Positions 1 to 64,000 of a stretch of DNA of 64,000 nucleotides are shown here, one piece after another. The notes below the pieces were generated by a model. That model saw nothing but the letters and a program-made list of their open reading frames with translations, was not told the DNA's origin and did no database searches. Made by a program: the position numbers and the translations under genes. Each line of letters begins with the position of its first letter. The first letter of the stretch is position 1. Origin of the DNA: an uncultured Clostridium sp. (GTDB lineage Bacteria > Bacillota > Clostridia > TANB77 > CAG-508); the NCBI GenBank assembly GCA_945919455.1, contig CAMEJH010000002.1, positions 4,492 through 68,491 on the forward strand, in the 5' to 3' direction.

Positions 1-98
1 GGATGATATTTTTTTGCTAGTGTTTTATATGCTTTTTCAATTATTTCATTTGATGCCTTTTTATCTACTTCCAGTATTTCGTAATAATTTTTTTCCAT
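1..98 (-). CDS. J-domain (DnaJ-like) protein, N-terminal 32 codons only; gene continues beyond window start
   Basis: Reverse-complement of 1-98 translates MEKNYYEILEVDKKASNEIIEKAYKTLAKKYHP, a classic J-domain opening (YYEILxV...KxAYRKLAxKYHPD). ATG at 96-98 preceded by GGAGAA RBS. Confidence 0.5.
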   Translation of the reverse strand, partial: MEKNYYEILEVDKKASNEIIEKAYKTLAKKYH

Positions 99-122
99 TC
101 TATTCTCCTTTTTTATTATCTC

Positions 123-662
123 TTATATTTCGGCTTCTATAATTTCACAGTTTTCCATTCCGTATTCATCCAAATTATTACTATCTGGTCTTCCGTACAA
201 ATATGCTTTTAAAACCTTTGCCACTCCCCCATGTGCAATAATTAATACTGTTTTGTCATTATATTTTTCTTTAATATCTTTTATACAATCTATAATTCTT
301 TTTTCAAATTCCAGTAAAGTTTCTCCACCTTTTAAGTCTATATTTAAATTATAGTCCCATATTTTCTTTTCACATTCTAGTGTTATTGGATTTCCTTCTA
401 GTTCTCCTAATTTTCTTTCCCTTAATCTCTCATCAATAATTATAGGTATATCCTCTCCTTCTATTATTATTTCTGCAGTTTCTTTAGCTCTGTTCATTGG
501 AGAACGTATTACTATATCATATTTTATATTTTCTAATCTTCTCTTTGTTTCCTTGGCTTGCTCTATTCCAGTTTCATTAAGATTTCTTTCTGTTTGTCCA
601 CCTTGCATTTTTTTAGCTAGGTTCCAATCCGTTTGACCATGTCTTACATAATAAATTTTCAT
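123..662 (-). CDS. histidine phosphatase family protein (phosphoglycerate mutase-like)
   Basis: 179 aa with N-terminal RHG catalytic motif (MKIYYVRHGQTDWN) and a later IIAHGG motif typical of the histidine phosphatase superfamily. Confidence 0.75.
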   Translation of the reverse strand: MKIYYVRHGQTDWNLAKKMQGGQTERNLNETGIEQAKETKRRLENIKYDIVIRSPMNRAKETAEIIIEGEDIPIIIDERLRERKLGELEGNPITLECEKKIWDYNLNIDLKGGETLLEFEKRIIDCIKDIKEKYNDKTVLIIAHGGVAKVLKAYLYGRPDSNNLDEYGMENCEIIEAEI

Positions 663-809
663 TTTTTCCTCCTCTCATTATTATCCATTTTGATTATACC
701 ATTTATACATTAAATTTCAATATTTTTTATTTCAAATTATTTACAATTTACTTTTTGAATGATATACTTTTCGTAAATTCATATGAGAAAAGGGAGGTGA
801 AAAAAACAA

Positions 810-1727
810 ATGAAAAAACTTTGCAAAATTTTATTTTTAACACTTATTGTTGCTTTAACAGTTTGTGTTCGCTCATATGCTACAGACACTGATACAACAG
901 TAGAAGGTGGTTCTTCTACAGATATTCCAACAGTTTCTGAGTCTACTGAGGACAATACAGACCAAGATAGTGATGATGTAACAGATCCTAGCACAGATCC
1001 TGATGGTAGTGATGTAACAGATCCAACTACAGACCCTGATGGTGATGATGTAAAAGATCCAACTACAGACCCTGATGGCGGTGATGTAACAGATCCTAGT
1101 ACAGATCCTGATGGTGGCGATATAAAAGATCCAACTACAGACCCTGACGGTGGTGATGTAAAAGATCCTAACACAGATCCTGATAATAGTAAAGATGATG
1201 ATCCTACTGGAATGTATTCAGCTCAAGATGAAAAATCTAATATAAAAATTAGTGCTCCTGCAGGAGTTGTACCAAACGGAACTACTCTTAAAGTAGAAGT
1301 TATAATAAATGGAGATACTTTTGATGCTATAGTAAAAACTCTTGGAGATGTTAAATTTACTATTTTTGACATTTCTTTATTAAATAATAATTCTGCTGTT
1401 CAACCAACTAATGGAACAGTAAAAATTAGCATTCCTATTCCAGCAGGATATGATAAAACTAATCTAATAGCATATAGATTTGCGGCAGATGGAACTAAAG
1501 AAAAGGAATATACTGTAACAGTTGAAGGAGATTATGCTGTTATTGAAGTAGATCACTTTAGTGATTATGTTTTAGCAGAAAAAACATCTACAACAGATGT
1601 CAAAAAAGATTCTACGTTAGATAAAGAACCTAAAACAGGTATAAATAACCCAGTAACATTTGTTGTTAGTATTCTCATTGTTGCTTGTTTAGGATTAGCT
1701 ATATGTATTAAAAAAATTAGTAAATAA
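810..1727 (+). CDS. secreted Asp/Thr/Pro-rich repeat surface protein with C-terminal cell-wall sorting signal (EPKTG + hydrophobic stretch + KKISK)
   Basis: N-terminal signal peptide (MKKLCKILFLTLIVALTVCVRSYA). About 7 tandem DPTTDPDGGDV repeats. C-terminus KEPKTG-INNPVTFVVSILIVACLGLAICI-KKISK has sortase-substrate architecture. GGAGG-like RBS (AGGGAGGTG) upstream. Confidence 0.7.
   Translation: MKKLCKILFLTLIVALTVCVRSYATDTDTTVEGGSSTDIPTVSESTEDNTDQDSDDVTDPSTDPDGSDVTDPTTDPDGDDVKDPTTDPDGGDVTDPSTDPDGGDIKDPTTDPDGGDVKDPNTDPDNSKDDDPTGMYSAQDEKSNIKISAPAGVVPNGTTLKVEVIINGDTFDAIVKTLGDVKFTIFDISLLNNNSAVQPTNGTVKISIPIPAGYDKTNLIAYRFAADGTKEKEYTVTVEGDYAVIEVDHFSDYVLAEKTSTTDVKKDSTLDKEPKTGINNPVTFVVSILIVACLGLAICIKKISK
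979..1190 (+). repeat. tandem ~33-bp coding repeats (about 7 copies) encoding DPTTDPDGGDV(T/K)
   Basis: The repeated nucleotide unit gatgtaacagatcc(a/t)a(c/g)tacagaccctgatgg(t/c)g(g/a)t is directly visible. Coordinates approximate. Confidence 0.6.
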
Positions 1728-1732
1728 TGAAT

Positions 1733-1753
1733 AAGGGAAGTTTTACTTCCCTT
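1733..1753 (+). terminator. short hairpin (9-bp stem AAGGGAAGT/ACTTCCCTT, 3-nt loop) between substrate gene and sortase gene; weak terminator or attenuator
   Basis: Perfect inverted repeat seen directly. Not followed by a strong T-run, and the sortase RBS starts 5 nt later. Confidence 0.35.
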
Positions 1754-1770
1754 TAATATTAAGGAGTAGT

Positions 1771-2592
1771 ATGAAACGATATAGAAAAAAATACTTAAAT
1801 AAGAGAAGACAGCGAAAACATATGATTGTTGTAATGGCTGAGTATTTCATTTTAGTTATTTTAGTTTGTATTTTTTATCTTTGTTACACTGCATTTGAAG
1901 CAAAGAAAAATCAATCTTTATATAATGAAAATAAACCGAATTCTATAGTTTCAAAAAATAATTTTTCTACTGAAACTACAGAAAATAAATTTAAAGAATT
2001 GTATTTAGCAGCAAAGCAAGAAAACCAAGAAGTTATAGGTTGGCTTAGTGTTGACAATACTGATATTAGTTATCCTCTTTTACAAACTATGGATAACAGT
2101 TATTATCTTACTCATAATTATAAAAATGAAACTTCGCAATATGGTTCAATTTTCTTACATAAGAATTCTTCGCTGACTAATGAATTTTCAAATCTCGTAA
2201 TTTATGGGCATAATATGAATGATGGTTCTCAAATGTTTAGTCCTTTATTAAATTATAAAGATGAAAATTTTTATAAGGAACACAAAACTGTAAGAATTAC
2301 TACTGATAGTAAGGAATATATTTATACTATATTTTCTGTTTTTAAGTCAAAAGTTTATGATAATGATGATACTAATGTTTTTAGATACTATTCTTATATA
2401 GATCTGACTTCTAAAGATAAATTTACTGAATATATTTCTAATTGCAAAAAGTATCAATTGTATAACACAAATGTTTCTGCAGTTTATGGAAATCAAATTA
2501 TTAGCTTAGTTACTTGCGAATATTCTCAAGAAAATGGAAGATTAGTAGTTGTTGGAAAAAAATTGAAAACATTATCATTAACAAATAATTAA
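1771..2592 (+). CDS. srtB: class B sortase (SrtB family)
   Basis: N-terminal TM anchor and an SrtB-like YPLLQ...NSYYLTHN segment. Catalytic Cys in LVTCEYS (TLxTC-like) and conserved His in YGHNM. Sits immediately downstream of the sorting-signal protein. AAGGAG RBS. Confidence 0.75.
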   Translation: MKRYRKKYLNKRRQRKHMIVVMAEYFILVILVCIFYLCYTAFEAKKNQSLYNENKPNSIVSKNNFSTETTENKFKELYLAAKQENQEVIGWLSVDNTDISYPLLQTMDNSYYLTHNYKNETSQYGSIFLHKNSSLTNEFSNLVIYGHNMNDGSQMFSPLLNYKDENFYKEHKTVRITTDSKEYIYTIFSVFKSKVYDNDDTNVFRYYSYIDLTSKDKFTEYISNCKKYQLYNTNVSAVYGNQIISLVTCEYSQENGRLVVVGKKLKTLSLTNN

Positions 2593-2596
2593 AAAA

Positions 2597-2641
2597 CAAA
2601 GTAAGTTTTATATTATTAAATAAACTTTACTTTGTTTTTTG
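2597..2641. terminator. bidirectional rho-independent terminator between convergent sortase and phosphoesterase genes
   Basis: Inverted repeat ACAAAGTAAGTTT...AAACTTTACTTTGT followed by a TTTTTTG run. Lies downstream of both convergent stop codons. Confidence 0.55.
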
Positions 2642-2642
2642 T

Positions 2643-3179
2643 TTATATATTTTTTTCTTGTATAATATTGCCATCTACATCTTTTAAAATTATCGCATTG
2701 GAATCAAATATGATATAACTATGTTCTGTATTATTTTTAGGCAAAGATATTGAACCCGGATTTGCAAATATTATTCCATTTTTTTCTTCTATAAATCCTG
2801 TATGAAAATGTCCATAAAACATTATCTGCACTTCTTTATTAGGTATATTATTCATATTGTAAATATGTCCATGTGTAAAAAAGACATGTTTATTATTTAT
2901 TTGTTCTTCAATATTTTGTTCTATTTTAAAGTCTGATATCATTTCATCTACTTCTGCATCACAGTTTCCTCTTACAGCTCTTATTTTATCTTTTAAATCA
3001 TTAAGTATTCCTGCTACTTTCATTGGATCATATTGTTCTGTTAAACCGTTTCTAGGTCCATGATAGTATAAATCACCTAATAAAATTATTTGATCTGGTT
3101 TCTCTCTTTTATTTATTTCTTCTATTTTTTTAGCATAATAATTTGAACCATGTATGTCTGATATTATTAATAATTTCAT
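2643..3179 (-). CDS. YfcE/MJ0936-type metallophosphoesterase (phosphodiesterase)
   Basis: 178 aa with ISDIHG, GD and GHFH metal-binding motifs of the calcineurin-like phosphoesterase_2 family. Confidence 0.7.
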   Translation of the reverse strand: MKLLIISDIHGSNYYAKKIEEINKREKPDQIILLGDLYYHGPRNGLTEQYDPMKVAGILNDLKDKIRAVRGNCDAEVDEMISDFKIEQNIEEQINNKHVFFTHGHIYNMNNIPNKEVQIMFYGHFHTGFIEEKNGIIFANPGSISLPKNNTEHSYIIFDSNAIILKDVDGNIIQEKNI

Positions 3180-3205
3180 ATACTCCTCCTTGCAAACATC
3201 ATAAT

Positions 3206-3754
3206 CTAATTTTTTAAAGAACTTTTTTCAGATTCACTTTTTAGTAGTTCTAATGCTTTTTTATATTCTTCTTCTCCAAATTCTATTGTTTTTACAATTT
3301 CATCATTGTTTTTCATTTGTATAAATTCATCTATTGTTACCCATTTTGCCTCAGTTGATTCTCCATCTGTAAATTTTATGTCTTGTATATCTATGTCTTT
3401 TTTAAATAACCAAAATTCCTTAAAGTCTGGTGGAGTTTTGTCTCTTCTTATGTCTTTTAGGAAAATTGCTTCTTTTTCTAAAAGTTCTATTCCTAATTCT
3501 TCTTTAATTTCTCTTATTATTCCCTGTACACTTGTTTCTCCAGCTAGTACAGAACCTCCATTGCATTCCCATTTTAATGGATGAGTTTTTTTACTTCCCG
3601 CCCTTTTGCTTATTAATATTTTATTTTCTGAGTTTATTATTATTGCAGTTACAACTATGTGATATTCTCCTTTTTTAAACTTGTATTCCCCTCTTTGAGC
3701 TAATTTTCCTATTTTTTGTTTATTTATATCATATATGTCCCAAAGTTCTGCCAT
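3206..3754 (-). CDS. Nudix hydrolase (182 aa) with its own RBS and promoter inside the longer ORF
   Basis: ATG at 3754 preceded by CAGGAGGT RBS. Nudix box GETSVQGIIREIKEELGIE. About 70% identical over the N-terminus to the paralogue at 16331-17188. The conserved TGnTATAAT motif lies ~45 nt upstream. Confidence 0.6.
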   Translation of the reverse strand: MAELWDIYDINKQKIGKLAQRGEYKFKKGEYHIVVTAIIINSENKILISKRAGSKKTHPLKWECNGGSVLAGETSVQGIIREIKEELGIELLEKEAIFLKDIRRDKTPPDFKEFWLFKKDIDIQDIKFTDGESTEAKWVTIDEFIQMKNNDEIVKTIEFGEEEYKKALELLKSESEKSSLKN

Positions 3755-5269
3755 TTTTACCTCCTGTTTTTCTTGTTTTTCGTTATTGTTTTCCACAATT
3801 ATATCACTTGTTGTGGATTTATCAATAATTTTTACAGCACTTACATCTATTTCATTTTGGCGATATGATGTTATTTTAAATTCAGATTTTTTATCAAATT
3901 TTATTATTAATGATTTTGTGTAGTTGTCTTTATTTGGTTTGTTATATTCTTTTATTGTCATACTTGCATTATATTTTCTTAATGTATCAAAAGTATTCAT
4001 GAACCCCATACCTGTTCCGCCTTCTTCTGCATGTGTTGTACTAGGCTTATTTCCTAAATTTGATAATGTTTCTTTCTCAAATTCTATTCCTGAGTCATAT
4101 ATGTATAAACTGTAAATTTTGTCCATCTTTCCTAATTTTACTAGTATACTTTTGTTTACATTGTCTGAATGATTAATTGCTATTATTGCATTTTTTATAT
4201 GGTCTGCTAATAGTATTTCTAAGTCTTCTTTATTTATTATGTTGTTTACCATATGATGTATGTTTCCTTTTATTTGTACATTGAAGTCTATGTTACTTTT
4301 ATTACATTCTGATTGCATGTATTTTAACATATCGTCTATTTCTTCTACTTCTGTTTTAGTTAGTTCTACTGTTGCGGTTTTATTGTATAGTTCTTTTGAT
4401 ATATTATTTAATCTATCTTTTATATCTGTTGCTTCTGATATTTCACTTTTTAACATTAGTTCATTTATTTTGTATTCTAATGATCTTTGCTTATGTGCTA
4501 GTGTATGGCTTTTCTTGCTAAAACTTAAGTTTTCTTTCTCTAGTTGCTCTACTTCTTGTTTTTTCTTTTTTAGTTCTTCTTTTGTTTCGTTTAGATCTTG
4601 TATTAATAGTTTTTGTTTATAGTATAATTGTAGTGATTTTTGGATTGTGATGAACATGATAAATGCAAAAATTATTAATCCTACAGTTGTATTTCTTGCT
4701 AATTGTATATTGGCGTTAACAAATATTATAGCTAAAAATAATATAATTATACTAATATTAAGAATTAGCAACTCTATATAATCATTTTTCTCATAATTTT
4801 GTAAGAAAGATATGCCATATTTTAACTTTTTCATTTTTAGTATTCTTGTTAATATTATTATATGTACTAATGATATTAGTATGGAGTTTAATATATCGCT
4901 TTTAACATTTATAATCCTATTTATAATAAATATTACTATTGCAGCTATAAAAAATATTACATAGTTAAAAGCTAATGAAATTACAGTAATAATAATAGAA
5001 TTTCCCCTTTTATTGTTAGAAGTAATAGTAGAAACACAACTTAAAATAAGACCTAAAGCTATTAATCCAATCCAAAAGTTCGTTTTACTCTTTATAAAAA
5101 CTATTATTATTGGCATTATAAATAGAAGTATATATGCTATTATTTTCTTCATACTAAAAATTTCTTTATCATTTATTATTTTGATGAATGTAAAATAAGT
5201 ACAATAAATAATAGTAAAAGTTTTTATTAAGTTTACTTGTATCATTGTATCATTAAAATTAATTATCAT
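3206..5269 (-). CDS. continuous ORF: polytopic membrane domain + AgrC/LytS-like GHKL histidine kinase ATPase read in-frame (no stop) into a C-terminal Nudix hydrolase
   Basis: N-terminal ~200 aa strongly hydrophobic with multiple TM helices. SHTLAHKQRSL H-box-like segment and G-box-like TTHAEEGGTGMGF. A ~45-aa linker is translated from promoter-like DNA (SDIIVENNNEKQEKQEVK), followed by a Nudix box. See the separate Nudix feature for the internal start. Confidence 0.5.
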   Translation of the reverse strand: MIINFNDTMIQVNLIKTFTIIYCTYFTFIKIINDKEIFSMKKIIAYILLFIMPIIIVFIKSKTNFWIGLIALGLILSCVSTITSNNKRGNSIIITVISLAFNYVIFFIAAIVIFIINRIINVKSDILNSILISLVHIIILTRILKMKKLKYGISFLQNYEKNDYIELLILNISIIILFLAIIFVNANIQLARNTTVGLIIFAFIMFITIQKSLQLYYKQKLLIQDLNETKEELKKKKQEVEQLEKENLSFSKKSHTLAHKQRSLEYKINELMLKSEISEATDIKDRLNNISKELYNKTATVELTKTEVEEIDDMLKYMQSECNKSNIDFNVQIKGNIHHMVNNIINKEDLEILLADHIKNAIIAINHSDNVNKSILVKLGKMDKIYSLYIYDSGIEFEKETLSNLGNKPSTTHAEEGGTGMGFMNTFDTLRKYNASMTIKEYNKPNKDNYTKSLIIKFDKKSEFKITSYRQNEIDVSAVKIIDKSTTSDIIVENNNEKQEKQEVKMAELWDIYDINKQKIGKLAQRGEYKFKKGEYHIVVTAIIINSENKILISKRAGSKKTHPLKWECNGGSVLAGETSVQGIIREIKEELGIELLEKEAIFLKDIRRDKTPPDFKEFWLFKKDIDIQDIKFTDGESTEAKWVTIDEFIQMKNNDEIVKTIEFGEEEYKKALELLKSESEKSSLKN
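3786..3818 (-). promoter_or_regulatory. copy 1 of conserved extended -10 promoter/operator motif AGTGATATAATTGTGGAAA, flanked by CCACAA/TTGTGG palindrome arms
   Basis: Identical 19-mer at 3790-3808, 17704-17722 and 19262-19280, each 30-45 nt upstream of a minus-strand start codon. Confidence 0.5.
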
Positions 5270-5778
5270 ATAAACACATAAGCTACCTTTCTAATTTTTG
5301 ATTTATTATATAACAAAATAAAAATATAAGCAATATAAGTTTTACCTTATATTGCTTTAAATTATACTATCCCATCCACTTTTGTAGCCAAAGTACTAAT
5401 TCATCAAACCAATCCATACTCTCCACCACCTTTTTTCTTTTGTTCAGGTTATCCTGATACTAAAAAAATATCATTTATGCATGTTACTATAGGCGGTATA
5501 AGGTAATAGAAAATACTAGCAAAAAATAAAAAAATATAGTATTTTTATAAATAAAAAAAAAGCACTATAACGAATAAGTCACAGTGCTTCTAAATTGATT
5601 ATAATATGGGAGTTATGAATACCCAATAAGATAAAACTAGTCAATGTTCATAAAATTTTATGAATTTTTCTTTTGTTAATTTTATCTTATTGTTATTATA
5701 TAGTCCATCTTTTTTAATTATATAGTATATTATAATAGGAAAAAATAGAAAAACGTTAAAAAATCTAGTATTTTCATA

Positions 5779-6567
5779 CTAGATCATTTTCTTTATTTTA
5801 TCTTTATAATAATAAATAAATTCCATTGGTGTAGGTATTCCAGTTTCATAGTTTATTCTTGCTGTATAATGTGTTGTTAAATCTTCTATTGGTGACACTC
5901 TCCATGCATGTATTATTGCATTTTGAATACCATTAGTAATAGTATTACCAGACTTTTTATACAGTTTCGTTAAATGCTGAATAACATTTGTATTATTGTC
6001 TTCATTTTGAATTAAATATAAAATTGCATCATGTATATATTGCCTTCCTTTTAGTTTTGCAGTCACTCCAATCAAGTCTAACTCATTATAAATACAGTCC
6101 GATATTTTACTTTCATTATCTTCAATCGTTTCTTCTATAGAACTTGTGCTTTTGCAAGAAGCTACTTGTCTTAAATTAATAAAATTGTTTAGCACATGGT
6201 CGCAAGAATATTTAGGATGATCTTTATAAAGTATTAAATCTACTCCATTTCTATGAAGTATATCATATGTTCTCTTTGAATTTACATGCGTTGTTACTAT
6301 TACTATCGGTTCATATTTTAAATTTAGTTTTTTCATGTTTGATAAAAATTCTAATGAATCTGTGTTGCCACTTGTGCTATTGTTTAATTCCAAATCTAAT
6401 ATAATTCCTTCTGGGTTTTTAGTTTTTACATATTTTAGACCATCAATATCTGAATCTGTTATTGCAACTATTTCTATATCATTTCTCTTTTTAGCGCAAT
6501 TTATAAAATTATTACAATCATTAATATCATCCTCTATAATTAAAATTTTCATAGGCTTGGAATCCAT
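5779..6567 (-). CDS. Spo0A-like response regulator (receiver domain + Spo0A_C-like DNA-binding domain), divergent paralogue
   Basis: Receiver-like N-terminus (MKILIIEDD..., ILDLELNN). C-terminus IQNAIIHAWRVS...IPTPMEFIYYYKDKI parallels Spo0A HAIEVAWSRG...KPTNSEFIAMVADKL. Length (262 aa) is similar to Spo0A. Confidence 0.55.
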   Translation of the reverse strand: MDSKPMKILIIEDDINDCNNFINCAKKRNDIEIVAITDSDIDGLKYVKTKNPEGIILDLELNNSTSGNTDSLEFLSNMKKLNLKYEPIVIVTTHVNSKRTYDILHRNGVDLILYKDHPKYSCDHVLNNFINLRQVASCKSTSSIEETIEDNESKISDCIYNELDLIGVTAKLKGRQYIHDAILYLIQNEDNNTNVIQHLTKLYKKSGNTITNGIQNAIIHAWRVSPIEDLTTHYTARINYETGIPTPMEFIYYYKDKIKKMI

Positions 6568-6707
6568 ATTTCTCCTCCTTTTGGCTCTTATCGCTCATAA
6601 TATACCATAAATCATCATATAATACCACATTAATGTAGAATATTTTTCTATACGTGCACTATAATTATACTTTAAAATTAATTAAAAATAGTTAGGAGCA
6701 TTGTACT

Positions 6708-7064
6708 ATGAAAAAAAAATTTAATAATGATTCAGAAAAAGCAGATAAAATTGCTAGAGGCAAGAGAGTTAAAGAAATTAGAGAAAATGAATTAAAAATG
6801 AATAAAACTCAGCTTGGGAAAGAAATTGGAGTTTCAAGTCAGTTTTTAGGTTTGGTCGAAGAAGGTAAAGGTAATTTAGTATATAGTAGTATAAAAAAAT
6901 TAAGAGATTTAAGTGGACATTCAGCAGATTATATTCTGTTTGGTCTTGATGATAGTGTTATTAAAGAAACCAAAAAGTATTTAGATAATTTTTCTGATAA
7001 TGATATAATTAGTGCTTTAGAAATTATTAAAGAATTATGCTTTATTATTCGTAAAAATCAGTAA
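6708..7064 (+). CDS. XRE-family helix-turn-helix transcriptional regulator
   Basis: KTQLGKEIGVSSQFLGLVEEGKGN matches the HTH_3 pattern. Confidence 0.65.
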   Translation: MKKKFNNDSEKADKIARGKRVKEIRENELKMNKTQLGKEIGVSSQFLGLVEEGKGNLVYSSIKKLRDLSGHSADYILFGLDDSVIKETKKYLDNFSDNDIISALEIIKELCFIIRKNQ

Positions 7065-7150
7065 TTTACTTCTATTTTTATAATTACTTAAAAAATGAAT
7101 CATCATTATTATATAACATTTAATAATGGTGATTCATTTAATAATTTTTA

Positions 7151-7927
7151 CTATTCATTTACACATTTTTCTGAACATATAATTTCTTCCATTTTTGAAT
7201 ATACAGTATTATAAATTTCTTCTTCTGGTACTATATCTATTAGTCTAACACTTCCATATAGTGATATATGTTTTGCAATTTCTTTATATATCGAACTTTT
7301 TACTTGATCTTCGTATTTTTCACAAATTGCTTTTTCTGCTTTTAAAGCACCTAAAACAATATGTTTTTCACTTGAATTAGAACGCCAAGTTAACTCTCTA
7401 AATCGTATTGGATTTTCAATAACAAATTTTGTTAATTCATATTTGTCTTCTAATCTTTCATCTACAGAAAGTTCTACTCTAAAAAAGCATCTTGCCATTA
7501 CATTGAAAAAAATTCCTCTTCTTTTTCCTTGATTGAATAGCCAGTGGTCTCCAAATGTAGAATCTGATTTTATAGGCATTGCTTGTAAAGCTGCTTTATA
7601 TCCAATTGTGAAATTAAACCAAGCCCAAAATCTTTCATCTGTTAATATATATCTAGGTAAATCTTTTAATGCTTCATATATAATAATTGAATTTTGGTAA
7701 TCAACTTCTGAATAATCTCCACTTTCACTTGTTAATAATTGGATTTCTGGAATTTTATACTTTTTTTCTTCATATATTTTTCCACTATAAATTTCTTTTA
7801 TCCAGTCTGAAGTTTCTGCTTTTTCTTTTATTTTTTCTGTTGCAAATTTTGAATTTTTTCTTAGAGTTTCTATTGCTTCATCTGTCATAAAACAAATATT
7901 AATCTTGTTCATCTTCATTACCTCCAA
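7151..7927 (-). CDS. hypothetical protein, last gene of the 5-gene operon
   Basis: 258-aa ORF overlapping the upstream gene by 29 nt. No recognisable motif. Confidence 0.5.
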   Translation of the reverse strand: MEVMKMNKINICFMTDEAIETLRKNSKFATEKIKEKAETSDWIKEIYSGKIYEEKKYKIPEIQLLTSESGDYSEVDYQNSIIIYEALKDLPRYILTDERFWAWFNFTIGYKAALQAMPIKSDSTFGDHWLFNQGKRRGIFFNVMARCFFRVELSVDERLEDKYELTKFVIENPIRFRELTWRSNSSEKHIVLGALKAEKAICEKYEDQVKSSIYKEIAKHISLYGSVRLIDIVPEEEIYNTVYSKMEEIICSEKCVNE

Positions 7928-8807
7928 TCATTATGTTTCCAAATGTTATTTTCATTAAGTCTTCAATTGCATTAACTGTACCATTGTTTAGTAATTCTTG
8001 TGCAAGTTCTGCAGAATCTATTTCATAGAACTTGTCTTCTGTAAGTTCATATCCGTATTTTTTCTGAAATCCATTTTTTACTGATCTAAACCATCTATAA
8101 TTTAGTTCTATTTCATCAAAATCATATTGCTCATTTTTTATTTTTTCCAGTGCTTCTATAAGTATTGGAATCGCTAGCATAGAGAAGAATATATTTTGAT
8201 AGTTATTATTCTTTTTCATGTTATCATACATGTTAAATTGTTTTTCAGGTAAATATGCTATAATTTTGTCCCCAATTTCAACTCTCATATTCTTTTTGTC
8301 TGTTTCAGTATCTTTTATAATTAAAAATATTGAAGATACTTTTTTATCTGATGTTTCATCATAATCTATTACTATTGTGCTTCCATTATCTATAGCTATA
8401 ATATCATATTTTTCAATATAAAAATTATAATCTTCGTAATCTTCTAAGAAGTCATTGTTTCTATAATTTTCGATATCTTGTGTTGCATATATAAAACTTG
8501 ATATTACTACTCTATCACTTAAATCTGATATTAATATTTTAATATCTTCTGGTTCTAAACCAATATTATATGTTTTTCTAAATACTGATTTTGAACATTC
8601 TACAATTACACAGGCCTTTGCTTTTCCTTCTTTTATTAAGTTGATTATAGCTTCATTATTTATTTCAATATGAGCATCTTTTAAAACCAAATATTCATCT
8701 TCTTGTACCTGTTCATATTCAAGTGAATATGTTGTGTCTTTATAACAACTATCTAATCTTGAATTGTTGATTGTTGGATATGGAAATAATTTATTCTTTA
8801 TTTGCAT
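7899..8807 (-). CDS. hypothetical acidic protein, 4th gene of the 5-gene operon
   Basis: 302-aa ORF overlapping the upstream GHKL gene by 17 nt. No recognisable motif. Confidence 0.5.
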   Translation of the reverse strand: MQIKNKLFPYPTINNSRLDSCYKDTTYSLEYEQVQEDEYLVLKDAHIEINNEAIINLIKEGKAKACVIVECSKSVFRKTYNIGLEPEDIKILISDLSDRVVISSFIYATQDIENYRNNDFLEDYEDYNFYIEKYDIIAIDNGSTIVIDYDETSDKKVSSIFLIIKDTETDKKNMRVEIGDKIIAYLPEKQFNMYDNMKKNNNYQNIFFSMLAIPILIEALEKIKNEQYDFDEIELNYRWFRSVKNGFQKKYGYELTEDKFYEIDSAELAQELLNNGTVNAIEDLMKITFGNIMIGGNEDEQD

Positions 8808-10704
8808 ACATCTTCACCTCACATGCATATAATTCTTTTAAATCTGTTATAACCTCTATTTTAGTTCTTCCGTTATGTAATGGAATTTTAACTGCTTTTC
8901 CATTTTTTATTTCTGCTTTTGTTCCATTAACTACACAATCTATAATGTTTATATTATATTTTGTGTTAGAATCGTCTAAATAATACATTTCTAGTTCACA
9001 ATTTTTTTCTTCATATAATGAGTTAAATGAAATTACATATTTTCCACTTTTTTTGTCTACTACAAATAGTCTGTATTGCATTCCTTTTAATGGCACTATT
9101 CTTAATATTTCTTGGTCTCCCTCTTCATTAACTCCCTCTTCTGTGTCTGTGTCATGAGGGCCTCCTCCATGTCCATAATTTGTTCCATGTGGTACTGGTG
9201 AACCTTCTCCTGGTTCATGTGAGCCAATATCTGGCTGTAATGCATTACCATTTTCATCTTCTTCTATTCCTATTTTGCTTTTTGCTTTATTTTTTATTGA
9301 TTTTGAAATTGTTGGTCTTTCACCTACTATGACTTGGGTTTCTTCCCCTTCATCCATTCCATTATTTTCATCTACTTCTGGTAAATAATCACTTGCTCCT
9401 TCTATATCTAATTGCTCATTTTGGCTTGATGATAATACCTCATATATAAATTTTTGTATTTCTGTTTTTAATTGTTGAATCATGTTTGAAACTTCTTTTC
9501 TAAGCCCAATATCTTCTATTCTTTTTAATTCCCAGTCTGTGTGTTGTGGATTTTCTATGTCACGTAATGTCTTGTTTAAATCGTCGTCTTGTATTATGCA
9601 TATTGCAGAACATGGAATAGTTGATATGTTTTTAAATGATTTTATTTTCATATATGGATATCTGACCATTACACATTCATTTGTAGCAAGATATGATTCT
9701 TCTTTGTTGAATCCTTTTACATATATTTTTGCTTTTCCATATGTGTCTATTTCTATTTCTTTTGTTTGTACTCCTTCCGCTTCGGTTAATAATAAATATT
9801 GTGATTTTATATGTCTTTTTGCATTATTTAATATTAGTTCTTCACTGTTTACAATTCTCCTTAGAGTTTCTTTATTTATTACTATTGTATCAACTTTTAC
9901 TTCTAAGTCTCCAAAGATTATAGCAGCCATAAAGCTATCAAGTATTTTTGTGATTATTTCTTGTTTCCATGTTGGTTGTTCGTTAAATCCTAATATGTAT
10001 ATATCAGTTCCTGGTGTAGTTCTTGTAAAGTTTTTGTCAAGTTTTAATTGTTCCAACATAGGAGAGTTCTTTTCGTCACTTCCATAATATCCTATTCCTT
10101 GTGTTAGCTCGTCTGTTCCTGGCATTGTTGTTGAGCATAATTTTGATATTCCTATATATCCTACTTCGTTTTCAATGGTCTGTGTAGAATAAAATACAGT
10201 ATTAAAACCGCTTGCAACAAATGATGCAAATTTTCCTATACCTTTTGAACCACCACTTGTTCCTGTTTTATCTGTTATTCCACTTCCTTTTGTTAAAAGG
10301 TAAAATGCTGTTTGCCCTCTACTTGATACTCCTGTTAGTCCTTTTGTATTAAAGTCACTTATTCTTAAACATTTAATTTGTTCTCTTTTTATTGATGCAA
10401 GCATTTTTTCTAATTGTTCTGCATCTTTTATCTTGTTGTTGGCTTTTCGGTATTCTTTGCATGATGCAATTTCTTCTTCTAGCCTTTTTTCGCCTGGAAT
10501 GTCTTCTTTATTGATTTCAAATAATTGAAATTCTATTTTTACTTTGTCTTCTCCTTCTGCCTTTGCATCTATCGAGTTTTGACATGATTCTCTTGCTAAA
10601 GAAGCTATTGGGTCTTTTTTAAATGTTTCCATATCTGATGTATCTAATCCAAATTCTGTTGTATAGTTGTTACCTTTAAATCTCCATTTAATTTCTTCGT
10701 TCAT
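8791..10704 (-). CDS. GHKL-superfamily ATPase (HATPase_c_3/MORC/MutL-like Bergerat fold) with a C-terminal beta-rich domain
   Basis: N-box LARESCQNSIDA (ExxxNxxDA pattern of GHKL ATPases). Gly-rich G-boxes TGTSGGSKGIGKFASF. 637 aa. Starts 4 nt after the upstream gene's stop. Confidence 0.6.
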   Translation of the reverse strand: MNEEIKWRFKGNNYTTEFGLDTSDMETFKKDPIASLARESCQNSIDAKAEGEDKVKIEFQLFEINKEDIPGEKRLEEEIASCKEYRKANNKIKDAEQLEKMLASIKREQIKCLRISDFNTKGLTGVSSRGQTAFYLLTKGSGITDKTGTSGGSKGIGKFASFVASGFNTVFYSTQTIENEVGYIGISKLCSTTMPGTDELTQGIGYYGSDEKNSPMLEQLKLDKNFTRTTPGTDIYILGFNEQPTWKQEIITKILDSFMAAIIFGDLEVKVDTIVINKETLRRIVNSEELILNNAKRHIKSQYLLLTEAEGVQTKEIEIDTYGKAKIYVKGFNKEESYLATNECVMVRYPYMKIKSFKNISTIPCSAICIIQDDDLNKTLRDIENPQHTDWELKRIEDIGLRKEVSNMIQQLKTEIQKFIYEVLSSSQNEQLDIEGASDYLPEVDENNGMDEGEETQVIVGERPTISKSIKNKAKSKIGIEEDENGNALQPDIGSHEPGEGSPVPHGTNYGHGGGPHDTDTEEGVNEEGDQEILRIVPLKGMQYRLFVVDKKSGKYVISFNSLYEEKNCELEMYYLDDSNTKYNINIIDCVVNGTKAEIKNGKAVKIPLHNGRTKIEVITDLKELYACEVKMYANKE

Positions 10705-10707
10705 TGT

Positions 10708-13251
10708 TTATATCCTCCTTATTATAAACTCCGTTTTATTGTATGAATTAACTGTGTTTTCTACTTGAAATTTTTCATCTAAAAAGCTTCTTATTATCCC
10801 TATTAAAAGATATTTATTCCATGGTGTTTCTAATTTTGGTAGCATTGCATAACCATTAAAATTTTCTGTGCTTATACATTTATAGTTATCTAAAATTAAG
10901 TCTATTAATTTTTCTATTCTTTGTATTTGTTCATTAGTTATTTTGAATTTGTCTTTTCTAATCATAGTATCAATATTTATTTGAACATAGTCATCACTCA
11001 TATCTTCCATAAATGTTAAATAACTATACAATCCTCCAATATTCATCCTTTGTATATAATTTTGTATTTTTTCATGATTGAACATTTCCAAGCTTTGTGC
11101 ATATTCTTTTATGAGCATATCTGTTGTTTTAGTTATTTTTTCTTTGCTAATAAATGGTCTACTATAAAAGTAATCTTTATATAAGTAATTTATTATAGAA
11201 AATAGTTCAAAATGTCCTCGTTTTAAATGTAACTTGTCAAATAGTTCTTGGTTTGATATTCTTAATTTTGCATAAATTTTTCTTGATGATAATATTTTTG
11301 TATCAAATTGTATAAACATATTTTCTATATATTTTTTTAGTTCTTCTATTGTTTCTTTTTCAATTTTTAGTTTGTCAAAATAGATGTAGCACTTAGAATC
11401 TATTCGTATAAGTCCATTTTCTTTCTCACTGTATATGTAATTACTATATGTGTAATCATTTAATCCTGGAATTTTTTCTTTTATATCTTCAATAGAAAAT
11501 TCGCTTTCAAAGCTTTTGAAAGTATCTATTATCATATCTCTTGGAGTATAGTCCATTTCAGATATAGTTATATAGTCACGCTTTGTTGAAAATTCTTTTG
11601 GTAATTTGTCATCAATACATCCTTTTAAATAAAAGTAGTTGTCTATTCCATATTCTTCTAATTTTATTTTAAATTTATCAAATATTGTTCTATAATATAT
11701 GGTAGGTTGGTTCTCTACAATGAATTCTAATATTTCATTCAATAGATCTTCTGGTATTGACACACTATATTCTTTGACTATGTAAAGTCCTTTATCTTTT
11801 GTTATTAATTCTGCCCTTTCTATCATTCCTTGTATAGAACGCATAGATGGTATTTCTTCTAATTTTCCATATTGTTCTTCTACTTTTTGCATAAGAAGCT
11901 TATAGTCTTCTTCACTTCCTATACGGAATCCATTTTTAAATGTTTCTTTTATTTGGTATAAGTAAAGTTCGCTAAGATTCATTCCTTTCTTTATATATAA
12001 GTTTCCTTTATTTTTTCTATATTCTTTTTCTAATAATGTTTTTTGTATTTGGTTTAGTCGTTTTAAATCTTTTTCACTGATAAAATTTTCCATTGGTCTT
12101 AAGTTTTCTTTAGATATTTCTTCTATTGAAGTGTTTTTTTGATTATAAATAATTTTAAATTCATTATCATAAGTAATATCAAGCTCTTTTAACTCTAATA
12201 TCAAAAGTAAATATTGAAGCAATTCTTTATTATTTATTGATTTTGAGAATTCTTCTTCATTTACATATAATTCATCTTCTTTTATCAGATTTTTATATAA
12301 ACAATATGACAATATTTTAAAATTCTCTTTATATGATAGTATTTTATTTATTGCATTTTTTTCTAACTGCTTTGTTCTTTGTCTTGTAATGCCTATTAAA
12401 TTTCCCGTTTCTTCTAATGATAATCGTTTTTGTTCTTCATTATGATTATATCTTTTTTCTATTACAATTTTTTCATTTGGTTTTAATTTTTTTGAAATAC
12501 CTGAAATAATTTCTTCTTCTAACTGCTGATGTTTTATTCCTGTTTCTTTTAAAATTTTTTCAATTTCTTTTAGGTCATTTGAAAATATACATATTATTGA
12601 GTTTATAGAAACTTGTTTTAAGTCTTTTATTATATTTATGTTGTTTGAAAATAATATTTTTAATTGTAATTCATTATTTATTATTTCGGCTATTTCAAGC
12701 TTATCAAAAAATTCATCTATATCTTTGATTTTAAAGTATATATCCCTGTATATTTTTCTGGAATCTTTTACTATTGTATAATAATTAAAATAACAAATTT
12801 CTTTATTTTGATAATTGTTATTTAGCATGTCTAGAAGTGTTACATATTTTAGAGTTTCTTCTATATCACAATCTGTTTTTCTGATATTTTCATTTATAAA
12901 ATGATATAATTCTCCTTCTGTTAGTGTTTTATATTCATTTAACTTATTTTTAAATTTTTCTACTTTTTCGACACCTATTGCCTGATCTGCTAATAATTGA
13001 AATCCTTTTTTTTCTATATAGTTAAATTTATTCGCACAAAATGTATTTATTGCATTTGGCTTGATTAATTCTTTTCCATAAAAATTCCATAATGCTTTTA
13101 ATACATCTTCTTTTGAGAAATAATCCATTTTCCATAATTTACTTGCAATTAAATATTGAACGAATTCTTCTTCATATATTGTTTCGTTTTTTGTTTTGTT
13201 ATTAACTAGTTTTTCAATTACCTTTTTTTCATAAAATACATTACTTATCAT
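10708..13251 (-). CDS. large (847 aa) protein with an internal sigma-70 region-4-like HTH; no P-loop seen
   Basis: Segment KRYNHNEEQKRLSLEETGNLIGITRQRTKQLEKNAINKILS mirrors the sigma-70 region 4 pattern (LSLEEVGxxFGVTRERIRQIEAKALRKL). Start overlaps the upstream small gene by 4 nt. Confidence 0.5.
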   Translation of the reverse strand: MISNVFYEKKVIEKLVNNKTKNETIYEEEFVQYLIASKLWKMDYFSKEDVLKALWNFYGKELIKPNAINTFCANKFNYIEKKGFQLLADQAIGVEKVEKFKNKLNEYKTLTEGELYHFINENIRKTDCDIEETLKYVTLLDMLNNNYQNKEICYFNYYTIVKDSRKIYRDIYFKIKDIDEFFDKLEIAEIINNELQLKILFSNNINIIKDLKQVSINSIICIFSNDLKEIEKILKETGIKHQQLEEEIISGISKKLKPNEKIVIEKRYNHNEEQKRLSLEETGNLIGITRQRTKQLEKNAINKILSYKENFKILSYCLYKNLIKEDELYVNEEEFSKSINNKELLQYLLLILELKELDITYDNEFKIIYNQKNTSIEEISKENLRPMENFISEKDLKRLNQIQKTLLEKEYRKNKGNLYIKKGMNLSELYLYQIKETFKNGFRIGSEEDYKLLMQKVEEQYGKLEEIPSMRSIQGMIERAELITKDKGLYIVKEYSVSIPEDLLNEILEFIVENQPTIYYRTIFDKFKIKLEEYGIDNYFYLKGCIDDKLPKEFSTKRDYITISEMDYTPRDMIIDTFKSFESEFSIEDIKEKIPGLNDYTYSNYIYSEKENGLIRIDSKCYIYFDKLKIEKETIEELKKYIENMFIQFDTKILSSRKIYAKLRISNQELFDKLHLKRGHFELFSIINYLYKDYFYSRPFISKEKITKTTDMLIKEYAQSLEMFNHEKIQNYIQRMNIGGLYSYLTFMEDMSDDYVQINIDTMIRKDKFKITNEQIQRIEKLIDLILDNYKCISTENFNGYAMLPKLETPWNKYLLIGIIRSFLDEKFQVENTVNSYNKTEFIIRRI

Positions 13252-13489
13252 AATTCAAATCTCTTCTTTTCTTTTTTATTATCTTTTCTAAATTCTTCTC
13301 TTTGCTTGTCTAATTCCTCTTGAATTGCATTGAATATTGAATCTATTTGATCTTCTGTGTACTCATAAAAAGAAGAATTGGATAAATTATGTAGTTTTGA
13401 GATCAATTCTATTATTTTATTTGTTCGATTTTCTGCAATTCTTTTAAAATTTTCTTTTTTAGTATCCATTTTTATCTCCTTTTCCATGT
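13248..13489 (-). CDS. small charged protein (about 80 aa), first gene of the 5-gene operon
   Basis: ATG at 13489 with AAGGAG RBS 6 nt upstream. The longer ORF to 13520 lacks an RBS. Helical, Lys/Glu-rich. Confidence 0.4.
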
Positions 13490-13668
13490 ATATTTTAACA
13501 CATTCGGAAATATTTGTCAAATATTTTATAATTATTTGGTAATATTTTATAATTATTTTGTATTTTATAATGCTTTATTAACACAAAATATATTTTTTCA
13601 TTGAATAAAAACCAATGCTAACATGTAAAAATACAGTTGCACTGGTTTTATATTTACTAACTATTCCT

Positions 13669-14022
13669 TTATATTAACCTTTTCCAATTTTCTTCTTTAA
13701 ATCCAACAAAAATACCTTTATTTGATATTAATAATGGTCTTTTTATAAGCATCCCATCACTTGCTAATAATTTTATCTTTTCTTTGTCGCTCATAGTTGT
13801 CAATTTTTCTTTTAAGTTTAACTCTTTATATTTTACTCCACTTGTATTAAACCACTTTTTTATGTTTTGTTCACTACAATTTATCCATTCTTCCAATTCT
13901 TTAACTGTTGGTATTTCTTCAACTATGTTTCTATCTATAAATTCAATATTGTTTTCTTCTAACCACTTTTTTGCTTTTTTACAAGTAGAACATTTTGGAT
14001 ATTCTATAAAAATATTTTTCAT
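13669..14022 (-). CDS. ArsC/Spx-family (YffB-like) thioredoxin-fold protein
   Basis: 117 aa with N-terminal CSTC (CxxC) at the position typical of the ArsC/Spx family. Strong AAGGAGGGAAC RBS. Confidence 0.65.
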   Translation of the reverse strand: MKNIFIEYPKCSTCKKAKKWLEENNIEFIDRNIVEEIPTVKELEEWINCSEQNIKKWFNTSGVKYKELNLKEKLTTMSDKEKIKLLASDGMLIKRPLLISNKGIFVGFKEENWKRLI

Positions 14023-14037
14023 TAAGTTCCCTCCTTT

Positions 14038-15324
14038 TTATTCTGTTACTAAACTAATTATCCAATAAATCCATGATTTTATTGTTGATGCTCTTCTATA
14101 ATATGTAATATCACTGGTAATATTATATAATTTACATTCTCTCATATAATTTACAATTTCATCATCAGAAGGCATTTCTGATTTTTCAAAATATTTTTTT
14201 ATTGTCATATGAAAAACTTTATGTGATAATATTAATTTTACAAATTCTATTTGCCTTGATTTATAATTTAATTTTAATATTTGTTTTCCTAAATTAGTGA
14301 TTTCGAATTTTTTTATTTTAGTTCCTGACTTTTTAATTAATCCTAAATATATAGCTGCATCTGTATAATAATTAGTTTGCCTAGATACAAATTCATAATT
14401 ATTCGTTATTTCTTGTTTTTCTTTTTCAGAGTTTTGAAGCATTTCGCATAAGTTTATAACTCTTTCGAAATTGTTTGCTTGTGGAAATGAAACTGTTGGT
14501 TCTTGATCAAAATTTTTTATATTGTCTATTAAATTTTGTATTGTTCCTAAATCAATATTTGTATCTTCAATACTATATTTTTTACATTTAACTAATTCGA
14601 TAGAACTATATTCATTCTCTTTATTAAATTTATATTCAAATATTGTAAATATTCCATTAGAATATACTATATATATTGGTCGCACTAATTTTGTAACTTT
14701 TGACTTCCATAATCTATATGGATAATATAATTGTCTTACTAAAAAATCTTCTGCTACTACATTTTTAGCTTCAATTAAAGCTAAACTATTAGTTCCCTCA
14801 TATCCACCATCTATTTCTATTCTTGAATTTTCAACATTAATACTCATTTTTTTATTACTATTTATTTGGGCTATTTCAAAATTAAACACTCCCGAACCCA
14901 TCTTTCCACTTACTGTTGGTACTAATTCCTCTTCTCCCAAAAAGTCCTCAAGTATTTTTGTAATATATGCACAATTTAATGCCAAAGTTTCACTAGTTAT
15001 ATTATTATAATCTAAACTTTCTATATATGGAAGAAACTCAACTTTTTGTACTTCTTTTGGCATTCTTTCAAATTTTTTATAAGCATCAAATTTTGCTACC
15101 ATATAACTATTACTTGATATTGGTAAAATTGATAACTCATTCTTTTTTAATATTTCAGGAATACTTTCACTATTATCAAATTTAGTCATTAGTCTAGCTT
15201 CTCTAAATTCATTTATTTCTTTAGAAGAGATTTTAAAATATCCTTTATTTTTAATTTCTTCTAAAATGTTATATTTTTCAAAGATTTTTTCCCATGCTTC
15301 TTTATTAGTTGAACATCTAGACAT
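14038..15324 (-). CDS. putative Type II restriction endonuclease (PD-(D/E)xK), cognate to the adjacent Dam-family methyltransferase
   Basis: IEIDGGYEG...LALIEAKN fits a PD-(D/E)xK core. 8-nt start/stop overlap with the upstream MTase gene. Confidence 0.5.
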   Translation of the reverse strand: MSRCSTNKEAWEKIFEKYNILEEIKNKGYFKISSKEINEFREARLMTKFDNSESIPEILKKNELSILPISSNSYMVAKFDAYKKFERMPKEVQKVEFLPYIESLDYNNITSETLALNCAYITKILEDFLGEEELVPTVSGKMGSGVFNFEIAQINSNKKMSINVENSRIEIDGGYEGTNSLALIEAKNVVAEDFLVRQLYYPYRLWKSKVTKLVRPIYIVYSNGIFTIFEYKFNKENEYSSIELVKCKKYSIEDTNIDLGTIQNLIDNIKNFDQEPTVSFPQANNFERVINLCEMLQNSEKEKQEITNNYEFVSRQTNYYTDAAIYLGLIKKSGTKIKKFEITNLGKQILKLNYKSRQIEFVKLILSHKVFHMTIKKYFEKSEMPSDDEIVNYMRECKLYNITSDITYYRRASTIKSWIYWIISLVTE

Positions 15325-16174
15325 TATTTTTTACTAACACCTCTCTTACTTCACCTCTTGAATTACCATTACTGTTTATTGCTCTTTTGGCTTTAACTGA
15401 AATAATTTTATATTTTTCTGTATTTGCATATAATTTTCTAATAAACTCGCAATCAGAATTTGAAAGTAAAATATGAACACCTTTATCAGTCAATCTATCA
15501 CACAAACTTTTTAATCTTATCTGTTCTTCTTCTCCAAATCCGCTTTCATTATACCCAGTAAAATTTGAAGTTTTAGAAATTGGAGCATAAGGAGGATCAA
15601 AATAAACAACAGCTCCCTTTTTTATTCCTTTAACAGCACTTTCAAAATCTCCACTTAAAAAAGTTATATCAACATCATTAAAATATTTACTTACAGCTCT
15701 CAAACCAGCTTCGTTAATTATATTTGGGTTTTTATATCTACCAAAAGGCGAATTGAATTCGCCTACACTATTTACTCTATATAATCCATTATAACAAGTT
15801 TTATTAAGGTACAATATTCTTGCAGCTTTTTGAACTCCAGTTAAATTATTATATTTTTGTGGTATTCTGTCCAATTCTCTGATATTGTAAAAATTTTCTG
15901 ATGTATTCGAATATTTTTCTTTCTTTAGCTCAGATATTAAATCCTCTACATTATCTTTTATAACTTTATAAACATCTATTAGCTCATGATTAACATCATT
16001 TATTATAGCTTTTTGTGGTTGAATATCAAATAATACTGCCCCTCCTCCAACAAAAGGTTCATAATACATAGTATTTTTAGTTATTTTGGGCATATATTTT
16101 TTTATTTCTGGTAGTAATTGCCTTTTTCCCCCTACCCATTTTAAAACAGGCATAACCAATTTATTTTTTTTCAT
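15317..16174 (-). CDS. dam: Dam-family N6-adenine DNA methyltransferase (D12 class)
   Basis: LKWVGGKRQLL, FVGGGAV (AdoMet motif) and DPPY catalytic motif. 285 aa. GAGGAG RBS. Confidence 0.8.
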   Translation of the reverse strand: MKKNKLVMPVLKWVGGKRQLLPEIKKYMPKITKNTMYYEPFVGGGAVLFDIQPQKAIINDVNHELIDVYKVIKDNVEDLISELKKEKYSNTSENFYNIRELDRIPQKYNNLTGVQKAARILYLNKTCYNGLYRVNSVGEFNSPFGRYKNPNIINEAGLRAVSKYFNDVDITFLSGDFESAVKGIKKGAVVYFDPPYAPISKTSNFTGYNESGFGEEEQIRLKSLCDRLTDKGVHILLSNSDCEFIRKLYANTEKYKIISVKAKRAINSNGNSRGEVREVLVKNNV

Positions 16175-16330
16175 ATATATCTCCTCTTTTGAACTTTATA
16201 TATTTATATCATATTTTTTTGTTTTTTTCAAGAACTTTTGTTTTGTTGTAAATTTTTTTATAATTTGATCCATCTTTCTTTTCTAATCTATTGCTGATTA
16301 TATCACGCTTTTTATTATTAGTCTATAAGA

Positions 16331-17188
16331 CTAGACTGTATTTCTTATTATCTCACTTTCAAAATATTTTTCTTGAAAATTAGTTAATTCTCTTATTTCA
16401 CTATCTGTATATTCTTTTCCTTTAGGCACAATAATAAGTTTATCATCATCATCATTTGTTCTATTTATTACTGCTATACATTCTCCTTCAAACGTTTTTA
16501 GTGGTTCATCTATTCCTAAAATATAACAGTCTATTTCTTCTCCATCTTGGCTTTTAGTGTTAGGTATATATCCATAATTTACAGGATATATAAATCCATA
16601 TTTAGGATGTTTACTGTTTAATGGTCTATCTATTTCTGCTTTAACTGTTTTTCCTATAAATTGATATGATTCCCTTTGTTTTATTTCTAGTGCTTTGTTA
16701 TATTCTTCTATTCCAAAATCAACTGTTGGTACAATTTCTTTTTTATTATACATATTTATAAATTCTTCTATTGTTACCCACTTGCAATCTATAGATTCAC
16801 CATCTGGAAATGTGATTTCTTTTTCATTTATATCTTTTCTAAATAACCATAAATCTTTAAAATCTGCTGGTGGTCTGTCATCCCTTATTTCTTTCAAAAA
16901 AATTGCATCTTTTTTGGTAAATTGTATTCCTAGTTCTTCTTTTAGTTCTCTTATAATTCCCTCTAGACTTGTCTCTCCCGCTAAGATTGAACCTCCATTA
17001 CATTCCCACATTAATCCAAATCTTTTATGAGCTGCTCTTTTTGTTATTAAAATTTCTTTATTTGAGTTCATTATTATTCCAGTTACAACTAGGTGATATT
17101 CTCCTTTTTTTAGCTGATATGCATCTCTTTGAGCAATTCTTCCTGTTTTCTTTTTGTTTATATCATATATATCCCATAATTCGCTCAT
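16331..17188 (-). CDS. Nudix hydrolase fused to a C-terminal inorganic-pyrophosphatase-like domain
   Basis: Nudix box GETSLEGIIRELKEELGIQ. C-terminal NYGYIPNT and DGEEIDCYILG resemble family-I PPase motifs (NYGFIPQT, DGDPLDVLV). Confidence 0.55.
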   Translation of the reverse strand: MSELWDIYDINKKKTGRIAQRDAYQLKKGEYHLVVTGIIMNSNKEILITKRAAHKRFGLMWECNGGSILAGETSLEGIIRELKEELGIQFTKKDAIFLKEIRDDRPPADFKDLWLFRKDINEKEITFPDGESIDCKWVTIEEFINMYNKKEIVPTVDFGIEEYNKALEIKQRESYQFIGKTVKAEIDRPLNSKHPKYGFIYPVNYGYIPNTKSQDGEEIDCYILGIDEPLKTFEGECIAVINRTNDDDDKLIIVPKGKEYTDSEIRELTNFQEKYFESEIIRNTV

Positions 17189-17207
17189 ATAGTGCCTCCT
17201 TTAAAAT

Positions 17208-17681
17208 TTATTTCATGTCATCATTTATTTTATGTACTGGAAAAACCATTTCTTTAAGAATTTCTTTGATAACCTGTGGTTTTAATGGATATTCTTCTAT
17301 TTTGTCTAAATCTAACCATTCATATTGTAAATGTTCTTTTCCTTCCACATTTTTTATTGTGTCTGTTATTTTTTTGTCTTCTTCTCTTTTGAATTCTGCT
17401 TTGTGTACAAACATAATTTCATGGTATTTTCTGCCTTTCATTTCAAAAAAGTTTTCTATTGTAGAAATATATCCTGTTATTTCTATTTCTTTTCCCGTTT
17501 CTTCTATGACTTCTCTTTTTACTGTTTCTTCGGAATTCTCACCTATTTCAACTCTTCCTCCTAATAGTGCATAATGATCTGAATTAGCATTTTTATGTAC
17601 TAGTACTTTGTTATTGTGCATAATTATTACACCTGCCCTTATATTTAGTTTGTAATCTTCAACATCAATTGTAATATCCAT
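17208..17681 (-). CDS. Nudix hydrolase
   Basis: GGRVEIGENSEETVKREVIEETG matches the GX5EX7REUXEEXGU Nudix box. AAGGAG RBS. Conserved promoter motif upstream. Confidence 0.7.
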   Translation of the reverse strand: MDITIDVEDYKLNIRAGVIIMHNNKVLVHKNANSDHYALLGGRVEIGENSEETVKREVIEETGKEIEITGYISTIENFFEMKGRKYHEIMFVHKAEFKREEDKKITDTIKNVEGKEHLQYEWLDLDKIEEYPLKPQVIKEILKEMVFPVHKINDDMK

Positions 17682-17699
17682 TCTATTTATTCTCCTTTC

Positions 17700-17731
17700 T
17701 TATTTTCCACAATTATATCACTGTTTGTGAA
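17700..17731 (-). promoter_or_regulatory. copy 2 of conserved extended -10 motif AGTGATATAATTGTGGAAA with CACAAA/TTGTGG arms
   Basis: Exact 19-mer at 17704-17722, ~31 nt upstream of the Nudix start at 17681. Confidence 0.5.
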
Positions 17732-17756
17732 TTAATTGTAAATATATTTATCTTAA

Positions 17757-18140
17757 TTATATCTCAAAATCCCACAAACTTAGTTTTCCTTTTGCTTCTA
17801 TTGGATCATCAAAAACTTCTACATTTTCTAATTGCCAGCCATAGTTTTCTCTAAAGGAACTCTCTGTATATATATCTTTATTTTCTTTTAATAATATTTC
17901 TTTAAATTCTGGTGACATTTTTATACAATCTACTAATGTTACTTTTCCTAATATTTTTCCTGTTGGCATATTTTTTGGAATATATTTTGCTAATCTTTTT
18001 GTTGCTTCTTTGTCTATTTCTTTTCCTGCATGTATTAGCAAATCTCCTCTATATTTAGTTTGCCAACTTCTAAATTCGAATCTCTTGTCTTGCTGCATTA
18101 TTAGTGTTGCCCATGGTTGCTTTATTGTTAGTGTTTTCAT
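17757..18140 (-). CDS. ASCH-domain protein
   Basis: MKTLTIKQPWATLIMQ...EFR, the characteristic ASCH/PUA-like opening. 127 aa. Confidence 0.55.
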   Translation of the reverse strand: MKTLTIKQPWATLIMQQDKRFEFRSWQTKYRGDLLIHAGKEIDKEATKRLAKYIPKNMPTGKILGKVTLVDCIKMSPEFKEILLKENKDIYTESSFRENYGWQLENVEVFDDPIEAKGKLSLWDFEI

Positions 18141-18268
18141 AAGATTTCCTTTCTTTAATTTACATTATTCTTTACCATTTTTTTATTTTTTTCTCACACT
18201 ATTCTTATAAAATGTATTTATAAATTTTAAGGAAGTATATAATCATCAAAATTCTTTTTGAATCTTTT

Positions 18269-18823
18269 TTAGAACATCTCTCTATTATACAGCGTCTCTG
18301 CAAAGTCTTTATACCCTTCTAATTCATCATTTATAAAATCTATATCTAGCTCTTCTCTTCCTTCATCATTTGGATAGTACTCTTCATATCCCCATATTCC
18401 TCCACAATCTTCTGGATATGCTCCTGATTTAGCTTTTATACAAATTGGATTTTCAAGTTTTTCATTTACTTCTTTTTCTAGTACAATGTCATGTATCCAA
18501 TCATCGCCAAAATCATATACAAATTTAATTCTTTTATATTTTTTTAAATATTTATCAATTTTTTCTTTTCCAGAGTCTAGTGTTTTTCCTCTTACATTTT
18601 CTATATCATATTCATCTTCTGCAGGTACTCCTATAAACTGTCCCCTTTTATGCAATGTTCCACCTACTTCAAATTCATATAAATGATATCCGCACCATTC
18701 AAATGCTATTTCTATTATTGCAGCTAAATCATTAAATGTGATATTAGCAGGTATCTTTAATCTTCTCCATGTTGGTGGATGTGATTCCCTTATCATTATT
18801 TTTATTTCATAATGCTTATTCAT
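18269..18823 (-). CDS. plasmid pRiA4b ORF-3-like family protein
   Basis: PPTWRRLKIPANITFNDLAAIIEIAFEWCGYHLYEF matches the hallmark IWRRIxVPxxxTLxDLHxxIQ...HLHEF pattern of PF07929-like proteins. Confidence 0.5.
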   Translation of the reverse strand: MNKHYEIKIMIRESHPPTWRRLKIPANITFNDLAAIIEIAFEWCGYHLYEFEVGGTLHKRGQFIGVPAEDEYDIENVRGKTLDSGKEKIDKYLKKYKRIKFVYDFGDDWIHDIVLEKEVNEKLENPICIKAKSGAYPEDCGGIWGYEEYYPNDEGREELDIDFINDELEGYKDFAETLYNREMF

Positions 18824-18843
18824 ATAAATTTTTCCTCCATATT

Positions 18844-19233
18844 TTATTTAAATAATTCTATATATCCTAATTTAATAAAATGATTTATTTCTTGATAGCA
18901 TCCTACTTCTTTACTTGGCATTTTATATATATAAATTTTTTGATTAGTTTTATTTTGAATTTTCTTTGCAACTAAATAGCTCATTTCTGCAAAAGCTTCA
19001 TATCCAATATATCCTTCAATTCCGTTTTTATCAAAATTTAGAAGTAATAAATCGTCTGTTTTATTTAAATTTTCATAAAATAATTCATATGCATATTTAT
19101 ATTCCATTTCTATAGTATCATTTATTTTCTTAGGATAATCAATTACTTCATATTCTCTTTTTTCTAATGCTTCTTTTATTTTTTGTACTTCTTTATAAAA
19201 TTTTGCTGAACCAGCAATTACTATTTTTCTCAT
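18844..19233 (-). CDS. hypothetical small Rossmann-like protein, possibly nucleoside 2-deoxyribosyltransferase-like
   Basis: MRKIVIAGSAKFY opening only. Shares the conserved upstream promoter motif with the Nudix genes. Confidence 0.3.
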   Translation of the reverse strand: MRKIVIAGSAKFYKEVQKIKEALEKREYEVIDYPKKINDTIEMEYKYAYELFYENLNKTDDLLLLNFDKNGIEGYIGYEAFAEMSYLVAKKIQNKTNQKIYIYKMPSKEVGCYQEINHFIKLGYIELFK

Positions 19234-19257
19234 AATAAAATACCTATATCCTCTTTC

Positions 19258-19290
19258 TTCTTTTCCACAATTATATCACTATCTGTTACT
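19258..19290 (-). promoter_or_regulatory. copy 3 of conserved extended -10 motif AGTGATATAATTGTGGAAA
   Basis: Exact 19-mer at 19262-19280, ~37 nt upstream of the start at 19233. Confidence 0.5.
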
Positions 19291-19472
19291 AATTTAAATA
19301 TATATTTCGTTAAAATTTGTCTAATCACGCCTGTTCTCGCTCTAGATTTGACCAAAGTGTGATAATTTTGCCTAAAAGTGCAAGAAATAAGCTCTTGCTA
19401 GAATCTGGCAATTTATTAATATTTCTACCGTTATAATGGTAAGTTTTAAACTTACGACCTTTGGGTTATGAG
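19285..19472. repeat. imperfect direct repeat of the tRNA-fMet 3' half plus ~150 bp of downstream flank (att-like left boundary of a ~20-kb island); includes a 35-nt tRNA 3' fragment at 19438-19472
   Basis: GGTAAGTTTTAAACTTACGACCTTTGGGTTATGAG parallels tRNA 39522-39556. The adjoining GACCAAAGTGTGA(T/C)AATTTTGCC...TGCAAGAAA... aligns with 39435-39500 at ~75% identity. Confidence 0.55.
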
Positions 19473-19640
19473 AATTTGATTGTGATTTTTGAGAAATTTT
19501 GTTAACTTGAGTTTTTATTAGTTTTAATAGGGTTAGAGCAAATTGGTAAGATTATGAAATCGGTTAAAATATGTACTTTTTTGCAATGATTGTCCCCAAT
19601 TTGTCCCCAAAAATTTTTAATAAAAATGGAGGTTTTAACA

Positions 19641-19943
19641 ATGAAAATTTGTGATATTTTAAATAATAATGAAAGTGAAAATTTATTAAAGGAATGGTTA
19701 GAATTTAGAGAGGAGGAATTATCTCGTATGGATGAAAATGATCAAAAGCATTTAATTAATTTTGATGATTATTCTGAAAAGATTTTAAATAATGTTTCTA
19801 GTGAGAATTACAACTATGTTTCTAAAAAATTAGATTTAATCTATGAGGATTTTATGGAGTATTGTGCTTATTGGAATGATAAGTATTATATGAGTGGATT
19901 TAGTGATGCTATTAAGTTGATTGTTAGTGGGTTGAAATTATAA
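19641..19943 (+). CDS. hypothetical acidic protein (about 100 aa)
   Basis: ATG at 19641 with GGAGG RBS. The longer ORF from 19590 lacks an RBS. Confidence 0.4.
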   Translation: MKICDILNNNESENLLKEWLEFREEELSRMDENDQKHLINFDDYSEKILNNVSSENYNYVSKKLDLIYEDFMEYCAYWNDKYYMSGFSDAIKLIVSGLKL

Positions 19944-20027
19944 TTTAGTATAATAAAAAATGTGAACTTTGACTTTCTTAATCAAATGTCATTTTTCACA
20001 CTTTTATTATAATATTGTATTTAATAA

Positions 20028-20417
20028 TTATCTTCCACCATTAATTAAGACTTTTAAATTATTCCATGTCCAATTGTATATTTTATCCGATGTTTTAGCA
20101 GCTTTTGGTTTTTTACAGATTTCGTTTGCTCTTCCATTTAAAAGAAAATATGGAATCCCCTCTTCTTGTGCTATTGATATTTCTGCAGAAACCCCTGTTG
20201 CCTCATCTGTATATTTACCACATATTACAGCTACAACATCACAGCCTTTTATTCTAGTTCTAGCTTTAGCTTTCCAATCATTGTCAATTGTTTCTTTTAT
20301 CGACATATCAGTTATCTCGAAAGGAGAATCTTCATTTCTCGCTTGTCCTACTAATAATGTTTTTAAATCAGAGTCATTGTCATAATCAAAGCTTATAAAT
20401 GTTCTTTTTTTAGACAT
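20028..20417 (-). CDS. TIR-like (DUF1863/MTH538-type) domain protein
   Basis: KRTFISFDYDNDSD opening typical of DUF1863 TIR-like proteins. 129 aa. Begins 18 nt after the caspase-like gene. Confidence 0.5.
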   Translation of the reverse strand: MSKKRTFISFDYDNDSDLKTLLVGQARNEDSPFEITDMSIKETIDNDWKAKARTRIKGCDVVAVICGKYTDEATGVSAEISIAQEEGIPYFLLNGRANEICKKPKAAKTSDKIYNWTWNNLKVLINGGR

Positions 20418-20435
20418 ATTATATCACCTCCATTT

Positions 20436-21404
20436 CTATATTTGTTTTTTATCTACAAGTCTCCAGTAATGATATCCTAGAGCAGTCAGTTTGCATGACT
20501 TAGAATTCATAGCGGCAAAATACATATGATCTTCATCTACTGGTACTACTAGTCCTACGCTAGCCAACTTTTGAAGTTCTTTAAATATTGCAACATTTTT
20601 TTCATCCGCATATGGTTCAATAACCTTATGTTCTATATCAATAGCATTAGTGTACTCGAATGATGGGTCTAACTTGAACTCTTCTTGTGGAGTTTTAAAA
20701 TATTTTGTTAGATTTCTAATAATACTAATTGGTACTTGTGGTTCTATTTCTCTAATTGAATTAAATTCTTTAACATTTGTTTTAAATATTGGTCTTTGAT
20801 CCCATTCTCCTAATGCTTGGTCAATATATGCATATATACTACTTGGCGTTATCTTTCCATTAATATTAGCAGCACCGCCTTTTAAACCTTCCAATAATAA
20901 ATTTGTAAATACACCATGTCCATTTATTTCTTTTGATGTTTCATAATCAAGGCTAGATGTAAGAATAGAAACTCCTTCAGATATTGTACATTCATATCCT
21001 GATTCTATACTTGGTTTGCCAATTGCTCCCGAATAACAACAATCAAGTATAATTATTTTGTTTCTAATTTTGGATGAATTTGCTATTTTCAGTATATCAT
21101 CCATTGAAATTCCCCAATCATTTTCTGTAAAATCTGGTGTAACTATATAGCCACCTAGTTCATTTATGTATCCGTGTCCAGAGAAATAAAATAGTGCTGT
21201 ATCAGTAGTTCCTTCAAATAGTTTTTTTATTAAACCTAATAACTCACCTTTTTTTTGAACATTTAATGCTGTTTTTACGTCAAAATTAGGAGAACCATCT
21301 CCATTAGTATCTATAATAGATGCCAATGCTGTTGCATCATTTATACAACAATTTAATTGGTTGTTTGGATAGTTATTTATCCCTACAATTAGTGCTTTAC
21401 TCAT
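20436..21404 (-). CDS. caspase-like peptidase (C14/metacaspase family) with a C-terminal ~130-aa domain of unknown function
   Basis: ALIVGINNY...CCINDA, catalytic His in FYFSGHG and catalytic Cys in IIILDCCYSG, as in metacaspases. Confidence 0.75.
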   Translation of the reverse strand: MSKALIVGINNYPNNQLNCCINDATALASIIDTNGDGSPNFDVKTALNVQKKGELLGLIKKLFEGTTDTALFYFSGHGYINELGGYIVTPDFTENDWGISMDDILKIANSSKIRNKIIILDCCYSGAIGKPSIESGYECTISEGVSILTSSLDYETSKEINGHGVFTNLLLEGLKGGAANINGKITPSSIYAYIDQALGEWDQRPIFKTNVKEFNSIREIEPQVPISIIRNLTKYFKTPQEEFKLDPSFEYTNAIDIEHKVIEPYADEKNVAIFKELQKLASVGLVVPVDEDHMYFAAMNSKSCKLTALGYHYWRLVDKKQI

Positions 21405-21514
21405 TTATCATACCTCCTCTTACTATAAATGAACGATTATCTCTCGATATCCTCATTTTTCTTTGTTTTTTATTTTTATTATTTTTATAATAATAATCTA
21501 GTATTTGTTTTTAT

Positions 21515-22084
21515 TTAATATTCTTTTAACTCACCACCACTTAGCCAATCCTTTAATGAAGTATATTTATTATTTACCTGTCCATCATTTACCCAAAAAT
21601 CATATTTACCACTTTTTTTATCTTTTGCATAATCAATATACGGATATATTCCTAAATATTCTAGCCCTTTATACTCATTGCTTCCATTATTTAAAATTGG
21701 TAATATTGCAGCTCTATTCTTTTTTCCATCTGCATATCCTAATTCCCAAGGGCACCACTTTGAATTAACAATATTTCCTGTAGCAATATAAGATAATCCT
21801 AAGCAATTATTTATTCGCTCTCTCAAAATTCTTGCTGTCTCTGATGATACATTTTCCCTGTCTTGCAATGAGCTTTCTTTCCAATCTATATAAACTTCAT
21901 ATCCTGCTTCTTCGAATTTTTCATATAATACTTCCACTAATTCTTTATCCATAAAACTATGCGAAATAAATAAATCATAATTTTTATTAACTATAAATTT
22001 TCTATTTTCTAGCAATAAAGAAAAATTATTAAAATTATTTTTTTTCTTTAATTCATTTTCTAAAAAGCTTTTAGTTAAAATCAT
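21515..22084 (-). CDS. TIR-domain protein (ThsB-like)
   Basis: DLFISHSFMDKELV...GYEVYID...SKWCPWELGYA contains the bacterial TIR motifs, including the conserved Glu in WCxxEL. Confidence 0.7.
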   Translation of the reverse strand: MILTKSFLENELKKKNNFNNFSLLLENRKFIVNKNYDLFISHSFMDKELVEVLYEKFEEAGYEVYIDWKESSLQDRENVSSETARILRERINNCLGLSYIATGNIVNSKWCPWELGYADGKKNRAAILPILNNGSNEYKGLEYLGIYPYIDYAKDKKSGKYDFWVNDGQVNNKYTSLKDWLSGGELKEY

Positions 22085-22185
22085 ATTTTCACCTCCAAAT
22101 TATTCATATATAACTGCTTATTTATTATATCAACTTAAATCTATTTTTTACATACTTAAAATGCGACAAAATAGTTATTTTTTAA

Positions 22186-22566
22186 CTATTTTGTCGCATT
22201 TTGTGTCATTTTATAATTTTCATAAAATTCATCCACATTATTTTTCTTTAAACATTCTCGAAGTGATTCTATAATTCTAACTTTCTCTTCTAGAGTAATA
22301 TTTTTACCTTTTAAAAATTTATCAGATATTTTTATGTATTCTTCTTCTGTTATTCTGTTTATTTCGAACAAATTATCTAAGCTTACTTCATATATATTAG
22401 CTAATTCTATTGCTTCTGTTATACTCATATCTCTTCTATTTGTTTCCCAACTTGAAACCTTTGAACGACTTATATCTAATTTTTCAGCCAACTGTTCTTG
22501 TGTAATTTTTTTACTTTTTCTTAATTCTTTTAATTTTTCTATTATTGCATAGTCCATATATTTCAT
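22186..22566 (-). CDS. XRE-family HTH transcriptional regulator
   Basis: ITQEQLAEKLDISRSKVSSWETNRR, the HTH_3 pattern. Confidence 0.65.
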   Translation of the reverse strand: MKYMDYAIIEKLKELRKSKKITQEQLAEKLDISRSKVSSWETNRRDMSITEAIELANIYEVSLDNLFEINRITEEEYIKISDKFLKGKNITLEEKVRIIESLRECLKKNNVDEFYENYKMTQNATK

Positions 22567-22683
22567 CCCTCTAGCTACTTATAACACATCTTTTATGCAT
22601 TTTTTGTCGAAACTTGTCAGTTGATATAAAAAAAGCAAAATAATTCTGTAAAACTAATTACATTATTATTTTGCTTTTTCAAA

Positions 22684-23913
22684 TTAATCTTTTTCTTTAA
22701 TCAACCAGTCCAATACATTTATCTTCTTTATTCCGTCAAAATCAGCATCTAAGTCATCATCTAATGTTAATATATATTTAGGATAATTATCGCTTATCTT
22801 CTTTAATGGAGCTAATTCTCTTTCTAATACGCTACTATTACCATCAGCAGATTCCCTTGTAGTTAATGCTACTTGATAATAAATTGTATTTTCTGAATTT
22901 TTTGCTACAAAGTCAACTTCTAAGTCATCATATTTTCCAATATAAACTTCATATCCACGCCTTAATAATTCAAGGTAGACTACATTTTCTAAGATATGTC
23001 CCATGTCTTTACCAGAGCCTTGACCTAACATATAATATCTAAGTCCTATATCTACTGCATAATATTTTTCCTGTGTTTTTAAAAATTCTTTTCCTTTTAT
23101 ATCATATCTATTTGCTTTATACACAATATAACTATCAATAAGTGCTTGAACATATGTTGAAACAGTATTATATGAATTATTTTTTTCAAGACCTTCAATA
23201 TTGTCACTTATGTTTTTCATACTTGTTCTATTTCCTATGTTATCATATAAATATTTAGTTACTCTTTCTAAGGTGTTTTTATCTGTTATTCCTTTTCTTT
23301 GCATTACGTCCTTAAATAAAATTGTATTGTATATTCCATCTAAAAACAAGTTAATATTTTCTGGATTAATTTTAAATAATTCGATTGCTTGTGGAAATGA
23401 ACTATATCGTAAATAATCTCTAAATTTTCTTGATAAATCTGTTTTATCTTCAAAAGCTGATAAATATTCTTTAAATGACAATGGCAACATTTTGATCTCT
23501 ATATATCTTCCTGTAAGTAATGTTGCAAGTTCTGATGATAAAAGCCAAGCATTTGATCCAGTTATATATAAATCAACATCTTTATTAATAAAAAGACTAT
23601 CTACTGTTTTTTCAAATTCACCAACTTTTTGAATTTCATCTAAAAATATATATGTTTTTTTACCTTTTACCAGTTTTGATTTTAAATATTCATATAATTT
23701 TTTTCTATCTTGTAATTCTTCATAATCTGCATCTTCAAAGTTGATTGATATGATTTGATTCTCTTCTACTCCATTTTCTTTCAAATAATCTTGAAATAAC
23801 TCTAATAAAGTAGATTTACCACATCTTCTAATTCCTGTTATTACTTTTATAATTTGTTGATCTTTGAAATTTCTTAATATAGATAAATAATCTTCTCTTT
23901 TTATTCTCTCCAT
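22684..23913 (-). CDS. AAA-family ATPase (AAA_14 + DUF4143 type)
   Basis: Walker A GIRRCGKSTLL, Walker B IFLDEIQ. ATG at 23913 with GGAGGAG RBS. The longer ORF to 23964 lacks an RBS. Confidence 0.7.
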   Translation of the reverse strand: MERIKREDYLSILRNFKDQQIIKVITGIRRCGKSTLLELFQDYLKENGVEENQIISINFEDADYEELQDRKKLYEYLKSKLVKGKKTYIFLDEIQKVGEFEKTVDSLFINKDVDLYITGSNAWLLSSELATLLTGRYIEIKMLPLSFKEYLSAFEDKTDLSRKFRDYLRYSSFPQAIELFKINPENINLFLDGIYNTILFKDVMQRKGITDKNTLERVTKYLYDNIGNRTSMKNISDNIEGLEKNNSYNTVSTYVQALIDSYIVYKANRYDIKGKEFLKTQEKYYAVDIGLRYYMLGQGSGKDMGHILENVVYLELLRRGYEVYIGKYDDLEVDFVAKNSENTIYYQVALTTRESADGNSSVLERELAPLKKISDNYPKYILTLDDDLDADFDGIKKINVLDWLIKEKD

Positions 23914-24086
23914 AAAATCTCCTCCAACTATTTTTATTATACTATTTTTTATTATTATAGTCAAGTTTTTTCAAATTTATGAAAAAACTTTTGAATTTTA
24001 TTAAGTTTTTTCATATCGAGAGTATAATAATATTATTTTTATCTATTAAAAACACTAAAACGACTATCAATAATAGCCGTTTTTTA

Positions 24087-24845
24087 TTAAAAAATACTTT
24101 CAAATTCTAAAGGAACTATATCTTCATATAATAAAGTAAACTGTGAATTAACTTGCCTATAATCATGATAATGTCCAAAATACCATTTATTAAACTTACA
24201 TTTTTCTGAAATTTCTTGTAAATAATCTGTTAAGATATCTTTTTTATAAGATGGATTCAATAGTGTTTGTATACTAGTTGGGCAACAATGAGAGATAATA
24301 TAATCAACTTTATAATTTACTTTTTCTAAATTCTTTATTCCGTTTTGCATTTCTTCTTCAGTTGGAAGTTCCAAATCCCACCATGAATAATCTCTTATTC
24401 TAAAATATGCACCCCTTTTTCTATATTCATATATTTTCTCTTCTTCATCTAAATTTAATATTCCATCTTGTATGTCATGTGACCTTGCACCACCAAATGC
24501 GAAAATCTTTTTATTATCTATTTCAAATATTTCTCCACGCATTAGATGTAATACTGAATCTCTTATTTTATGTACTTTACCACCATGCCACTCTTCTACA
24601 GGATATTTATATAATCTTGTAAAATTTTCGTGATTTCCATCTACAAATAATGTTGTAAAATTCTTTTCATCTAGATAATCCAACCAATACTTTTCTTGTA
24701 TATTTTCTTTTTCAAATGTCCAAACTCCACCAAAGTCGCCACATATTATTACATAATCATCTTTGGTCATTTCATTTTGAATTGGGAAGTTTTCGATTAA
24801 AAATCTGCTAAAATCAGCATGTGTATCTCCTGTAATGTAAATCAT
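24087..24845 (-). CDS. calcineurin-like metallophosphoesterase
   Basis: MIYITGDTHAD...ICGDFGG...GNHE motifs. Confidence 0.65.
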   Translation of the reverse strand: MIYITGDTHADFSRFLIENFPIQNEMTKDDYVIICGDFGGVWTFEKENIQEKYWLDYLDEKNFTTLFVDGNHENFTRLYKYPVEEWHGGKVHKIRDSVLHLMRGEIFEIDNKKIFAFGGARSHDIQDGILNLDEEEKIYEYRKRGAYFRIRDYSWWDLELPTEEEMQNGIKNLEKVNYKVDYIISHCCPTSIQTLLNPSYKKDILTDYLQEISEKCKFNKWYFGHYHDYRQVNSQFTLLYEDIVPLEFESIF

Positions 24846-24871
24846 AACGACTCCTTTCTATTATGAATTTA

Positions 24872-25243
24872 TTATATTATACTATATACCCTCCTTTTTA
24901 AATTTATAATTACTATCCATATTGTTAAATTGACTATAAAAGATATCAATATAATATAAATCAAATTGAGTTTATTAAAATTATAACATAAAAAACTAAT
25001 TAAAGCGGTATTAAAAATATAATTTATGCAATATAATGCACATCCTAGCCAACTTGGGTGTCTTCCCTTTTCATAAATACTTGACGTTAGAAAAAAAGAA
25101 AGCATATGTAATATAGTCCCTCCAATAATTATGTTAAAAATATCTGCATATACACTTGATTCAAAATACATTGCATATGGATTTGATAAGCAAAACTGTC
25201 TTATAAATACACTTAGTATATTAAATACCTTATACATATACAA
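24872..25243 (-). CDS. small integral membrane protein
   Basis: 123 aa, with three or four hydrophobic helices. Confidence 0.35.
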   Translation of the reverse strand: MYMYKVFNILSVFIRQFCLSNPYAMYFESSVYADIFNIIIGGTILHMLSFFLTSSIYEKGRHPSWLGCALYCINYIFNTALISFLCYNFNKLNLIYIILISFIVNLTIWIVIINLKRRVYSII

Positions 25244-25292
25244 CCTCCTTTATAAATTTTTAGGCATCTAGATAAAAGATGCCTATATTATT

Positions 25293-25631
25293 TCATTTTT
25301 TGAATAACTGCTTAATTCGTTCAAATAGTCCTTTTTTATTATTTTTTTGTTGATAGCTTTCTAACCATTCAACATTATTATCTGTTATATAATAATGTGA
25401 CCTACATGGTATACTAAAGTTACCTATTGATGGTCTAAGTGTAATTGCTTGTCCATCATATTTCATTACCCATCCATATTTTTTATCGATAGGAGTTACA
25501 GTTCTTTCACCACATCCGCATGCACATCTATGTACAATAACATTACAACTAATGCACACATACAAAATACCATCCTTTAAGTTTGAAGGAATTTTATCAA
25601 CAAACTCAACTTTAAATTTATTAGTTTTCAT
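25293..25631 (-). CDS. Cys-rich (zinc-ribbon-like) small protein, operon partner of the E1-like gene
   Basis: CISCN...HRCACGCGER cysteine cluster. Overlaps the E1-like gene's stop by 11 nt. Confidence 0.4.
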   Translation of the reverse strand: MKTNKFKVEFVDKIPSNLKDGILYVCISCNVIVHRCACGCGERTVTPIDKKYGWVMKYDGQAITLRPSIGNFSIPCRSHYYITDNNVEWLESYQQKNNKKGLFERIKQLFKK

Positions 25632-26781
25632 GTACTATTTCTCCCATCTCAATTGAATAAACATTTTGGCATTGAGTATCATCATTTTCATATATTTTAA
25701 AATATTTTTTCCATTCTATAACTGCTATTGTTGCATTTAAAGCATTACATTCTGCAATTTGAATATTTGTATTATATACATCATTACCATCTTCATCAAA
25801 ATCAAGATATATAGGAATTCTGTCGTAATTAGTTTTGTTAAAGACAGTAGTTCTTACCTGACCATTTATAGTGTCATTTATATTTTGTAGCCCAATTCCT
25901 GTATCTATAAATGGTATTTCTTCTAAGACAAGATAATCTGTAATTAATTTTCTTGCTATTCCTGAATCAATACATATAAATACAAAATCCATATCTTTTA
26001 ATACACTAACATTTTCTTCTTTAATAAACATGTCATGTTCTATTAAATTTTTATGCATATTTTGATAATTTGCTTTAAAATAGCTTACCTTTGACATACT
26101 TTTTGGAAATATTTCTTTACTCGCTGCTCCAGGACTTCTAAAAGCATTATGCTGACAAAATACATCACCATCAATCAAATGTATTTCTTTGACATTAGTT
26201 TTCGAAACTAAATCAAGTATATATGCTCCAGTTCCTCCAAGTCCAATAATTGCTATTTTTTTGTCCAACATTTTTCTATTGCAATTGTCAATTCCTGCTC
26301 TTGATGAATTTGTATCAATATATTGAAATACTGATTCTTCTTCTGTTACCACTTTTTTAAATGTTTTTGCAGTTACTGAATTATCTTTATCTATTGCTCT
26401 AGAAGAAATTATATTAATATAATTTACAAATTTTTCATAATAATCTTTATAATTTTCATCTGGTTTATTTGAAAATGAGCGTTTCACATTTATTCCAGCT
26501 AAAATTGAATTGCTGGCACTATGCTTTATTTGTGTAATTTCTGTTCCATCTGCATTACAAGGTTGATCTCCTGAAAAATATATAACATGGTCTCCATTAT
26601 ACTTAGCCTTATCACCTTCAAAAGCAATGCTTGACACTAATGTACCATAATCTATTTCTCCATTTGCTTTCAAGTATGGGATATGGGAAACAATCCCATA
26701 TCCATTATTTACATCTAATTCATATCCTTCATTTTGAAGTTTTTTCAAATCATCGCTATGATTTATTAGTTCTTGTGACAT
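25621..26781 (-). CDS. E1-like (ThiF/MoeB/UBA-family) adenylyltransferase with an N-terminal ~170-aa extension (possible E2-like domain)
   Basis: Rossmann IAIIGLGGTGAYILDL and LIDGDVFCQHNAFRSPG (the DxDxV...N..R adenylation motif). N-terminal extension has a single Cys in GDQPCNADG. Confidence 0.6.
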   Translation of the reverse strand: MSQELINHSDDLKKLQNEGYELDVNNGYGIVSHIPYLKANGEIDYGTLVSSIAFEGDKAKYNGDHVIYFSGDQPCNADGTEITQIKHSASNSILAGINVKRSFSNKPDENYKDYYEKFVNYINIISSRAIDKDNSVTAKTFKKVVTEEESVFQYIDTNSSRAGIDNCNRKMLDKKIAIIGLGGTGAYILDLVSKTNVKEIHLIDGDVFCQHNAFRSPGAASKEIFPKSMSKVSYFKANYQNMHKNLIEHDMFIKEENVSVLKDMDFVFICIDSGIARKLITDYLVLEEIPFIDTGIGLQNINDTINGQVRTTVFNKTNYDRIPIYLDFDEDGNDVYNTNIQIAECNALNATIAVIEWKKYFKIYENDDTQCQNVYSIEMGEIVHEN

Positions 26782-27019
26782 TTATCCTCATTCCTTTCTT
26801 AACCATAACTACTTGTCCCTTTAATAAAAAACCATTTGGTTTTTCATTATTTCCTTTAAAATAAATTACAGTATAATTTGTAGAATCATTATCTTCATAA
26901 TGTCCAAAAGCTAATCTTATAACTTCCTCATATGAAATTTTTTCTTTTGCTACCTCTTTTTCTTCACCATTTATAAAAATAGTGATTTCATGTTTGTTTT
27001 TTAATTTTTCTTCTATCAT
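26756..27019 (-). CDS. small beta-grasp/ubiquitin-like (multiubiquitin-type) protein
   Basis: 87 aa with an EITIFINGEEKEV...ISYEEVIRLA pattern. Overlaps the E1-like start by 26 nt. No C-terminal Gly-Gly. Confidence 0.35.
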   Translation of the reverse strand: MIEEKLKNKHEITIFINGEEKEVAKEKISYEEVIRLAFGHYEDNDSTNYTVIYFKGNNEKPNGFLLKGQVVMVKKGMRINVTRTNKS

Positions 27020-27090
27020 TTATAATCTTTCCTTTCTTTAAAAAATAAGCAAAAGAACAAGGCAATGCAACTTTAGGCCTTGTTCTTATT

Positions 27091-27321
27091 TTATCCTCTA
27101 GGAGGATATGGATCTTTACCATAAGTATTCTTACTTTGAATTCTTCCATTTAATCCATGTATTATATGTTCAGAATTATTCTGTTTGGCAATTAATCTTC
27201 CAGCATTTTGAGCATCTTGCTTAGTAGCATATGTATTGATTGCCTTTGATGTATTTTCAAATTTGTTTTGCCAACCATTTTTGTTATGAACAGTATGTAC
27301 ATTTTTGTTCATTTTTTTCAC
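27091..27321 (-). CDS. DUF2188-family small protein
   Basis: HVVHNKNGWQNK...DAQNAGRLIAKQN...YGKDPYPP matches the DUF2188 pattern. Confidence 0.5.
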   Translation of the reverse strand: MKKMNKNVHTVHNKNGWQNKFENTSKAINTYATKQDAQNAGRLIAKQNNSEHIIHGLNGRIQSKNTYGKDPYPPRG

Positions 27322-27461
27322 CTGCCTTTCATAAATTTTCTATAAAAGGCTTGCAATATTTTATTATAAATGATATAATTTTAATACTATAAACACTTGC
27401 AAGCCGTTTATGCTGTAAGTTTTTTGAAAAAAGTTAGGGCCTAATCTAGCTTTTTTCTTTT

Positions 27462-28199
27462 TTATTTTATGTCTTCCATAACTAACTGATTCTTAATACT
27501 TTTATCATCATTTGTATCTTTTATTCTTATTTCAGCTGCTTGTTTAGAAACTCCACAAGTTTCAGATATTTCTTTTGCCATTTGTTTTATATCCTTATTA
27601 TTATAATTTTCTGAATAATATTGCTTTATTAATCTTCTAGGCATCAATATTGATGCTCCAAAATAATTTGCTTGCCATTCTAGCCAATCCAAATCTGTTT
27701 TTAATCCACCTGCAATAACTTTATTATCAACTACATCTCTATTTAAACACTTTATGCAATCATTATCTGTTATATCTCCTATAATATCAAATAAATTTAT
27801 TTGATTTTCATCTTCTATAAATTCTTTTCTATGTAAAATCCAATGTCCCAATTCATGTGCTAATGTAAATTGATATCTTCCTTGTAGCTTCAAGTCGTTA
27901 ATCAGTATTTCATTCAAGATAATAGTTCCTTTTTCAAATTTCTTCTTGCAAGGTGTACTATCCTCATTAATCACATCAACATATCCAGTTTTAAATATTG
28001 TCATGCCTAATAAATCACCATTTTCATCTAATTTTTGGTATTCAATTTTTAAATTCAATTTAAATTCTGCAATACTTTCTAAATCAATAATATTTAACTC
28101 TTGCAATGAATTAGGTGAATATTCTTCCAGAAATCTAATAGCTTCATTGTCTATATCACCTTTACATAATATTTTACTTTTTCTTATTTTCATCACCAT
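27462..28199 (-). CDS. ImmA/IrrE-family metallopeptidase (DUF955)
   Basis: HEXXH motif TLAHELGHWILH. Overlaps the upstream XRE gene. Confidence 0.7.
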   Translation of the reverse strand: MVMKIRKSKILCKGDIDNEAIRFLEEYSPNSLQELNIIDLESIAEFKLNLKIEYQKLDENGDLLGMTIFKTGYVDVINEDSTPCKKKFEKGTIILNEILINDLKLQGRYQFTLAHELGHWILHRKEFIEDENQINLFDIIGDITDNDCIKCLNRDVVDNKVIAGGLKTDLDWLEWQANYFGASILMPRRLIKQYYSENYNNKDIKQMAKEISETCGVSKQAAEIRIKDTNDDKSIKNQLVMEDIK

Positions 28200-28512
28200 C
28201 TTTCTTGTTTCTTTTCATATCCCTTAGCAGTGTAATAACTTGTAAATTTTCTTTAACAAATTCTTCTACATCTGCTGGAATTGTATCTTTTGCTTTTCCT
28301 GCTAAATCATATAATTCTCTTTGTTCTTCTTCATCTAATTTTAATATTTCAATAACTTTTTGTAGTTTTTCATATGATAAAGCATTTCTTCTATTGTTTT
28401 CCACATCACTTAAATATGCTGGTGATATGTCAAGTTCTTTTGCTAACATTCTTAAGGACATTTCTTTTTCTTTTCTTTTATTGGTTAAATATTCACCAAA
28501 TGTTATATTCAT
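28174..28512 (-). CDS. XRE-family HTH regulator paired with ImmA/IrrE
   Basis: MSLRMLAKELDISPAYLSDVENNRR. Confidence 0.7.
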   Translation of the reverse strand: MNITFGEYLTNKRKEKEMSLRMLAKELDISPAYLSDVENNRRNALSYEKLQKVIEILKLDEEEQRELYDLAGKAKDTIPADVEEFVKENLQVITLLRDMKRNKKDGDENKKK

Positions 28513-28621
28513 ATTTATTCCCCTTTCAATTGCATGTCAGCTTGTATGCTTACATGTTATCATTTTTTTTATTGTTTGTCAAGTATTTTTTTAAATTTAA
28601 TTAGAGATACAAAATGTATCT

Positions 28622-31282
28622 CTAATCATACTTATATTCTTCGCTTTCTTCTGCTACTTTTAATATATCACTTTCTATTTCTTCTTGTGTATATTTAATT
28701 TCATTGTCTAAAACATTTTCACTCATTATCGTACTTGATTTATAAATAGTATATTTCATTTTACTCTCTGATGCAATTTCTAACGCTGCATTTTTCTTTG
28801 CACTTACTACAGCATCATCTACTTTATTGTCTCCTTTTACTTCTATTATTTCATAAGTGTCATTTTCAAATTTTGCAATGAAATCAGGATAATACTTTCT
28901 TAAAGAATTCGAATCTGGATCTATGTATTGTATGTAAAAATCGGTTTGCGATGCATTTGTAAACATTCCTGTAAAGTAGATTTCTTTTATTTTTTTATTC
29001 TTAATATATTGCAGAAACAATTCTTTTTCTGGTTTAGAATCAAAGCAATATGTATCAGCATGAAAGCTCTTATTCCTAGCACCTAAAATTTGTAAGTCTT
29101 TATTAGTTATAACCAATTCTGGTTTAGCTTTAAATGTATAATATTCTTCTTCTGGCTGTTTTAATAGAACAACTTCTTTATCTTCTGTTGTAGTATCTTT
29201 TTCAAGCTCATAAGCAAAATCTACTATTTTAGGTATAATCCAATCGTATAAAATTTGATTATATTTACTTACTATTTCAATAACCTTGTTTATATCATTT
29301 TTTAATATTTTTTTTACTTCAGAACATTTCATATCTCCAATATATCTTGCAATTTCACTATATAGCATAATCTCACTATATCGAATATTTTCTTGTGAAG
29401 ATTCTATTTCTTTTACTTTAGCTACTCTTGAATCTGCTAAACTTTCTTTTTTTATAATCTTAGATTTATATTTTTCCAAATCAATTTTTTCTAATTCTAA
29501 GTTAATACAAGTATGTTCATTATATTTTTTAACCAAATTATACTTATGATTTATATTTTTAATTTTTATATATCTTGGTGGTGGAACTACTTTTACTTCA
29601 TATATTCGTTTATCATCATTTTCTCTATTCTTTATATCTTTAACAGACATCTTAAAGTTTTTGTTTAATTCATTATCTAATATTTCATAATTATCCTTTG
29701 ATAAATACACAGATGCTGTTTGTTGAATATTTGTAATTTTTCTTAGGCATCTCATTGTCGCTTGTAAAACAAATATTGAAGAATCTGGACTTCTATATAA
29801 TGCTACTCCAAATAAAGATCGACAATTCCACCCTTCTTTTCCTTTTCCAACCAAGATTATAAATTGCTTATTACTTTTTTCTGTATCTAAATTATTAAAT
29901 TCATTTATATCATTATCTTTAGTTAATTTATTATCTCCTACGTTAATTAATATTTTATCTCTTGGAATATTTAATTCCTCTAATACTTTTTCTAATGTAG
30001 GTACAATTTCTTCTTCAACTTCTTTTATTTCACTACCATATATAGCAAGTTTTGGTAGCATATTTTCATATCTTTTTTCTCCATATGTATACCAAAAATC
30101 TTTTACAACATTTCTTATAAAAGTTTCATTTTTTACATTTTCAAAAGCTTGTGGTTCAGCATCTTTTAAATAACCATTAGCAATTGATTCTCTTAATCCA
30201 TATGAATATATTACTTCTGGAAGAATATTATTTCCAACATAAGGTGTACCTGTATAATTATAGCATGCTACTACTCTGCTTCCTTTTTGATTTAATCTAT
30301 TAGCCAATATATTAATAGTTGTTCTTAGACTACTTTTACTTTTATCATATAAGTCCTTGTCTAATTGTTTTCCAAACAAATGATGAGCTTCATCAACATA
30401 TATTCCAAGCTGACTTAATCTTGTTATCTTTTCAAATCTTTGATTAAATATCAAATCTCCCTCTTCCATATGTTGTTCAACGCCATATAACTCAGAAAAA
30501 ATATCATCTATTTCACTTTTTCTCTCTTTATCACTAAATAGCATTTGAATAGGTGTATCTTCTGTATGTTTTTTTCTTAATATAATTTTTTGATTATTAG
30601 AAATAATCACATTAAAATCAGAATCATCCAATGTATTTAAAGTCGTTCCTGTCTCCTCTAAAAAATGAAATTTGATATTACTATCTAATATTCTTACATA
30701 TTCATTCGGAATTACTTTTGATTTATCAAAAGTTTGTATTTCTTTTAAGGATTGCAATACTGTCTTATCTGGCGAAAACACCAATGCATTGTGACAAAAT
30801 CTTGGATCATCAGGATATTTGTTTGCTAATAGGAATTCATAAAATATACATGTCGCCATAAGAATAGTTTTTCCTAATCCCATTGTCAATGCAAATATAT
30901 AATTTGAATAGGTTTCTTTATATTTTATTAACATTTCATATACTTCTTTATATTCTTTTGTTGAATATTCAAAAATATCTATCTGATTATTTTCACCAAT
31001 TTTTAGCTTACTATCAGAAAAACATCCTTTTTTCTCCATCCAATCTTTAAAAATCTCGCTTACTGATTGATTATTTAAAAATTCCTTAATAAAGACATAC
31101 ATTTCTAAGGCTTCAAATTGTGGTTTTCTAAGGAAAGCATCCGGATTACATTCTTTATCATTATAATCTAAATATTTTTTTGTTAAATCTTTATAACTTT
31201 TTTTTATTACTTTTTTGTTTGTATCATAAAAAAATTTTAATGCTTGAAAAAAAGATGTTTGTAAGTTCATATTATTACTCAT
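28622..31282 (-). CDS. res: Type III restriction enzyme Res subunit (SF2 helicase + C-terminal PD-(D/E)xK)
   Basis: Motif I MGLGKT, motif II VDEAHH. C-terminal YYPDF...YEIIEVKG nuclease core. 8-nt overlap with the upstream Mod gene. Confidence 0.75.
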   Translation of the reverse strand: MSNNMNLQTSFFQALKFFYDTNKKVIKKSYKDLTKKYLDYNDKECNPDAFLRKPQFEALEMYVFIKEFLNNQSVSEIFKDWMEKKGCFSDSKLKIGENNQIDIFEYSTKEYKEVYEMLIKYKETYSNYIFALTMGLGKTILMATCIFYEFLLANKYPDDPRFCHNALVFSPDKTVLQSLKEIQTFDKSKVIPNEYVRILDSNIKFHFLEETGTTLNTLDDSDFNVIISNNQKIILRKKHTEDTPIQMLFSDKERKSEIDDIFSELYGVEQHMEEGDLIFNQRFEKITRLSQLGIYVDEAHHLFGKQLDKDLYDKSKSSLRTTINILANRLNQKGSRVVACYNYTGTPYVGNNILPEVIYSYGLRESIANGYLKDAEPQAFENVKNETFIRNVVKDFWYTYGEKRYENMLPKLAIYGSEIKEVEEEIVPTLEKVLEELNIPRDKILINVGDNKLTKDNDINEFNNLDTEKSNKQFIILVGKGKEGWNCRSLFGVALYRSPDSSIFVLQATMRCLRKITNIQQTASVYLSKDNYEILDNELNKNFKMSVKDIKNRENDDKRIYEVKVVPPPRYIKIKNINHKYNLVKKYNEHTCINLELEKIDLEKYKSKIIKKESLADSRVAKVKEIESSQENIRYSEIMLYSEIARYIGDMKCSEVKKILKNDINKVIEIVSKYNQILYDWIIPKIVDFAYELEKDTTTEDKEVVLLKQPEEEYYTFKAKPELVITNKDLQILGARNKSFHADTYCFDSKPEKELFLQYIKNKKIKEIYFTGMFTNASQTDFYIQYIDPDSNSLRKYYPDFIAKFENDTYEIIEVKGDNKVDDAVVSAKKNAALEIASESKMKYTIYKSSTIMSENVLDNEIKYTQEEIESDILKVAEESEEYKYD

Positions 31283-32975
31283 TTATTTTAATCTCCCTTT
31301 CATATGTTTCAGATAACAAATCTGTAATTTTTATTTTTATATTAGTTGCATTATCAGGTATTTCATATTCACCATTTACTAAATCATTTTTTTCAGCAAT
31401 ATCAATCATCTTTGGCTCCATAACTGCACCATCATAATTCCAGTCAATCATTATTGATTCTACCATTTGCTTCCAATCTTCAACATATTCTTTTTGCAAG
31501 CTTAACTTTTGTAATAAATTCATTGGATAGAACTCTTTTATTTTCAATTTATTGTCTTCTATTTCTATAACAGCCTCCGAATCACGCTTGAATTGTAAAT
31601 TTGCTTTGTCTTTCAGTATGTCCAATATTTCTATATCTATATTATAGTTACTCAAATCCTGCTCAAGTGTTGGTTTTATATCTGGTTCATGACCCATACA
31701 TACAATTGTTATTTTTTCAACTGGTTCAAAAGGATTTTCAGCTTTTCTTTTTTCAAACTTTTGATATGGAAGATTGGCTTTTAGTTCTTCTAAATCTGAT
31801 TTAGTAGCAATTCTATTTACAGGCATGATTTTTATCATTCTACCATCTAATTCTCCATCATAAACACTATTTCCATCAAATTTCTGTATTCCTAATGCGT
31901 CAATTAATAAATCTTTTGCTTCTATAGGATTTCTAAAGAAATCATAATTATTTACATTATATACTTCAAATCCTGTATATTTATCATTTTCTAATTCTTT
32001 AGCTATATTTATTAATCTTTTTGTTGTAGTTTGTATAGCACCTAAATTTATATCTGCCCCTATAAACTTTCTTCCTAATTTCATTGCAACCGCTTGAGTT
32101 GTACCACTTCCCATAAAACAGTCAAATACAATATCCCCTGGATTTGAAGATGCACTTATTATTCTTTCTATTAATGCTTCAGGTTTTTGCGTTGGATATT
32201 GTAATCTTTCAATTGCCTGTGAATTAATATATGGAATATCCCAAACATCTCTCATACTTGACCATCTATATACACCATCTTCATCTTCAAAAAATTCTGT
32301 ATCAGCTGCTCCATAATTTACAATTCCAGCTTTTCTACCTTTTGCCTTTGTATATGATTTTTCTTTTTGCTCATTAAACACTCTATTTTCACTTTTAGTA
32401 TATAGAAAAATATTATCATGCTGCTTATTAAATTCATTTTTACCTCCAGCAGCAGTTTTATAAGACCAAATAATTTCATTTACAAAATTACTTGTTCCAA
32501 AAACTTCATCACATAACATTCTCAAATGATGTGCTTTATGCCAATCACAGTGTATATAAAAACTCCCTTTGTCAGATAATAACTCTTTTAATAAAATTAA
32601 TCTTTCATACATAAATTGTAAATACTCATCATTTGTCCATATATCACCATATTGTTTTTCTTCAAATGAATTATTATCATTACATATCTTTCTCCCTTTT
32701 AAACTAATTGTTTTTTTGTAATCTGCCTTAGAATCAAAAGGCGGATCAATATATATTAAATCTATTTTTCCCCTATATTCTCTTAACATATGGCTCATTA
32801 CTTGAAGATTATCTCCCCAAAATATCTTATTAATCCAATCATCCTTCATTTCACCATATTTTTCTTTTAATTGTGCAGGATAATAATCTGTACCTCTATA
32901 TGGTCTTTTTCCTGTCCAATGTAATTCTGGATATCCCTTTATTGTATTTATTCTATCAAATTCAAAATCACTCAT
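31275..32975 (-). CDS. mod: Type III restriction-modification Mod subunit (N6-adenine/N4-cytosine DNA methyltransferase)
   Basis: DPPF motif (IYIDPPFDS) and AdoMet-binding FDCFMGSGTT. Confidence 0.8.
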   Translation of the reverse strand: MSDFEFDRINTIKGYPELHWTGKRPYRGTDYYPAQLKEKYGEMKDDWINKIFWGDNLQVMSHMLREYRGKIDLIYIDPPFDSKADYKKTISLKGRKICNDNNSFEEKQYGDIWTNDEYLQFMYERLILLKELLSDKGSFYIHCDWHKAHHLRMLCDEVFGTSNFVNEIIWSYKTAAGGKNEFNKQHDNIFLYTKSENRVFNEQKEKSYTKAKGRKAGIVNYGAADTEFFEDEDGVYRWSSMRDVWDIPYINSQAIERLQYPTQKPEALIERIISASSNPGDIVFDCFMGSGTTQAVAMKLGRKFIGADINLGAIQTTTKRLINIAKELENDKYTGFEVYNVNNYDFFRNPIEAKDLLIDALGIQKFDGNSVYDGELDGRMIKIMPVNRIATKSDLEELKANLPYQKFEKRKAENPFEPVEKITIVCMGHEPDIKPTLEQDLSNYNIDIEILDILKDKANLQFKRDSEAVIEIEDNKLKIKEFYPMNLLQKLSLQKEYVEDWKQMVESIMIDWNYDGAVMEPKMIDIAEKNDLVNGEYEIPDNATNIKIKITDLLSETYEREIKINE

Positions 32976-32986
32976 TATTTGCCCCC

Positions 32987-35869
32987 TTATTTTTTACAAT
33001 AAAATCTCAAATCACAGTTATCACATATAGTTTGTGATTTAGATTTATTTTTAAATTCTTTACATTCTATTTTATTTACTATTTTATCAAACTCTTTTAT
33101 TGTTTCTTTTACATCATCTTCTCTATTATAAAATGTAATTGTTGGTACTCCATTTTTTTCTCCTGTATAATATAAGTGCATTTTACTTACTTTTTTCCCT
33201 GTTTTCTTTTCAACTAAATATGCATATATTTGTAACTGTCTTTTATACCTCTCAAATTTTTCAGGATCAGAAAATATGTCAGGTTTTTTTTCAGATTTGA
33301 AATCTACAATTTCAACAGTTTTTTCATTTCCTTCTATTAAATCTACTACTCCATTTAATATATAATTTGGTTTTACAAGGCCAATCTGTACTTCTGCATC
33401 TTGTACTTTTTTCCAATTATCACTTTGTTTTTCTGCATATCTAATTACTTGTTCTAATGCAACATCTAATTGTGGTTTACCCAAATATGAATGTTGCACT
33501 TTAGATATTGCCTCATAGTTTGTATCAAACCAAATTTTTATATTATCTCTATTTATTTTTTCATATTCTTTTTTTATAGCAGCCTTATGAATATCTTCTA
33601 TTGTTTGATGTATTAATTGTCCAAATATTGTTGCACCAACTCTTACAGGTGAAAAGCCTAATTCCTTTAAAAACTTATATTGTAATGAACAATTTTCATA
33701 TACCGATATATGTGATGTAAATGAATACGTATTTTTTATATTTACTGGTTTTATATTACTTATCTTTACTTTATCTAATTCAATTATTTCATCAGTATAG
33801 TATGGCAATTCATTATATATCTCTTTAAAATAATCACTCGGTTGTTTTCTGCCTTGATCTTTTTCATTACAAGTCAATAACAACAAATTTTGTGCTCTTG
33901 AAAATGCTGTATAATATAATCTCCAAAAATCAAAATATTTAATATCTTCTTTGGGTTCAAAAGATTTTCTATGATAATATTTTTTTTCTATTTCAATTAA
34001 TTTTGAATTATTTTTTTCTCTTGGAACATTTCCTAATGAATCAACAATTACAATTGGAAACTCCATTCCTTTTGCTTGATGTATTGTTGAAAATGTTATA
34101 CATCCACTTGGAGCATATTCTGATTCATCTTCATATTCACTCATTCCGCCATCTTTTAAAAATCTCAAATATGTATTAAAGAATGTTTCCACATCTTTGG
34201 TAATTCTCTTTGGTGTAAATACATCTATATGCTGTAAATAATCAAATCTAGCAATCATTTGTGTAAATATTGATATATTCCTTATTGGCCTTTGATCAAT
34301 TACTCCATTATTTAAATCTATATTTAAAAATCCTCTAAATGGTTCAAATTCAAATAATTTATACAATAATCCTGTAAATGCATAATCTGTATTTGCAAAT
34401 AAATTCATATGACTTATTCCTGAATTTTTAATAAACAACTTTAATTGTTCATCACTACAAATAAATCCTTCAATTGATTTTATACATTCTTCATAATATG
34501 TAAATAATCCTTCATTTTTTAACTTAAAAGATCTATTTCTTAATTTTAATAAATATTGTGGAAATACTAATAATAATGCCCCTATTAGTCCTTTTATTTC
34601 TTCTCGCTCAAAAAACATATTCGATCTTGGAGAATATACATTAACTCCATTTTTTTCAAGATAATTTGCTAACTCTACTACTTTTGCCCCTCTTACAGAA
34701 TTGAATAACATAGCAATTTGATTATAATTATCTATTATTTTTTCTTCTTTCAATTTTATAATAAATTTTAAAATTTCTTTCTGCCAATCTTCTTCGCTAT
34801 CATTAACTCCTATTTTCATTACTGTAGGTTTATCGCAAATATCATTTCTTCCTGGAATCATTTCTTTATCAAATCTATATTTATCCCATTTAAAACTAAA
34901 GCTTTCTCCATCAGTTGTTTTCATCCATTTATTATAAAAATCAATAATACCTCTTTCTGACCTAAAATTAGTTTCTAATTTTATTTTTTTGCATTCATGA
35001 CTTTCAAATTTTTCTGGAAATTCAATTATATTCCTTATTGTTGCACCTCTAAACCTATATAATCCCTGATCATCGTCACCCACAACACAAATATTCTGTT
35101 CTTTACCTGCCAACATAAAAGTTAACTGTTCTTGTACATAATTAGTATCTTGATATTCATCTATCATTACATATTTAATTTTTTCATTTATCTTCTTTAA
35201 AATATTCGGATTATTAATTAACAATTCATAAGTTTCCGTTTGTATATGTGTAAAATCAATATAATTTAATTTTAAAATCATATCATTATATAATTTAATT
35301 ATTTTCCCTATAGTAACTATTTCTGGATTATCATCACTTATTAATTGATTTATATCTACTAATTCTTCATTAATATTATTTATATAATCTGCAATATGTT
35401 GTGATAATCTCCATCCACTAATTTGATGTTGAAATAACAAATTAAAATCTTCTATTTTTTCAAATTTACTTAAATTTTGGTAAATTAAATATTCTTGTTC
35501 AAATTCATCTATCATTCTATAATTCTTTTTTAAATTTGTATATTCAATATTTTCTTTCAATATTCTCAAACAAATCGAATGAAATGTTCCAATATACATT
35601 TCATTAATATTTACATACATATCAAGTTTATCTAATTCATTAGTTATTCTTGTTACAATTTCCTTCGCAGCTTTCTCAGTAAAAGTTGCAATCATTATAT
35701 TTTCAGGCTTTACACCTTTTTCTGCAATTAAATATATCGTTCTTTGAACTAAAGTATACGTTTTTCCTGTTCCCGGACCCGCAATAATTAATAGAGGTCC
35801 TTCTGTTGTTTTAATAGCTTCTCTTTGACTAGCTGTTGCATTTTCTAGATTAATCATTTTTATCATCAC
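32987..35869 (-). CDS. UvrD/PcrA-like SF1 helicase fused to a C-terminal Cas4/RecB-like PD-(D/E)xK nuclease with a Cys cluster
   Basis: Walker A AGPGTGKTYTL. Nuclease core VVDLIEG...EIVDFKSEKK. Terminal CDNCDLRFYC. Confidence 0.7.
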   Translation of the reverse strand: MMIKMINLENATASQREAIKTTEGPLLIIAGPGTGKTYTLVQRTIYLIAEKGVKPENIMIATFTEKAAKEIVTRITNELDKLDMYVNINEMYIGTFHSICLRILKENIEYTNLKKNYRMIDEFEQEYLIYQNLSKFEKIEDFNLLFQHQISGWRLSQHIADYINNINEELVDINQLISDDNPEIVTIGKIIKLYNDMILKLNYIDFTHIQTETYELLINNPNILKKINEKIKYVMIDEYQDTNYVQEQLTFMLAGKEQNICVVGDDDQGLYRFRGATIRNIIEFPEKFESHECKKIKLETNFRSERGIIDFYNKWMKTTDGESFSFKWDKYRFDKEMIPGRNDICDKPTVMKIGVNDSEEDWQKEILKFIIKLKEEKIIDNYNQIAMLFNSVRGAKVVELANYLEKNGVNVYSPRSNMFFEREEIKGLIGALLLVFPQYLLKLRNRSFKLKNEGLFTYYEECIKSIEGFICSDEQLKLFIKNSGISHMNLFANTDYAFTGLLYKLFEFEPFRGFLNIDLNNGVIDQRPIRNISIFTQMIARFDYLQHIDVFTPKRITKDVETFFNTYLRFLKDGGMSEYEDESEYAPSGCITFSTIHQAKGMEFPIVIVDSLGNVPREKNNSKLIEIEKKYYHRKSFEPKEDIKYFDFWRLYYTAFSRAQNLLLLTCNEKDQGRKQPSDYFKEIYNELPYYTDEIIELDKVKISNIKPVNIKNTYSFTSHISVYENCSLQYKFLKELGFSPVRVGATIFGQLIHQTIEDIHKAAIKKEYEKINRDNIKIWFDTNYEAISKVQHSYLGKPQLDVALEQVIRYAEKQSDNWKKVQDAEVQIGLVKPNYILNGVVDLIEGNEKTVEIVDFKSEKKPDIFSDPEKFERYKRQLQIYAYLVEKKTGKKVSKMHLYYTGEKNGVPTITFYNREDDVKETIKEFDKIVNKIECKEFKNKSKSQTICDNCDLRFYCKK

Positions 35870-35919
35870 CTATTTCATTTCTTAATACATTCCATTTTTC
35901 TTTATCGTTAAGTATAAAA

Positions 35920-36168
35920 TTATATATGTCTGCTGGTAGTTCTCCGTCTTTCTTTAGCAGCAAGATCAAAAAATCTTGTTTTCTCTGTTTGATTTAATTC
36001 TAATGCATTTGCTATATTGATTTGAGTATTTATGTCTGGAGGATTCTTCTTTCCACTCATTAAATCTAACAAATATGGGTGAGTAATTTTTGATAAAGAA
36101 GCTATTTTTCTAATTGAGTTTTTATTGGATTTACATTTTCTATTTAAAAAACTACTAAACTTATTCAT
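35920..36168 (-). CDS. small HTH (XRE-like) protein
   Basis: SIRKIASLSKITHPYLLDLMSGKKNP. Confidence 0.4.
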   Translation of the reverse strand: MNKFSSFLNRKCKSNKNSIRKIASLSKITHPYLLDLMSGKKNPPDINTQINIANALELNQTEKTRFFDLAAKERRRTTSRHI

Positions 36169-36346
36169 TTGAATCCCTTTCTATGATAACCGGTATATAC
36201 CAGTTACCATATATTAAATCACATATTAAGTGTAAAAACTATTACATTTACATTAAGTTTTTGTTACAAAGTCCATTTTTTTGTAATATTTTCTTGACTA
36301 TTTATTTTTATTAAGCTTAAATACACAACCAACTGGAGGTGATAAT

Positions 36347-36619
36347 ATGAATTCAAAGACCATTCTATCTCTATATAATGGAGATTATTCTTGTATTGAA
36401 AGACCTATACCAAAAGATTCCAAATATGCTAAAGCATTGTCTAAATGTACTGACTTGCAAGAAAAATTAGCTCAATTAGTGGATAAAGAAACCTTTTCTT
36501 TAATAGAAAAAGTTTTAGAATATCAAAGTGAATTATCTGCTATTGAAATGGAAGAAGTATTTTCAGAAGGCTTTTCTTTAGCTGTATCTTTACTGCTGGA
36601 AGCGATTTCAAAGGAATAA
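36347..36619 (+). CDS. hypothetical small helical protein
   Basis: GGAGGTG RBS 5 nt upstream of ATG. 90 aa. Confidence 0.4.
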   Translation: MNSKTILSLYNGDYSCIERPIPKDSKYAKALSKCTDLQEKLAQLVDKETFSLIEKVLEYQSELSAIEMEEVFSEGFSLAVSLLLEAISKE

Positions 36620-36625
36620 TATACC

Positions 36626-36712
36626 CCCTCCCCCTCCTATTTCCCGAAAGTTTTTAAAGCACTCCCCTCGCCGTTCCCCCTTTTTACTTTGTAGAGATTA
36701 GAGGCGGGGGTG
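36626..36712. other. GC-rich C-tract element (CCCCTCCCCCTCC ... CCCCTCGCC ... GGCGGGGGTGG) between convergent genes; possible terminator or structured RNA
   Basis: Conspicuous poly-C/poly-G runs in a genome that is otherwise ~25% GC. CCCCTCGCC/GGCGGGGG can pair with a 1-nt bulge. Confidence 0.3.
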
Positions 36713-36836
36713 GTCTTTATATTTTCGGTATGTAATTTTTATTTATATTTCCATACTTTTAAGTATTATCTACCAATTATCACATAAAAAAAATAGTAAC
36801 TACTTATTTAGTAATTACTATTTACCTTTCTTATTT

Positions 36837-38591
36837 TTATTTATTATCATCTAATTTTACTAATGGCTTATAACTTTGTAATGCTTCAATTCTTATATCT
36901 TGTATTTTATTTATCCCTTTTAAACTGTTTACATACTTTTGTAATTCATCCTTATATTTTTTATCCATATATTTATAAAAAATATTCCAAATATAGTGTA
37001 TCCACTTCCATTCTTTTTCGGTAATTTCCCCACTTATGTCACTAATAAAATAATTATTCCTTCTAGCTTTTGTAATAAATCTTTCAAATTGAATTTCTTT
37101 ATTTGATTGTATAAAAGCATTATCTATCCATCTTAACTTTTGTACATCAAATTCTTTCTCTTGAAACGATTTTTCAATCATCTCAATCTTTTCAATATAA
37201 TATTTCTCTTCTGCGTCTTTATTATAGTCGTTCACATATGTTCTTAGTTTTTCACAATTTTCATATTTCAATTCAAATCTATCAATTGTATTTTCATATA
37301 AATCTTTCTCTTCTTTATAATAGTTTTCAAATAGAACTGATTTAAATGATTTTTTTAGCTTTGATTCATCATACTTTACATCAAGTGCATTACACCAGTC
37401 TAATATATTATAAATATCATCTATAAATTCATCTAAACAAGTATATGTATATTGGTTCTCTATAATTAAATTATATTTGTCATTAACTATTTTTTTTATT
37501 TTCTCTTCATTTAAATAAAATATATTCTTTTCATCCTTAGAATTTATATATTGTTCTATAACTTGATTCATCTCATCAATTAAGTTTTTGGTATGATTTC
37601 CTTCAAATATTGCTAAAACATAATGGACTAATACTGCTTCTTTATTTATAATAAGAGAGGAATGAAAGTAATGTCTCTCTATTCTTGCCTCAATGTCTTC
37701 GTCTAGTCTTCTAGAAAAAGTATCATAATAATCAGAATTTTTCTCTTCCTTTCCTTTTTTAGGTTCAAATAAATTCTCTGTTTTTTCAATAGCGACTGCC
37801 ATACATGACTTTAATATAACTAGATTTATATTAGGATATTCTTTATATATGTACATATTTAATATTTCTAAAAATAAATTTACCCCTTTATTTATAGTTC
37901 TTAAATTATCTATTGGAAAATTTTCTATAAAATTTTCAACAAAATCATTTAATTCCTTTTCATCTATATATTGGTTTAATTTTGATATTACTATTGAATT
38001 AATTGCTTCTTTTGAAAATTTTGATATCTTATATTCCTTTTCAATTATTTTTTCTTTAAAAGAATTCCAAACTTCTTTATCCTCTTCATTTATCCTACTT
38101 TCATCACCAATCAACACAATTTTTATTTGCTTGCACAATGATAATTGTTCTATTATTCCTAATATATCTTCAATTGCAATTTTGCTACTTTTTCTTTCTA
38201 AGTCGTCTATAACTATTACTAGATTTTCTTCCTCTTTTAAAATTGAATAATACTCTTCAATAACTGATTTTGATTTTATTTCTGGTGAATTAATGCTAAT
38301 TCCGTTATAAGATATTGATCCACTAATTTTCTTTGCTAATTCCTTTCCTTTTTTCCAAAATTTCAGTTTTGAATTAGCTTTTTTAAATAATTCTTTTGCA
38401 ATTTCTTCTTGAATTACTTCAATATTATCCTTACCAAACAAGCTAATATATATTGCATTGTTTTTACTTTCTATATATTGATTTGTATAAAAACTTTTTC
38501 CTATTCCCCATCTTCCATTTATTAATATTTTTTTATATGTATTATCTTTTTCAAAATTTTTTAAAATTTCAAGTATGCTTTTTGATTCCAT
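36837..38591 (-). CDS. KAP-family P-loop NTPase
   Basis: INGRWGIGKSFY (GxWGxGKS of KAP NTPases). 584 aa. Confidence 0.65.
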   Translation of the reverse strand: MESKSILEILKNFEKDNTYKKILINGRWGIGKSFYTNQYIESKNNAIYISLFGKDNIEVIQEEIAKELFKKANSKLKFWKKGKELAKKISGSISYNGISINSPEIKSKSVIEEYYSILKEEENLVIVIDDLERKSSKIAIEDILGIIEQLSLCKQIKIVLIGDESRINEEDKEVWNSFKEKIIEKEYKISKFSKEAINSIVISKLNQYIDEKELNDFVENFIENFPIDNLRTINKGVNLFLEILNMYIYKEYPNINLVILKSCMAVAIEKTENLFEPKKGKEEKNSDYYDTFSRRLDEDIEARIERHYFHSSLIINKEAVLVHYVLAIFEGNHTKNLIDEMNQVIEQYINSKDEKNIFYLNEEKIKKIVNDKYNLIIENQYTYTCLDEFIDDIYNILDWCNALDVKYDESKLKKSFKSVLFENYYKEEKDLYENTIDRFELKYENCEKLRTYVNDYNKDAEEKYYIEKIEMIEKSFQEKEFDVQKLRWIDNAFIQSNKEIQFERFITKARRNNYFISDISGEITEKEWKWIHYIWNIFYKYMDKKYKDELQKYVNSLKGINKIQDIRIEALQSYKPLVKLDDNK

Positions 38592-38624
38592 TTTTTAACT
38601 TACCTGCTTCCTTTATTTATATTT

Positions 38625-39332
38625 TCATCTACTACTTTGATAATTTTTTACTTTTTTTATATATTCTTTTTTAAATAAGAAATCATTAATGTCTTGTAAA
38701 TATAATTTTAGTATCTTTTCAATTTGTTCTTGATTCTTCTTTATTTTATTAACATACTTCTTTTTCAGCTCTTTTATTTCATCTTTGAATGCTATATTAT
38801 ACTTCTCTGTATCTCTAAATTTTGATATAACCTCATAACTTTCTACATTATCTATGTCTTTGGTGGTATATCTTTTTACGTGTACATGTGCTCCTCTTAT
38901 TTCTATTATTCTTTTAAATCTATCAATTGCATTGTTTGTAGAGTTATCTATTACAGTAAAATCAGCATTAAAATCGTTTTCTTCTTTGTACTCCTTTAGA
39001 CTTCTTTTTATTGTCTTTGTTAGTTTTGATATTCTAGATTTCAAAATATATATCTCATTCAAATATGCACTATATATAAATTTCAAATAGTCTACTTTTG
39101 TCACTCTAGGATAAAAAGGAAACGAATTTCTATATATTAAGCAGTTCTTTATACTCTCATATGTCGCATTTAAATCAGTATATTCTTCAAATATCTTTAA
39201 TCTTGCCTTTTCATTATCGGTTAATTTGTCCATATTGAATTTATTTCTTTCAATACTCTCTATAACTTTTGAAATATTTTCAGTAATATTATAAATTAAT
39301 ATTTGAATATCATCTTCCATATATTGCTCCAC
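38625..39332 (-). CDS. hypothetical protein upstream of the KAP NTPase
   Basis: 235-aa ORF, no recognisable motif. Confidence 0.4.
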   Translation of the reverse strand: MEQYMEDDIQILIYNITENISKVIESIERNKFNMDKLTDNEKARLKIFEEYTDLNATYESIKNCLIYRNSFPFYPRVTKVDYLKFIYSAYLNEIYILKSRISKLTKTIKRSLKEYKEENDFNADFTVIDNSTNNAIDRFKRIIEIRGAHVHVKRYTTKDIDNVESYEVISKFRDTEKYNIAFKDEIKELKKKYVNKIKKNQEQIEKILKLYLQDINDFLFKKEYIKKVKNYQSSR

Positions 39333-39371
39333 TTCTTTTTTATTTTTTCCCCAATTATACCACTTCCTGTA

Positions 39372-39587
<216 letters not shown>

Positions 39588-39778
39588 ATGTGAACAATAT
39601 TTATTATACTACCATAATCAATATCTGTCAATACATTTATATCAAAAAAACTGCAAAAAACAATTTTTAAACAGCACAAAGCAAAATCTTAAATGCATCA
39701 ACTAATACAATTATATGCAACAAACAAAAAAATATTCACACATCACTAAGAATGTATACATCCTCTAATTAAAACGCA

Positions 39779-40582
39779 TCAAACAAAAATATAGCTTTTG
39801 ATATCTTCAAACTTGCTATCTCCAATACCGCTAACATTCTTAATCTCCTCAATATTAGAAAAATTACCATTCTCCTTTCTATAATTAATAATCTTTAAAG
39901 CAAGTGAAGGTCCAATACCAGGAAGGGTTTCCAATTCAGTCTGCGTAGCAGTATTAATATTAACCTTATCAATTTTACTTAAATAACTATTTTTAGAATT
40001 TTCTGAAAAATCCCCTGATGCCCCATTAGCAAGAACACTATAGCTAGAATTAGATATACCATCTCCAGACCCTAAAGTAACATATTCAAAATTTGGATTA
40101 TTCTTTAAATCTTCATCATTTGGAATATTTATTTTCATCCCATCATCTAGCACAAACACCAAATTTATTTTAGAAATATTAGCTTTATTCGTGATTCCTC
40201 CAGCAGCATTAATTGCATCGTTAATTCTACAGCCTTTACTTAAAGAAAAAACTCCTGGATTATTAACTTCTCCTGAAACATATACAAAAATATTATTATC
40301 TATATTTTCTATATTTTCATCTGAATCTTCTTCATTTATATTAGTATTCTCCGCTTCTCCTTCTGCCCCAACAATATCATTTCCATTATCTACATGTTCT
40401 TTTTCAACAGTTTTAGCATTTTTATCATTATTTACATCACCTCCAATCTCTTCATTATCGACTTTAACAATAACATCTTCGCTATCATAATTACTAACAA
40501 AATAATCAATAGCTAAACACATTAAAATACATATTATTATTCCAATTATTGTAATAACTTTTTTATTTTTAAAAAAACTCAT
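39779..40582 (-). CDS. comEA: competence protein ComEA (SLBB + tandem helix-hairpin-helix DNA-binding)
   Basis: N-terminal TM. YVSGEVNNPGVF (SLBB). C-terminal INTATQTELETLPGIGPSLALKIINYR HhH motif. ATG at 40582 with AAGGAGG RBS. Confidence 0.7.
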   Translation of the reverse strand: MSFFKNKKVITIIGIIICILMCLAIDYFVSNYDSEDVIVKVDNEEIGGDVNNDKNAKTVEKEHVDNGNDIVGAEGEAENTNINEEDSDENIENIDNNIFVYVSGEVNNPGVFSLSKGCRINDAINAAGGITNKANISKINLVFVLDDGMKINIPNDEDLKNNPNFEYVTLGSGDGISNSSYSVLANGASGDFSENSKNSYLSKIDKVNINTATQTELETLPGIGPSLALKIINYRKENGNFSNIEEIKNVSGIGDSKFEDIKSYIFV

Positions 40583-40688
40583 AATTAACCTCCTTTTTAA
40601 ATTTAAAAAATCCCTAAAAACTCCTTGAAAATAATTAACAAATAAGATATGATAATAACACGATGTAAATAAGGAGTTATAATAACAA

Positions 40689-42014
40689 ATGAAAATACAA
40701 AATAAAATAGCATTAATCATAATATCAATAATATTATTAATAAATACATGTATGTGTACAAAAGTCCAAGCAGATCAAACTTTAACAACATCCAACACTT
40801 CAACAGTTATATCTTCAAAATCAGATTCAGATATGACATTAGATTTATATTCAGAAGCGGCTGTTCTAATAGATTCAAAAACAGGAAAAATTTTATATGG
40901 CAAAAACGAAAAAGAAAAAATGTATCCAGCTAGCACAACAAAAGTATTAACAGCAATACTAGCTTTAGAAAAATGTAAATTGACAGACAAAATAACTGCA
41001 AGTTATGATGCCGTAATGTCGATACCAGCAGGATATTCAAATGCCGCAATACAACCGGGTGAAACTTTAACAGTTCAAGAATTACTAGATATGTTTTTAA
41101 TTCATTCCGCAAATGAAATAGGTTTTATATTGGCAGAACATATTTCTGGAAGTGTTGAAGAATTTTCAAACTTAATGAATCAAAAAGTTGCGGAGTTAGG
41201 TTGTACTGGTACACATTTTACAAACCCAAGTGGGATCCATGACAATGATCATTACTCTACAGCATATGATATGGCTCTTATAGCAAGATATTGTATGGAA
41301 AATGATGAATTTAGAAAAATAGTTTCTAAAAAGTCTTGTACTATTGCACCAACAGAAAAATATCAAGAAAGATATTTTGTTAATACAAATGATATGATTA
41401 AACCTTCTAGCCAATATTATTATCAATATGCAATAGGAATTAAAACAGGATATACTAGCCAAGCTAAAAATTGTCTTATATCGGCTAGTTTAAAAGATAA
41501 TCTTGAACTAATTGCTGTAGTACTTGGTGCACAATCAACAGATACTGGTAAAAGTGGTAGATATATTGATACAATAAATTTATTTGAATATGGATATTCA
41601 AATTATAAGATGCAAGAAATAGCAACTAAAAATAGTGTTATTCAAGAAATAACTATTCAAAATGCAACAAAAGAAACTAAAAATTTACCTATACTTTTGA
41701 AAGATTCTATTAGCAGTGTTGTACCTATTGGTTTCGATTTAAACAATATAAATTATAATATTCAACTTAATGAAAATATATCTGCTCCAATTTCAGAAGG
41801 ATCAGTTGTTGGAAAAATAACTTATAATATAGATGGAATTGTTTATACATCAGAGTTATTAGCTGGCCACAATGTTGAAAAATCGAATCTACCAATTCTT
41901 ATTGTTCAAATAGTTCTAGCAGTTTTGGTTTTATTTATATTAGCTAAGCTGTTATCTCCAAAGAAGAATTATAAAAAGAAAAAATATAAAAAATCTAAAA
42001 AGAAAATAATTTAA
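40689..42014 (+). CDS. dacF: D-alanyl-D-alanine carboxypeptidase (serine-type, PBP5/DacF-like)
   Basis: Signal peptide. SASTTK (SxxK) and SAN (SxN) motifs. C-terminal membrane anchor. Confidence 0.8.
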   Translation: MKIQNKIALIIISIILLINTCMCTKVQADQTLTTSNTSTVISSKSDSDMTLDLYSEAAVLIDSKTGKILYGKNEKEKMYPASTTKVLTAILALEKCKLTDKITASYDAVMSIPAGYSNAAIQPGETLTVQELLDMFLIHSANEIGFILAEHISGSVEEFSNLMNQKVAELGCTGTHFTNPSGIHDNDHYSTAYDMALIARYCMENDEFRKIVSKKSCTIAPTEKYQERYFVNTNDMIKPSSQYYYQYAIGIKTGYTSQAKNCLISASLKDNLELIAVVLGAQSTDTGKSGRYIDTINLFEYGYSNYKMQEIATKNSVIQEITIQNATKETKNLPILLKDSISSVVPIGFDLNNINYNIQLNENISAPISEGSVVGKITYNIDGIVYTSELLAGHNVEKSNLPILIVQIVLAVLVLFILAKLLSPKKNYKKKKYKKSKKKII

Positions 42015-42049
42015 TATAGAATTTCAAATTATTTATTACTACTATATGA

Positions 42050-42081
42050 GGGCATATATTAATATGCCCCCATTTTTATTT
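42050..42081 (+). terminator. rho-independent terminator after dac gene
   Basis: GGGCATAT-atta-ATATGCCC hairpin followed by CCATTTTTATTT. Confidence 0.6.
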
Positions 42082-43524
42082 ATAATCTTTACCTATAATT
42101 ATTGTAATGTCTACATTACTTGAGCTTACTGAACTTGTTGAAATATTTCCTACTCCAAGTAATTCTTTAATGTTATTTTCAAATTTTTGATCTACATCTG
42201 TTTTGTTTATTATTGTTGTTTTAGATGTATTTGTTGTATTACTTGCTTTAGTAACTTTGTATCCTTTATCAGTTAATGCTTTTTTTACTTCAGCAAGTTT
42301 TTTATCAGAACCAGAACCATTTAATATTTCTATTTTTATTTTTGATGCTTCTGTTTTTGTTATTGTTGAGCTTGTCTCACTTAATGTGTTAGTATTGGAT
42401 GTATTTGTTGTAGTACTATTTGAAGATGTATTGCTGGTAGTATTACTATTTGTATTACTTGTTGATGTATTAGTTGTATTTGATGTTGTTTCATCTGTTT
42501 CTCCATCTCCATATAATTCTTCTATTAATTTTGCAGTTTCTGTTTTGTTTACTTGATAGAACCATAATGGTACTTCTGGTGGTCCTACTGATACCCCTGG
42601 CAATACTTGGCTTTGTATTGAGTCTATATTCATGTTTACTGCATATGGCACATAGTCTTTAACAACTGATATTGATAAGTTTGTTTCTACATATTCATAA
42701 ACAATATCTATTATATCTTTAACTTTAAATACATTTTTAGCTTGTATTGTTTGTTTTGCTGTTTCTATTATGAAGTTTCTTTGTGTCTTCATTCTTCCAA
42801 TGTCATTTCCACCATATTCTTCTGGGTATCCACCTATATATTTTCCTGTTTTTTTATCTAAATTTCCATGTCTATATCTTAATAATTGTTCTGCTTTATC
42901 ACCATCTAATGTTTGTAGTCCCTTTTTTAAATTTATGTGTAAATCTTGTGAGTCATCATCATATACCATATCTATTGGAACATCAAATTCAACTCCACCA
43001 ATTACATCTACAAGTTTTATTAACGCTTGATTATCAATTACCATATAGTATTTTATATCTAGCCCTGTTATGTTATTTACTGCTTCTAATGTCTTTTCAG
43101 GACTTTTTTGGTATAAAGCATTAATTTTGTCCATCCCTCCACCAGTTTTTATATCTTTTCCAACGAATGTGTCTCTTGGAATTGATAGTAAAGATGCTGT
43201 TTGTTTTTGTGGATCATATGTTCCAACTATTATTGTGTCTGTAAGTTTTCCACCATTGTCTGTACTTACACCCATTAATAGCACTTGGATTGGTTCAAGT
43301 TCTTTTAAAGTCTCTTCTGTGTGTCCTACTAATGTTGACAATAGTCCTTGCATTCCTCCACCATTTTTCTTTGTTCTATATGCTATTAATCCTACTAATG
43401 CTAATAATAGAATTATTAATATTATTAATATCTTTTTTAAAATTCCTGATTTCTTTTTTACTTTTTTATTGCTATTTTCTTCTCTTTTGTTTTTGTTTCT
43501 TCTTGCCACAACTCTCACTCCCAT
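42076..43524 (-). CDS. LytR-CpsA-Psr (LCP) family cell-envelope phosphotransferase with Thr/Asn/Ser-rich linker
   Basis: N-terminal TM. LLSIPRDTFVG LCP core. Low-complexity TSNTTNTSTSNT... linker. Confidence 0.7.
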   Translation of the reverse strand: MGVRVVARRNKNKREENSNKKVKKKSGILKKILIILIILLLALVGLIAYRTKKNGGGMQGLLSTLVGHTEETLKELEPIQVLLMGVSTDNGGKLTDTIIVGTYDPQKQTASLLSIPRDTFVGKDIKTGGGMDKINALYQKSPEKTLEAVNNITGLDIKYYMVIDNQALIKLVDVIGGVEFDVPIDMVYDDDSQDLHINLKKGLQTLDGDKAEQLLRYRHGNLDKKTGKYIGGYPEEYGGNDIGRMKTQRNFIIETAKQTIQAKNVFKVKDIIDIVYEYVETNLSISVVKDYVPYAVNMNIDSIQSQVLPGVSVGPPEVPLWFYQVNKTETAKLIEELYGDGETDETTSNTTNTSTSNTNSNTTSNTSSNSTTTNTSNTNTLSETSSTITKTEASKIKIEILNGSGSDKKLAEVKKALTDKGYKVTKASNTTNTSKTTIINKTDVDQKFENNIKELLGVGNISTSSVSSSNVDITIIIGKDYK

Positions 43525-43705
43525 TTTTAGTTTTACTATTTTACTATAACAAACTTTTTTATAAATTTCAACATTTAATTGACTTTTTTGTATTTTTTCA
43601 CAAAGAATTCACAAACTTGTGCTTAAACAAAAAACGTCTTAGTTATGATTTCAAATATTAGACAGTTTTTCTAATATTTTGGTTCATTTCTAAGACGATT
43701 GTTTT

Positions 43706-44347
43706 TTAAAATAGTATTGTTAATAATAAATTATTATTGTAAAAGAATTTAGTTATAAATGAGCTTGATATTACATTTGCTATTGTTGTATTTCCTGTAG
43801 TATATATTATAAAGAATGCTATGGCTAGTAGAGCATAAATTATTAAAAGTGATTTTATAGTACCATACAATATTCCTCCTATAGCATTAAATTGTTTTAA
43901 TATAGGTAGTTCTGTTATCATATCTGCTATGAATGTTAACAATATTAATACTACTCTTGAGATAATAAATATTCCTAATATTACACCTATGTTTATTACT
44001 TTTATAGCTATTGTTCCTGCTGCTTCAACTACTATTTCATTTTTAGTTTTGTTTACTGTGTCGTCAACATATTTTTCTATGTATCTCATGAATCCATTGT
44101 CTTCATTTTCTTCAGTTTGACTATTTTCTGTAGTAAAGTTTTCTATTATTGTATTTTCTATTTTCTCATCTATTTCTGTGTTTTCTATTACTATATTTGA
44201 TACAGGTTTATATAATACTACTGCTAAGATAATTGATACTATTACTGCAATTAGTCCAACAGCAAGCTTTACTAGTCCTTTTTCATAACATATATATATA
44301 TTTATTAAAATTATTAAAACTACTATAATATCTAAAATTATTCCCAT
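43706..44347 (-). CDS. cvpA: CvpA-family membrane protein
   Basis: MGIILDIIVVLIILINIYICYEKGLVKL opening and four TM segments typical of CvpA. Confidence 0.55.
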   Translation of the reverse strand: MGIILDIIVVLIILINIYICYEKGLVKLAVGLIAVIVSIILAVVLYKPVSNIVIENTEIDEKIENTIIENFTTENSQTEENEDNGFMRYIEKYVDDTVNKTKNEIVVEAAGTIAIKVINIGVILGIFIISRVVLILLTFIADMITELPILKQFNAIGGILYGTIKSLLIIYALLAIAFFIIYTTGNTTIANVISSSFITKFFYNNNLLLTILF

Positions 44348-44358
44348 ATATGTCCCTC

Positions 44359-45543
44359 CTATAATTTTATTATTTGTATTTTATTTCTATATACTACACC
44401 AACTAAGTTGTCAGTCATAACTATGTCATTTATTTCTGTTGAAGATATATATTTTTTAATTAATATACCATTTGTGTCTATAATATGGAGCTCCGCTCCA
44501 AAATTTATGGCTATTTTATTTTCATAAGTTTTTACTGATTTTGCTACATCATTTGCTATATATTCTCTTTTCTTTAATGTTGTTGGGTTTATAATTGTTA
44601 CATTTGTGTCTGAAGTATATTCTCCTGTAGAAATTTCTTCTAGTACTGCAACTCTATTTCTTAAGTTTATTGTCATAAATGCTAATTTTCTATCTTTAAA
44701 ATTTACTATTTCTGTAATTTGCTGGTCTTGTAGCATTTCTATTGAATCATTATAAAAACATATTAAGTTTCCTTTATCTTGGTATTCTATGTTTATTATT
44801 AATTTATCTGTTTGTGCCTCATGTTTATATATCATTGCTTCTTTCGCATTTGTTTGTGCTAACTCCATAGATATTATTTGTATGCTTGATTTTATTAGTA
44901 TGCCTGATATATCTATTTCTGCTATAGCTAAATATTTACTGTCTTTTGATATACTTACATCTGCAACTCTTGATGTTACTAAATTTGTTTTGAATACTTG
45001 TTTTCCGCTTTTGTTATAAACATCTACAATTGATTTATAACTTGCATTTGATAATACTATTGAAACATAACCGCCTTCACTTACATTTATTTGATTTATT
45101 GTTCCTTCTATTGAATTTTCAAATAATTTTTCTTTTCCACATATTAAGTAAAATTTTTGTCCTTGCTCTTCACATATTGCCATATATTTTCCTGCAGATG
45201 TAAATACAGGTTTATTTATGTCTATATCTATTTTTTCTACTTGATTTCCTAATCTGTTGTAAAATTCTAAAGATTTTTTCCTGAATATACATATATATTT
45301 ATCATATGCATATATTTGTGTATTTTCATCACCATCTAGCTCTATAGTTTTAGTGTCCTCTTCAAGAACTTCTTTTCTTAGTACATTGTCATCACACCAT
45401 TTTCTAAATTGCATATTATACATATATACTATTATCAATACTACTATTAATATTATAATTGCTATAAAGCCCATGAATACTGCTAACTTCTTTAGTTTTC
45501 CTTTTCTCTGGTTCTGCAGCTCTTCAGCCCAAAAATCCTTCAT
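44359..45543 (-). CDS. hypothetical membrane-anchored protein
   Basis: N-terminal TM followed by a beta-rich ectodomain. Confidence 0.45.
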   Translation of the reverse strand: MKDFWAEELQNQRKGKLKKLAVFMGFIAIIILIVVLIIVYMYNMQFRKWCDDNVLRKEVLEEDTKTIELDGDENTQIYAYDKYICIFRKKSLEFYNRLGNQVEKIDIDINKPVFTSAGKYMAICEEQGQKFYLICGKEKLFENSIEGTINQINVSEGGYVSIVLSNASYKSIVDVYNKSGKQVFKTNLVTSRVADVSISKDSKYLAIAEIDISGILIKSSIQIISMELAQTNAKEAMIYKHEAQTDKLIINIEYQDKGNLICFYNDSIEMLQDQQITEIVNFKDRKLAFMTINLRNRVAVLEEISTGEYTSDTNVTIINPTTLKKREYIANDVAKSVKTYENKIAINFGAELHIIDTNGILIKKYISSTEINDIVMTDNLVGVVYRNKIQIIKL

Positions 45544-45623
45544 TATTTTCTCCTTGTCTTTTGATATTTGCTATTATTATATCATAAGTGTTTATTTTTG
45601 CAATATTTTTTATATGTTTCTTT

Positions 45624-46643
45624 TTAATATAATGTAGAATTGTCACTAATTATTGCTAATATTTGTATAATTCCTAAGTACCCAAAAAACGGATATGCAA
45701 AATTTACTAATTTTGAAAAGCCAAAATTTGAAATTATTAAACTAGTTATACACATAAACAGCAAAAATTGTGTATAACTTTTCTTATTTTTACTAACATT
45801 TTGTAAAAATCCAATTCCTATTGATATTGCTGTTGTAAATATTGATGATAATATAATAAATGCATATATGTTTTTAAATTTGGCAAAGAATTTTCTTATA
45901 ATATATACCGCTGGCATTTCTAATGTAGATATTTCTACATCTGATTTTACTAATAGCATATATATCATGCTTGATAATATTATCATTATTACATTGCTTA
46001 TTATAGCAATATATTTTATATTTTTCTCTTTTGAAATATGTTTTCTTAAAGATATCAGTACTGGTATTAACAAAATTAAGTTATAACTACAATATATTAT
46101 TGCACTTAATAACCATCCTTGTTTTATTTCTGGTATTTGAATTTCTCCAATATTTATAGATAATATATTATTTATCCCTATTGTTATTACGCTTACTATT
46201 AATATTGGTACTATATATTCACTCACTCTTAGTACTCCATTTACATTTGTTAAAAAAACTAAAAAACACAATATAACTAAAATTAAGCTTCCTATTATTT
46301 TATTTATTTCTATTTCTTGTTCAAAATAAGCTCCAAAACCTGCTATCATTATATAAAAACTTGCTAATAATAATATATTTAATATTATATTTATAATCTT
46401 TATTATTTTTTCATTTTTTATAAATAATCTTAAAAATTCTTCATAACTATCTATTTTATTAACATATATTATTCTGAAGCTTTTAAATATTAAGAAACTT
46501 AGCAAACAACATGTTACTATTATACCAAAAAGTCCTTGTATTCCATAGCAATAAAAAAACGAATAGATTTCCTGCCCTGATGCAAATCCAGCTCCTATTA
46601 GAGCTCCTATTATTACTAATATAATTGAAATTGTTTCTCTCAT
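45624..46643 (-). CDS. YkvI-like/APC-superfamily polytopic membrane protein
   Basis: IGAGFASGQEI motif near N-terminus. About 10 TM helices. Confidence 0.4.
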   Translation of the reverse strand: MRETISIILVIIGALIGAGFASGQEIYSFFYCYGIQGLFGIIVTCCLLSFLIFKSFRIIYVNKIDSYEEFLRLFIKNEKIIKIINIILNILLLASFYIMIAGFGAYFEQEIEINKIIGSLILVILCFLVFLTNVNGVLRVSEYIVPILIVSVITIGINNILSINIGEIQIPEIKQGWLLSAIIYCSYNLILLIPVLISLRKHISKEKNIKYIAIISNVIMIILSSMIYMLLVKSDVEISTLEMPAVYIIRKFFAKFKNIYAFIILSSIFTTAISIGIGFLQNVSKNKKSYTQFLLFMCITSLIISNFGFSKLVNFAYPFFGYLGIIQILAIISDNSTLY

Positions 46644-46731
46644 ATTTACCTCTTATATTAGTATATTTATAGTTTCTTATTAATATAACTAAAAAGGAGA
46701 CAGTCAATTCTTTTAACTGTCTCCTTGATAG

Positions 46732-48177
46732 CTATTTTCTTCTTCTAACTTGCCATACTACTATTCCAACTCCAATTACTAATACCGGTAAAATGAATAT
46801 TATTGTTTTTATTATTGCATCTTCTTGATCTGTTACTGTATATTTTTCTTCTTCACTTGTTTTTCTTATTGTTATTGTATCTGTTCTTTCTGTTAAGTGT
46901 GAAATTGAATTTAATATTACATCTTCATTATTATGTAAATTTACTGCATACATATAATATTGATTGCTTATTGGTACTTGTAAATTTGAAGCACATATTT
47001 CATTTGAAAATATTATTAGTTCAGATGAAATATCGTCTGATATTTTCTTAGTTACTAATGCCCCTACAATGCTTGAGCCTTCTTCTCCATCTTTATCAGT
47101 TCTTGAATATGTATCTATATCAAAATTTGTTCTTACAAAAGATTTTTCTCCTGTTGTAGCTATTGTTTCATATTCAACACCTAGTTCATTTAGTTTGTCT
47201 TCATCTGCAAATTGTATTTTTCCTGGATCTGTTAAACACATCTTTAATGACATATCTATATCTTGCATATAGCTTGCATTTGCTGATACTACTACAAATT
47301 CTGGCGCATTTTGAAGCATTTTAGCACTATCTTGTTCAAATATTGCTCCATATTCCATTGATATTCCATATTGTGCTAATATTTGATCAAAGTTTGGAGT
47401 ATCTATATCTAATACATTTTGAGATGTTAACATCATTATTTTTCCACCTCGTTGAATGTATTCAGATATTCTATCTCTTTCTAGTTCTGTAATATCTTTG
47501 GCTAATGTAGTAATTATTAAACAATCGCAGTCTTCTGGCACTTCTCCTTTTATCAATATATCTAAATATTCCACTTCATTAGACTCTTCTTTTAGTTTTG
47601 AAATTATGCTTGCTAATGATTCTTCTGTTTTATAATATGCCTTTCCTGAAAGTATATATATTTGTGGTTTTTCGTCTAGAGTTATTTCTACTATTGCATT
47701 AGTTATAGCTTCTTCTGTTCTATCTACTTGTTCATAAGTAGAATAATCAATTGTGTATAAATCACTTATTGATAATGTTTTTTCTTTATTATCTGTTTTT
47801 ACTACTATTAAGCTGTCATTATTTTCTAGGTTATATTTGGTCATTAAATCAACTCTTGATGATAGATCTAAAATTTCTTCTATTTTTATCTTGTCTGTTG
47901 ATTTTGTATATTTTTTTGCATATTCTATTACATAATTGTAATTATTCATATTTATTAATTGAATTGTTATTTCTTTATCTAGTTTTGAGATTTTATCTTT
48001 TGTTTCACTTGATAAAGAATATAACTTTTTTTCAGTACAGTCTAAATCTTCTAAATTAATTTTCTCAACTCCCCAATTTAGTAGTATATAACATGCAATT
48101 ACTATAACTACTAAAGCTGCTGTGGTAGTGCCTTTTATTAGCCACTTGTTTTTTATTATTTCTAAAAGCTTTTTCAC
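46732..48177 (-). CDS. GldG-like ABC-transporter auxiliary component
   Basis: N- and C-terminal TM anchors with a large periplasmic-type domain. Sits downstream of ABC-2 permease and ATPase genes. Confidence 0.5.
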   Translation of the reverse strand: MKKLLEIIKNKWLIKGTTTAALVVIVIACYILLNWGVEKINLEDLDCTEKKLYSLSSETKDKISKLDKEITIQLINMNNYNYVIEYAKKYTKSTDKIKIEEILDLSSRVDLMTKYNLENNDSLIVVKTDNKEKTLSISDLYTIDYSTYEQVDRTEEAITNAIVEITLDEKPQIYILSGKAYYKTEESLASIISKLKEESNEVEYLDILIKGEVPEDCDCLIITTLAKDITELERDRISEYIQRGGKIMMLTSQNVLDIDTPNFDQILAQYGISMEYGAIFEQDSAKMLQNAPEFVVVSANASYMQDIDMSLKMCLTDPGKIQFADEDKLNELGVEYETIATTGEKSFVRTNFDIDTYSRTDKDGEEGSSIVGALVTKKISDDISSELIIFSNEICASNLQVPISNQYYMYAVNLHNNEDVILNSISHLTERTDTITIRKTSEEEKYTVTDQEDAIIKTIIFILPVLVIGVGIVVWQVRRRK

Positions 48178-48193
48178 TATTTCCCTCTCCTAT

Positions 48194-48877
48194 CTATTTT
48201 ACCAATTTTCTTCTTTGCATTACAATGATTGTAAACGCTGTAAACATTCCTGTAAATGATACTAATCCTACTATTTCACTTAAGGAAATGACTCCACTAG
48301 GGAATTTTTGATAAAAGTCCATTATTGCTAAATTTGAAAATACACTATTTAAGTTTTCCATAAATAATGACATTATTAAAAATGCTATTGTTATTATTCC
48401 TGCTATTATTTGGTTTTCTGTTATGCTTGATGCAAACATTCCTATTGATAATGCTGCACTACTTACTAATACAAATCCTAACATATTTACTAATACTACA
48501 GTTATGTTTGGTGAACCAAAATAGCTTACTATAAAGAAATATACAAATGATACTAATAGTGTTATTACTATTACTGCTAATGCAGCTAATAGTTTTCCCA
48601 TTACAACACCCACCATACTTACCGGCGATGTTAATATTAATTGTTCTGTGCCTGTTTTTCTTTCTTCTGCAAACATTCTCATTGTTAATATTGGCACTAT
48701 TATCATTAATCCATACAATGCTGTATAATAATATAATGCTCCTAAGTCAACAGATCCTGATTGTGGTACTGTTATATAAAAGAATACACTAAATACAAAT
48801 AGAAATATTCCTATTACTACATATCCTATTGGAGATAAAAAGTAACTCTTAAATTCTTTTTTAAATATTGCCCACAT
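48194..48877 (-). CDS. ABC-2 type transporter permease (GldF-like)
   Basis: Six TM helices. Adjacent to the ABC ATPase. Confidence 0.6.
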   Translation of the reverse strand: MWAIFKKEFKSYFLSPIGYVVIGIFLFVFSVFFYITVPQSGSVDLGALYYYTALYGLMIIVPILTMRMFAEERKTGTEQLILTSPVSMVGVVMGKLLAALAVIVITLLVSFVYFFIVSYFGSPNITVVLVNMLGFVLVSSAALSIGMFASSITENQIIAGIITIAFLIMSLFMENLNSVFSNLAIMDFYQKFPSGVISLSEIVGLVSFTGMFTAFTIIVMQRRKLVK

Positions 48878-49911
48878 TATTCTTTTCCTCCTTCTTCTTC
48901 TTTTTCATTACTATTATCACTTTTATCTTCTATATTTTCTTTTGAAGGTGTGTCTATTAATTGCATAAATGCATCTTCTAGTGTTGCATCTGCTTTTTTC
49001 ATTTCAAATATTGTTATTCCTTCTTTTGCAAGAATTTCAAATATATTTTTTCTTAGGTCAATTTCTTTGTCTGTTGATATAATGTATTTTTTAGTTTTAT
49101 CTTCATTTTCTGTTATAAGTTTTACTTCTTGTACATCTTCTAGTTTTTCTTTAATTGTATCCATTTTGTTTTCTGGATCTTCAACAGTAACATATACCGA
49201 ATTGTCTTTTACTACTTTTTTCTCCAGATTTTCTGGTGAATCTATTGCTACTATTTCTCCTTTATTTATTATTATTACTTTATTACATATTTGACTTACT
49301 TCTGATAATATATGAGAACTTAATATTACAGTATGTGTTTTTCCTAGTTCTTTTATAAGTGCTCTTATTTCTGTTACTTGTTTTGGATCAAGCCCAACCG
49401 TTGGTTCATCTAATATTATTACTTTAGGATCACCAACTAACGCTCCTGCCATACTTACTCTTTGTTTATATCCTCTTGATAAATTTTTGGTTAATTTCTT
49501 TTGTACTTCTGTTAATCCTGTTTCTTCTATTGCTTTTAATACTTTTTCTTTCTTTTCTTTTTTATCTACACCTTTTATTTCTGCCATATATGTAACAAAT
49601 TCTTTTACAGTTAAATCACCGTATAGTGGCACTCCCTCTGGCATATAACCAATTTGTTTTTTAGCTTTTTTAGGTTTTTTTGAAATGTCATATCCGTCCA
49701 CAATTATTTTTCCTGATGATGGCTCAATAAATCCTGTTATCATGTTCATTGTTGTACTTTTACCAGCACCGTTTGGTCCTAAAAATCCTACAATTTCTCC
49801 CTCTTCTATTTCAAAGCTAATGTTTTTTACAGCTATAAAACTACCGTATTTTTTTGTAATATTTTCAACTTGAATCACAAATTTATCCTCCTCGTTTTTT
49901 AATCTTAACAC
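48877..49911 (-). CDS. ABC transporter ATP-binding protein
   Basis: Walker A GPNGAGKST. Signature LSRGYKQR. Walker B ILDEPT. Confidence 0.8.
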   Translation of the reverse strand: MLRLKNEEDKFVIQVENITKKYGSFIAVKNISFEIEEGEIVGFLGPNGAGKSTTMNMITGFIEPSSGKIIVDGYDISKKPKKAKKQIGYMPEGVPLYGDLTVKEFVTYMAEIKGVDKKEKKEKVLKAIEETGLTEVQKKLTKNLSRGYKQRVSMAGALVGDPKVIILDEPTVGLDPKQVTEIRALIKELGKTHTVILSSHILSEVSQICNKVIIINKGEIVAIDSPENLEKKVVKDNSVYVTVEDPENKMDTIKEKLEDVQEVKLITENEDKTKKYIISTDKEIDLRKNIFEILAKEGITIFEMKKADATLEDAFMQLIDTPSKENIEDKSDNSNEKEEEGGKE

Positions 49912-50034
49912 ATATTACCATTTTCTGTTTCTCTTGTAAATATAATTCACATACTTTTCACATTTATTTACGGATAGTGGAAAAAGCGAATATTTTTTAT
50001 GTTGTTTCATATCTATTTAAAAAGTGAGGTTTGT

Positions 50035-50664
50035 ATGCAATATTTATATCCTTTTATGATTTCTTTTATTTTTATATTTTTGTCTGAACTTGGTGATAAA
50101 ACTCAAATATTGGTTTTGTCTTTTTCAGCAAAAAATAAGGCTTCTAGTATACTAATTGGTGTTGCTTTAGGTACACTTCTTAGCCATGGAGTTGCTATTA
50201 TGTTTGGTAGCAAATTAAGTTGCCTTGGTAATGAGTTATTTATCTTTTATCTAAAAATTTTAACATATTTAACTTTTATTTTGTTTGGTATAATTGGTTT
50301 TATTAATTTAGCAAAAAAATCTGGTTCTTCATCTTCTGAGTTAGAGGCAAAACCAAATTCTTCTTTTGTTAAATTTATAACTTCTTTATTTAATAACTGT
50401 ATATTTATTGTTGCATCTACTATTGCTATAGGAGAACTTGGTGATAAAACTTTTTTAGCTTCTATTGGTCTTGGTGTAGAATATCCCCTTTTTAGAATTC
50501 CTCTAATTTGTGGTTCTATCTGTGGAATGGTTGCAAGTGACTCTATTGCCATCTTTTTTGGCAAATTATTAGGAAGTAAAATTTCTTCTAATACAATTGA
50601 TTTTTTGTCTAATATGATTTTTATATTGTTTGGTGTTATAGGCATTATGAGTGTTCTTATATGA
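50035..50664 (+). CDS. UPF0016/GDT1-family cation (Ca2+/Mn2+) transporter
   Basis: Two E-x-G-D-K-T motifs (SELGDKTQ, GELGDKTF). ATG at 50035 with GTGAGG RBS. Confidence 0.7.
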   Translation: MQYLYPFMISFIFIFLSELGDKTQILVLSFSAKNKASSILIGVALGTLLSHGVAIMFGSKLSCLGNELFIFYLKILTYLTFILFGIIGFINLAKKSGSSSSELEAKPNSSFVKFITSLFNNCIFIVASTIAIGELGDKTFLASIGLGVEYPLFRIPLICGSICGMVASDSIAIFFGKLLGSKISSNTIDFLSNMIFILFGVIGIMSVLI

Positions 50665-50677
50665 TTAAGAAAAAACA

Positions 50678-50733
50678 AGACCCGGGACTAAATTTCCCTT
50701 AGGGAAAAAGTAGACCCGGGACCAAATTGCCCA
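50678..50733. repeat. two 21-bp GC-rich direct repeats AGACCCGGGAC(T/C)AAATT(T/G)CCC, each followed by a short palindrome
   Basis: Repeat units at 50678-50698 and 50713-50733, 19/21 identical. Located between convergent genes. Confidence 0.4.
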
Positions 50734-50735
50734 AT

Positions 50736-52316
50736 TTATTCTATTCCTAAATATTCATTATATGTAATTTCTCTATCTATAATTTTATCTGATTTTATAT
50801 CTATAATTCTATTTGCTACTGTTTGTGTTAGTTGATGATCATGTGACGTAAATAATATATTTCCTTTAAATTTACTCATCCCCTCATTTACAGATGTTAT
50901 ACTCTCCATGTCTAAGTGATTTGTTGGTTCATCAAATATTAAGAAGTTAGCTCCTGAAAGCATCATTTTTGATAATACACATCTTACTTTTTCTCCTCCT
51001 GAAAGTACTTTTACATCTTTCAATGCCTCATCTCCTGAAAATAACATTCTTCCTAAAAATCCTCTAACGTATGTTTCATCTGGATCTTTAGAATACTTTC
51101 TAAGCCAATCTGTTAGGTTTTCATCTGTTTCGAATAAATAGTTATTGTCTTTTGGGAAATAGCTTTGAGTTATTGTTGTTCCCCATATTAGTTCTCCTTC
51201 ATCTGGCTCCATTTCTCCTGCAATTATTTGAAATAATACTGTTTTAGCATTTTCATTGTCTGCTAAAAAGGCTATTTTATCTCCTGTTTTTACAGTAAAA
51301 GATATGTTGTTTAGTATTTTTTCTCCATTAATTGTTTTTGAAATATTTTTTACTTGTAATATTTCTTTTCCTGGTTCTCTATCTGGCTTAAAATCTACAT
51401 ATGGATATTTTCTATTTGATGGTTTTATTTCATCTAATTCTATTTTTTCAAGTGTTTTCTTTCTTGATGTTGCTTGTTTTGATTTTGAAGCATTTGCACT
51501 AAATCTAGCTATAAATTCTTGTAGTTCTTTTATTTTTTCTTCTTTCTTTTTGTTTTGTTCTTTCATTTGTTTTAATGCTAATTGGCTTGACTCATACCAG
51601 AAATCATAGTTTCCTGGATATACTTTTATTTTTCCAAAGTCAACATCTGCTATATGCGTACATACTTTATTTAAAAAATATCTATCATGTGATACTACTA
51701 TTACTGTATTTTCAAAATTTATTAAAAATTCCTGTAACCAGTTTATACTTTTTAGGTCTAAGTCATTTGTTGGCTCATCTAATAACAATACATCTGGATT
51801 TCCAAATAAGGCCTGAGCTAACAATACTTTTACTTTGTCTCTAGCCTCTATTTCACTCATTAATTTATAATGGTTTTCTGGGATAATTCCTAAATCATTT
51901 AATAACATTGCACTATCAGATTCAGCATTCCATCCATCTAATTCTGCGAATCTTTCTTCTAATTTTGCTGCTTTCATTCCATCTTCTTCTGAAAAATCTG
52001 GCTTCATATATATTGCTTCTTTTTCTTTCATTATGTCGTATAATTCTTTATTTCCCATCATTACTGTATCTATTACTGAGTATTCTTCAAATGCAAAGTG
52101 ATCCTGTTTTAGTACTGATAGTCTTTCTCCTTTTTCTAGTGATACCTCTCCTTTGCTTGGTTCTATTTCTCCTGATAATACTTTCAAAAATGTTGATTTT
52201 CCTGCTCCATTAGCTCCTATTATTCCATAACAGTTTCCTTTTCCAAATTTTATATTTACATCCTCAAATAAGACTCTTTTTCCAAATCTAACTGTTACTC
52301 CATTTGCTGTTAACAT
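50736..52316 (-). CDS. ABC-F family ATPase (tandem ABC domains, no TM)
   Basis: Two Walker A (GANGAGKST; ADNENAKT-like) and two signature motifs. Short inter-domain linker. Confidence 0.8.
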   Translation of the reverse strand: MLTANGVTVRFGKRVLFEDVNIKFGKGNCYGIIGANGAGKSTFLKVLSGEIEPSKGEVSLEKGERLSVLKQDHFAFEEYSVIDTVMMGNKELYDIMKEKEAIYMKPDFSEEDGMKAAKLEERFAELDGWNAESDSAMLLNDLGIIPENHYKLMSEIEARDKVKVLLAQALFGNPDVLLLDEPTNDLDLKSINWLQEFLINFENTVIVVSHDRYFLNKVCTHIADVDFGKIKVYPGNYDFWYESSQLALKQMKEQNKKKEEKIKELQEFIARFSANASKSKQATSRKKTLEKIELDEIKPSNRKYPYVDFKPDREPGKEILQVKNISKTINGEKILNNISFTVKTGDKIAFLADNENAKTVLFQIIAGEMEPDEGELIWGTTITQSYFPKDNNYLFETDENLTDWLRKYSKDPDETYVRGFLGRMLFSGDEALKDVKVLSGGEKVRCVLSKMMLSGANFLIFDEPTNHLDMESITSVNEGMSKFKGNILFTSHDHQLTQTVANRIIDIKSDKIIDREITYNEYLGIE

Positions 52317-52443
52317 GGCTTCCTCCTTTTATGCGATTTTTAACTCTTTCTATTATAATTGATTTACCTATTTTTGTCAATTGGTATATTCACTATTGCA
52401 TATTTAGTCGTTTTATGTTATTTTATAGATAAGGTGATATTGT

Positions 52444-53688
52444 ATGAAGAAAAAATTAAAAATAGTAAATAAATGCCGTTTTATTATTGCATTTTTTGTA
52501 TCAATTGCTATATTAGTACTACTTGGTTTTGGAGCTTATAAGATATTATTTAATAGGACTTCTAATGAAAATACTACAATTTCAGATTCAAATACTACTA
52601 ATAATACGGTAGAAACACCAGCAAAAAAAGAGGATATACATATTTCAATGAGTGTAATTGGAGATATTATGTGTCATAATTCACAATATACAGATGCATA
52701 TCTTGCTTCTTCTGATACTTATGATTTTTCTTATGTTTTTGATAATATAAAAGATTATATTGGTAAAGCTGATGTAGCTATTGGTAACTTAGAAACTACT
52801 TTTGCCGGAAAAAAGAGAGGTTATAGTAATTATCCTAGATTTAATAGTCCTGAACAATTAGCTACTGATTTAAAGGAATTAGGTATTGATGTTCTTTCAA
52901 CAGCTAATAATCATAGTATGGATACTGGTTATTCTGGCCTTGTTAGTACTTTAAATTTTTTAGATGAAGTTGGTATATCACATACTGGTACATATTCTTC
53001 AATAGAAGATCAAAATAAGGTTTTAGTTAAAGATATTAATGGAATTAAAATCGCTTTTTTAGCTTTTACATATGGAACTAATGGAATTCCTGTTCCAAAA
53101 GATAATAGTTATTGTATTAATCTTATTGATGAAGATTTAATTTTGAAGCAGCTTGATGTTGCCAAAAAGCAAAATCCTGATTTAATTTGTGTTAATATGC
53201 ATTGGGGAAATGAATATCAATTAAAACAAAATGATACCCAAAAAAATTTGGCAGATTTATTATTTAAAAATGGTGTTGATGTTATATTAGGAAGCCATCC
53301 TCATGTTCTACAACCTATGGAAAAAAGAACTGTTACTCTTGAAGATGGTACAACTAAAGATTGCTTTGTTATATATTCTTTGGGTAATTTTATATCTGGA
53401 CAGACAAAGGATAATACAAAAAATTCAGTTATTTTGAATATAAATTTTACTAAAAATGGTGAAACTGATAAAACAACTATAGATTCTGTTTCATATGTGC
53501 CTATTTATATGTATAAAGCTTCTTCTGGCAATACTAAAAAATTTCGTGTTCTAGATATTGAAAAGTCTATTGCTGATTATGATTCTGGAGTAGATAAATC
53601 TATAGGTGCTACTACATATTCTACTTTGAAAAAAGAACTTACTAAGATTAAAAATACTATGGGAGAAAATATTGATTTTAAAAATTAA
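52444..53688 (+). CDS. capA: CapA/PGA_cap-family metallophosphatase-like protein
   Basis: MHWGNEY and GSHPHVLQP motifs of the CapA family. N-terminal TM. Confidence 0.7.
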   Translation: MKKKLKIVNKCRFIIAFFVSIAILVLLGFGAYKILFNRTSNENTTISDSNTTNNTVETPAKKEDIHISMSVIGDIMCHNSQYTDAYLASSDTYDFSYVFDNIKDYIGKADVAIGNLETTFAGKKRGYSNYPRFNSPEQLATDLKELGIDVLSTANNHSMDTGYSGLVSTLNFLDEVGISHTGTYSSIEDQNKVLVKDINGIKIAFLAFTYGTNGIPVPKDNSYCINLIDEDLILKQLDVAKKQNPDLICVNMHWGNEYQLKQNDTQKNLADLLFKNGVDVILGSHPHVLQPMEKRTVTLEDGTTKDCFVIYSLGNFISGQTKDNTKNSVILNINFTKNGETDKTTIDSVSYVPIYMYKASSGNTKKFRVLDIEKSIADYDSGVDKSIGATTYSTLKKELTKIKNTMGENIDFKN

Positions 53689-53696
53689 ATAAATAG

Positions 53697-53725
53697 AACT
53701 CTACAATAATTGTAGAGTTCTTAAG
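53697..53725. terminator. perfect hairpin GAACTCTACAATT-att-GTAGAGTTC between capA and tRNA-Lys (bidirectional terminator)
   Basis: 13-bp stem inverted repeat. Confidence 0.55.
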
Positions 53726-53728
53726 TTT

Positions 53729-53803
53729 GGTGCACCATAGAGGATTCGAACCTCCGACCATTTGATTAAGAGTCAACTGCTCTACCAACTGAGCTAATGG
53801 TGC
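53729..53803 (-). tRNA. tRNA-Lys (anticodon CTT)
   Basis: Reverse-complement GCACCATTAGCTCAGTTGGTAGAGCAGTTGACTCTTAATCAAATGGTCGGAGGTTCGAATCCTCTATGGTGCACCA. Cloverleaf arms present. Anticodon loop CTCTTAA. Confidence 0.85.
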
Positions 53804-53828
53804 ATAACAATAATTATTATAATACTAA

Positions 53829-53858
53829 AGAGCTCACTTGTCAAGACATGTGAGCTCT
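53829..53858. terminator. hairpin AGAGCTCAC...GTGAGCTCT (12-nt loop) followed by TTTTTATTTT
   Basis: Seen directly. Lies between the surface-protein gene stop (53876) and tRNA-Lys. Confidence 0.4.
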
Positions 53859-53875
53859 TTTTATTTTAATAATCA

Positions 53876-55231
53876 TTATTTTATATCTCTATACTTTTTA
53901 TTTTGATGTATAAAATATATTGATGTTATTATTAATGTAGCTAATATTACATAGGCAATTACATTTAATCCAGTATATGGTAAAGGCTCTTTTGCTACAG
54001 TATTGTCTTTAATTTCATTATCTTCTGTTACAAATTTGAATTCACTGCTAAAGTAGTTAATTAAATTTTTACTACCATTTTCTTCTATTTTTGCTTGGCA
54101 CAATGCAACATCTTCTACTGTATTATATATTCCATTATCATCTTCTAATTCCATATAAATAAAATAGTAAGCTTCATTGACTAATTCTACATTATTAAGT
54201 ACTCCTAAATTTTCTCCTAAAGATAATGTTCCTGTAGAAATAGCAGATTGGCTTTTAGCATAATTTAATAAATTTGATAACGAATCATTTGTATTATCAT
54301 TAATTGATTTTAATAATTCCATATCTGTAATTCTTCCTATTTTGTAATTAACTTTTCTTGAAGCACTATATACTTCTCTACAAGATATATTTGTACTATC
54401 AGAGTTATAATATCCAATAATTCTTTTTGTTAGTTGGAGTTGAGTTAATCTAGTAATTTCTTTTGCTTCTACTACAATTTTAGTTTTAGATTCTGTATAG
54501 TTGTTTTCTATAATCCAAAGATAAATTTTTCCTTTTGATTCTATTACATTTTTTAAATCTGATGCGCTTATCTTTCCATCTAATAACATTTTATAATTGT
54601 TTAAACTAATACTATCTATATTAACTGTATCCGTTTTATCATTAGATAAATATATATAATAATGTGTTGTATTTGAGTTTTTAAAATCAACATTTTTTAT
54701 TAATAAATTTGGAGTTGTATGATCTGTATCTGTATATCCACTCCATTCATATGTTGCTTTACTGAAGTCTGTCCATTCAATTGTCTCAGATGACTGATTT
54801 GCAATAATAGTTTTTGTTAATAATTCACTAATATCAATTTTAACTGTTGATACTCCTATATCTGTTGTTTCTTCATAAATAATATCTTGTACATTTAATG
54901 TTCCTATATCTTCAGATGTTATTGTATATGTGTATGTTAAATAATCTGTTATTGTTTCTATTGTATCTGGTAAAATTGTCCTGATTTCACTGTCTCCAAA
55001 TTGAATTGTTAACTTAGGTAAGTCTTGTAAAGCATTAATATTAGCTGTTAGTTTAAATATTACTTTATCTCCTGTTACACAGTTTCCAGACTCCATATTT
55101 GTTACTTCAAAATCTCGTATATCATCTACTGTTACTGTTGTAGCATTAGACAAGTTTGGTATGCTTAATACCATAATCAAAGTTATTATTAAAAATAGGA
55201 TTTTAAATTTTATTTTCATTTGTACCTCCAT
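53876..55231 (-). CDS. LPXTG (LPYTG) cell-wall-anchored surface protein
   Basis: Signal peptide. C-terminal LPYTG + hydrophobic stretch + KKYRDIK. Confidence 0.65.
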   Translation of the reverse strand: MEVQMKIKFKILFLIITLIMVLSIPNLSNATTVTVDDIRDFEVTNMESGNCVTGDKVIFKLTANINALQDLPKLTIQFGDSEIRTILPDTIETITDYLTYTYTITSEDIGTLNVQDIIYEETTDIGVSTVKIDISELLTKTIIANQSSETIEWTDFSKATYEWSGYTDTDHTTPNLLIKNVDFKNSNTTHYYIYLSNDKTDTVNIDSISLNNYKMLLDGKISASDLKNVIESKGKIYLWIIENNYTESKTKIVVEAKEITRLTQLQLTKRIIGYYNSDSTNISCREVYSASRKVNYKIGRITDMELLKSINDNTNDSLSNLLNYAKSQSAISTGTLSLGENLGVLNNVELVNEAYYFIYMELEDDNGIYNTVEDVALCQAKIEENGSKNLINYFSSEFKFVTEDNEIKDNTVAKEPLPYTGLNVIAYVILATLIITSIYFIHQNKKYRDIK

Positions 55232-55278
55232 TCTTTATTTTTATTTTATATTTTTATTATTTTTTTGTCAAGAGTTTA

Positions 55279-55320
55279 TAAAAGAACTATAACAATTATA
55301 GATAATTGTTATAGTTCTTT
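55279..55320. terminator. hairpin GAACTATAACAATT...AATTGTTATAGTTC downstream of the 1466-aa gene
   Basis: 14-bp perfect inverted repeat with T-rich flanks. Confidence 0.5.
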
Positions 55321-55355
55321 TTATTTTAGTATTTATCTTTATATCTTATTAGTAA

Positions 55356-58300
55356 TTATCCAATTACTTTTTTCTTTATTAAGTATATTCCTCCTGCTAG
55401 AACTATTAGTGCTACTGCTCCTACTGCTATATATATTATTGTATTATTTTCTAGTCCTGTTGGTGGTGTTATTCTTATTGTAATCATGTCGTCATCTTGT
55501 TCATGTAAAGTTGCTCCATTCTTTAAAGATATAATATTATTTTGTATATCATTTTTTGTCATATCTTTATCTATTGTCCTCTTCAAAGAAGGTAAATAAT
55601 CACCTGGCTTATAAGTTTTTGTTATTTGTTTTCCATCGTTTACACTATCTATATTTCTTGCAATCTTTCCATTTAATTGTAAGATTTCTACATGATTTTC
55701 ATAAGTATAATCTTCTGCTTGATTTGCTAGTAATTTACTTGCAAATAAGTTTAATGTCTTAGAACTTCCACTTGTAACATTGTAGAAATAATTTGTCTTA
55801 AAGATTAAGTAATTTTCTTTATTCAATTTTTCTTTTGTTTTTTCTGATATTAATCCTTGTTCTCGTAATATATCAGCTGGTGATTTAACTGTTCCATCTG
55901 CATTAGTTCCAGGTTTTACTTGCTCCCACCTATAAGTTGTTACACCAGTTGTGTCATTGGTAAATGTAAGTTTATTTATTCCATTTACATCATCTCTATT
56001 AGTTTCATCTCCAACTGTACAAGTTAGTTCTGGATCTACGTAGTCAACAAGCCATTCTACTGTTGATATAATTAACGGTGTTGTTTGCTCACCATAATAA
56101 TAATAATTTGCATTTCTGTTTTTAGTAATAAAGCATTTGTTTTCATCAATGTCATTATATTCATATTCGTATTCATAGTCTTTTTCACTATTATTAGTTA
56201 CAGTTATAGCATATGTTATATCAAGTCTTGCTCCTTGGATTGATTCAGAATCCATTTCTATGTAAAGGAATTTTTCTTTTGCTTTTACAGCATCGGCTCT
56301 AGTTTTAATGTCTTTATCTCCTAATGCTTTTACATAATTCATTTTTTCTGCATATGGATTTCCTTCTGTTAATACTTGTCCATTTGCTAATGTAATTTTT
56401 AAATTTGATATTGTTTTATCTACAACTATATCTTCTCTTGCTCTTTCTATAATACCAAAGTCAAATATTGTCCAATCATGATCAAATTTTCCATTTTTCT
56501 TTTCACCATCTATATTAACATCTGAATTTTGATCTTTAGTATACTCTATCTGTACTCTAAATGGTCTGGTATATGCTGACATATTTACTGGGTCATCAAA
56601 ATTTGAATATTTTAATGATTGTACTCTTAATCTCTCTTTAAGATCATCTACTGCTATTGAATAATTGTTGTTTGTTGTTAGATGCCACATTGTACTATTA
56701 TTTGAACCGTTTATCATATTCTTAATTATAGGTTCTGTTATTACTGTAGATTTATAGTTTCTAGCATTAATAATATTATTATTTATTTTTGTTTGTAAAT
56801 CTACTGAATATGTATTTGGAGACTTATCTACATCTACTAATGTTGTTTTATCATTTCCGTATGTATATCTAATTATATAATTATCTACTACTACACCTTC
56901 TGTTGTGTCTTCTCCAAACTGATAATGTCCATCTGATTTTGTATATGCAACAGCTAATTTTCTTTCAGCTCTATTACCAGATATATAATATAAATATGCT
57001 GGTTCTGTAGTTCCATCATCATTTACTTTTAGTAATTGAACTTGTACTCCTTCTACTGAATTTTCTGTACTTGAATTGTATTTACCATCTCCAATTCTTT
57101 CTCCTGTTCTAGTGTTTGTGTCTTCCCATACCGTTCCTGATATTATCTTATAGTTTGGATCTTTACATAATACAAATGTTGGAGCAATGTCTGTATCGTC
57201 CTCATTTGGGCCTTTTCCAGGTACTGTATTTCCTGGTGCTGAATCTTGGTCTATTCCAGCATATCGTCCGCCTGTCCATCCCTTTTCTTGTGCTGTTTCA
57301 GTCTCCGCACACATAGTATTACTTCCATAGAATGAAGAATAAGCATATATTTCTGAAATATTCTTTAATAAGGCATCCTCAGTTAGCAATCTCTTTATAA
57401 CATTATCATTTACCCTGTATTCTACCTGTATAATATCTGACATTTGTCCAGGTTGAATAATTTGTCCACTCAGAGCCTGACTATACATAGCTTTATATTT
57501 TCCATTATAAGTATCACCATATTTGCTTGGACTTGTCCAAGGTCCTGCATTAAATGTATAATTAGCATCATAGTAATTTACTATTTCTTGAACCCTTGCA
57601 GATAGCGTAGTAGACTGATTTTTTACTCTTATGTCATAAGTAACATATACTTGTAAATCTTCTGTTCCATGTTTATTTACATATGCTATGTCTGATGGAT
57701 TTACAGGTCTACGATATTCTTGTGTGTATTTTCCTGTAAATTTAACCGTATAATCAAATAGTTCTTCATTTGGACTTTGAATTCCTCTAGAATTATATTT
57801 GTATGTATATTCTTGCCCTTTCATAATTACTCTTACTTTATTAATATCTGATACTATTGCTAAGTCTGGTTGCTCTCTTCCTACTAATCCTAAGTTCATG
57901 TTGTATATGTGCCATTCATCTATTTCTTGATCATAATAATGATGTGTACATCTATGAGAACCATGCTTTTTACATGATACCCTATGTGTGTATTCATCAT
58001 AGCAATATCTACTTGTTTCTGTTTCAGCATATCTACTTAATAAACTATTTACACCTGTCAGTTTAGTATTTGCTCTTACAGTAAAATCCGTAATATCTTG
58101 TTGTAATTGTGATGAATTATTTCCTGTTGTATATGATAATCCAAATCTACGTGTTCCATTACTTTTAACTTCATCTTTTGTTATTTCTTCAAATTGATTA
58201 TCCAATAATTTTCTTGAGTTTTCACTTTCTGTTGCTTTTGATGTATTTGATCCAGATGTTGTTGCAGCTACAGTTGTATATTTCAATCCATTATATTTAA

Positions 58301-59756
58301 ATTCTATGTACGAATTGTTTAACTCTCTATATTGACTGGTGTTATAATGATATGTATGATTATATATACGTATATTTTGTTCCATTCTATAGTACCCACT
58401 TGAATCAGTTGTTGTATTAGCTAAAACATCTCCATTAGCATTCTTCCAATAGACTTCTACTCCTTCTATTCCTTTTTCTCCTGAACTTTTTTTACTATCT
58501 ATTGTATTACCTTTTCCATAGAATCCATCTTCCCATACAATACCTTCTACTGATACATTTCCATCTCCAGGTCCTGGATTCTCTTCTTCTGGTTCTTCCT
58601 TCCAGTTTTCTAATTGTATTGTTTTTGATTCTTTTTCATCAATTTGTATAGTCCAACTTTGGCCTATATTATAATCATTATTATAACCTTCGTTTGGATT
58701 TCTTGTTTCTGTTATAGTATATGTACCTGCAGTTAATCCTTTTATATTAATTGAACTATATCTTGACAATCCTGTTGTAAATTCCAAAGCATCTAACTTG
58801 TTTTCAGAATATCCTACAATTTCATTATTATATGATGAAATATATTTTCCTATTGTATCATTTTTTATTATAAATGATACTTTTGCTAGTTCAGTTCCTG
58901 ATTCTTCATCAACTTTGTTAATAGTTAACTCTGTCTTTGGAACTTCTTCTGGAATAGCTATCATCAAATATTGAAGTCTTTTTGCACCTTTATGCTCCAG
59001 AATATATATTTTTATTTTTTTATTATATTGATCAAGTACACCATTTAGTGATGCTTCTCTAACTTCATCAATTATTGGAACTACATATGTCCAACCATCT
59101 TTTGTTGTTTCATCCCAGTTAACTCCATTTTCCCCAAAACTATCTGACGAATAGATATCCTGTAGTCCAAAATAGTCTCTATTACTTAGTTGTGGTCCAT
59201 CATTTATAACTATTCCATTTTCATCTTTAACTTGATCAGGATCCCATTCTAGCCATGTAAACAAATACATATATAATGCTTTTTGAGCTTTTGTATAATT
59301 TTTATATTCACCATATCTATTTTCATATCTAGATAATATTTCAGCTAATATAATATTTGAATTATCTTTTCTGCTAATACTTGTTCCTGGGATGCTAAGT
59401 TCATCACCATTAATTTCCATGTATTTTGTTACTGTATAACTATATATATTAGGTAAGTCTTGATTGTGTTCCATACAGTATAATTCTGTACTTCCCTTTA
59501 ATGTTGTATTTCCTATCATTAATGTTTGTCCTATTGCATTAGTTCCTAGATCATCTGCTTTAAATTTATTAACGTAATCAATACAGTCTTGTTTTCTTTC
59601 ATCAGAAAACCATTCTGTATAATCCGAATTATTTTTAATTTTATCAACAATGGCTGGATCAACGTAATCATAGGAATCAGCATAAGAAATATTATACATT
59701 AATATTATTAATAGTGCAGTTGTTAATGTTGTTATTACTATTTTTATTTTACTCAT
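55356..59756 (-). CDS. very large (1466 aa) secreted adhesin/pilin-like protein with Cna-B/SdrD-B-type repeats and C-terminal sorting-signal-like tail (PPTG + TM + KKKVIG)
   Basis: Signal peptide MSKIKIVITTLTTALLIILMYNISYA. Repeated GxVWEDxxxxG...GxxxDxxGxYxF segments. C-terminal hydrophobic anchor. Confidence 0.6.
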   Translation of the reverse strand: MSKIKIVITTLTTALLIILMYNISYADSYDYVDPAIVDKIKNNSDYTEWFSDERKQDCIDYVNKFKADDLGTNAIGQTLMIGNTTLKGSTELYCMEHNQDLPNIYSYTVTKYMEINGDELSIPGTSISRKDNSNIILAEILSRYENRYGEYKNYTKAQKALYMYLFTWLEWDPDQVKDENGIVINDGPQLSNRDYFGLQDIYSSDSFGENGVNWDETTKDGWTYVVPIIDEVREASLNGVLDQYNKKIKIYILEHKGAKRLQYLMIAIPEEVPKTELTINKVDEESGTELAKVSFIIKNDTIGKYISSYNNEIVGYSENKLDALEFTTGLSRYSSINIKGLTAGTYTITETRNPNEGYNNDYNIGQSWTIQIDEKESKTIQLENWKEEPEEENPGPGDGNVSVEGIVWEDGFYGKGNTIDSKKSSGEKGIEGVEVYWKNANGDVLANTTTDSSGYYRMEQNIRIYNHTYHYNTSQYRELNNSYIEFKYNGLKYTTVAATTSGSNTSKATESENSRKLLDNQFEEITKDEVKSNGTRRFGLSYTTGNNSSQLQQDITDFTVRANTKLTGVNSLLSRYAETETSRYCYDEYTHRVSCKKHGSHRCTHHYYDQEIDEWHIYNMNLGLVGREQPDLAIVSDINKVRVIMKGQEYTYKYNSRGIQSPNEELFDYTVKFTGKYTQEYRRPVNPSDIAYVNKHGTEDLQVYVTYDIRVKNQSTTLSARVQEIVNYYDANYTFNAGPWTSPSKYGDTYNGKYKAMYSQALSGQIIQPGQMSDIIQVEYRVNDNVIKRLLTEDALLKNISEIYAYSSFYGSNTMCAETETAQEKGWTGGRYAGIDQDSAPGNTVPGKGPNEDDTDIAPTFVLCKDPNYKIISGTVWEDTNTRTGERIGDGKYNSSTENSVEGVQVQLLKVNDDGTTEPAYLYYISGNRAERKLAVAYTKSDGHYQFGEDTTEGVVVDNYIIRYTYGNDKTTLVDVDKSPNTYSVDLQTKINNNIINARNYKSTVITEPIIKNMINGSNNSTMWHLTTNNNYSIAVDDLKERLRVQSLKYSNFDDPVNMSAYTRPFRVQIEYTKDQNSDVNIDGEKKNGKFDHDWTIFDFGIIERAREDIVVDKTISNLKITLANGQVLTEGNPYAEKMNYVKALGDKDIKTRADAVKAKEKFLYIEMDSESIQGARLDITYAITVTNNSEKDYEYEYEYNDIDENKCFITKNRNANYYYYGEQTTPLIISTVEWLVDYVDPELTCTVGDETNRDDVNGINKLTFTNDTTGVTTYRWEQVKPGTNADGTVKSPADILREQGLISEKTKEKLNKENYLIFKTNYFYNVTSGSSKTLNLFASKLLANQAEDYTYENHVEILQLNGKIARNIDSVNDGKQITKTYKPGDYLPSLKRTIDKDMTKNDIQNNIISLKNGATLHEQDDDMITIRITPPTGLENNTIIYIAVGAVALIVLAGGIYLIKKKVIG

Positions 59757-59775
59757 TGCTTTTACCTCCTTTCCT

Positions 59776-62700
59776 TTAATTTATGCCTTTACTTTTTTTA
59801 AATATCAAATATATTGCAAAGCCTATTAATGCTGTGTTAATTATTATTAATATTGTATATGATACGTTTTTAGCTCCTGTACTTATACTTATAATAACAT
59901 CTGCTGCTCCAAGGTCATCTTCACCTTTTACTAAATTATTTGGTGTTGAATCTGTATCTACTTTTCCAATATCATTAAAGCATTCTTCTATTTCTGCTCT
60001 ATTATTAATTAATCCTGTATTATTTTCTGTCATTTTCTTCGTTAATATTAATTTAACTTCTCTTGTTTCACCTGGTTGTATTCTATCATTTGCTAAACTC
60101 TTTGTATGTAAATTTTCTCCTGCTAAATACCAATCAGGGTTTAATTCAGAGCTGAATTCTAGTCCGCTTGGTAAATAGTCCACAATACTATTTACATTTC
60201 CAGCTAATTCTCCTGTATTTTTTACTCTTATTGTATATTCTAATACTACTACGGAATTATTCAATTGTTTTCTATTTATCTCAACCTTTTGAAATACTGA
60301 ATCATTGTATTCATATGTTTTTGTTCCTTTTTGATTTTGTATAGAAATTCTACTTATATATTTATTTAATTCTAAATCAAAATTCAATTTTTCTTTTAAT
60401 CCTATATTAATATTAGTAATATTTTTTGTTAAATTAATTGTATTGGTTACTGCATACAATTTTTCATTTCCATCTATTGTAATTGCTTTTAAAACAACAT
60501 TTGAATTTTTGCTCTCTTCAATTCCATCTTTCATATAATCAGTTAGTTCATATTGTGTTATATCATATTCAAATAGAACAATATATTCCCCTTTAGTTAT
60601 ATTAGTAAATATATATTCTCCATCTTCGTTTGTTGTTGTTTCTATTATATTATCATTAAAATCTTTAGCAATATCATTTGTTAAAACATCAAATAATTTT
60701 ACATTTACATTTGATAATAGTTTTTCATTTGATTCTTTTTGTCCATTCTGATTTTCGTCTAACCAAGCCTTTCCTCTAATGTTATATGTTTTATTAATAT
60801 TATTATTGCCATTATCGTTATTATTATCACCATTGTCGTCACTATTGTTGCCATTATCGTCATATTCGTTTTCGAAAATATGTGATACTTCTTCAGAAGT
60901 GTCAACAATTTTTGACAAAACTTTCACTTTAGCAATATTAGTAATTTCTTCTGTTTCAAATTGTTCATCTGTATACTTTACTTTTGTTATGATTGTTAGT
61001 TGAATTTTTTCTTCAGGTTTTATAAAAATAGAATAATCTATATTATTGCTAATTTTATAAATATAAGTTTCATTTTCATTTACATCTGTTGTTTGAAATT
61101 TTACATCTCCATTAACACTTATTTCTTGAACTTTTAAATATTCAGAAATGTCATCAATTATAGATATAGATTGTATATAAGTTCCTGTACTTTCAATAGT
61201 CATATTATATTCAATTATATCACCAATGTGAACATATTCTCCATTATTTGGAGTTGTTAATTTGATAGTTGCTCCTGATTTTTCTACATCTCTTATTACT
61301 ATATTTGATCTATATGTTTTTCCATCAGTATCTGTTACTTTTAAGGTTACTTTTATATTTTCTAAAAGTTCTTCTTTTACTGTAGCTGTTAGTTTTAAGT
61401 ATATTACATCATTTGCGGATATTTCGCTTATAGGATTATTATTGGCATCTGTTATATTAGTTATATTTGAGTCTGTATCTTTTAAGTATTTTACAGTTAA
61501 TCCTTCTGTTATTATTTGCATATTTAAACCATCTAGTGTTTCATTAGACAAGTTTTCTATAAATAATCCATATTGTAATGTTGTTCCTGGTGTAACAGCA
61601 ATTCTTTCATCAGTAATGTTTTTAATTGTTACTCTAAATTTTGATGTATCTAATATTGTTTTTAATTCTTGACTCTCTGTAGTAACTTCTTGATATATTG
61701 CTATTGCTTTATTTGATATTTGTTGTTCTTCTGTTATATCCATATTTACTCTTACATCATAATTGATTGTATATTCTTGTCCTGGTGCTAATGTTGATAT
61801 TGATTCACTTTTTTCTTTTATGTCTAGCTTTTCTTCAAAATATGAAGCTCCTGAATATATATATCCTAAATCTTCATTTCCTTGGTCTTCTCCTGTATTT
61901 TCTGCTGTGGCTTTTTCAGGTTCTACATAGACAGTACCTTCTGGAACTCCACCTTTAATTACAACATTTTCTAATGTTTGTGTTCCATTATTTTTTACTG
62001 TAGCAGTATATCTTATAACTTCTCCTGCTTTTACTGTATCTCCACTATTTAAAGTTTCGTTTCCAACTGTTGCTGATATTTTTGTTTCTAACTTAACACC
62101 TTGTCCAGTTGTAATTCCGACTAAAGTAGATTTAACTTTTTGCGCTGTCGTATCAGTTCCTTCATTATATATAACTTGATATCCAGCATATGATATTAAA
62201 TCATAATCCAATGTTAATGGTAATGTTACTGTATATGTTGTACTAAATGTTTCTGCATTTGCTATTGTTGGTATTACTATTAAATATGCTCTTGGATTTG
62301 CAACTTCTGCTAAATTTTGTTTCCATCCATTGTTTGTATCATTTATATCTGATGTAGCATTCATATTATTTGTATAATATACAGTGGCATTTGACGCTGT
62401 TATTGCTGATTTTAATGTCGTTGTAAATGTATTTTTAATAGTTTCTGTTCCATATGTAAATTCTCCGCTTGTTGGTAATATTCCTAATATTTTTACATTA
62501 TTTACATCACTTTTTGTATTATTTACTAATGATACATCAAATTTTACATCTGTTCTACCAGCTGTATTTTTGTCCACATTTGCTAATTGCTTATCTTGGC
62601 TTATTCCTCCAATTCCTTCTATATTATAAGTTTCAATATTATTTACAGGTATTAAGCCACTTGGTGATACTATAGCTATTTCTTTTTCAACCACTCCCAT

Positions 62701-64000
62701 GTCTGTTCTTCCACCGTCATATTGAGCAGCATTCTCGTTTGTATATGTCATTGTTATTTTGTCTGTACTACTTGGAGTCAATTTTGATAATGTCATATTT
62801 AAATTTATTTGCAAATATACTTGTGTTTCTGTCTCTGGATAACTCATTTGTTCTCCATTTAATATTATATTTATAATTTTATTAGTTTGATCATATTCAG
62901 CCTTTATCTCAAATTCATCTGAATATAAACGATTTATACTATTTACCTTTATTGCTTCTACAGATTTTGGCAACTGAATTTGTATTGTTGGATTTTTATA
63001 TAAATCATATTGTACTCCATCTGTAATTAATTTTATTCCTAGTATAAGTTCATTATTTGTTGTCATTGTTGACAATGTATCTTTATTTACTGTTAATTCT
63101 GCTTTTGTTATTGTTTCTTTTAATTCTATGCTTGATTCAATGGAATTCTCTACAACTTGACTTTCTCCTAACATTCCAGTTACAGTATTTTTTAAAGTTA
63201 TTGTTTTTAAATTTTTTATTTGTTCTGCTTTATAAGAATTTTCTCCAATTGCTTTTGTATATTCAATTTCAAGTACTCCTGCTTTTTCTGGCTTACTTGT
63301 TATTATTGTTATTTCGTTCACATCTGTTGTATAATTTACCACAATATTTCCGTTTTCATTTACTTCCGTATCTTTTGTAACATATTGTATTGTTTCTCCA
63401 TCATTTATTTGAATACTTCCATCCTGTCCTAAAATTGATAACATTTTTTCCTTATTTATTTCTGTTCTTAAAAATTTAGTATTAGCATCTAATTCTGTAC
63501 CTTTTTCTGTTTTAAACGCGTCTGGACCTTCATGTATTCTTATACTATCCACAAGTTCTAAATTTGTAATTTCTAGTACTGTTTTTGTTTTATATTCAAT
63601 ATCTTGTTTTTGTTCAGATTTTGAATTTACATATAACTGTCCTTTATATAACTCCGTAGTATTTTCTTCAATTTTTGTTGAAATTGTTTTATTTAATGAT
63701 TGATTTTGAATACCTTTTGTATATTCAGCTGTATATGTATTTGATGAATTATATAGTGTTATTTCTGAATTCGTTTTTATTTCAACAGTACTTGCATCTA
63801 CATTTTCACTATAAATTAAAGTTACTACTAATTCATCATAAGAATTTTTATTCCATGTTATATTATTTTCCCCATCAGGTTCATTTTTTAAAGTTATTTG
63901 AAGTTTTCCATTTTCATTTTCATTTTTGTAATCTTCTATATTATAGTCTGCTTTTCCATTTGTTGCTTTTGTTTCTAATGCTAATATTTTGACTTCTTCA
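59776..64000 (-). CDS. very large surface protein (more than 1400 aa), 5' end beyond window; Cna-B-type and Ig-like repeats, low-complexity D/N/G tract, C-terminal TM anchor
   Basis: The minus-strand frame stays open upstream of the GTG at 63552 to the window edge. Codons 63553-63720 read ...TKGIQNQSLNKTISTKIEENTTELYKGQLYV... with no stop. C-terminus ...ILIIINTALIGFAIYLIFKKSKGIN. Confidence 0.5.
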   Translation of the reverse strand, partial: EEVKILALETKATNGKADYNIEDYKNENENGKLQITLKNEPDGENNITWNKNSYDELVVTLIYSENVDASTVEIKTNSEITLYNSSNTYTAEYTKGIQNQSLNKTISTKIEENTTELYKGQLYVNSKSEQKQDIEYKTKTVLEITNLELVDSIRIHEGPDAFKTEKGTELDANTKFLRTEINKEKMLSILGQDGSIQINDGETIQYVTKDTEVNENGNIVVNYTTDVNEITIITSKPEKAGVLEIEYTKAIGENSYKAEQIKNLKTITLKNTVTGMLGESQVVENSIESSIELKETITKAELTVNKDTLSTMTTNNELILGIKLITDGVQYDLYKNPTIQIQLPKSVEAIKVNSINRLYSDEFEIKAEYDQTNKIINIILNGEQMSYPETETQVYLQINLNMTLSKLTPSSTDKITMTYTNENAAQYDGGRTDMGVVEKEIAIVSPSGLIPVNNIETYNIEGIGGISQDKQLANVDKNTAGRTDVKFDVSLVNNTKSDVNNVKILGILPTSGEFTYGTETIKNTFTTTLKSAITASNATVYYTNNMNATSDINDTNNGWKQNLAEVANPRAYLIVIPTIANAETFSTTYTVTLPLTLDYDLISYAGYQVIYNEGTDTTAQKVKSTLVGITTGQGVKLETKISATVGNETLNSGDTVKAGEVIRYTATVKNNGTQTLENVVIKGGVPEGTVYVEPEKATAENTGEDQGNEDLGYIYSGASYFEEKLDIKEKSESISTLAPGQEYTINYDVRVNMDITEEQQISNKAIAIYQEVTTESQELKTILDTSKFRVTIKNITDERIAVTPGTTLQYGLFIENLSNETLDGLNMQIITEGLTVKYLKDTDSNITNITDANNNPISEISANDVIYLKLTATVKEELLENIKVTLKVTDTDGKTYRSNIVIRDVEKSGATIKLTTPNNGEYVHIGDIIEYNMTIESTGTYIQSISIIDDISEYLKVQEISVNGDVKFQTTDVNENETYIYKISNNIDYSIFIKPEEKIQLTIITKVKYTDEQFETEEITNIAKVKVLSKIVDTSEEVSHIFENEYDDNGNNSDDNGDNNNDNGNNNINKTYNIRGKAWLDENQNGQKESNEKLLSNVNVKLFDVLTNDIAKDFNDNIIETTTNEDGEYIFTNITKGEYIVLFEYDITQYELTDYMKDGIEESKNSNVVLKAITIDGNEKLYAVTNTINLTKNITNINIGLKEKLNFDLELNKYISRISIQNQKGTKTYEYNDSVFQKVEINRKQLNNSVVVLEYTIRVKNTGELAGNVNSIVDYLPSGLEFSSELNPDWYLAGENLHTKSLANDRIQPGETREVKLILTKKMTENNTGLINNRAEIEECFNDIGKVDTDSTPNNLVKGEDDLGAADVIISISTGAKNVSYTILIIINTALIGFAIYLIFKKSKGIN

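Follow-up and report, generated by a model that had tools for sequence, protein, structure and literature searches.

A 34-bp promoter-like module occurs three times on the minus strand of the DNA analyzed here (the window, a stretch of 64,000 nucleotides from an uncultured Clostridium sp.), each time upstream of a small gene, and consists of an extended -10 element enclosed by two inverted 9-mers that match the DnaA-box consensus. With slightly better than even confidence, our best reading of these sequences is that they are sigma-A extended -10 promoters that would be occluded by DnaA at the flanking predicted boxes. The module probably couples the expression of Nudix and other small housecleaning genes to the state of replication in the cells of a group of uncultured gut Clostridia.

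Architecture of the module and the genes behind it

A pattern scan of the window confirmed that the 19-mer AGTGATATAATTGTGGAAA, which a sequence-only reading had reported upstream of three genes, occurs exactly three times, at 3790-3808, 17704-17722, and 19262-19280, all on the minus strand. The TGnTATAAT extended -10 ascribed to it, TGATATAAT, was present in all three copies. When up to three mismatches were allowed, five matches were obtained versus 0.12 expected, a number reached by none of 100 window shuffles; the additional matches were at 39346-39364 (two mismatches) and 37025-37043 (three mismatches, within a coding region). Each exact copy is co-oriented with its gene, whose start codon is preceded by a ribosome-binding site, and the distance from motif end to start codon is 35, 22, and 28 nt for copies 1, 2, and 3, respectively. 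AG upstream and TTG(T/G)GGAAAA downstream are confined to the three copies and the 39346 variant among the 24 TGNTATAAT sites of the window. A scan for consensus promoters was uninformative in this 26% GC DNA (133 sites versus 149 expected).

The 19-mer is the core of the 34-bp module (T)TATCCACA-N3-AG-TGATATAAT-TGTGGAAAA, in which a box, three nucleotides, AG-TGnTATAAT, and a second box follow one another, with the boxes inverted and 14 nt apart; homology among the three copies stops beyond these ∼34 bp. The previously described CCACAA...TTGTGG palindrome was borne out as an operator-like inverted repeat around the -10 and can be specified further, as its arms are the DnaA-box 9-mers TTATCCACA and TTTTCCACA. 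All copies have the right arm TGTGGAAAA, which when reverse-complemented reads TTTTCCACA, a recognized DnaA box; the left arm, whose offset is constant at 3 nt, follows the consensus ttATcCACA. Each arm fits TTWTNCACA, which is assumed, from the conservation of box specificity in Firmicutes and clostridia, to describe the box preference of this host.

In copy 1 (3789-3820), the left box AAATCCACA (3812-3820) is followed after N3 by AG and TGATATAAT, with the -10 at 3798-3803 and the right box TGTGGAAAA at 3789-3797; a TTGATA -35 is located 16 nt upstream. Copy 2 (17703-17734), placed between an ASCH gene and a Nudix gene, comprises the left box TAATTCACA (17726-17734), the -10 (17712-17717), and the right box TGTGGAAAA (17703-17711). 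The left box of copy 3 (19261-19292) is degenerate (TTAGTAACA, 6/9), and its -10 and right box TGTGGAAAA occupy 19270-19275 and 19261-19269. A diverged paralog of copy 3, TAATTTACA-gga-AGTGGTATAAT-TGGGGAAAA, is present on the minus strand at 39345-39376. The window also contains a perfect inverted DnaA-box pair, TTATACACA-N14-TGTGTATAA, at 45746-45777 (no strand assigned) inside ORF 45624-46643, with the same 14-nt spacing as the module but without a -10. DnaA boxes were not generally enriched in the window (TTWTCCACA, 5 versus 1.8 expected; TTWTNCACA, 16 versus 12.2). The copies did not exhibit an intrinsic terminator or a conserved RNA hairpin with a U-run: their folds differ, A-runs follow the arms, and the RNA fold of copy 3 had a z of -0.5.

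Downstream of copy 1 is the gene for a 182-aa Nudix hydrolase (3206-3754, minus strand), which is probably co-transcribed with that for a YfcE-family phosphodiesterase (2643-3179, minus strand; PRK09453, 192 bits versus a cut-off of 117); in five other species the yfcE orthologs each have a module copy of their own. The description of the surroundings as otherwise divergent intergenic DNA fails for copy 1, which falls within the mechanical ORF 3206-5269 and occupies the final codons of a membrane histidine-kinase-like gene (3755-5269, minus strand; weak HATPase_c). That gene has no stop codon, and its ORF therefore runs on, without a change of frame, into the Nudix gene; its counterpart in relative L011 has a stop 8 nt past the module. 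Copy 2 precedes the gene for a 157-aa Nudix hydrolase (17208-17681, minus strand), followed after 19 nt by the gene for a 285-aa Nudix-inorganic pyrophosphatase fusion (16331-17188, minus strand), which probably shares its transcript and whose N-terminal domain is paralogous to the Nudix hydrolase encoded at 3206-3754. Copy 3 precedes a gene for a 129-aa conserved hypothetical protein (18844-19233, minus strand), after which come PRiA4_ORF3 (18269-18823) and ASCH (17757-18140). Searches of Pfam and NCBIfam with the 129-aa protein gave no match, and its AF2 model (pLDDT 87.6) yielded weak fold matches to nucleoside 2-deoxyribosyltransferase/DNPH1/TIR-like proteins. The gene set of the proposed regulon of Nudix and nucleotide-metabolism genes is not purely nucleotide-sanitizing, and the targets in relatives are mixed (Nudix, YfcE phosphodiesterase, ASCH, PlsC-type acyltransferase, GNAT, CxxCxxCC protein, and unknowns).

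Conservation of the module and its proposed control by DnaA

Scanning 185,579 species genomes with the 19-mer yielded 29 loci, ∼24 of which belong to MAGs of low-GC gut Clostridia, where the motif is 14 to 86 nt upstream of the gene start and always co-oriented. The left arm lies outside the 19-mer search pattern. At offset -12, the left 9-mer nevertheless matched TTATCCACA at a mean of 6.3/9 positions (7.1/9 for TTWTNCACA), versus 2.1 to 3.4 at other offsets; it was exactly TTATCCACA in three loci and TTATACACA in three, with positions 1 and 2 poorly conserved across loci. This arm was missing from all five 19-mer matches in other phyla. Nudix orthologs that were sampled regardless of the site kept TGATATAAT and both boxes with one or two substitutions, and their flanks were unalignable. 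Among four site-blind lineages of the Nudix family, two had the full module, one had a variant upstream of the operon, and one had the -10 only. For the 129-aa gene, the full module was found in none of three site-blind lineages; the promoters in L150 and L153 are unrelated and that in L151 is degraded. L163 kept only AGTGATATAAT. As judged from these sequences, conservation of the module is patchy rather than universal, with the promoters of some orthologs degraded or unrelated.

The palindrome had been suggested to bind local XRE-family regulators. Its arms are DnaA-box 9-mers, and therefore the predicted binder is DnaA instead; no transcription factor gene consistently adjoins the module. 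A metagenome scan for TTATCCACA-N14-TGTGGAAAA returned at least 120 loci, mostly multi-box clusters among the matches listed, and a dnaA-like gene adjoins at least 21 of the loci listed. Many of the matches listed have the layout box-N3-TGTGGATAA-N2-box, often with a third box at the place of the -10. The spacings of inverted pairs among the matches listed peak at 2-3, 14-15, 25-26, and 36-37 nt, although the spacing and cluster evidence is biased by a search pattern that itself consists of two boxes. The same box/-10-like/box layout, TTATCCACA-ACTGTTAATAATTT-TGTGGAAAA, is followed after 8 nt by the start of a dnaA gene confirmed by Pfam in L120 and L135. Firmicutes and clostridia have a conserved DnaA-box specificity (PMC2533591, PMC7561715), and DnaA is a transcription factor of nucleotide-metabolism genes that prefers box pairs 2 to 3 bp apart (PMC11317965, PMC8203912). 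DnaA repressed synthetic promoters >8-fold when the core was surrounded by DnaA boxes (PMC12626423). Counting against control by DnaA, larger box clusters are usually required for stable DnaA binding in Bacillus subtilis (PMC2533591).

In the mechanism that we propose, the center of the module would function as a housekeeping sigma-A extended -10 promoter with a weak and variable -35. One box would be within the promoter spacer, and the other would abut the -10 and cover the discriminator and the predicted transcription start. DnaA, probably DnaA-ATP, would cooperatively occupy both boxes; the weak box-like AGTGATATA between them may form, along with the right arm, an 11-bp phased "double box". 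Bound DnaA would block RNA polymerase, such that high levels of free active DnaA would lead to reduced transcription of Nudix, YfcE, and other small housecleaning genes, and titration or inactivation of DnaA after initiation would allow their transcription to increase. The heterogeneous functions of the targets, the patchy conservation, the lack of a general enrichment of DnaA boxes in the window, the poorly conserved positions 1 and 2 of the left box, and the 6/9 left box of copy 3 point against control by DnaA.

Alternative explanations and possible gene exchange at the module

An unlikely but substantial alternative is that a dedicated repressor other than DnaA, such as an XRE/controller-protein-like HTH protein or MraZ, uses as its operator the inverted repeat or the GTG triplets at 11-nt spacing, with the resemblance to DnaA boxes being coincidental. 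HsdC of Mollicutes binds (GTGTTAN5)2 across the -10 and the start site, the hsd promoter of M. gallinarum contains TGTGATATAATTGTGG, which is identical to the module core at 15/16 positions, GTG(G/T) repeats are bound by MraZ (PMC5282649), and the window encodes several XRE-type HTH proteins. Against such a repressor, the match of both arms to the DnaA consensus covers all of the 9-mer, beyond GTG, and the arms are 14 nt apart, as in authentic triads of DnaA boxes at dnaA genes. The middle/first GTG, moreover, is lost (TATGATATAAT) in unbiased orthologs that retain both outer boxes. No regulator gene is consistently found beside the module sites across loci, and the HTH genes of the window reside in variable islands, whereas the module is common to ∼24 species.

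The module might instead be a strong constitutive promoter without any regulator, in which the sequence after the -10 (the discriminator and the initial transcribed sequence) is kept for RNA polymerase and the copies are alike because of recombination or gene conversion, a possibility that we judge improbable. Its consensus TG-extended -10 is compatible with this explanation, as is its coincidence with recombination junctions (see below), by which copies would be exchangeable; in homologous promoters, furthermore, the box drifts but TGnTATAAT stays (L151, ATGATATAATGTGAAAAAT; L163, AGTGATATAATCATAC). Polymerase contacts, however, do not explain the inverted downstream 9-mer fixed in the spacer, the same pair and spacing occur without a -10 at 45746-45777, and gene conversion is unable to homogenize copies across ∼24 species.

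Between close relatives, the module is an exact synteny switch point. When only the upstream sides correspond, homology stops at +20 (L013/L016, with 91.6% identity over 1.5 kb, and L001/L021); when only the downstream sides do, it begins at -14 to -38. One upstream block is followed by four different downstream genes (in the window, L018, L013, and L016), and the ASCH gene is an indel directly after the module. A degenerate tRNA-Met 3' half (19438-19472, minus strand; ctcataacccaaaggtcgtaag...) is the start of a ∼210-nt repeat that terminates at the 3' edge of copy 3. The window also possesses an intact tRNA-Met (CAT) at 39512-39587 on the minus strand, and between its anticodon loop and 39345 the sequence shares 77% identity with 19261-19472; the diverged paralog at 39345-39376 is 150 nt downstream of this tRNA-Met, before the first island gene (38625-39332). 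Copy 3 is thus part of a tRNA-Met-linked repeat, and these repeats flank a 20-kb defense island and end at the 3' edge of the module. Remnants of tRNA-Met are directly upstream of the module in several species. We infer that the module may also act as a crossover point at which upstream and downstream neighborhoods are exchanged, because perfect identity over such a stretch is rare between diverged genomes. No integrase or recombinase was detected in the scanned ORFs of the window or in the module-adjacent genes of relatives. It is doubtful that the module is, beyond this, a portable "plug" that both expresses and mobilizes small genes by integrase-free, integron-like cassette exchange. We have equally little confidence that gene cassettes and whole defense islands beside tRNA-Met would enter, leave, and be exchanged exactly at such a plug, or that its junction would be a DnaA-controlled promoter at which DnaA-bound DNA may aid exchange.

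The same junctions, the exchangeable genes and ASCH indel, and the island repeats and tRNA-Met remnants would also be consistent with a module that is primarily an integron- or att-like recombination site, with cassettes and islands inserted downstream of a resident promoter. We consider this very unlikely given the lack of an integrase or recombinase at the places searched and the gene-oriented placement 14 to 86 nt upstream of start codons, which is a promoter requirement; moreover, sharp homologous-recombination junctions are expected anyway where a perfectly conserved 34 bp is the only long identity. To our knowledge, the 9-14-9 geometry fits no known tyrosine-recombinase core site.

The sequence-only reading had left a choice between co-regulation and recent duplication of a promoter cassette, and co-regulation is preferred because the module is intact across many species while its flanks are unalignable. 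The small regulon that it envisaged is confined to one lineage, and some Nudix and the unbiased 129-aa orthologs lack the boxes. Recent duplication of one promoter-gene cassette in this genome, to which three identical 19-mers within 16 kb, two Nudix genes among the three downstream genes, and Nudix paralogs in the window might point, is highly improbable and already contradicted by the data, as the copies cease to be identical outside the module, neither their flanks and leaders nor the genes behind them can be aligned, and other species have orthologous counterparts with the same module (copy 1, L011; copy 2, L006 and L021).

Implications and comparison with known systems

If DnaA binds these modules, abundant uncultured gut Clostridia would couple Nudix and housecleaning hydrolases to initiator activity, and the connection of DnaA with nucleotide supply, known from the nrd and pur genes of Escherichia coli, would extend to nucleotide-pool sanitation. 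In that case, the module would also be of use as a reporter, being a naturally occurring promoter of compact size that responds to DnaA. The sharp synteny switches illustrate how, beside a tRNA-linked defense-island hotspot, gene exchange may come to favor a short and perfectly conserved regulatory element as its crossover point.

With its resident promoter, swappable downstream genes, and sharp junction, the module resembles the Pc/attI junction of integrons; unlike an integron, it is devoid of an integrase and attC-like sites, and the genes bring their own module copy. The operators of HsdC and MraZ likewise place GTG triplets 11 nt apart over an extended -10, but they are direct repeats before R-M operons and do not contain the upstream inverted TTATCCACA arm. 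Further differences from the HsdC operator are that the module precedes genes other than R-M genes, that it has no C-protein gene beside it, and that orthologs can dispense with the middle GTG. The orientation and the 14-nt separation of the outer boxes are the same as in oriC-type triads (box-N2/3-inverted box-N2/3-inverted box); in contrast to those triads, the module is isolated, away from dnaA and any large cluster, and has a promoter at its center.

The known systems to which we compared the module are DnaA-autoregulated dnaA promoters and the DnaA regulon, with dnaA, nrdAB, nrdD, purH, and polA of E. coli and dnaA, sda, ywlC, and yydA of B. subtilis. Shared features are TTWTNCACA 9-mers on or beside the core promoter, phased box pairs, and targets linked to nucleotide supply, and the identical box/-10-like/box arrangement directly precedes dnaA in L120 and L135. 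No Nudix genes were among the DnaA targets in the literature consulted. The module departs from this regulon in that one stereotyped 34-bp unit, with inverted boxes 14 nt apart, recurs before many small genes (Nudix, YfcE, ASCH, and others) and from the usual triad in that the -10 replaces the middle box, in hosts that are uncultured gut Clostridia known here from sequence. Among engineered promoters, the Psyn reporters of DnaA activity (PMC12626423) are similar in having boxes in the spacer and immediately downstream of a sigma-70 -10, and they show DnaA-dependent repression; whereas the Psyn series was engineered in E. coli, the module is natural, conserved, and found in Clostridia.

The repeated element and the genes behind it

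A search of the window located the 19-mer AGTGATATAATTGTGGAAA exactly at 3790-3808, 17704-17722, and 19262-19280, in each case on the minus strand and upstream of a minus-strand gene, in agreement with the sequence-only reading. With up to three mismatches allowed, five matches were obtained versus 0.12 expected, a number reached by no shuffle of the window; the recurrence is genuine and greatly exceeds chance. The match at 37025 (three mismatches) sits within the coding region of a KAP NTPase and was set aside as chance. The shorter sequence TGNTATAAT has 24 sites in this ∼26% GC DNA, which looks like the chromosome of a gut Clostridia-type bacterium, and is flanked by AG on the 5′ side and TTG(T/G)GGAAAA on the 3′ side only at the three copies and at a variant (39346-39364). 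The sequence shared among the three copies is limited to ∼34 bp, hereafter the module (copies 1, 2, and 3 at 3789-3820, 17703-17734, and 19261-19292). A consensus promoter scan was uninformative in such AT-rich DNA, an Rfam scan of the window returned two tRNAs alone and no RNA element at the motif, and predicted RNA folds of the three copies agreed on neither a hairpin nor a terminator.

The copies end 35, 22, and 28 nt before their start codons, each of which is preceded by a ribosome-binding site. Behind copy 1 lies a Nudix gene (3206-3754, minus strand) followed directly by a phosphodiesterase gene (2643-3179), whose product is a clear YfcE-family member. Copy 2 precedes a second Nudix gene (17208-17681, minus strand; 157 aa) and, 19 nt after it, a gene for a Nudix-inorganic pyrophosphatase fusion (16331-17188, minus strand), whereas copy 3 precedes a gene for a 129-aa protein (18844-19233, minus strand). 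The scores of the three Nudix proteins fell under every NCBIfam equivalog cut-off. The 129-aa protein had no family match in Pfam or NCBIfam; it belongs to a well-conserved hypothetical family of >400 members, and its AlphaFold model (pLDDT 87.6) gave weak fold matches (best TM 0.60, E = 5e-3) led by nucleoside 2-deoxyribosyltransferase-like proteins, DNPH1, and TIR domains. The fusion's Nudix domain and the stand-alone Nudix at 3206-3754 are paralogues. The fusion form (282 aa) is widespread in metagenomes, and some "stand-alone" orthologues in relatives are closer to the fusion's Nudix domain than to the stand-alone Nudix.

The copies had been described as lying in intergenic DNA, which is untrue of copy 1: it falls within the final codons of an ORF (minus strand) that resembles a membrane histidine kinase. 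In the closest relative, locus L011 (5042-6628), the kinase ORF ends 8 nt past the motif and the Nudix gene is separate. The kinase-like ORF of the window has lost this stop and runs in frame through the module into the Nudix gene, giving a mechanical ORF of 687 aa (3206-5269, minus strand). Adjoining this gene, which has a weak HATPase_c match, is a response regulator gene with a Spo0A_C-like domain (5779-6567, minus strand) that scored 68.6 bits versus a Spo0A equivalog cut-off of 200; by sequence, the two appear to be a diverged Spo0A-like pair.

Layout of the module and candidate regulators

Alignment of 23 distinct motif instances revealed that conservation reaches past the 19-mer on both sides, as aattATcCACA-nna-AGTGATATAATTGTGGAAA-A. 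The right arm reads TGTGGAAAA, which on the opposite strand is TTTTCCACA. The left arm occupies a fixed place 3 nt from the 19-mer, with a mean match of 6.3/9 to TTATCCACA and 7.1/9 to TTWTNCACA compared to 2.1 to 3.4 at other offsets, and three loci carry exactly TTATCCACA in this place and three TTATACACA. Five matches in unrelated phyla, which look like chance occurrences, have no left arm. Both arms fit the DnaA box, and the left arm provides independent evidence for this fit since it lay outside the search pattern. The layout of the module is a DnaA box, N3, AG-TGATATAAT (the -16 region and extended -10), and an inverted DnaA box touching the -10, with the outer boxes 14 nt apart. On the bottom strand, 2 nt beyond the right box, is TATATCACT, a weak box-like 9-mer.

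The explanation with the best support is a sigma-A extended -10 promoter in which two inverted DnaA boxes would occupy the spacer and start region, i.e., a probable DnaA-repressible promoter that one gut Clostridia lineage may have reused at small genes, Nudix and YfcE among them. We lean modestly toward DnaA as the factor at the module, and we are more confident that the module is a promoter combined with an operator. A perfect inverted pair with the module's spacing but no -10, TTATACACA-N14-TGTGTATAA, occurs at 45746-45777 within a coding region (45624-46643, minus strand). Roughly 10^-3 such pairs are expected by chance, and this pair, which may be a stand-alone DnaA-binding site, argues that the inverted boxes could form a binding unit in their own right.

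Several other regulators were considered and rejected. Judged by generally known patterns, neither the sporulation sigma factors nor the TcdR family nor any of the boxes for Rex, CRP, Fur/PerR, LexA, NrdR, NrtR, and Spo0A matches the arms or spacing. The Spo0A box is TGTCGAA, which differs at G, and the Spo0A-like gene of the window scores well below its cut-off. In a MerR-type spacer operator the dyad lies between -35 and -10, whereas here it spans the -10. A scan of viral contigs for the 19-mer found none that carries it, and a phage promoter is thus not indicated.

Occurrence in relatives and changes of gene neighborhood at the module

Among 185,579 species, each represented by one genome, an exact scan identified 29 loci with the 19-mer, of which ∼24 belong to low-GC uncultured gut Clostridia with one copy each, including Hadza-gut MAGs, Clostridium sp. 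CAG:440, and Ca. Scatovivens. In all ∼24 the motif is co-oriented with a gene starting 14 to 86 nt 3′ of it. The downstream genes encode the window's two Nudix families, a third Nudix, and the YfcE-family phosphodiesterase (five species), along with ASCH, CxxCxxCC, PlsC-type acyltransferase, GNAT, and uncharacterized proteins. The nucleotide-sanitizing role that had been suggested is no more than plausible for part of the window's set, and the relatives add unrelated functions.

Orthologues of the first Nudix were also drawn from a protein database without regard to the motif. Upstream of those with 72% amino acid identity (L155-157) we found TAATTCACA-gat-TGTGATATAAT-TGTGGAAAA, and upstream of those with 68% identity (L158-159) CAATCCACA-aat-TATGATATAAT-TGTGGAAAG. 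Loci with the fusion form carry TAATTCACA-gga-AGTGGTATAAT-TGGGGAGAA ahead of the operon (L160-162) or retain AGTGATATAAT alone at the fusion gene (L163-164), the latter with a degraded module, TAATCCATA...TCTGGAAAA, ahead of a neighboring Nudix gene. When six of these Nudix upstream regions were aligned, CACA plus TGATATAATTGTGGAAA was the sole invariant block, and therefore the retained parts are the two outer boxes together with the TG-extended -10; the AG and the middle GTG appear to be dispensable. The latter speaks against a reader of GTG repeats. Such a reader has a precedent in the Mollicutes controller protein HsdC, which binds (GTGTTAN5)2 over the -10, similar GTG repeats being read by MraZ; the Mycoplasma gallinarum hsd promoter, which came up when the core was sought literally in published text, is 15/16 identical to it (PMC5282649). 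We regard a dedicated repressor that reads the same DNA as DnaA would as rather unlikely. Less likely still is a strong promoter that carries no regulation. Among orthologues of the 129-aa gene, L151/152 have a promoter of clear homology in which the module is degraded, ATGATATAATGTGAAAAAT, and L150 and L153/154 have unrelated promoters; the boxes are absent at the second Nudix gene of L151. Conservation of the module thus appears patchy rather than universal, and the regulon seems confined to one lineage and undergoing turnover.

Pairwise comparison of all instances yielded three classes of locus pair: truly orthologous loci, pairs that share the downstream gene with unrelated upstream DNA, and pairs with upstream DNA ∼90% identical over 1 to 2.7 kb but unrelated downstream genes. 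Homology has sharp limits relative to the 19-mer: it starts at -14 to -38 in the second class and stops at +20 in the third. Mixed combinations occur, with one upstream region joined to the 157-aa Nudix in L006 and to ASCH in L007, and another joined to the 157-aa Nudix in L021 and to a further gene in L001; across these four loci homology switches at -14 and +20, and the ASCH gene is an indel exactly 3′ of the module. Similarly, downstream of the block 19459-19923 and the module, the window, L018, L013, and L016 each have a different gene. Between genomes 10 to 30% diverged, a perfectly conserved 34-bp element would be a rare stretch of sufficient length to start homologous recombination, and crossovers would therefore accumulate at the module. 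No recombinase lies nearby, and we consider a dedicated recombination function very improbable.

A further repeat links copy 3 to a tRNA gene. The ∼210 nt from 19472 down to 19261 are 77% identical to the DNA between the anticodon loop of an intact tRNA-Met gene (39512-39587) and position 39345, forming direct repeats (19261-19472 and 39345-39550) whose homology ends directly after the module. The repeat takes in a degenerate tRNA 3′ half (19438-19472) and, on the side of the intact tRNA, the module variant AGTGGTATAATTGGGGAAAA. Between the repeats are ∼20 kb of defense-type genes (19.5-39.3 kb) encoding ThsB-like TIR, caspase, and TIR_2 proteins, AAA_14/DUF4143, ThiF-DUF6791 with DUF6527, an M78 peptidase with an HTH protein, a helicase-TnsA protein with an N6/N4 methylase, UvrD-PD-(D/E)XK, and a KAP NTPase; no integrase was found among them. 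Several relatives have a tRNA-Met remnant, CTCATAACCCGAAGGT, with no intact tRNA, 29 to 165 nt upstream of the module (L156 3869-3884, L160 3427-3442, L163 3874-3889, L013 4888-4903, and L016 2804-2819), which suggests repeated island accretion at tRNA-Met. The ancestral order was probably tRNA-Met, spacer, module, and housecleaning genes, with islands accumulating at the tRNA. TnpV-like genes adjoin in L155-157. A second defense-like block in the window (7151-16174) encodes a DUF6339 protein, unknowns of 302 and 637 aa, an 847-aa protein with a Sigma70_r4 domain, a 90-aa ORF, ArsC, and a DUF6996/DUF6997/DUF7226 protein adjoining a Dam-type methyltransferase. That the three copies of the module arose by recent duplication is barely credible.

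Comparison with DnaA-box arrays and DnaA-controlled promoters

A metagenome scan for TTATCCACA-N14-TGTGGAAAA recovered at least 120 loci in hosts of 24 to 68% GC, a sample biased by a query that itself consists of two boxes. Among the matches listed, most lie within clusters of additional boxes, and at least 21 loci lie within ∼0.5 to 1.5 kb of a gene that shows Walker-A or domain-IV signatures of DnaA. A recurring layout in these matches is TTATCCACA-N3-TGTGGATAA-N2-TGTGGAAAA, with a third box in place of the module's -10. When the selected pairs were omitted, inverted pairs of the same orientation among the matches listed had spacer peaks of 2 to 3, 14 to 15, 25 to 26, and 36 to 37 nt, and direct pairs peaked at 2 to 3 nt, a pattern that points to N14 as part of normal DnaA-box array phasing.

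Escherichia coli, Bacillus subtilis, and Clostridioides difficile share their specificity for the DnaA box and the residues that contact its bases (PMC2533591; PMC7561715), and DnaA has a well-documented role as transcription factor for its own gene and for genes of nucleotide supply, among them nrdAB, nrdD, and purH (PMC8203912; PMC11317965). On two low-GC contigs (25 to 29% GC), L120 (8586-8625) and L135, dnaA begins 8 nt past TTATCCACA-ACTGTTAATAATTT-TGTGGAAAA, which implies a very short leader; the identity of the gene was confirmed by Bac_DnaA (6.7e-55), DnaA_N, and Bac_DnaA_C matches. These dnaA promoters, presumably autoregulated, share with the module the design of a box, a -10-like sequence, and a second box. 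In synthetic promoters with DnaA boxes around the core, DnaA repressed expression >8-fold (PMC12626423). The right box of the module and TATATCACT are also phased at 11 bp, as in the "double DnaA boxes" preferred by E. coli DnaA in vivo (PMC11317965).

What the first reader, a model, noticed from the sequence alone, without database searches (positions are those of the whole stretch)
20028..22566. TIR, caspase-like protease and TIR-like (DUF1863) three-gene cluster: candidate Thoeris-like signalling defence module
Three consecutive minus-strand genes have intergenic gaps of 110 and 18 nt and a same-strand XRE regulator immediately upstream. The first is a TIR-domain protein with the WCxxEL catalytic-Glu motif. 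The second is a C14 caspase/metacaspase-like peptidase with an extra ~130-aa C-terminal domain. The third is a DUF1863 TIR-like protein. Bacterial TIR proteins (ThsB) make NAD-derived signals that activate an effector; in canonical Thoeris this is a SIR2/SLOG or Macro ThsA. Here the only candidate effector is a caspase-like protease whose C-terminal domain could act as the signal sensor, and a second TIR-like gene is also present. This architecture is not among the classical Thoeris types and resembles recently reported TIR-to-caspase-like immunity. The DUF1863 third gene is an unexplained addition.
Basis: partly seen in the sequence, partly recalled or inferred. Interest (0 to 1): 0.8.

Follow-up and report, generated by a model that had tools for sequence, protein, structure and literature searches.

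The report
Type IV Thoeris with two TIRs
This three-gene cluster is a clear member of type IV Thoeris, a published anti-phage system in which a TIR enzyme makes a small signal that activates a caspase-like protease; the only open question is what its second TIR gene does.

Summary
Three minus-strand genes at 20028-22084 encode a 189-aa TIR_2 protein, a 322-aa C14 caspase-like protein and a 129-aa ThsB_TIR (DUF1863) protein, with an XRE gene upstream.

This is type IV Thoeris (Rousset et al., Science 2025). In that system a TIR makes N7-cADPR, which activates the caspase-like effector ThsE, an arginine-specific protease.
- The caspase is 45% identical over its full length, C-terminal domain included, to the caspase next to a 100%-identical copy of the validated E. 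coli TIR.
- The supposedly unexplained DUF1863 gene is the homologue of the characterised PsTIR (35% identity, catalytic E79 aligned).
- The 189-aa TIR_2 gene is therefore the extra one.
- TIR-caspase-TIR loci are already listed in that paper's Table S1 ("Additional TIR"). One of them, Algoriphagus faecimaris, has the same gene order as the window.
- The XRE is not conserved with the system.

One point remains of interest. The 189-aa TIR family occurs with four different effector contexts and is almost always paired with a second TIR whose class tracks the effector. It may be a partner-dependent accessory sensor. That is inferred, not shown.

Verdict: a new member of a known kind; modest interest.

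The parts
21515..22084 (-). thsB (accessory): 189-aa TIR_2 protein, first gene of the operon. Catalytic-type Glu is E114 (KWCPWELG).
   Evidence: Pfam TIR_2 E 4e-11. PADLOC ThsB E 1.7e-45. E 1.6e-35 to PDB 8BTN_B, 'TIR domain-containing protein'. F39, S108, W110, P112, E114 and G116 are invariant in 19 family members. This class occurs in 20 of 81 ThsE loci, and in 19 of those 20 another TIR is also present.
20436..21404 (-). thsE: 322-aa caspase-like effector. Caspase/paracaspase fold to about residue 200-220 with the H77/C123 dyad, followed by a conserved C-terminal alpha/beta domain that is the proposed signal sensor.
   Evidence: Peptidase_C14 E 1.6e-15. 45% identity over 322 aa, E 1e-94, to the caspase beside a 100%-identical EcTIR in E. 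coli 165. 6858 homologues, about 65% identical across phyla. AF2 mean pLDDT 89.3. Foldseek top hits are MALT1 paracaspase, metacaspases and caspases. No solved ThsE structure exists in the PDB copy.
20028..20417 (-). thsB (core, PsTIR-like): 129-aa minimal TIR, catalytic Glu E79. Predicted N7-cADPR synthase.
   Evidence: Pfam ThsB_TIR E 3.3e-08. 35% identity, E 3e-21, full length, to PsTIR translated from Table S2 of Rousset et al.. E79 aligns with PsTIR E79, whose E79Q mutation abolishes defence. This class or the EcTIR class accompanies ThsE in most of the 81 loci.
22124..22132 (-). Promoter-like extended -10 (TGaTATAAT), about 40 nt upstream of the first TIR start codon. A GGAGG ribosome-binding site lies at 22092-22096.
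   Evidence: Read directly from the sequence. This is a consensus match only and is not evidence of function.
22157..22203 (.). Perfect 20-bp-stem hairpin that overlaps the XRE stop codon, flanked by an A-tract and a U-tract. Candidate bidirectional terminator (or operator) separating the XRE gene from the Thoeris operon.
   Evidence: Terminator scan. RNA fold -29.5 kcal/mol for the 131-nt region, z = -5.6 against shuffles.
19951..20011 (.). Hairpin followed by a T6 run in the 84-nt gap between the short TIR gene and a convergent 100-aa ORF. Candidate terminator that ends the operon.
   Evidence: RNA fold -18.4 kcal/mol, z = -4.3; sequence.
22186..22566 (-). XRE-family HTH gene (126 aa) upstream on the same strand. 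A neighbour whose membership of the system is doubtful.
   Evidence: HTH_3 E 5e-15. Present in all near-identical metagenome copies. Absent from the next-closest trios L088 and L090, which carry AAA_21/RloB genes instead. A homologue was found in only 1 of 81 ThsE loci.

Best explanation
The locus is a type IV Thoeris anti-phage operon (thsB-thsE-thsB) inside a defence island.

Proposed mechanism, inferred from the characterised homologues:
1. Phage infection activates the short 129-aa TIR, which is PsTIR-like.
2. That TIR uses E79 to cyclise NAD+ into N7-cADPR.
3. The signal binds the conserved C-terminal domain of ThsE, probably across a dimer.
4. This switches on the H77/C123 caspase-like protease.
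5. The protease cleaves many cellular proteins after arginine, and the infected cell stops supporting phage growth (abortive infection).

The 189-aa TIR_2 protein is an accessory second ThsB that widens what the system can sense. My favoured reading is that it depends on a partner. It would detect a phage cue and act through the short TIR, as ThsB1 does for ThsB2 in staphylococcal Thoeris, rather than activating ThsE on its own.

Shown here: homology, catalytic residues, operon structure, co-occurrence and island context. Inferred: every biochemical step and the role of the accessory TIR.
For: Identity of the system:
- ThsE is 45% identical over its full length (E 1e-94) to the caspase adjacent to a 100%-identical EcTIR.
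- The first nine residues of PsCaspase that are visible in Table S2 (MRKALVVGI) equal the family consensus.
- The homologue P0076 appears to come from a Parcubacteria genome listed in Table S1 (its name is cut in the output), and loci L010 and L073 come from genomes listed there.
- The short TIR is 35% identical to PsTIR, with E79 aligned.
- Published experiments give the E79Q and C129A loss of defence, arginine specificity, and the finding that only TIR-derived N7-cADPR activates the protease while 3'cADPR, 2'cADPR, cADPR and ADPR do not.
- 77 of 81 ThsE loci have an adjacent TIR gene.
- The surrounding genes are other defence candidates.

Accessory role of the 189-aa TIR:
- In 81 ThsE loci, 45 carry a single TIR, and in all but one of those it is a short TIR. 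The 189-aa class appears in 20 loci, and in 19 of them another TIR is present.
- In 80 metagenome loci found with the 189-aa family, 25 have ThsE. All 24 of those that can be evaluated also have a short TIR.
- 35 of 38 loci with enough flanking sequence have a second, different TIR nearby.
- The family occurs with ThsE, with SIR2-STALD ThsA, with SLATT proteins and with a small membrane protein. The class of the partner TIR tracks the effector: PsTIR-like or EcTIR-like in 42 of 44 ThsE contexts.
- Precedent exists for a cooperating TIR pair in which one catalytic site is dispensable (Roberts et al. 2025).
Against: - No experiment was done on this locus.
- Identity to the validated proteins is moderate (35% for the TIR, 45% for the caspase), and the product of a TIR cannot be read from its sequence.
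- The caspase compared here comes from E. coli 165, not strain 328. Its identity to the cloned EcCaspase is inferred from the identical neighbouring TIR gene.
- Against partner dependence: the catalytic Glu and neighbouring residues of the 189-aa TIR are invariant across the family, which fits an active enzyme. Two-gene systems work without it. In Bacillus dafuensis each of two ThsB proteins works alone and their ranges add.
- 79% of 189-aa family members have a nearest relative in the same effector context, so subfamilies may be specialised for one signal.
- The surveyed loci are the best-scoring 80 of more than 500 hits and include near-duplicates, so the counts are not independent.
Confidence: 0.8

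Rival explanations
1. The system is the same (type IV Thoeris), but the two TIRs are independent, parallel sensors. Each recognises a different phage cue and each makes N7-cADPR itself, so the defence ranges add.
For: There is direct precedent in type I Thoeris. B. dafuensis TIR1 and TIR2 each work alone with ThsA, and their ranges are additive. Both TIRs here keep the catalytic Glu, E114 and E79. Divergent ThsB genes in one locus are common.
Against: If the 189-aa class could activate ThsE alone, loci with it as the sole TIR should exist. I found at most 1 in 20 among genomes and 0 of 24 evaluable in metagenomes, whereas short TIRs are the sole TIR in 44 loci. The same TIR family would also have to make different signals for ThsE, ThsA and SLATT effectors.
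Confidence: 0.35
2. The 189-aa TIR makes or consumes a different nucleotide, for example 3'cADPR, or simply hydrolyses NAD+. It would then serve another effector elsewhere in the island, tune NAD+ or signal levels, or be an orphan remnant of another Thoeris type.
For: Its family is found beside SIR2-STALD ThsA and SLATT effectors. Yirmiya et al. report one TIR cluster shared between type I, type IV and DUF2270 configurations. PsCaspase does not respond to 3'cADPR, 2'cADPR, cADPR or ADPR.
Against: No SIR2, SLOG, Macro, SLATT or DUF2270 gene was found among the neighbours scanned between 7.9 and 38.6 kb. The gene is the first cistron of a tight operon with ThsE and recurs in that position in unrelated phyla (L010, L022, L046). 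That argues for a role in this system.
Confidence: 0.1
3. The cluster is not a defence system. The caspase-like protein would be a housekeeping or developmental protease with a specific substrate, and the TIR genes would be unrelated neighbours.
For: Bacterial C14 peptidases have varied roles, and nothing was tested experimentally here.
Against: There is full-length homology to a validated defence effector. TIR adjacency is near-universal across phyla. The locus sits in a defence island. Flanks vary around a conserved cassette in metagenome copies.
Confidence: 0.03

Closest known systems
Type IV Thoeris (ThsB + ThsE; Rousset et al., bioRxiv 10.1101/2024.10.24.620036, Science 2025), validated from Pseudomonas sp. 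1-7 and E. coli 328
   Same: The caspase-like effector has the same length, the same catalytic dyad and the same C-terminal domain (45% identity to the E. coli-type protein). A PsTIR-like short TIR has the catalytic Glu at the same position. The genes form a tight operon in a defence island. The TIR-caspase-TIR layout is already catalogued in Table S1 of that paper.
   Different: The two validated systems are two-gene operons. This locus adds a 189-aa TIR_2 gene upstream, and the function of such additional TIRs in type IV has not been reported in the papers I read. The host is a low-GC (about 26%) organism that is probably a member of the Clostridia.
Staphylococcal type I Thoeris ThsA-ThsB1-ThsB2 (Roberts et al., Nat Microbiol 2025, PMC12578639)
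   Same: Two different TIR proteins share one operon with one effector. It offers a model in which one TIR senses the phage and recruits or activates the other, which makes the signal.
   Different: The effector is the SIR2-SLOG NADase and the signal is 3'cADPR. ThsB1 there is a larger protein with an N-terminal domain. No homology between ThsB1 and the 189-aa TIR was tested, and cooperation here is only inferred from co-occurrence.
Bacillus dafuensis type I Thoeris with TIR1 and TIR2 (Ofir et al., bioRxiv 10.1101/2021.01.06.425286)
   Same: The locus has several divergent ThsB genes feeding one effector, and TIRs act as the specificity determinants.
   Different: Each TIR there works on its own, and the effector and signal are different.
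PDB 8BTN chain B, 'TIR domain-containing protein' (211 aa)
   Same: It is the closest solved relative of the 189-aa TIR (E 1.6e-35 over residues 27-182), and the PWELGY catalytic motif is conserved.
   Different: I could not establish its source organism or its Thoeris type. Its accession number is next to 8BTO (the BcThsA filament), which hints at a type I study, but this is unverified.
Arginine/lysine-specific clan CD peptidases: MALT1 paracaspase and metacaspases
   Same: They are the best structural matches to the N-terminal domain (Foldseek E 1e-12 to 1e-9). They share the His/Cys dyad and basic P1 specificity, which matches what was measured for PsCaspase.
   Different: They have no nucleotide-sensing C-terminal domain, their sequence identity is 14-18%, and they are regulated differently (Ig-like domains, calcium, autoprocessing).

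Membership tests
Type IV Thoeris | [quoted passage not shown] | tested here: met
   45% identity, 322 of 322 residues aligned, E 1e-94, to the caspase next to a 100%-identical EcTIR. The visible N-terminus of PsCaspase equals the family consensus. Caveat: the full cloned caspase sequences are truncated in the stored supplement.
Type IV Thoeris | Intact caspase catalytic dyad (the Cys is essential: PsCaspase C129A) | tested here: met
   H77 (SGHG) and C123 (DCCYSG) are present. C123 is invariant and H77 nearly invariant in 116 homologues. C123 aligns with the catalytic Cys motif of yeast metacaspase.
Type IV Thoeris | Adjacent TIR-domain gene with a catalytic Glu (PsTIR E79 is essential) | tested here: met
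   The 129-aa protein is 35% identical to PsTIR, with E79 aligned to E79. A second TIR with E114 is also present.
Type IV Thoeris | Published detection rule: the caspase-like profile plus a TIR_2 (PF13676) or ThsB (PF08937) hit, with at most one gene between them | tested here: met
   TIR_2 at 43.9 bits and ThsB_TIR at 34.3 bits flank the caspase directly; the rule is quoted. The authors' caspase HMM was not available. It was replaced by homology to proteins from genomes in their Table S1 (L010, L073, P0076).
Type IV Thoeris | The TIR produces N7-cADPR on infection, the signal activates the protease, the protease cleaves after Arg, and the system gives abortive-infection defence | not testable with these tools
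   These features are biochemical and phenotypic. They are known only for the Pseudomonas and E. coli systems.
Type I Thoeris | SIR2-SLOG (STALD) ThsA effector next to the ThsB genes | tested here: not met
   No SIR2 or SLOG/STALD domain was found in the neighbours scanned with Pfam between about 7.9 and 38.6 kb. Relatives of the 189-aa TIR do sit next to SIR2-STALD genes in other loci.
Cooperative two-TIR Thoeris (ThsB1/ThsB2 type) | Two TIR proteins form a complex with a phage protein, and only one catalytic site is required | not testable with these tools
   Only indirect support exists. The 189-aa class is almost never the sole TIR, and the class of its partner tracks the effector.
Gasdermin or CRISPR-linked caspase-like systems | A gasdermin substrate gene, or a type III CRISPR/SAVED-CHAT partner, adjacent to the protease | tested here: not met
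   The adjacent genes are two TIRs, an XRE gene and a small ORF with no family match. No such domains were found.

The most novel reading that the evidence does not exclude
The 189-aa TIR_2 family may be an effector-agnostic accessory TIR that works only through a partner TIR. It would sense a phage cue and switch on a co-encoded short TIR, and the class of that short TIR (not of the 189-aa protein) would determine the signal and therefore the effector. If so, the ThsB1/ThsB2 logic described for one staphylococcal type I system would extend across type IV (N7-cADPR/ThsE), type I, SLATT-type and an undescribed TIR / small-membrane-protein / TIR Thoeris-like architecture.
Probability: 0.35. Interest if true: 0.55.

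Novelty: new member of a known kind. Interest (0 to 1): 0.27.

Why it matters
As it stands, this adds one more type IV Thoeris locus, from a low-GC organism whose exact protein recurs on many metagenome contigs. That is useful for annotation but not surprising.

The useful residue is the two-TIR question. Additional TIR genes are common in type IV loci (about 38% of the 81 loci surveyed) and are listed in the original catalogue. I found no functional study of them in the papers I read. If the 189-aa class is a partner-dependent sensor shared between Thoeris types, it would explain why one TIR cluster appears with effectors that respond to chemically different signals. It would also give a simple genetic test of how minimal 125-aa TIRs are coupled to phage recognition.

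Tried and rejected
- A sequence search of the PDB with ThsE, as a single sequence and as a profile, found only distant metacaspases and paracaspases. No ThsE structure is available for comparison.
- The first AF2 run used 21 sequences and left the C-terminal domain unmodelled (pLDDT below 50). A 116-sequence alignment fixed this. The fold search cannot be restricted to one domain, so hits were dominated by the caspase fold and the fold class of the C-terminal domain remains unassigned.
- The EcTIR comparison with the 189-aa TIR gave only weak local matches, so the 189-aa protein is not EcTIR-like.
- I tried to establish what PDB 8BTN is. No held paper mentions it, and the likely source paper is not held.
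- The cluster look-up gave no source names, so the organism was not identified beyond an uncultured Clostridia MAG as the nearest GTDB hit.
- NCBIfam has no specific model for any of the three proteins.
- I considered the XRE gene as a CapH-like regulator of the operon (PADLOC capH E 6e-10). I rejected it as a conserved component because related trios lack it.
- I considered a link between the nearby E1/ThiF genes and the TIRs, like the Cap2/Cap3-associated Thoeris operons. I rejected it because three unrelated genes lie between them and the E1 belongs to its own Bub-like operon.
Full report
**1. What is in the sequence**

ORF listing confirms four consecutive minus-strand genes:
- an XRE-family gene (22186-22566, 126 aa);
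- a TIR gene (21515-22084, 189 aa);
- a caspase-like gene (20436-21404, 322 aa);
- a short TIR-like gene (20028-20417, 129 aa).

The gaps are 101, 110 and 18 nt. Pfam assigns HTH_3 (E 5e-15), TIR_2 (E 4e-11), Peptidase_C14 (E 1.6e-15, residues 2-179) and ThsB_TIR/PF08937, the former DUF1863 (E 3.3e-08). PADLOC's ThsB models hit the 189-aa protein at E 1.7e-45 and the 129-aa protein weakly (E 1e-4). Its generic 'caspase' model hits the middle gene.

**2. Operon anatomy**

A perfect 20-bp-stem hairpin lies at 22157-22203. It overlaps the XRE stop codon and is flanked by an A-tract and a U-tract. The region folds at -29.5 kcal/mol, z = -5.6 against shuffles.

Downstream of the hairpin are an extended -10-like TGaTATAAT (22132-22124) and a GGAGG ribosome-binding site seven bases before the first TIR start codon. 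After the third gene, the 84-nt gap to a convergent 100-aa ORF holds a hairpin followed by T6 (z = -4.3).

The three genes therefore look like one transcription unit, and the XRE gene looks like a separate one. The promoter and terminator calls are consensus matches only.

**3. Identification as type IV Thoeris**

[quoted passage not shown] That paper reports the following.
- A two-gene TIR + caspase-like operon from Pseudomonas sp. 1-7 and E. coli 328 defends against phage T6.
- Defence requires TIR E79 and caspase C129.
- The TIR makes N7-cADPR. Neither 3'cADPR, 2'cADPR, cADPR nor ADPR activates the protease.
- The protease cuts promiscuously after arginine.
- A later survey renames the effector ThsE.

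Table S2 of the paper gives the complete PsTIR and EcTIR coding sequences.
- The window's 129-aa protein aligns with PsTIR over the full length: 35% identity, E 3e-21, with E79 opposite E79.
- The EcTIR DNA occurs at 100% identity in 14 complete E. coli genomes. In E. coli 165 the next gene is annotated 'caspase family protein'.
- The window caspase aligns with that protein over all 322 residues: 45% identity, E 1e-94, C-terminal domain included.
- The nine PsCaspase residues visible in Table S2 (MRKALVVGI) equal the consensus of the window protein's family.

The family is large, with 6858 hits. It is unusually uniform: 322 aa and about 65% identity across Bacillota, Bacteroidota, Patescibacteria, Proteobacteria and archaea.

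Several of these homologues come from genomes listed as type IV Thoeris in Table S1. They are Algoriphagus faecimaris DSM 23095 (L010), Clostridiales bacterium PH28_bin88 (L073) and, probably, a Parcubacteria GW2011_GWE2_39 genome (P0076; its name is cut in the output).

Every membership feature that sequence can address is met. The biochemical features cannot be tested here.

**4. Structure of ThsE**

With a 116-sequence alignment, AlphaFold2 gives mean pLDDT 89.3 and pTM 0.81.
- Residues 1 to about 210 form a caspase-type alpha/beta fold. The best matches are MALT1 paracaspase, metacaspases and caspases (Foldseek E 1e-12 to 1e-9). MALT1 and metacaspases prefer basic P1 residues, in line with the arginine specificity measured for PsCaspase.
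- Residues from about 225 to 322 form a confidently modelled small alpha/beta domain (helices 268-282, 294-299 and 308-318; strands 286-288 and 303-306).
- This domain has many invariant residues, including W201, Q203, P205, E250, T252, N253, C304, Y313 and W314.

Its fold class could not be assigned because the search cannot be restricted to one domain. No ThsE structure is in the PDB copy.

**5. How unusual is the three-gene layout?**

I fetched 80 loci from GTDB species representatives that encode a ThsE homologue. I added the E. coli locus and classified neighbouring ORFs with profiles seeded on the window TIRs, PsTIR and EcTIR.
- 77 of 81 loci have at least one TIR gene within 2.5 kb on the same strand.
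- 45 have one TIR, and in all but one of those it is a short TIR.
- About 31 have two or more TIR ORFs.
- 20 carry a TIR of the 189-aa class.

The window's exact order (189-class TIR, ThsE, PsTIR-like TIR) recurs in L010, L022 and L046. Table S1 of Rousset et al. has an 'Additional TIR' column, and many rows give gene numbers n-1, n and n+1 for the two TIRs and the caspase. The layout is therefore already catalogued.

**6. The accessory TIR**

The 189-aa protein has a close solved relative, PDB 8BTN chain B (E 1.6e-35). I could not determine where that protein comes from. Across 19 family members F39, D46, S108, W110, P112, E114 and G116 are invariant, so the catalytic-type site is intact.

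Beside ThsE, this class is almost never the only TIR.
- In genomes, 19 of 20 loci have another TIR as well. The exception is a 370-aa fusion protein.
- A metagenome scan seeded with the 189-aa family returned 80 loci. Of these, 25 contain ThsE, and all 24 that can be evaluated also contain a PsTIR-like or EcTIR-like short TIR.

The other loci place the family in three further contexts:
- next to a small predicted membrane protein of 140-153 aa with no Pfam match (32 loci);
- next to SIR2-STALD ThsA (five loci scanned and confirmed);
- next to SLATT proteins (two loci).

In 35 of 38 loci with at least 1.5 kb of flank on both sides, a second, different TIR lies within 2.5 kb. The class of that partner follows the effector. 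It is PsTIR-like or EcTIR-like in 42 of 44 ThsE contexts, and of other ThsB_TIR classes with the membrane protein, ThsA and SLATT.

Yirmiya et al. also note one TIR cluster that is split between type I, type IV and DUF2270 configurations.

Two published models for loci with several ThsB genes apply.
- Independent additive sensors: B. dafuensis TIR1 and TIR2.
- A cooperating pair: ThsB1 binds the capsid protein and recruits ThsB2, and only the ThsB2 catalytic site is needed.

The asymmetry I see is that short TIRs are often alone while the 189-aa class is nearly never alone. Together with the partner-effector correlation, this favours a partner-dependent accessory role. It does not prove it.
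- The invariant Glu fits an active enzyme.
- Subfamilies tend to stay in one context: 67 of 85 nearest neighbours share the effector context.
- My samples are the top-scoring hits and include near-duplicates.

**7. The XRE gene and the surroundings**

The exact ThsE protein is encoded on at least 22 metagenome contigs. All share one block: a 252-aa gene, an AAA_14/DUF4143 ATPase, the XRE gene, TIR, ThsE, TIR and a convergent 100-aa ORF. Beyond that block the flanks differ.

In the next-closest relatives (L088 and L090, whose 189-class TIRs are 67-77% identical), the same site holds an AAA_21 ATPase. In L090 this is followed by an RloB-like gene, and in L088 by a 195-aa gene with no family match. 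Neither locus has AAA_14 or an XRE gene. A homologue of the XRE protein was found in only 1 of 81 ThsE loci.

The XRE gene is therefore not a conserved part of type IV Thoeris. It may travel with the AAA_14/DUF4143 gene, which matches PADLOC candidate PDC-S01 at E 1.7e-153.

The wider region, about 14-38.6 kb, is a defence island. It holds:
- a Dam-type methyltransferase with a DUF6996/6997/7226 protein;
- the Thoeris operon;
- PDC-S01;
- a Bub-like ubiquitin-like / E1 / DUF6527 operon preceded by an HTH + M78 peptidase pair;
- a helicase/TnsA-like protein, an N6_N4 methyltransferase and a UvrD-PD-(D/E)XK protein;
- a KAP NTPase.

**8. Verdict**

The finding is real and is a defence system, but it belongs to a published family and its three-gene layout is already in that family's catalogue. 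It is a new member of a known kind.

The one question worth an experiment is what the additional 189-aa TIR does. Single-TIR constructs and Glu-to-Gln mutants would settle it.

Noticed in passing
window 25293-27019 (minus strand), with 27091-27321 and 27462-28512: A Bub-like bacterial ubiquitination-type operon. It has an 87-aa gene (its counterpart on contig L083 carries a precomputed Multi_ubiq, PF14452, hit), a DUF6791-ThiF E1-like protein (386 aa) and a DUF6527/BubE protein (112 aa). It is preceded by a 76-aa gene (counterpart on L083 listed as DUF2188) and an HTH + Peptidase_M78 pair that resembles CapH/CapP regulators. Yirmiya et al. list DUF2188 as a putative Thoeris-associated effector.
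   Followed up: partly
window 22684-23964 (minus strand): An AAA_14 + DUF4143 ATPase that matches the PADLOC candidate single-gene system PDC-S01 at E 1.7e-153. It sits directly upstream of the XRE gene. In related islands an AAA_21 ATPase, with an RloB-like gene in L090, occupies this position instead.
   Followed up: partly
window 28622-35869 (minus strand): Three large co-oriented genes: an 886-aa ResIII helicase with a C-terminal TnsA-like endonuclease domain, a 566-aa N6_N4 DNA methyltransferase, and a 960-aa UvrD helicase fused to a PD-(D/E)XK/Cas4-like nuclease. This is probably a restriction-modification-like or other defence module. A KAP-family NTPase follows at 36837-38591.
   Followed up: no
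window 14038-16174 (minus strand): A D12-class (Dam-type) adenine methyltransferase next to a 428-aa protein made of DUF6996, DUF6997 and DUF7226. This is probably a type II restriction-modification pair.
   Followed up: no
window 7899-13251 (minus strand): An 847-aa protein whose only hit is a sigma-70 region 4 HTH, followed by 637-aa and 302-aa proteins with no Pfam match. Their function is unknown; they may be another island cargo module.
   Followed up: no
window 19641-19943 (plus strand): A 100-aa ORF convergent with the Thoeris operon. It has no Pfam, PADLOC or NCBIfam match. An ORF of similar size and orientation lies next to the trio in all six near-identical metagenome contigs and in the more distant L088 and L090. 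It may simply be part of the island's backbone.
   Followed up: partly
loci L102-L122, L128, L145, L148, L150, L152 and others (metagenome): A recurrent architecture: a 189-class TIR, a small 140-153-aa predicted membrane protein with no Pfam family, and a second ThsB_TIR protein. The membrane-protein profile hit 32 of 80 loci. It looks like a Thoeris-type system with a minimal membrane effector. I could not match it to a named type.
   Followed up: partly
L061 4515-5570 (uncultured Clostridia MAG; closest GTDB relative): The ThsE gene matches the window protein at 95% identity but only from residue 134 onward. The N-terminal part is replaced, giving a 351-aa chimeric ORF that abuts an AAA_21 ATPase gene. 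No 189-class TIR is present. This looks like a rearranged or decayed copy.
   Followed up: partly
L001 (E. coli strain 165, NZ_CP020509.1, 3886579-3887956): The E. coli type IV Thoeris (EcTIR + caspase) sits inside a lambdoid prophage, between the lysis cassette and the antiterminator Q gene, a typical moron position. It is present in only 14 of 5426 complete E. coli genomes.
   Followed up: partly
window 18844-19233 (minus strand): A 129-aa protein with no family match. Its N-terminus (MRKIVIAGSAKFY...) is reminiscent of nucleoside 2-deoxyribosyltransferase-like Rossmannoid proteins; this comes from memory and was not tested. It is flanked by PRiA4_ORF3, ASCH and two NUDIX genes.
   Followed up: no

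Follow-up and report, generated by a model that had tools for sequence, protein, structure and literature searches.

The window analyzed here is a stretch of 64,000 nucleotides (assembly GCA_945919455.1, contig CAMEJH010000002.1, positions 4,492-68,491, forward strand) from an uncultured Clostridium sp., and the host of the locus is an uncultured gut Clostridia bacterium of low GC content. Three genes lie in overlapping order on its minus strand: bubA (26756..27019), encoding an 87-aa ubiquitin-like protein; bubBD (25621..26781), encoding a 386-aa E2-E1 fusion; and bubE (25293..25631), encoding a 112-aa predicted serine protease and deconjugase of the DUF6527 family. The overlaps measure 26 nt between bubA and bubBD and 11 nt between bubBD and bubE. 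These genes are not chance ORFs, since their Pfam scores are far above the curated cut-offs and the trio recurs in related loci; the three genes and the 26-nt overlap were found in every related locus checked, across several phyla, as brought out by the comparison of conserved neighbours that an earlier first-pass annotation of this DNA had proposed. The coordinates, motifs, overlaps and Cys cluster recorded in that annotation, as well as the lack of a Gly-Gly terminus and of a JAB protease, were all verified in the sequence.

BubA consists of one beta-grasp domain with the C-terminus ...NVTRTNKS-COOH and is encoded as a standalone protein. It matched the Pfam family Multi_ubiq (9.9e-13), reaching 48.5 bits where the cut-off is 24.5, and its alignment with the solved E. 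coli BubA (PDB 9cd2, E 1.7e-10) runs end to end and reaches the last residue, which bears out the beta-grasp-like character first proposed for this protein. The absence of Gly-Gly from the C-terminus (...TRTNKS) had also been correctly described, although its reading as the mark of a variant or incomplete system does not hold: a C-terminal motif NV[TS]xT[DNG][KRQ]S was found in 17 Type II BubA proteins from several phyla, all ending in ...T-x-x-Ser, and a C-terminal serine replacing Gly-Gly is the norm of the family. The conserved serine and the 26-nt overlap between bubA and bubBD can serve as practical annotation markers for these systems.

The product of bubE matched Pfam DUF6527 (77 bits, 7.8e-22), a family that newer Pfam labels name 'BubE', and is 49% identical across its core to BubE of E. 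coli ZDHYS365. Its Cys cluster forms a C4 zinc site (C36, C38, C40 and C75) next to a Ser68/His78 dyad, and an amphipathic tail occupies approximately residues 90-112. The Ser-7-Cys-3-His spacing is identical to that of S92/C99/H102 in Citrobacter BubE, and all six site residues are kept in four plasmid copies as well as in those aligned loci whose sequence extends over them. A search of the PDB with BubE returned no homologue, and the protein is described as lacking structural relatives (10.1101/2024.11.21.623953). Judged from its sequence, the 112-aa protein is the protease of the system, BubE. The comparison with JAB and E2-like families suggested in the first-pass annotation thus led elsewhere, as Pfam places the protein in DUF6527 and not in JAB. 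No JAB/MPN Pfam match was detected in the operon proteins or in the scanned neighbours, an absence that is normal here because the Cys-rich protein is itself the protease.

BubBD combines an E2-like N-terminal domain (DUF6791, approximately residues 1-160; 178 bits) with a ThiF-type E1 adenylation domain (approximately residues 168-386; 63 bits). The Rossmann motif GLGGTG was located at residues 180-185 and the segment DGDVFCQHNAFR spans the D204, D206, N212 and R215 of the adenylation motif, both as originally proposed; K231, D272 and Tyr336 on the crossover loop follow. Along its full length the protein shares 42% identity with the experimentally tested BubBD of E. coli ZDHYS365, and it is 47% identical to the Runella BubBD included in the published alignment, and the best PDB match of the adenylation domain, by both structure and sequence, is the Type I Bub E1. 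The full-length NCBIfam model NF004805 (PRK06153) scored 477 bits against a cut-off of 352; NCBIfam names this family merely 'hypothetical protein'. About 8,000 database homologues were scored, the best 120 of which are 75-99% identical, showing Type II Bub to be very common among uncultured Clostridia of the human and animal gut; a search of phage genomes with BubBD gave no match.

The presence of an E2-like domain at the N-terminus, already suggested in the first-pass annotation, is upheld by the fold and by published work on Type II Bub. The profile comparison advised there gave no significant match at the sequence level: hhalign assigned a probability of 0.6% to the pairing with the Type I BubB of Citrobacter, so that the E2 domains of the two types share no detectable sequence similarity, and the profile of the full-length BubBD alignment retrieved E1-type chains only among PDB sequences and none for the E2 domain. 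It is accordingly the fold, together with the published studies of Type II Bub, that supports calling this domain an E2.

The residues for cysteine-free catalysis appear to be in place, namely the invariant tyrosine of the E1 crossover loop and the E2 serine with a lysine and a histidine nearby. Ser104, Arg215 and Tyr336 do not vary among 96-144 homologues of 35-60% identity, His65 is conserved in 100% and Lys106 in 86% of the homologues. Ser104, Arg215 and Tyr336 align with S106, R219 and Y342 of E. coli BubBD, whose mutation, including S106A and Y342F, abolishes conjugation (10.1101/2024.11.21.623953). The E. coli sequence compared was an imperfect text copy whose numbering has slipped by two positions by the time residue 219 is reached and which has an R where the paper gives Y342, and hence the equivalence of Tyr336 with Y342 rests on the offset and on the invariant loop tyrosine reported in the paper; Tyr336 itself lies within a low-confidence loop (residues 331-340).

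These residues bear directly on whether the operon encodes a thioester cascade of the Bil type or of the Cap2 type known from Type II CBASS, Pycsar and 6A-MBL, with Cys75 as the E2 catalytic cysteine, which we regard as very improbable. Cys75, in GDQPCNADG, is the lone cysteine of the N-terminal 166 or so residues and the majority residue of its alignment column, and had been put forward as a possible E2 active site. It is kept in 69% of 144 homologues and lost in 31%, and no other cysteine of BubBD exceeds 69%, whereas Ser104, His65 and Tyr336 are invariant and correspond, for the serine and the tyrosine, to the residues that E. coli BubBD requires; Cys75 can thus be set aside in this role. 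The E2-E1 order does resemble that of Cap2, and PADLOC 'E1-E2' models matched the adenylation domain with values up to 3.5e-11, but the PADLOC and NCBIfam Cap2 matches cover the Rossmann part only (approximately residues 168-290) and never the E2 region. Type II CBASS Cap2/Cap3 shares with our locus the defence context, a dedicated deconjugating protease and possible CapH/CapP control, yet Cap2 employs catalytic cysteines, conjugates a CD-NTase rather than a Ubl and is paired with a JAB-type protease, and no CD-NTase, cyclase, MBL or JAB/Cap3 genes were found nearby. Similarly, Bil (BilABCD), for which an anti-phage role has been demonstrated, is a defence-associated pathway in which E1 and E2 enzymes conjugate a Ubl, but its E2 is a separate protein, a JAB protease is required, and its E1 is a multidomain enzyme (IAD-AAD-CYS) with a catalytic-Cys domain that works through thioesters; our locus has none of these components, its E2 and E1 being joined in one protein of 386 aa that contains one adenylation domain.

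An even slighter chance is given to a RiPP-type peptide modification, in which the E1, as in MccB or PaaA, would activate a small precursor by adenylating its C-terminal end, to give a modified peptide and not a protein conjugate. The adenylation domain does count both proteins among its closer matches in fold and in sequence, and the C-terminal residue of the substrate is not Gly. However, BubA is no short leader-core peptide but a folded domain of the beta-grasp type with homology to a Ubl of solved structure, the UBC/BubB-like N-terminal domain of BubBD differs from the RRE-type peptide clamp of MccB, the export and immunity genes typical of microcin clusters are absent, and Type II Bub is published to produce protein-protein conjugates. 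Least probable of all, with a chance close to nil, is a sulfur-carrier or cofactor pair of the ThiS/ThiF or MoaD/MoeB type, in which the E1 would adenylate the beta-grasp protein for thiocarboxylate formation: despite the ThiF Pfam domain, the ThiF, MoeB, Uba4 and TcdA proteins among the distant sequence and fold matches, and one database that names a close homologue 'molybdopterin/thiamine biosynthesis adenylyltransferase', the NCBIfam ThiF/MoeB models scored 22-36 bits against equivalog cut-offs of 150-450, BubA ends in a conserved serine (...NKS) without Gly-Gly, no ThiG, ThiH, MoaE, rhodanese, cysteine desulfurase or other thi/moa genes occur nearby, sulfur transfer has no use for an E2-like fusion domain or a DUF6527 protease, and the locus is mobile, turning up as a cassette in defence islands and on plasmids, all in line with the first-pass view that thiamine or molybdopterin biosynthesis is not involved.

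The Pfam order of Multi_ubiq, DUF6791 plus ThiF, and DUF6527, without JAB, matches exactly the published definition of the Type II Bub (formerly 6E.2) operon bubA-bubBD-bubE (Ye, Gong, Chambers and Corbett, bioRxiv 10.1101/2024.11.21.623953), a system that tags proteins with a ubiquitin-like protein by means of serine and tyrosine instead of cysteine, and for which the absence of JAB is a defining trait. We therefore consider, with a probability of roughly 93%, that the locus is a complete Type II Bub operon placed under a CapH/CapP pair, a type of regulator that responds to DNA damage, in a defence island. The first-pass annotation had described a ubiquitin-like conjugation candidate of the "Bil/6E/Cap2-like" kind; its 6E component is borne out by Pfam content and gene order (6E.2 being Type II Bub), Bil and Cap2/CBASS drop out, and the description as variant or incomplete gives way to that of a complete locus, given that the missing JAB and the serine end are the rule for Type II Bub. 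As such, the operon is a further instance of a described system and adds nothing new in kind.

Bub is a recently described cysteine-free relative of ubiquitination that proceeds through oxyesters and not thioesters (10.1101/2024.11.21.623953), and ATP-dependent BubA conjugation via oxyester intermediates is known for the E. coli and Citrobacter proteins only. The proteins of our locus likely follow the mechanism carried over from those systems, the support at this locus being residue conservation. A BubBD dimer would bind ATP in the E1 domain (GLGGTG, D204, R215, K231 and D272) and adenylate the C-terminal carboxylate of BubA Ser87, after which Tyr336 on the flexible crossover loop would attack the adenylate to give a BubA~Tyr oxyester. 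Transfer to Ser104, which has His65 and Lys106 close by in the fused E2-like domain, would come next, and a target lysine would finally receive BubA. The zinc-stabilised Ser68/His78 protease BubE would strip BubA from its targets and so restrain the pathway, and CapH may repress the locus until it is cleaved by CapP after DNA damage or phage infection.

Among characterized systems, Type II Bub of E. coli ZDHYS365 has the same gene order and domain content, likewise lacks JAB and is associated with capH/capP; its BubA ends in ...T[DN]KS and its BubE carries the same C4 site and Ser/His dyad. The E. coli BubA contains three beta-grasp domains (approximately 222 aa) compared to one in the 87-aa protein described here, both architectures being known from the companion paper. 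The locus of the current study also differs in having capH-capP co-directional with the bub genes and followed by a DUF2188 gene, a 121-aa membrane protein gene after bubE, and a low-GC gut Clostridia host. Type I Bub (6E.1) of Citrobacter sp. RHBSTW-00271, comprising BubAB, BubCD and BubE (PDB 9ea4, 9ea5, 9ea8, 9eae and 9eav), shares the zinc site and Ser/His spacing of BubE and the cysteine-free catalysis, and supplies the nearest E1 in the PDB. In contrast, its Ubl is fused to E2, a JAB peptidase is fused to its E1, its BubA ends in Gly after JAB processing, and its E2 serine is partnered by His and Asp, whereas Lys and His take this place in Type II.

Upstream of bubA, on the same strand, are genes for a capH-like helix-turn-helix repressor (28174..28512; Pfam HTH_3 2.6e-11, PADLOC capH 1.3e-6), a capP-like Zn-metallopeptidase of the M78/ImmA/IrrE type with a HELGH motif in its translation (27462..28199; Pfam Peptidase_M78 2.8e-14, PADLOC capP 3.6e-20) and, between capP and bubA, a small DUF2188 protein (27091..27312; 73 aa from ATG, or 76 aa from the GTG at 27321 called by the ORF finder; Pfam DUF2188 9.7e-18, PADLOC PDC-S16 1.4e-26). 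The capH and capP genes overlap by 26 nt and form the adjoining repressor-metallopeptidase pair that accompanies 168 of the 544 published Bub operons (31%), while DUF2188 is already known from the literature to accompany CapH/CapP modules and occupies the same position in seven related loci (L001, L007 and L018-L022) and in a Sulfitobacter plasmid Bub locus. A promoter-like site (28554..28582, minus strand; TTGACA-17-TAACAT with extended TG) upstream of capH is a pattern match, and the consensus scan as a whole found no more sites in the sequence than in shuffled sequence. Between the DUF2188 gene and the ribosome-binding site of bubA, a terminator-like hairpin (27040..27087, minus strand) has an 11-bp stem (AAGAACAAGGC/GCCTTGTTCTT), a 13-nt loop and a following T-rich tract, with an RNAfold energy of -15.5 kcal/mol; seven related loci preserve the stem, although their loop differs and a G-C pair is replaced by G-U. 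A search for an operator motif shared by the sequence in front of capH and the spacer between capP and DUF2188 found none. Among the points counted against our best explanation are the co-directional capH/capP pair, which is divergent in the published cases, and the conserved hairpin just upstream of bubA. The Bub cassette in gut Clostridia travels with interchangeable regulators.

Neighbouring genes encode ThsB-like TIR, caspase-like, TIR_2, AAA_14/DUF4143, Type III restriction-modification, UvrD-PD-(D/E)XK and KAP NTPase proteins, confirming the defence island recognized in the first-pass annotation. For Bub itself the term 'defence' derives from context, because no phage protection has been reported for Bub operons in the literature. 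PADLOC (2023), which is without Bub models, gave no match for BubA or BubE and matched BubBD through its Rossmann core to Cap2 'E1-E2' models only, and NCBIfam lacks models of BubA, BubE, DUF2188 and the membrane protein alike.

That membrane protein is the sole possibly new point of the locus. Its gene (24872..25237, minus strand) lies directly downstream of bubE and encodes 121 aa with three predicted helices (hydropathy segments at approximately residues 31-52, 63-85 and 91-113); the ORF finder called a TTG start at 25243, and the ATG at 25237 is preferred, as it lies 6 nt after AGGAGG and matches the N-termini of the homologues. Neither Pfam nor NCBIfam matched the protein, whose family comprises 35 clusters, and the supplementary text of the Bub paper is silent on Clostridia, on DUF2188 and on transmembrane partners. 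As judged from synteny, the protein may be a lineage-specific partner of Bub. That it is a true fourth component, either as an anchor or partner of the BubE tail or as an effector or target behind the output of the system, is a tentative and rather doubtful proposal; if correct, it would provide an entry point for finding out what Bub pathways act on, and the protein can be tested as partner, effector or target. No full-length copies were found away from bubE, and each of the 23 related Clostridia loci with a full-length copy (L001-L009, down to 45% identity, L013-L022 and L031-L034) has the gene after bubE; in some relatives it begins 2 nt after the bubE stop codon.

Three overlapping minus-strand ORFs occupying positions 25293-27019 constitute a canonical and complete Type II Bub operon (formerly 6E.2), a system for which a description and a partial characterisation have already been published. 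They correspond to bubA (87 aa, 27019..26756), bubBD (386 aa, 26781..25621, overlapping bubA by 26 nt) and bubE (112 aa, 25631..25293, overlapping bubBD by 11 nt), in a window that averages approximately 26% G+C and carries nearly all of its genes on the minus strand. The Pfam matches were all well over the curated cut-offs: Multi_ubiq for the 87-aa protein (9.9e-13), DUF6791 (1.4e-52) and ThiF (2.8e-17) for the 386-aa protein, and DUF6527 (7.8e-22) for the 112-aa protein. In two Corbett-lab preprints, Bub (bacterial ubiquitination-like) is the new name given to "6E/DUF6527" operons, and the architecture published there, in which single-domain ubiquitin-like proteins are among the catalogued forms of BubA, matches the gene content found in the window. 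Besides, PF20137 is already labelled "BubE" in the precomputed Pfam labels of related contigs. The first-pass annotation, which had made the locus a candidate for ubiquitin-like conjugation of a Bil/6E/Cap2-like kind, was essentially right in its class assignment, and all the motifs it quoted were found in the translated ORFs.

The overlap between bubA and bubBD (26756-26781) measured 26 nt in every Type II locus checked (L001-L012 and L023-L026, related loci on other contigs), from Clostridia to Cyanobacteriota and Proteobacteria. Since this length is constant, the same DNA encodes in two frames the conserved end of BubA (...NVTxTxKS and the stop codon) and the likewise conserved start of BubBD (MSQxLIxxS.DLK), and the constancy of the overlap suggests translational coupling.

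The top PDB sequence matches for the BubBD adenylation domain were the structures of Citrobacter BubCD, a Type I protein. The GLGGTG motif spans residues 180-185 of BubBD, and D204, D206, N212 and R215 fall within DGDVFCQHNAFR. BubBD shares 42% identity over 385 aligned columns (E 9e-92) with the BubBD of E. coli ZDHYS365, the protein of the published biochemistry, whose sequence was taken from Table S2 of that paper, and 47% identity with a plasmid copy from Runella slithyformis, one of the species in the alignment of the Bub paper. An AlphaFold2 model built from a 96-sequence alignment reached a mean pLDDT of 93.6, its sole weak stretch being the crossover loop bearing Y336 (residues 331-340), and in Foldseek the chains of Citrobacter BubCD ranked highest, ahead of UBA5, PaaA, MccB and ThiF. 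The earlier suggestion of a possible N-terminal E2-like domain proved correct; a relationship of this domain to Type I BubB was detected neither by Foldseek nor by hhalign.

The same annotation proposed Cys75, the sole cysteine among the first ~166 residues of BubBD, as the E2 active site. An exhaustive HMMER search returned 433 cluster representatives at E<1e-30, and two alignments drawn from these, with 96 and 144 sequences (35-59% identity), have among their invariant positions H65, S104, G180, G182, G185, D204, R215, K231, Y336, Q341 and N346, whereas no cysteine is strongly conserved (C75 in 69%, the others lower). Cys75 is therefore rejected as the catalytic residue in favour of the invariant Ser104 and Tyr336, the predicted nucleophiles, in agreement with the published oxyester mechanism. 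According to the Bub paper, the S106A, R219A and Y342F substitutions in E. coli BubBD each abolish conjugate formation, mutation of K108 does not, and the crossover-loop tyrosine is invariant. In our alignment, S104 corresponds to E. coli S106 within a common FSNKP motif, and K106 to K108. The PDF-derived E. coli sequence contains reading errors, being two residues off register by R219 and showing R at the reported Y342, so that the equivalence of R215 with R219 rests on a constant two-residue offset, and that of Y336 with Y342 on this offset together with the reported invariance of the loop tyrosine.

The absence of Gly-Gly at the C-terminus of BubA had also been noted correctly, since the protein ends in ...TRTNKS, but its reading as a possible sign of a variant or incomplete system does not stand. 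All 17 Type II BubA proteins compared close with NV[TS]xT[DNG][KRQ]S and then a stop codon (they come from Clostridia, Terriglobia, Dehalococcoidia, Gammaproteobacteria, Alphaproteobacteria, Bacteroidota and Cyanobacteriota), so the missing Gly-Gly is a family trait and not a defect. Additionally, ...VTRTNKS aligns with ...VTQTDKS of the PDB match, E. coli BubA (9cd2), up to the final residue of both. JAB cleavage exposes a C-terminal Gly in Type I BubA, whereas Type II BubA is without Gly-Gly. The strictly conserved terminal Ser (17/17; 26756-26779 in the window) stands where Type I BubA and the ubiquitin-like proteins of eukaryotes have Gly, and no discussion of it was found in the searched parts of the two preprints.

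Similarly, the operon indeed lacks a JAB protease, as noted earlier, but this is the family norm rather than a gap, because the Cys-rich BubE is the protease and takes the role that had been expected of JAB. The cysteine cluster reported for the 112-aa protein is present (C36, C38, C40 and C75), as are S68 and H78, and all six residues are kept in every examined copy that covers them. The Ser-7-Cys-3-His spacing is identical to that of S92/C99/H102 in Citrobacter BubE, a serine protease that uses S92 and H102 as its catalytic dyad to strip BubA conjugates. Moreover, the C-terminal segment GLFERIKQLFKK is the counterpart of the hydrophobic or amphipathic extensions of published BubE proteins, for which the authors suggest a role in peripheral membrane association.

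The closest genomes were uncultured gut Clostridia MAGs, with UMGS1852 and a water-deer caecum MAG being 99% identical. In a large protein database the search scored about 8,000 homologues. Plasmids carrying a BubBD homologue numbered 131 and spanned many phyla, and 50,697 phage records yielded none. Among related contigs the cassette remains intact while the flanking genes vary, often adjoining TnpV or integrase genes, which points to a mobile module.

The context in the window is a defence island. Minus-strand genes within 20028-23964 encode a ThsB-like TIR (129 aa), a caspase-like Peptidase_C14 (322 aa), a TIR_2 (189 aa), an HTH protein (126 aa) and an AAA_14/DUF4143 ATPase (426 aa), while those within 28622-38591 encode, directly upstream of capH, a Type III-like restriction-modification pair (an 886-aa res with a TnsA-like endonuclease C-terminus and a 566-aa N6_N4 methylase) and, after it, a UvrD helicase with a PD-(D/E)XK/Cas4-like nuclease (960 aa) and a KAP NTPase (584 aa). 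Two further minus-strand genes belong to uncharacterised families, a 428-aa protein with DUF6996, DUF6997 and DUF7226 (14038-15324) and a 184-aa PRiA4_ORF3-like protein (18269-18823).

Upstream of bub, also on the minus strand, lie a capH-like HTH gene (28512..28174), a capP-like M78 metallopeptidase gene (28199..27462; PADLOC capP 3.6e-20, HELGH motif) and, next to bubA, a DUF2188/PDC-S16 gene (27312..27091). CapH and CapP accompany 168 of the 544 Bub operons in the catalogue, DUF2188 has been reported in association with modules of the CapH/CapP type, and a Sulfitobacter plasmid has the same DUF2188-bubA arrangement. The capH-capP pair is co-directional with bub in the window, in contrast to the divergent orientation in other relatives and in published examples, and its position right after a restriction-modification system echoes a report on capK/capS. 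In close relatives of the cassette, L004-L006, the capH-capP-DUF2188 genes are replaced by a predicted kinase-like ATPase (285 aa) and a 190-aa protein (about 4062-5542), which by position and sequence look like CapK/CapS, since reported to lie upstream of Bub operons. This putative pair sits downstream of a 1042-aa protein, read as a putative Type I restriction subunit, and the 132-aa and 340-aa pair upstream in L009 (4063-5486) looks like a putative toxin-antitoxin module.

A terminator-like hairpin with a T-tract (27040-27087, minus strand) separates the DUF2188 gene from the ribosome-binding site of bubA, leaving too small a gap to bubA for a promoter; seven relatives retain its stem despite a changed loop and a single G-C to G-U substitution. 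The capP-DUF2188 spacer (27313-27461, minus strand) carries an AT-rich hairpin immediately after capP and the inverted elements GGCTTGCAA ... TTGCAAGCC on either side of an AT-rich stretch, a pair that may be an operator. No motif common to this spacer and the capH upstream region was found.

One lineage-specific feature of the locus falls outside the published Bub description: 55 nt beyond bubE, on the downstream side, begins the gene of a 121-aa protein predicted to have three membrane helices (25237..24872, minus strand). This gene, preceded by a small hairpin and then a strong AGGAGG site, comes after bubE in every one of the 23 related loci in which it is full-length (L001-L009, L013-L022 and L031-L034, Clostridia lineage), and in one sub-lineage its start codon lies 2 nt past the bubE stop codon. 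The linkage persists where identity has fallen to 45% in the membrane protein and to 62% in BubBD, although the genes beyond vary among loci. The family comprises only 35 clusters, has no match in Pfam or NCBIfam, and its gene was absent from the distant Type II operons checked. From this synteny we infer a possible functional link with Bub, in which the protein could be a partner of BubE, an effector or a target; it could also be only a hitch-hiking gene.

Between the bubE stop codon and this gene there is a 9-bp inverted repeat TAGGCATCT...AGATGCCTA (25261-25285), followed by a T-run on the plus strand only. Away from Bub, no copy was found other than a truncated, chimeric relic beside a transposase-like gene: in L027-L030, a 109-aa chimera that resembles the membrane protein solely through the latter's C-terminal half (86% identity) adjoins an HTH_38 gene, and it looks like a leftover from the replacement of a Bub cassette. 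In L028 and L029 the gene immediately downstream of it is a 253-aa Metallophos gene similar to that flanking the window cassette, where a 252-aa metallophosphoesterase-like protein (24087-24845, minus strand; weak Pfam Metallophos_2, PADLOC PDC-S10 3.5e-8) is encoded downstream of the membrane-protein gene. This metallophosphoesterase-like gene is kept in L001, L002 and L004-L006, reduced to a short remnant in L003 and absent from other relatives, and is thus less tightly linked to Bub.
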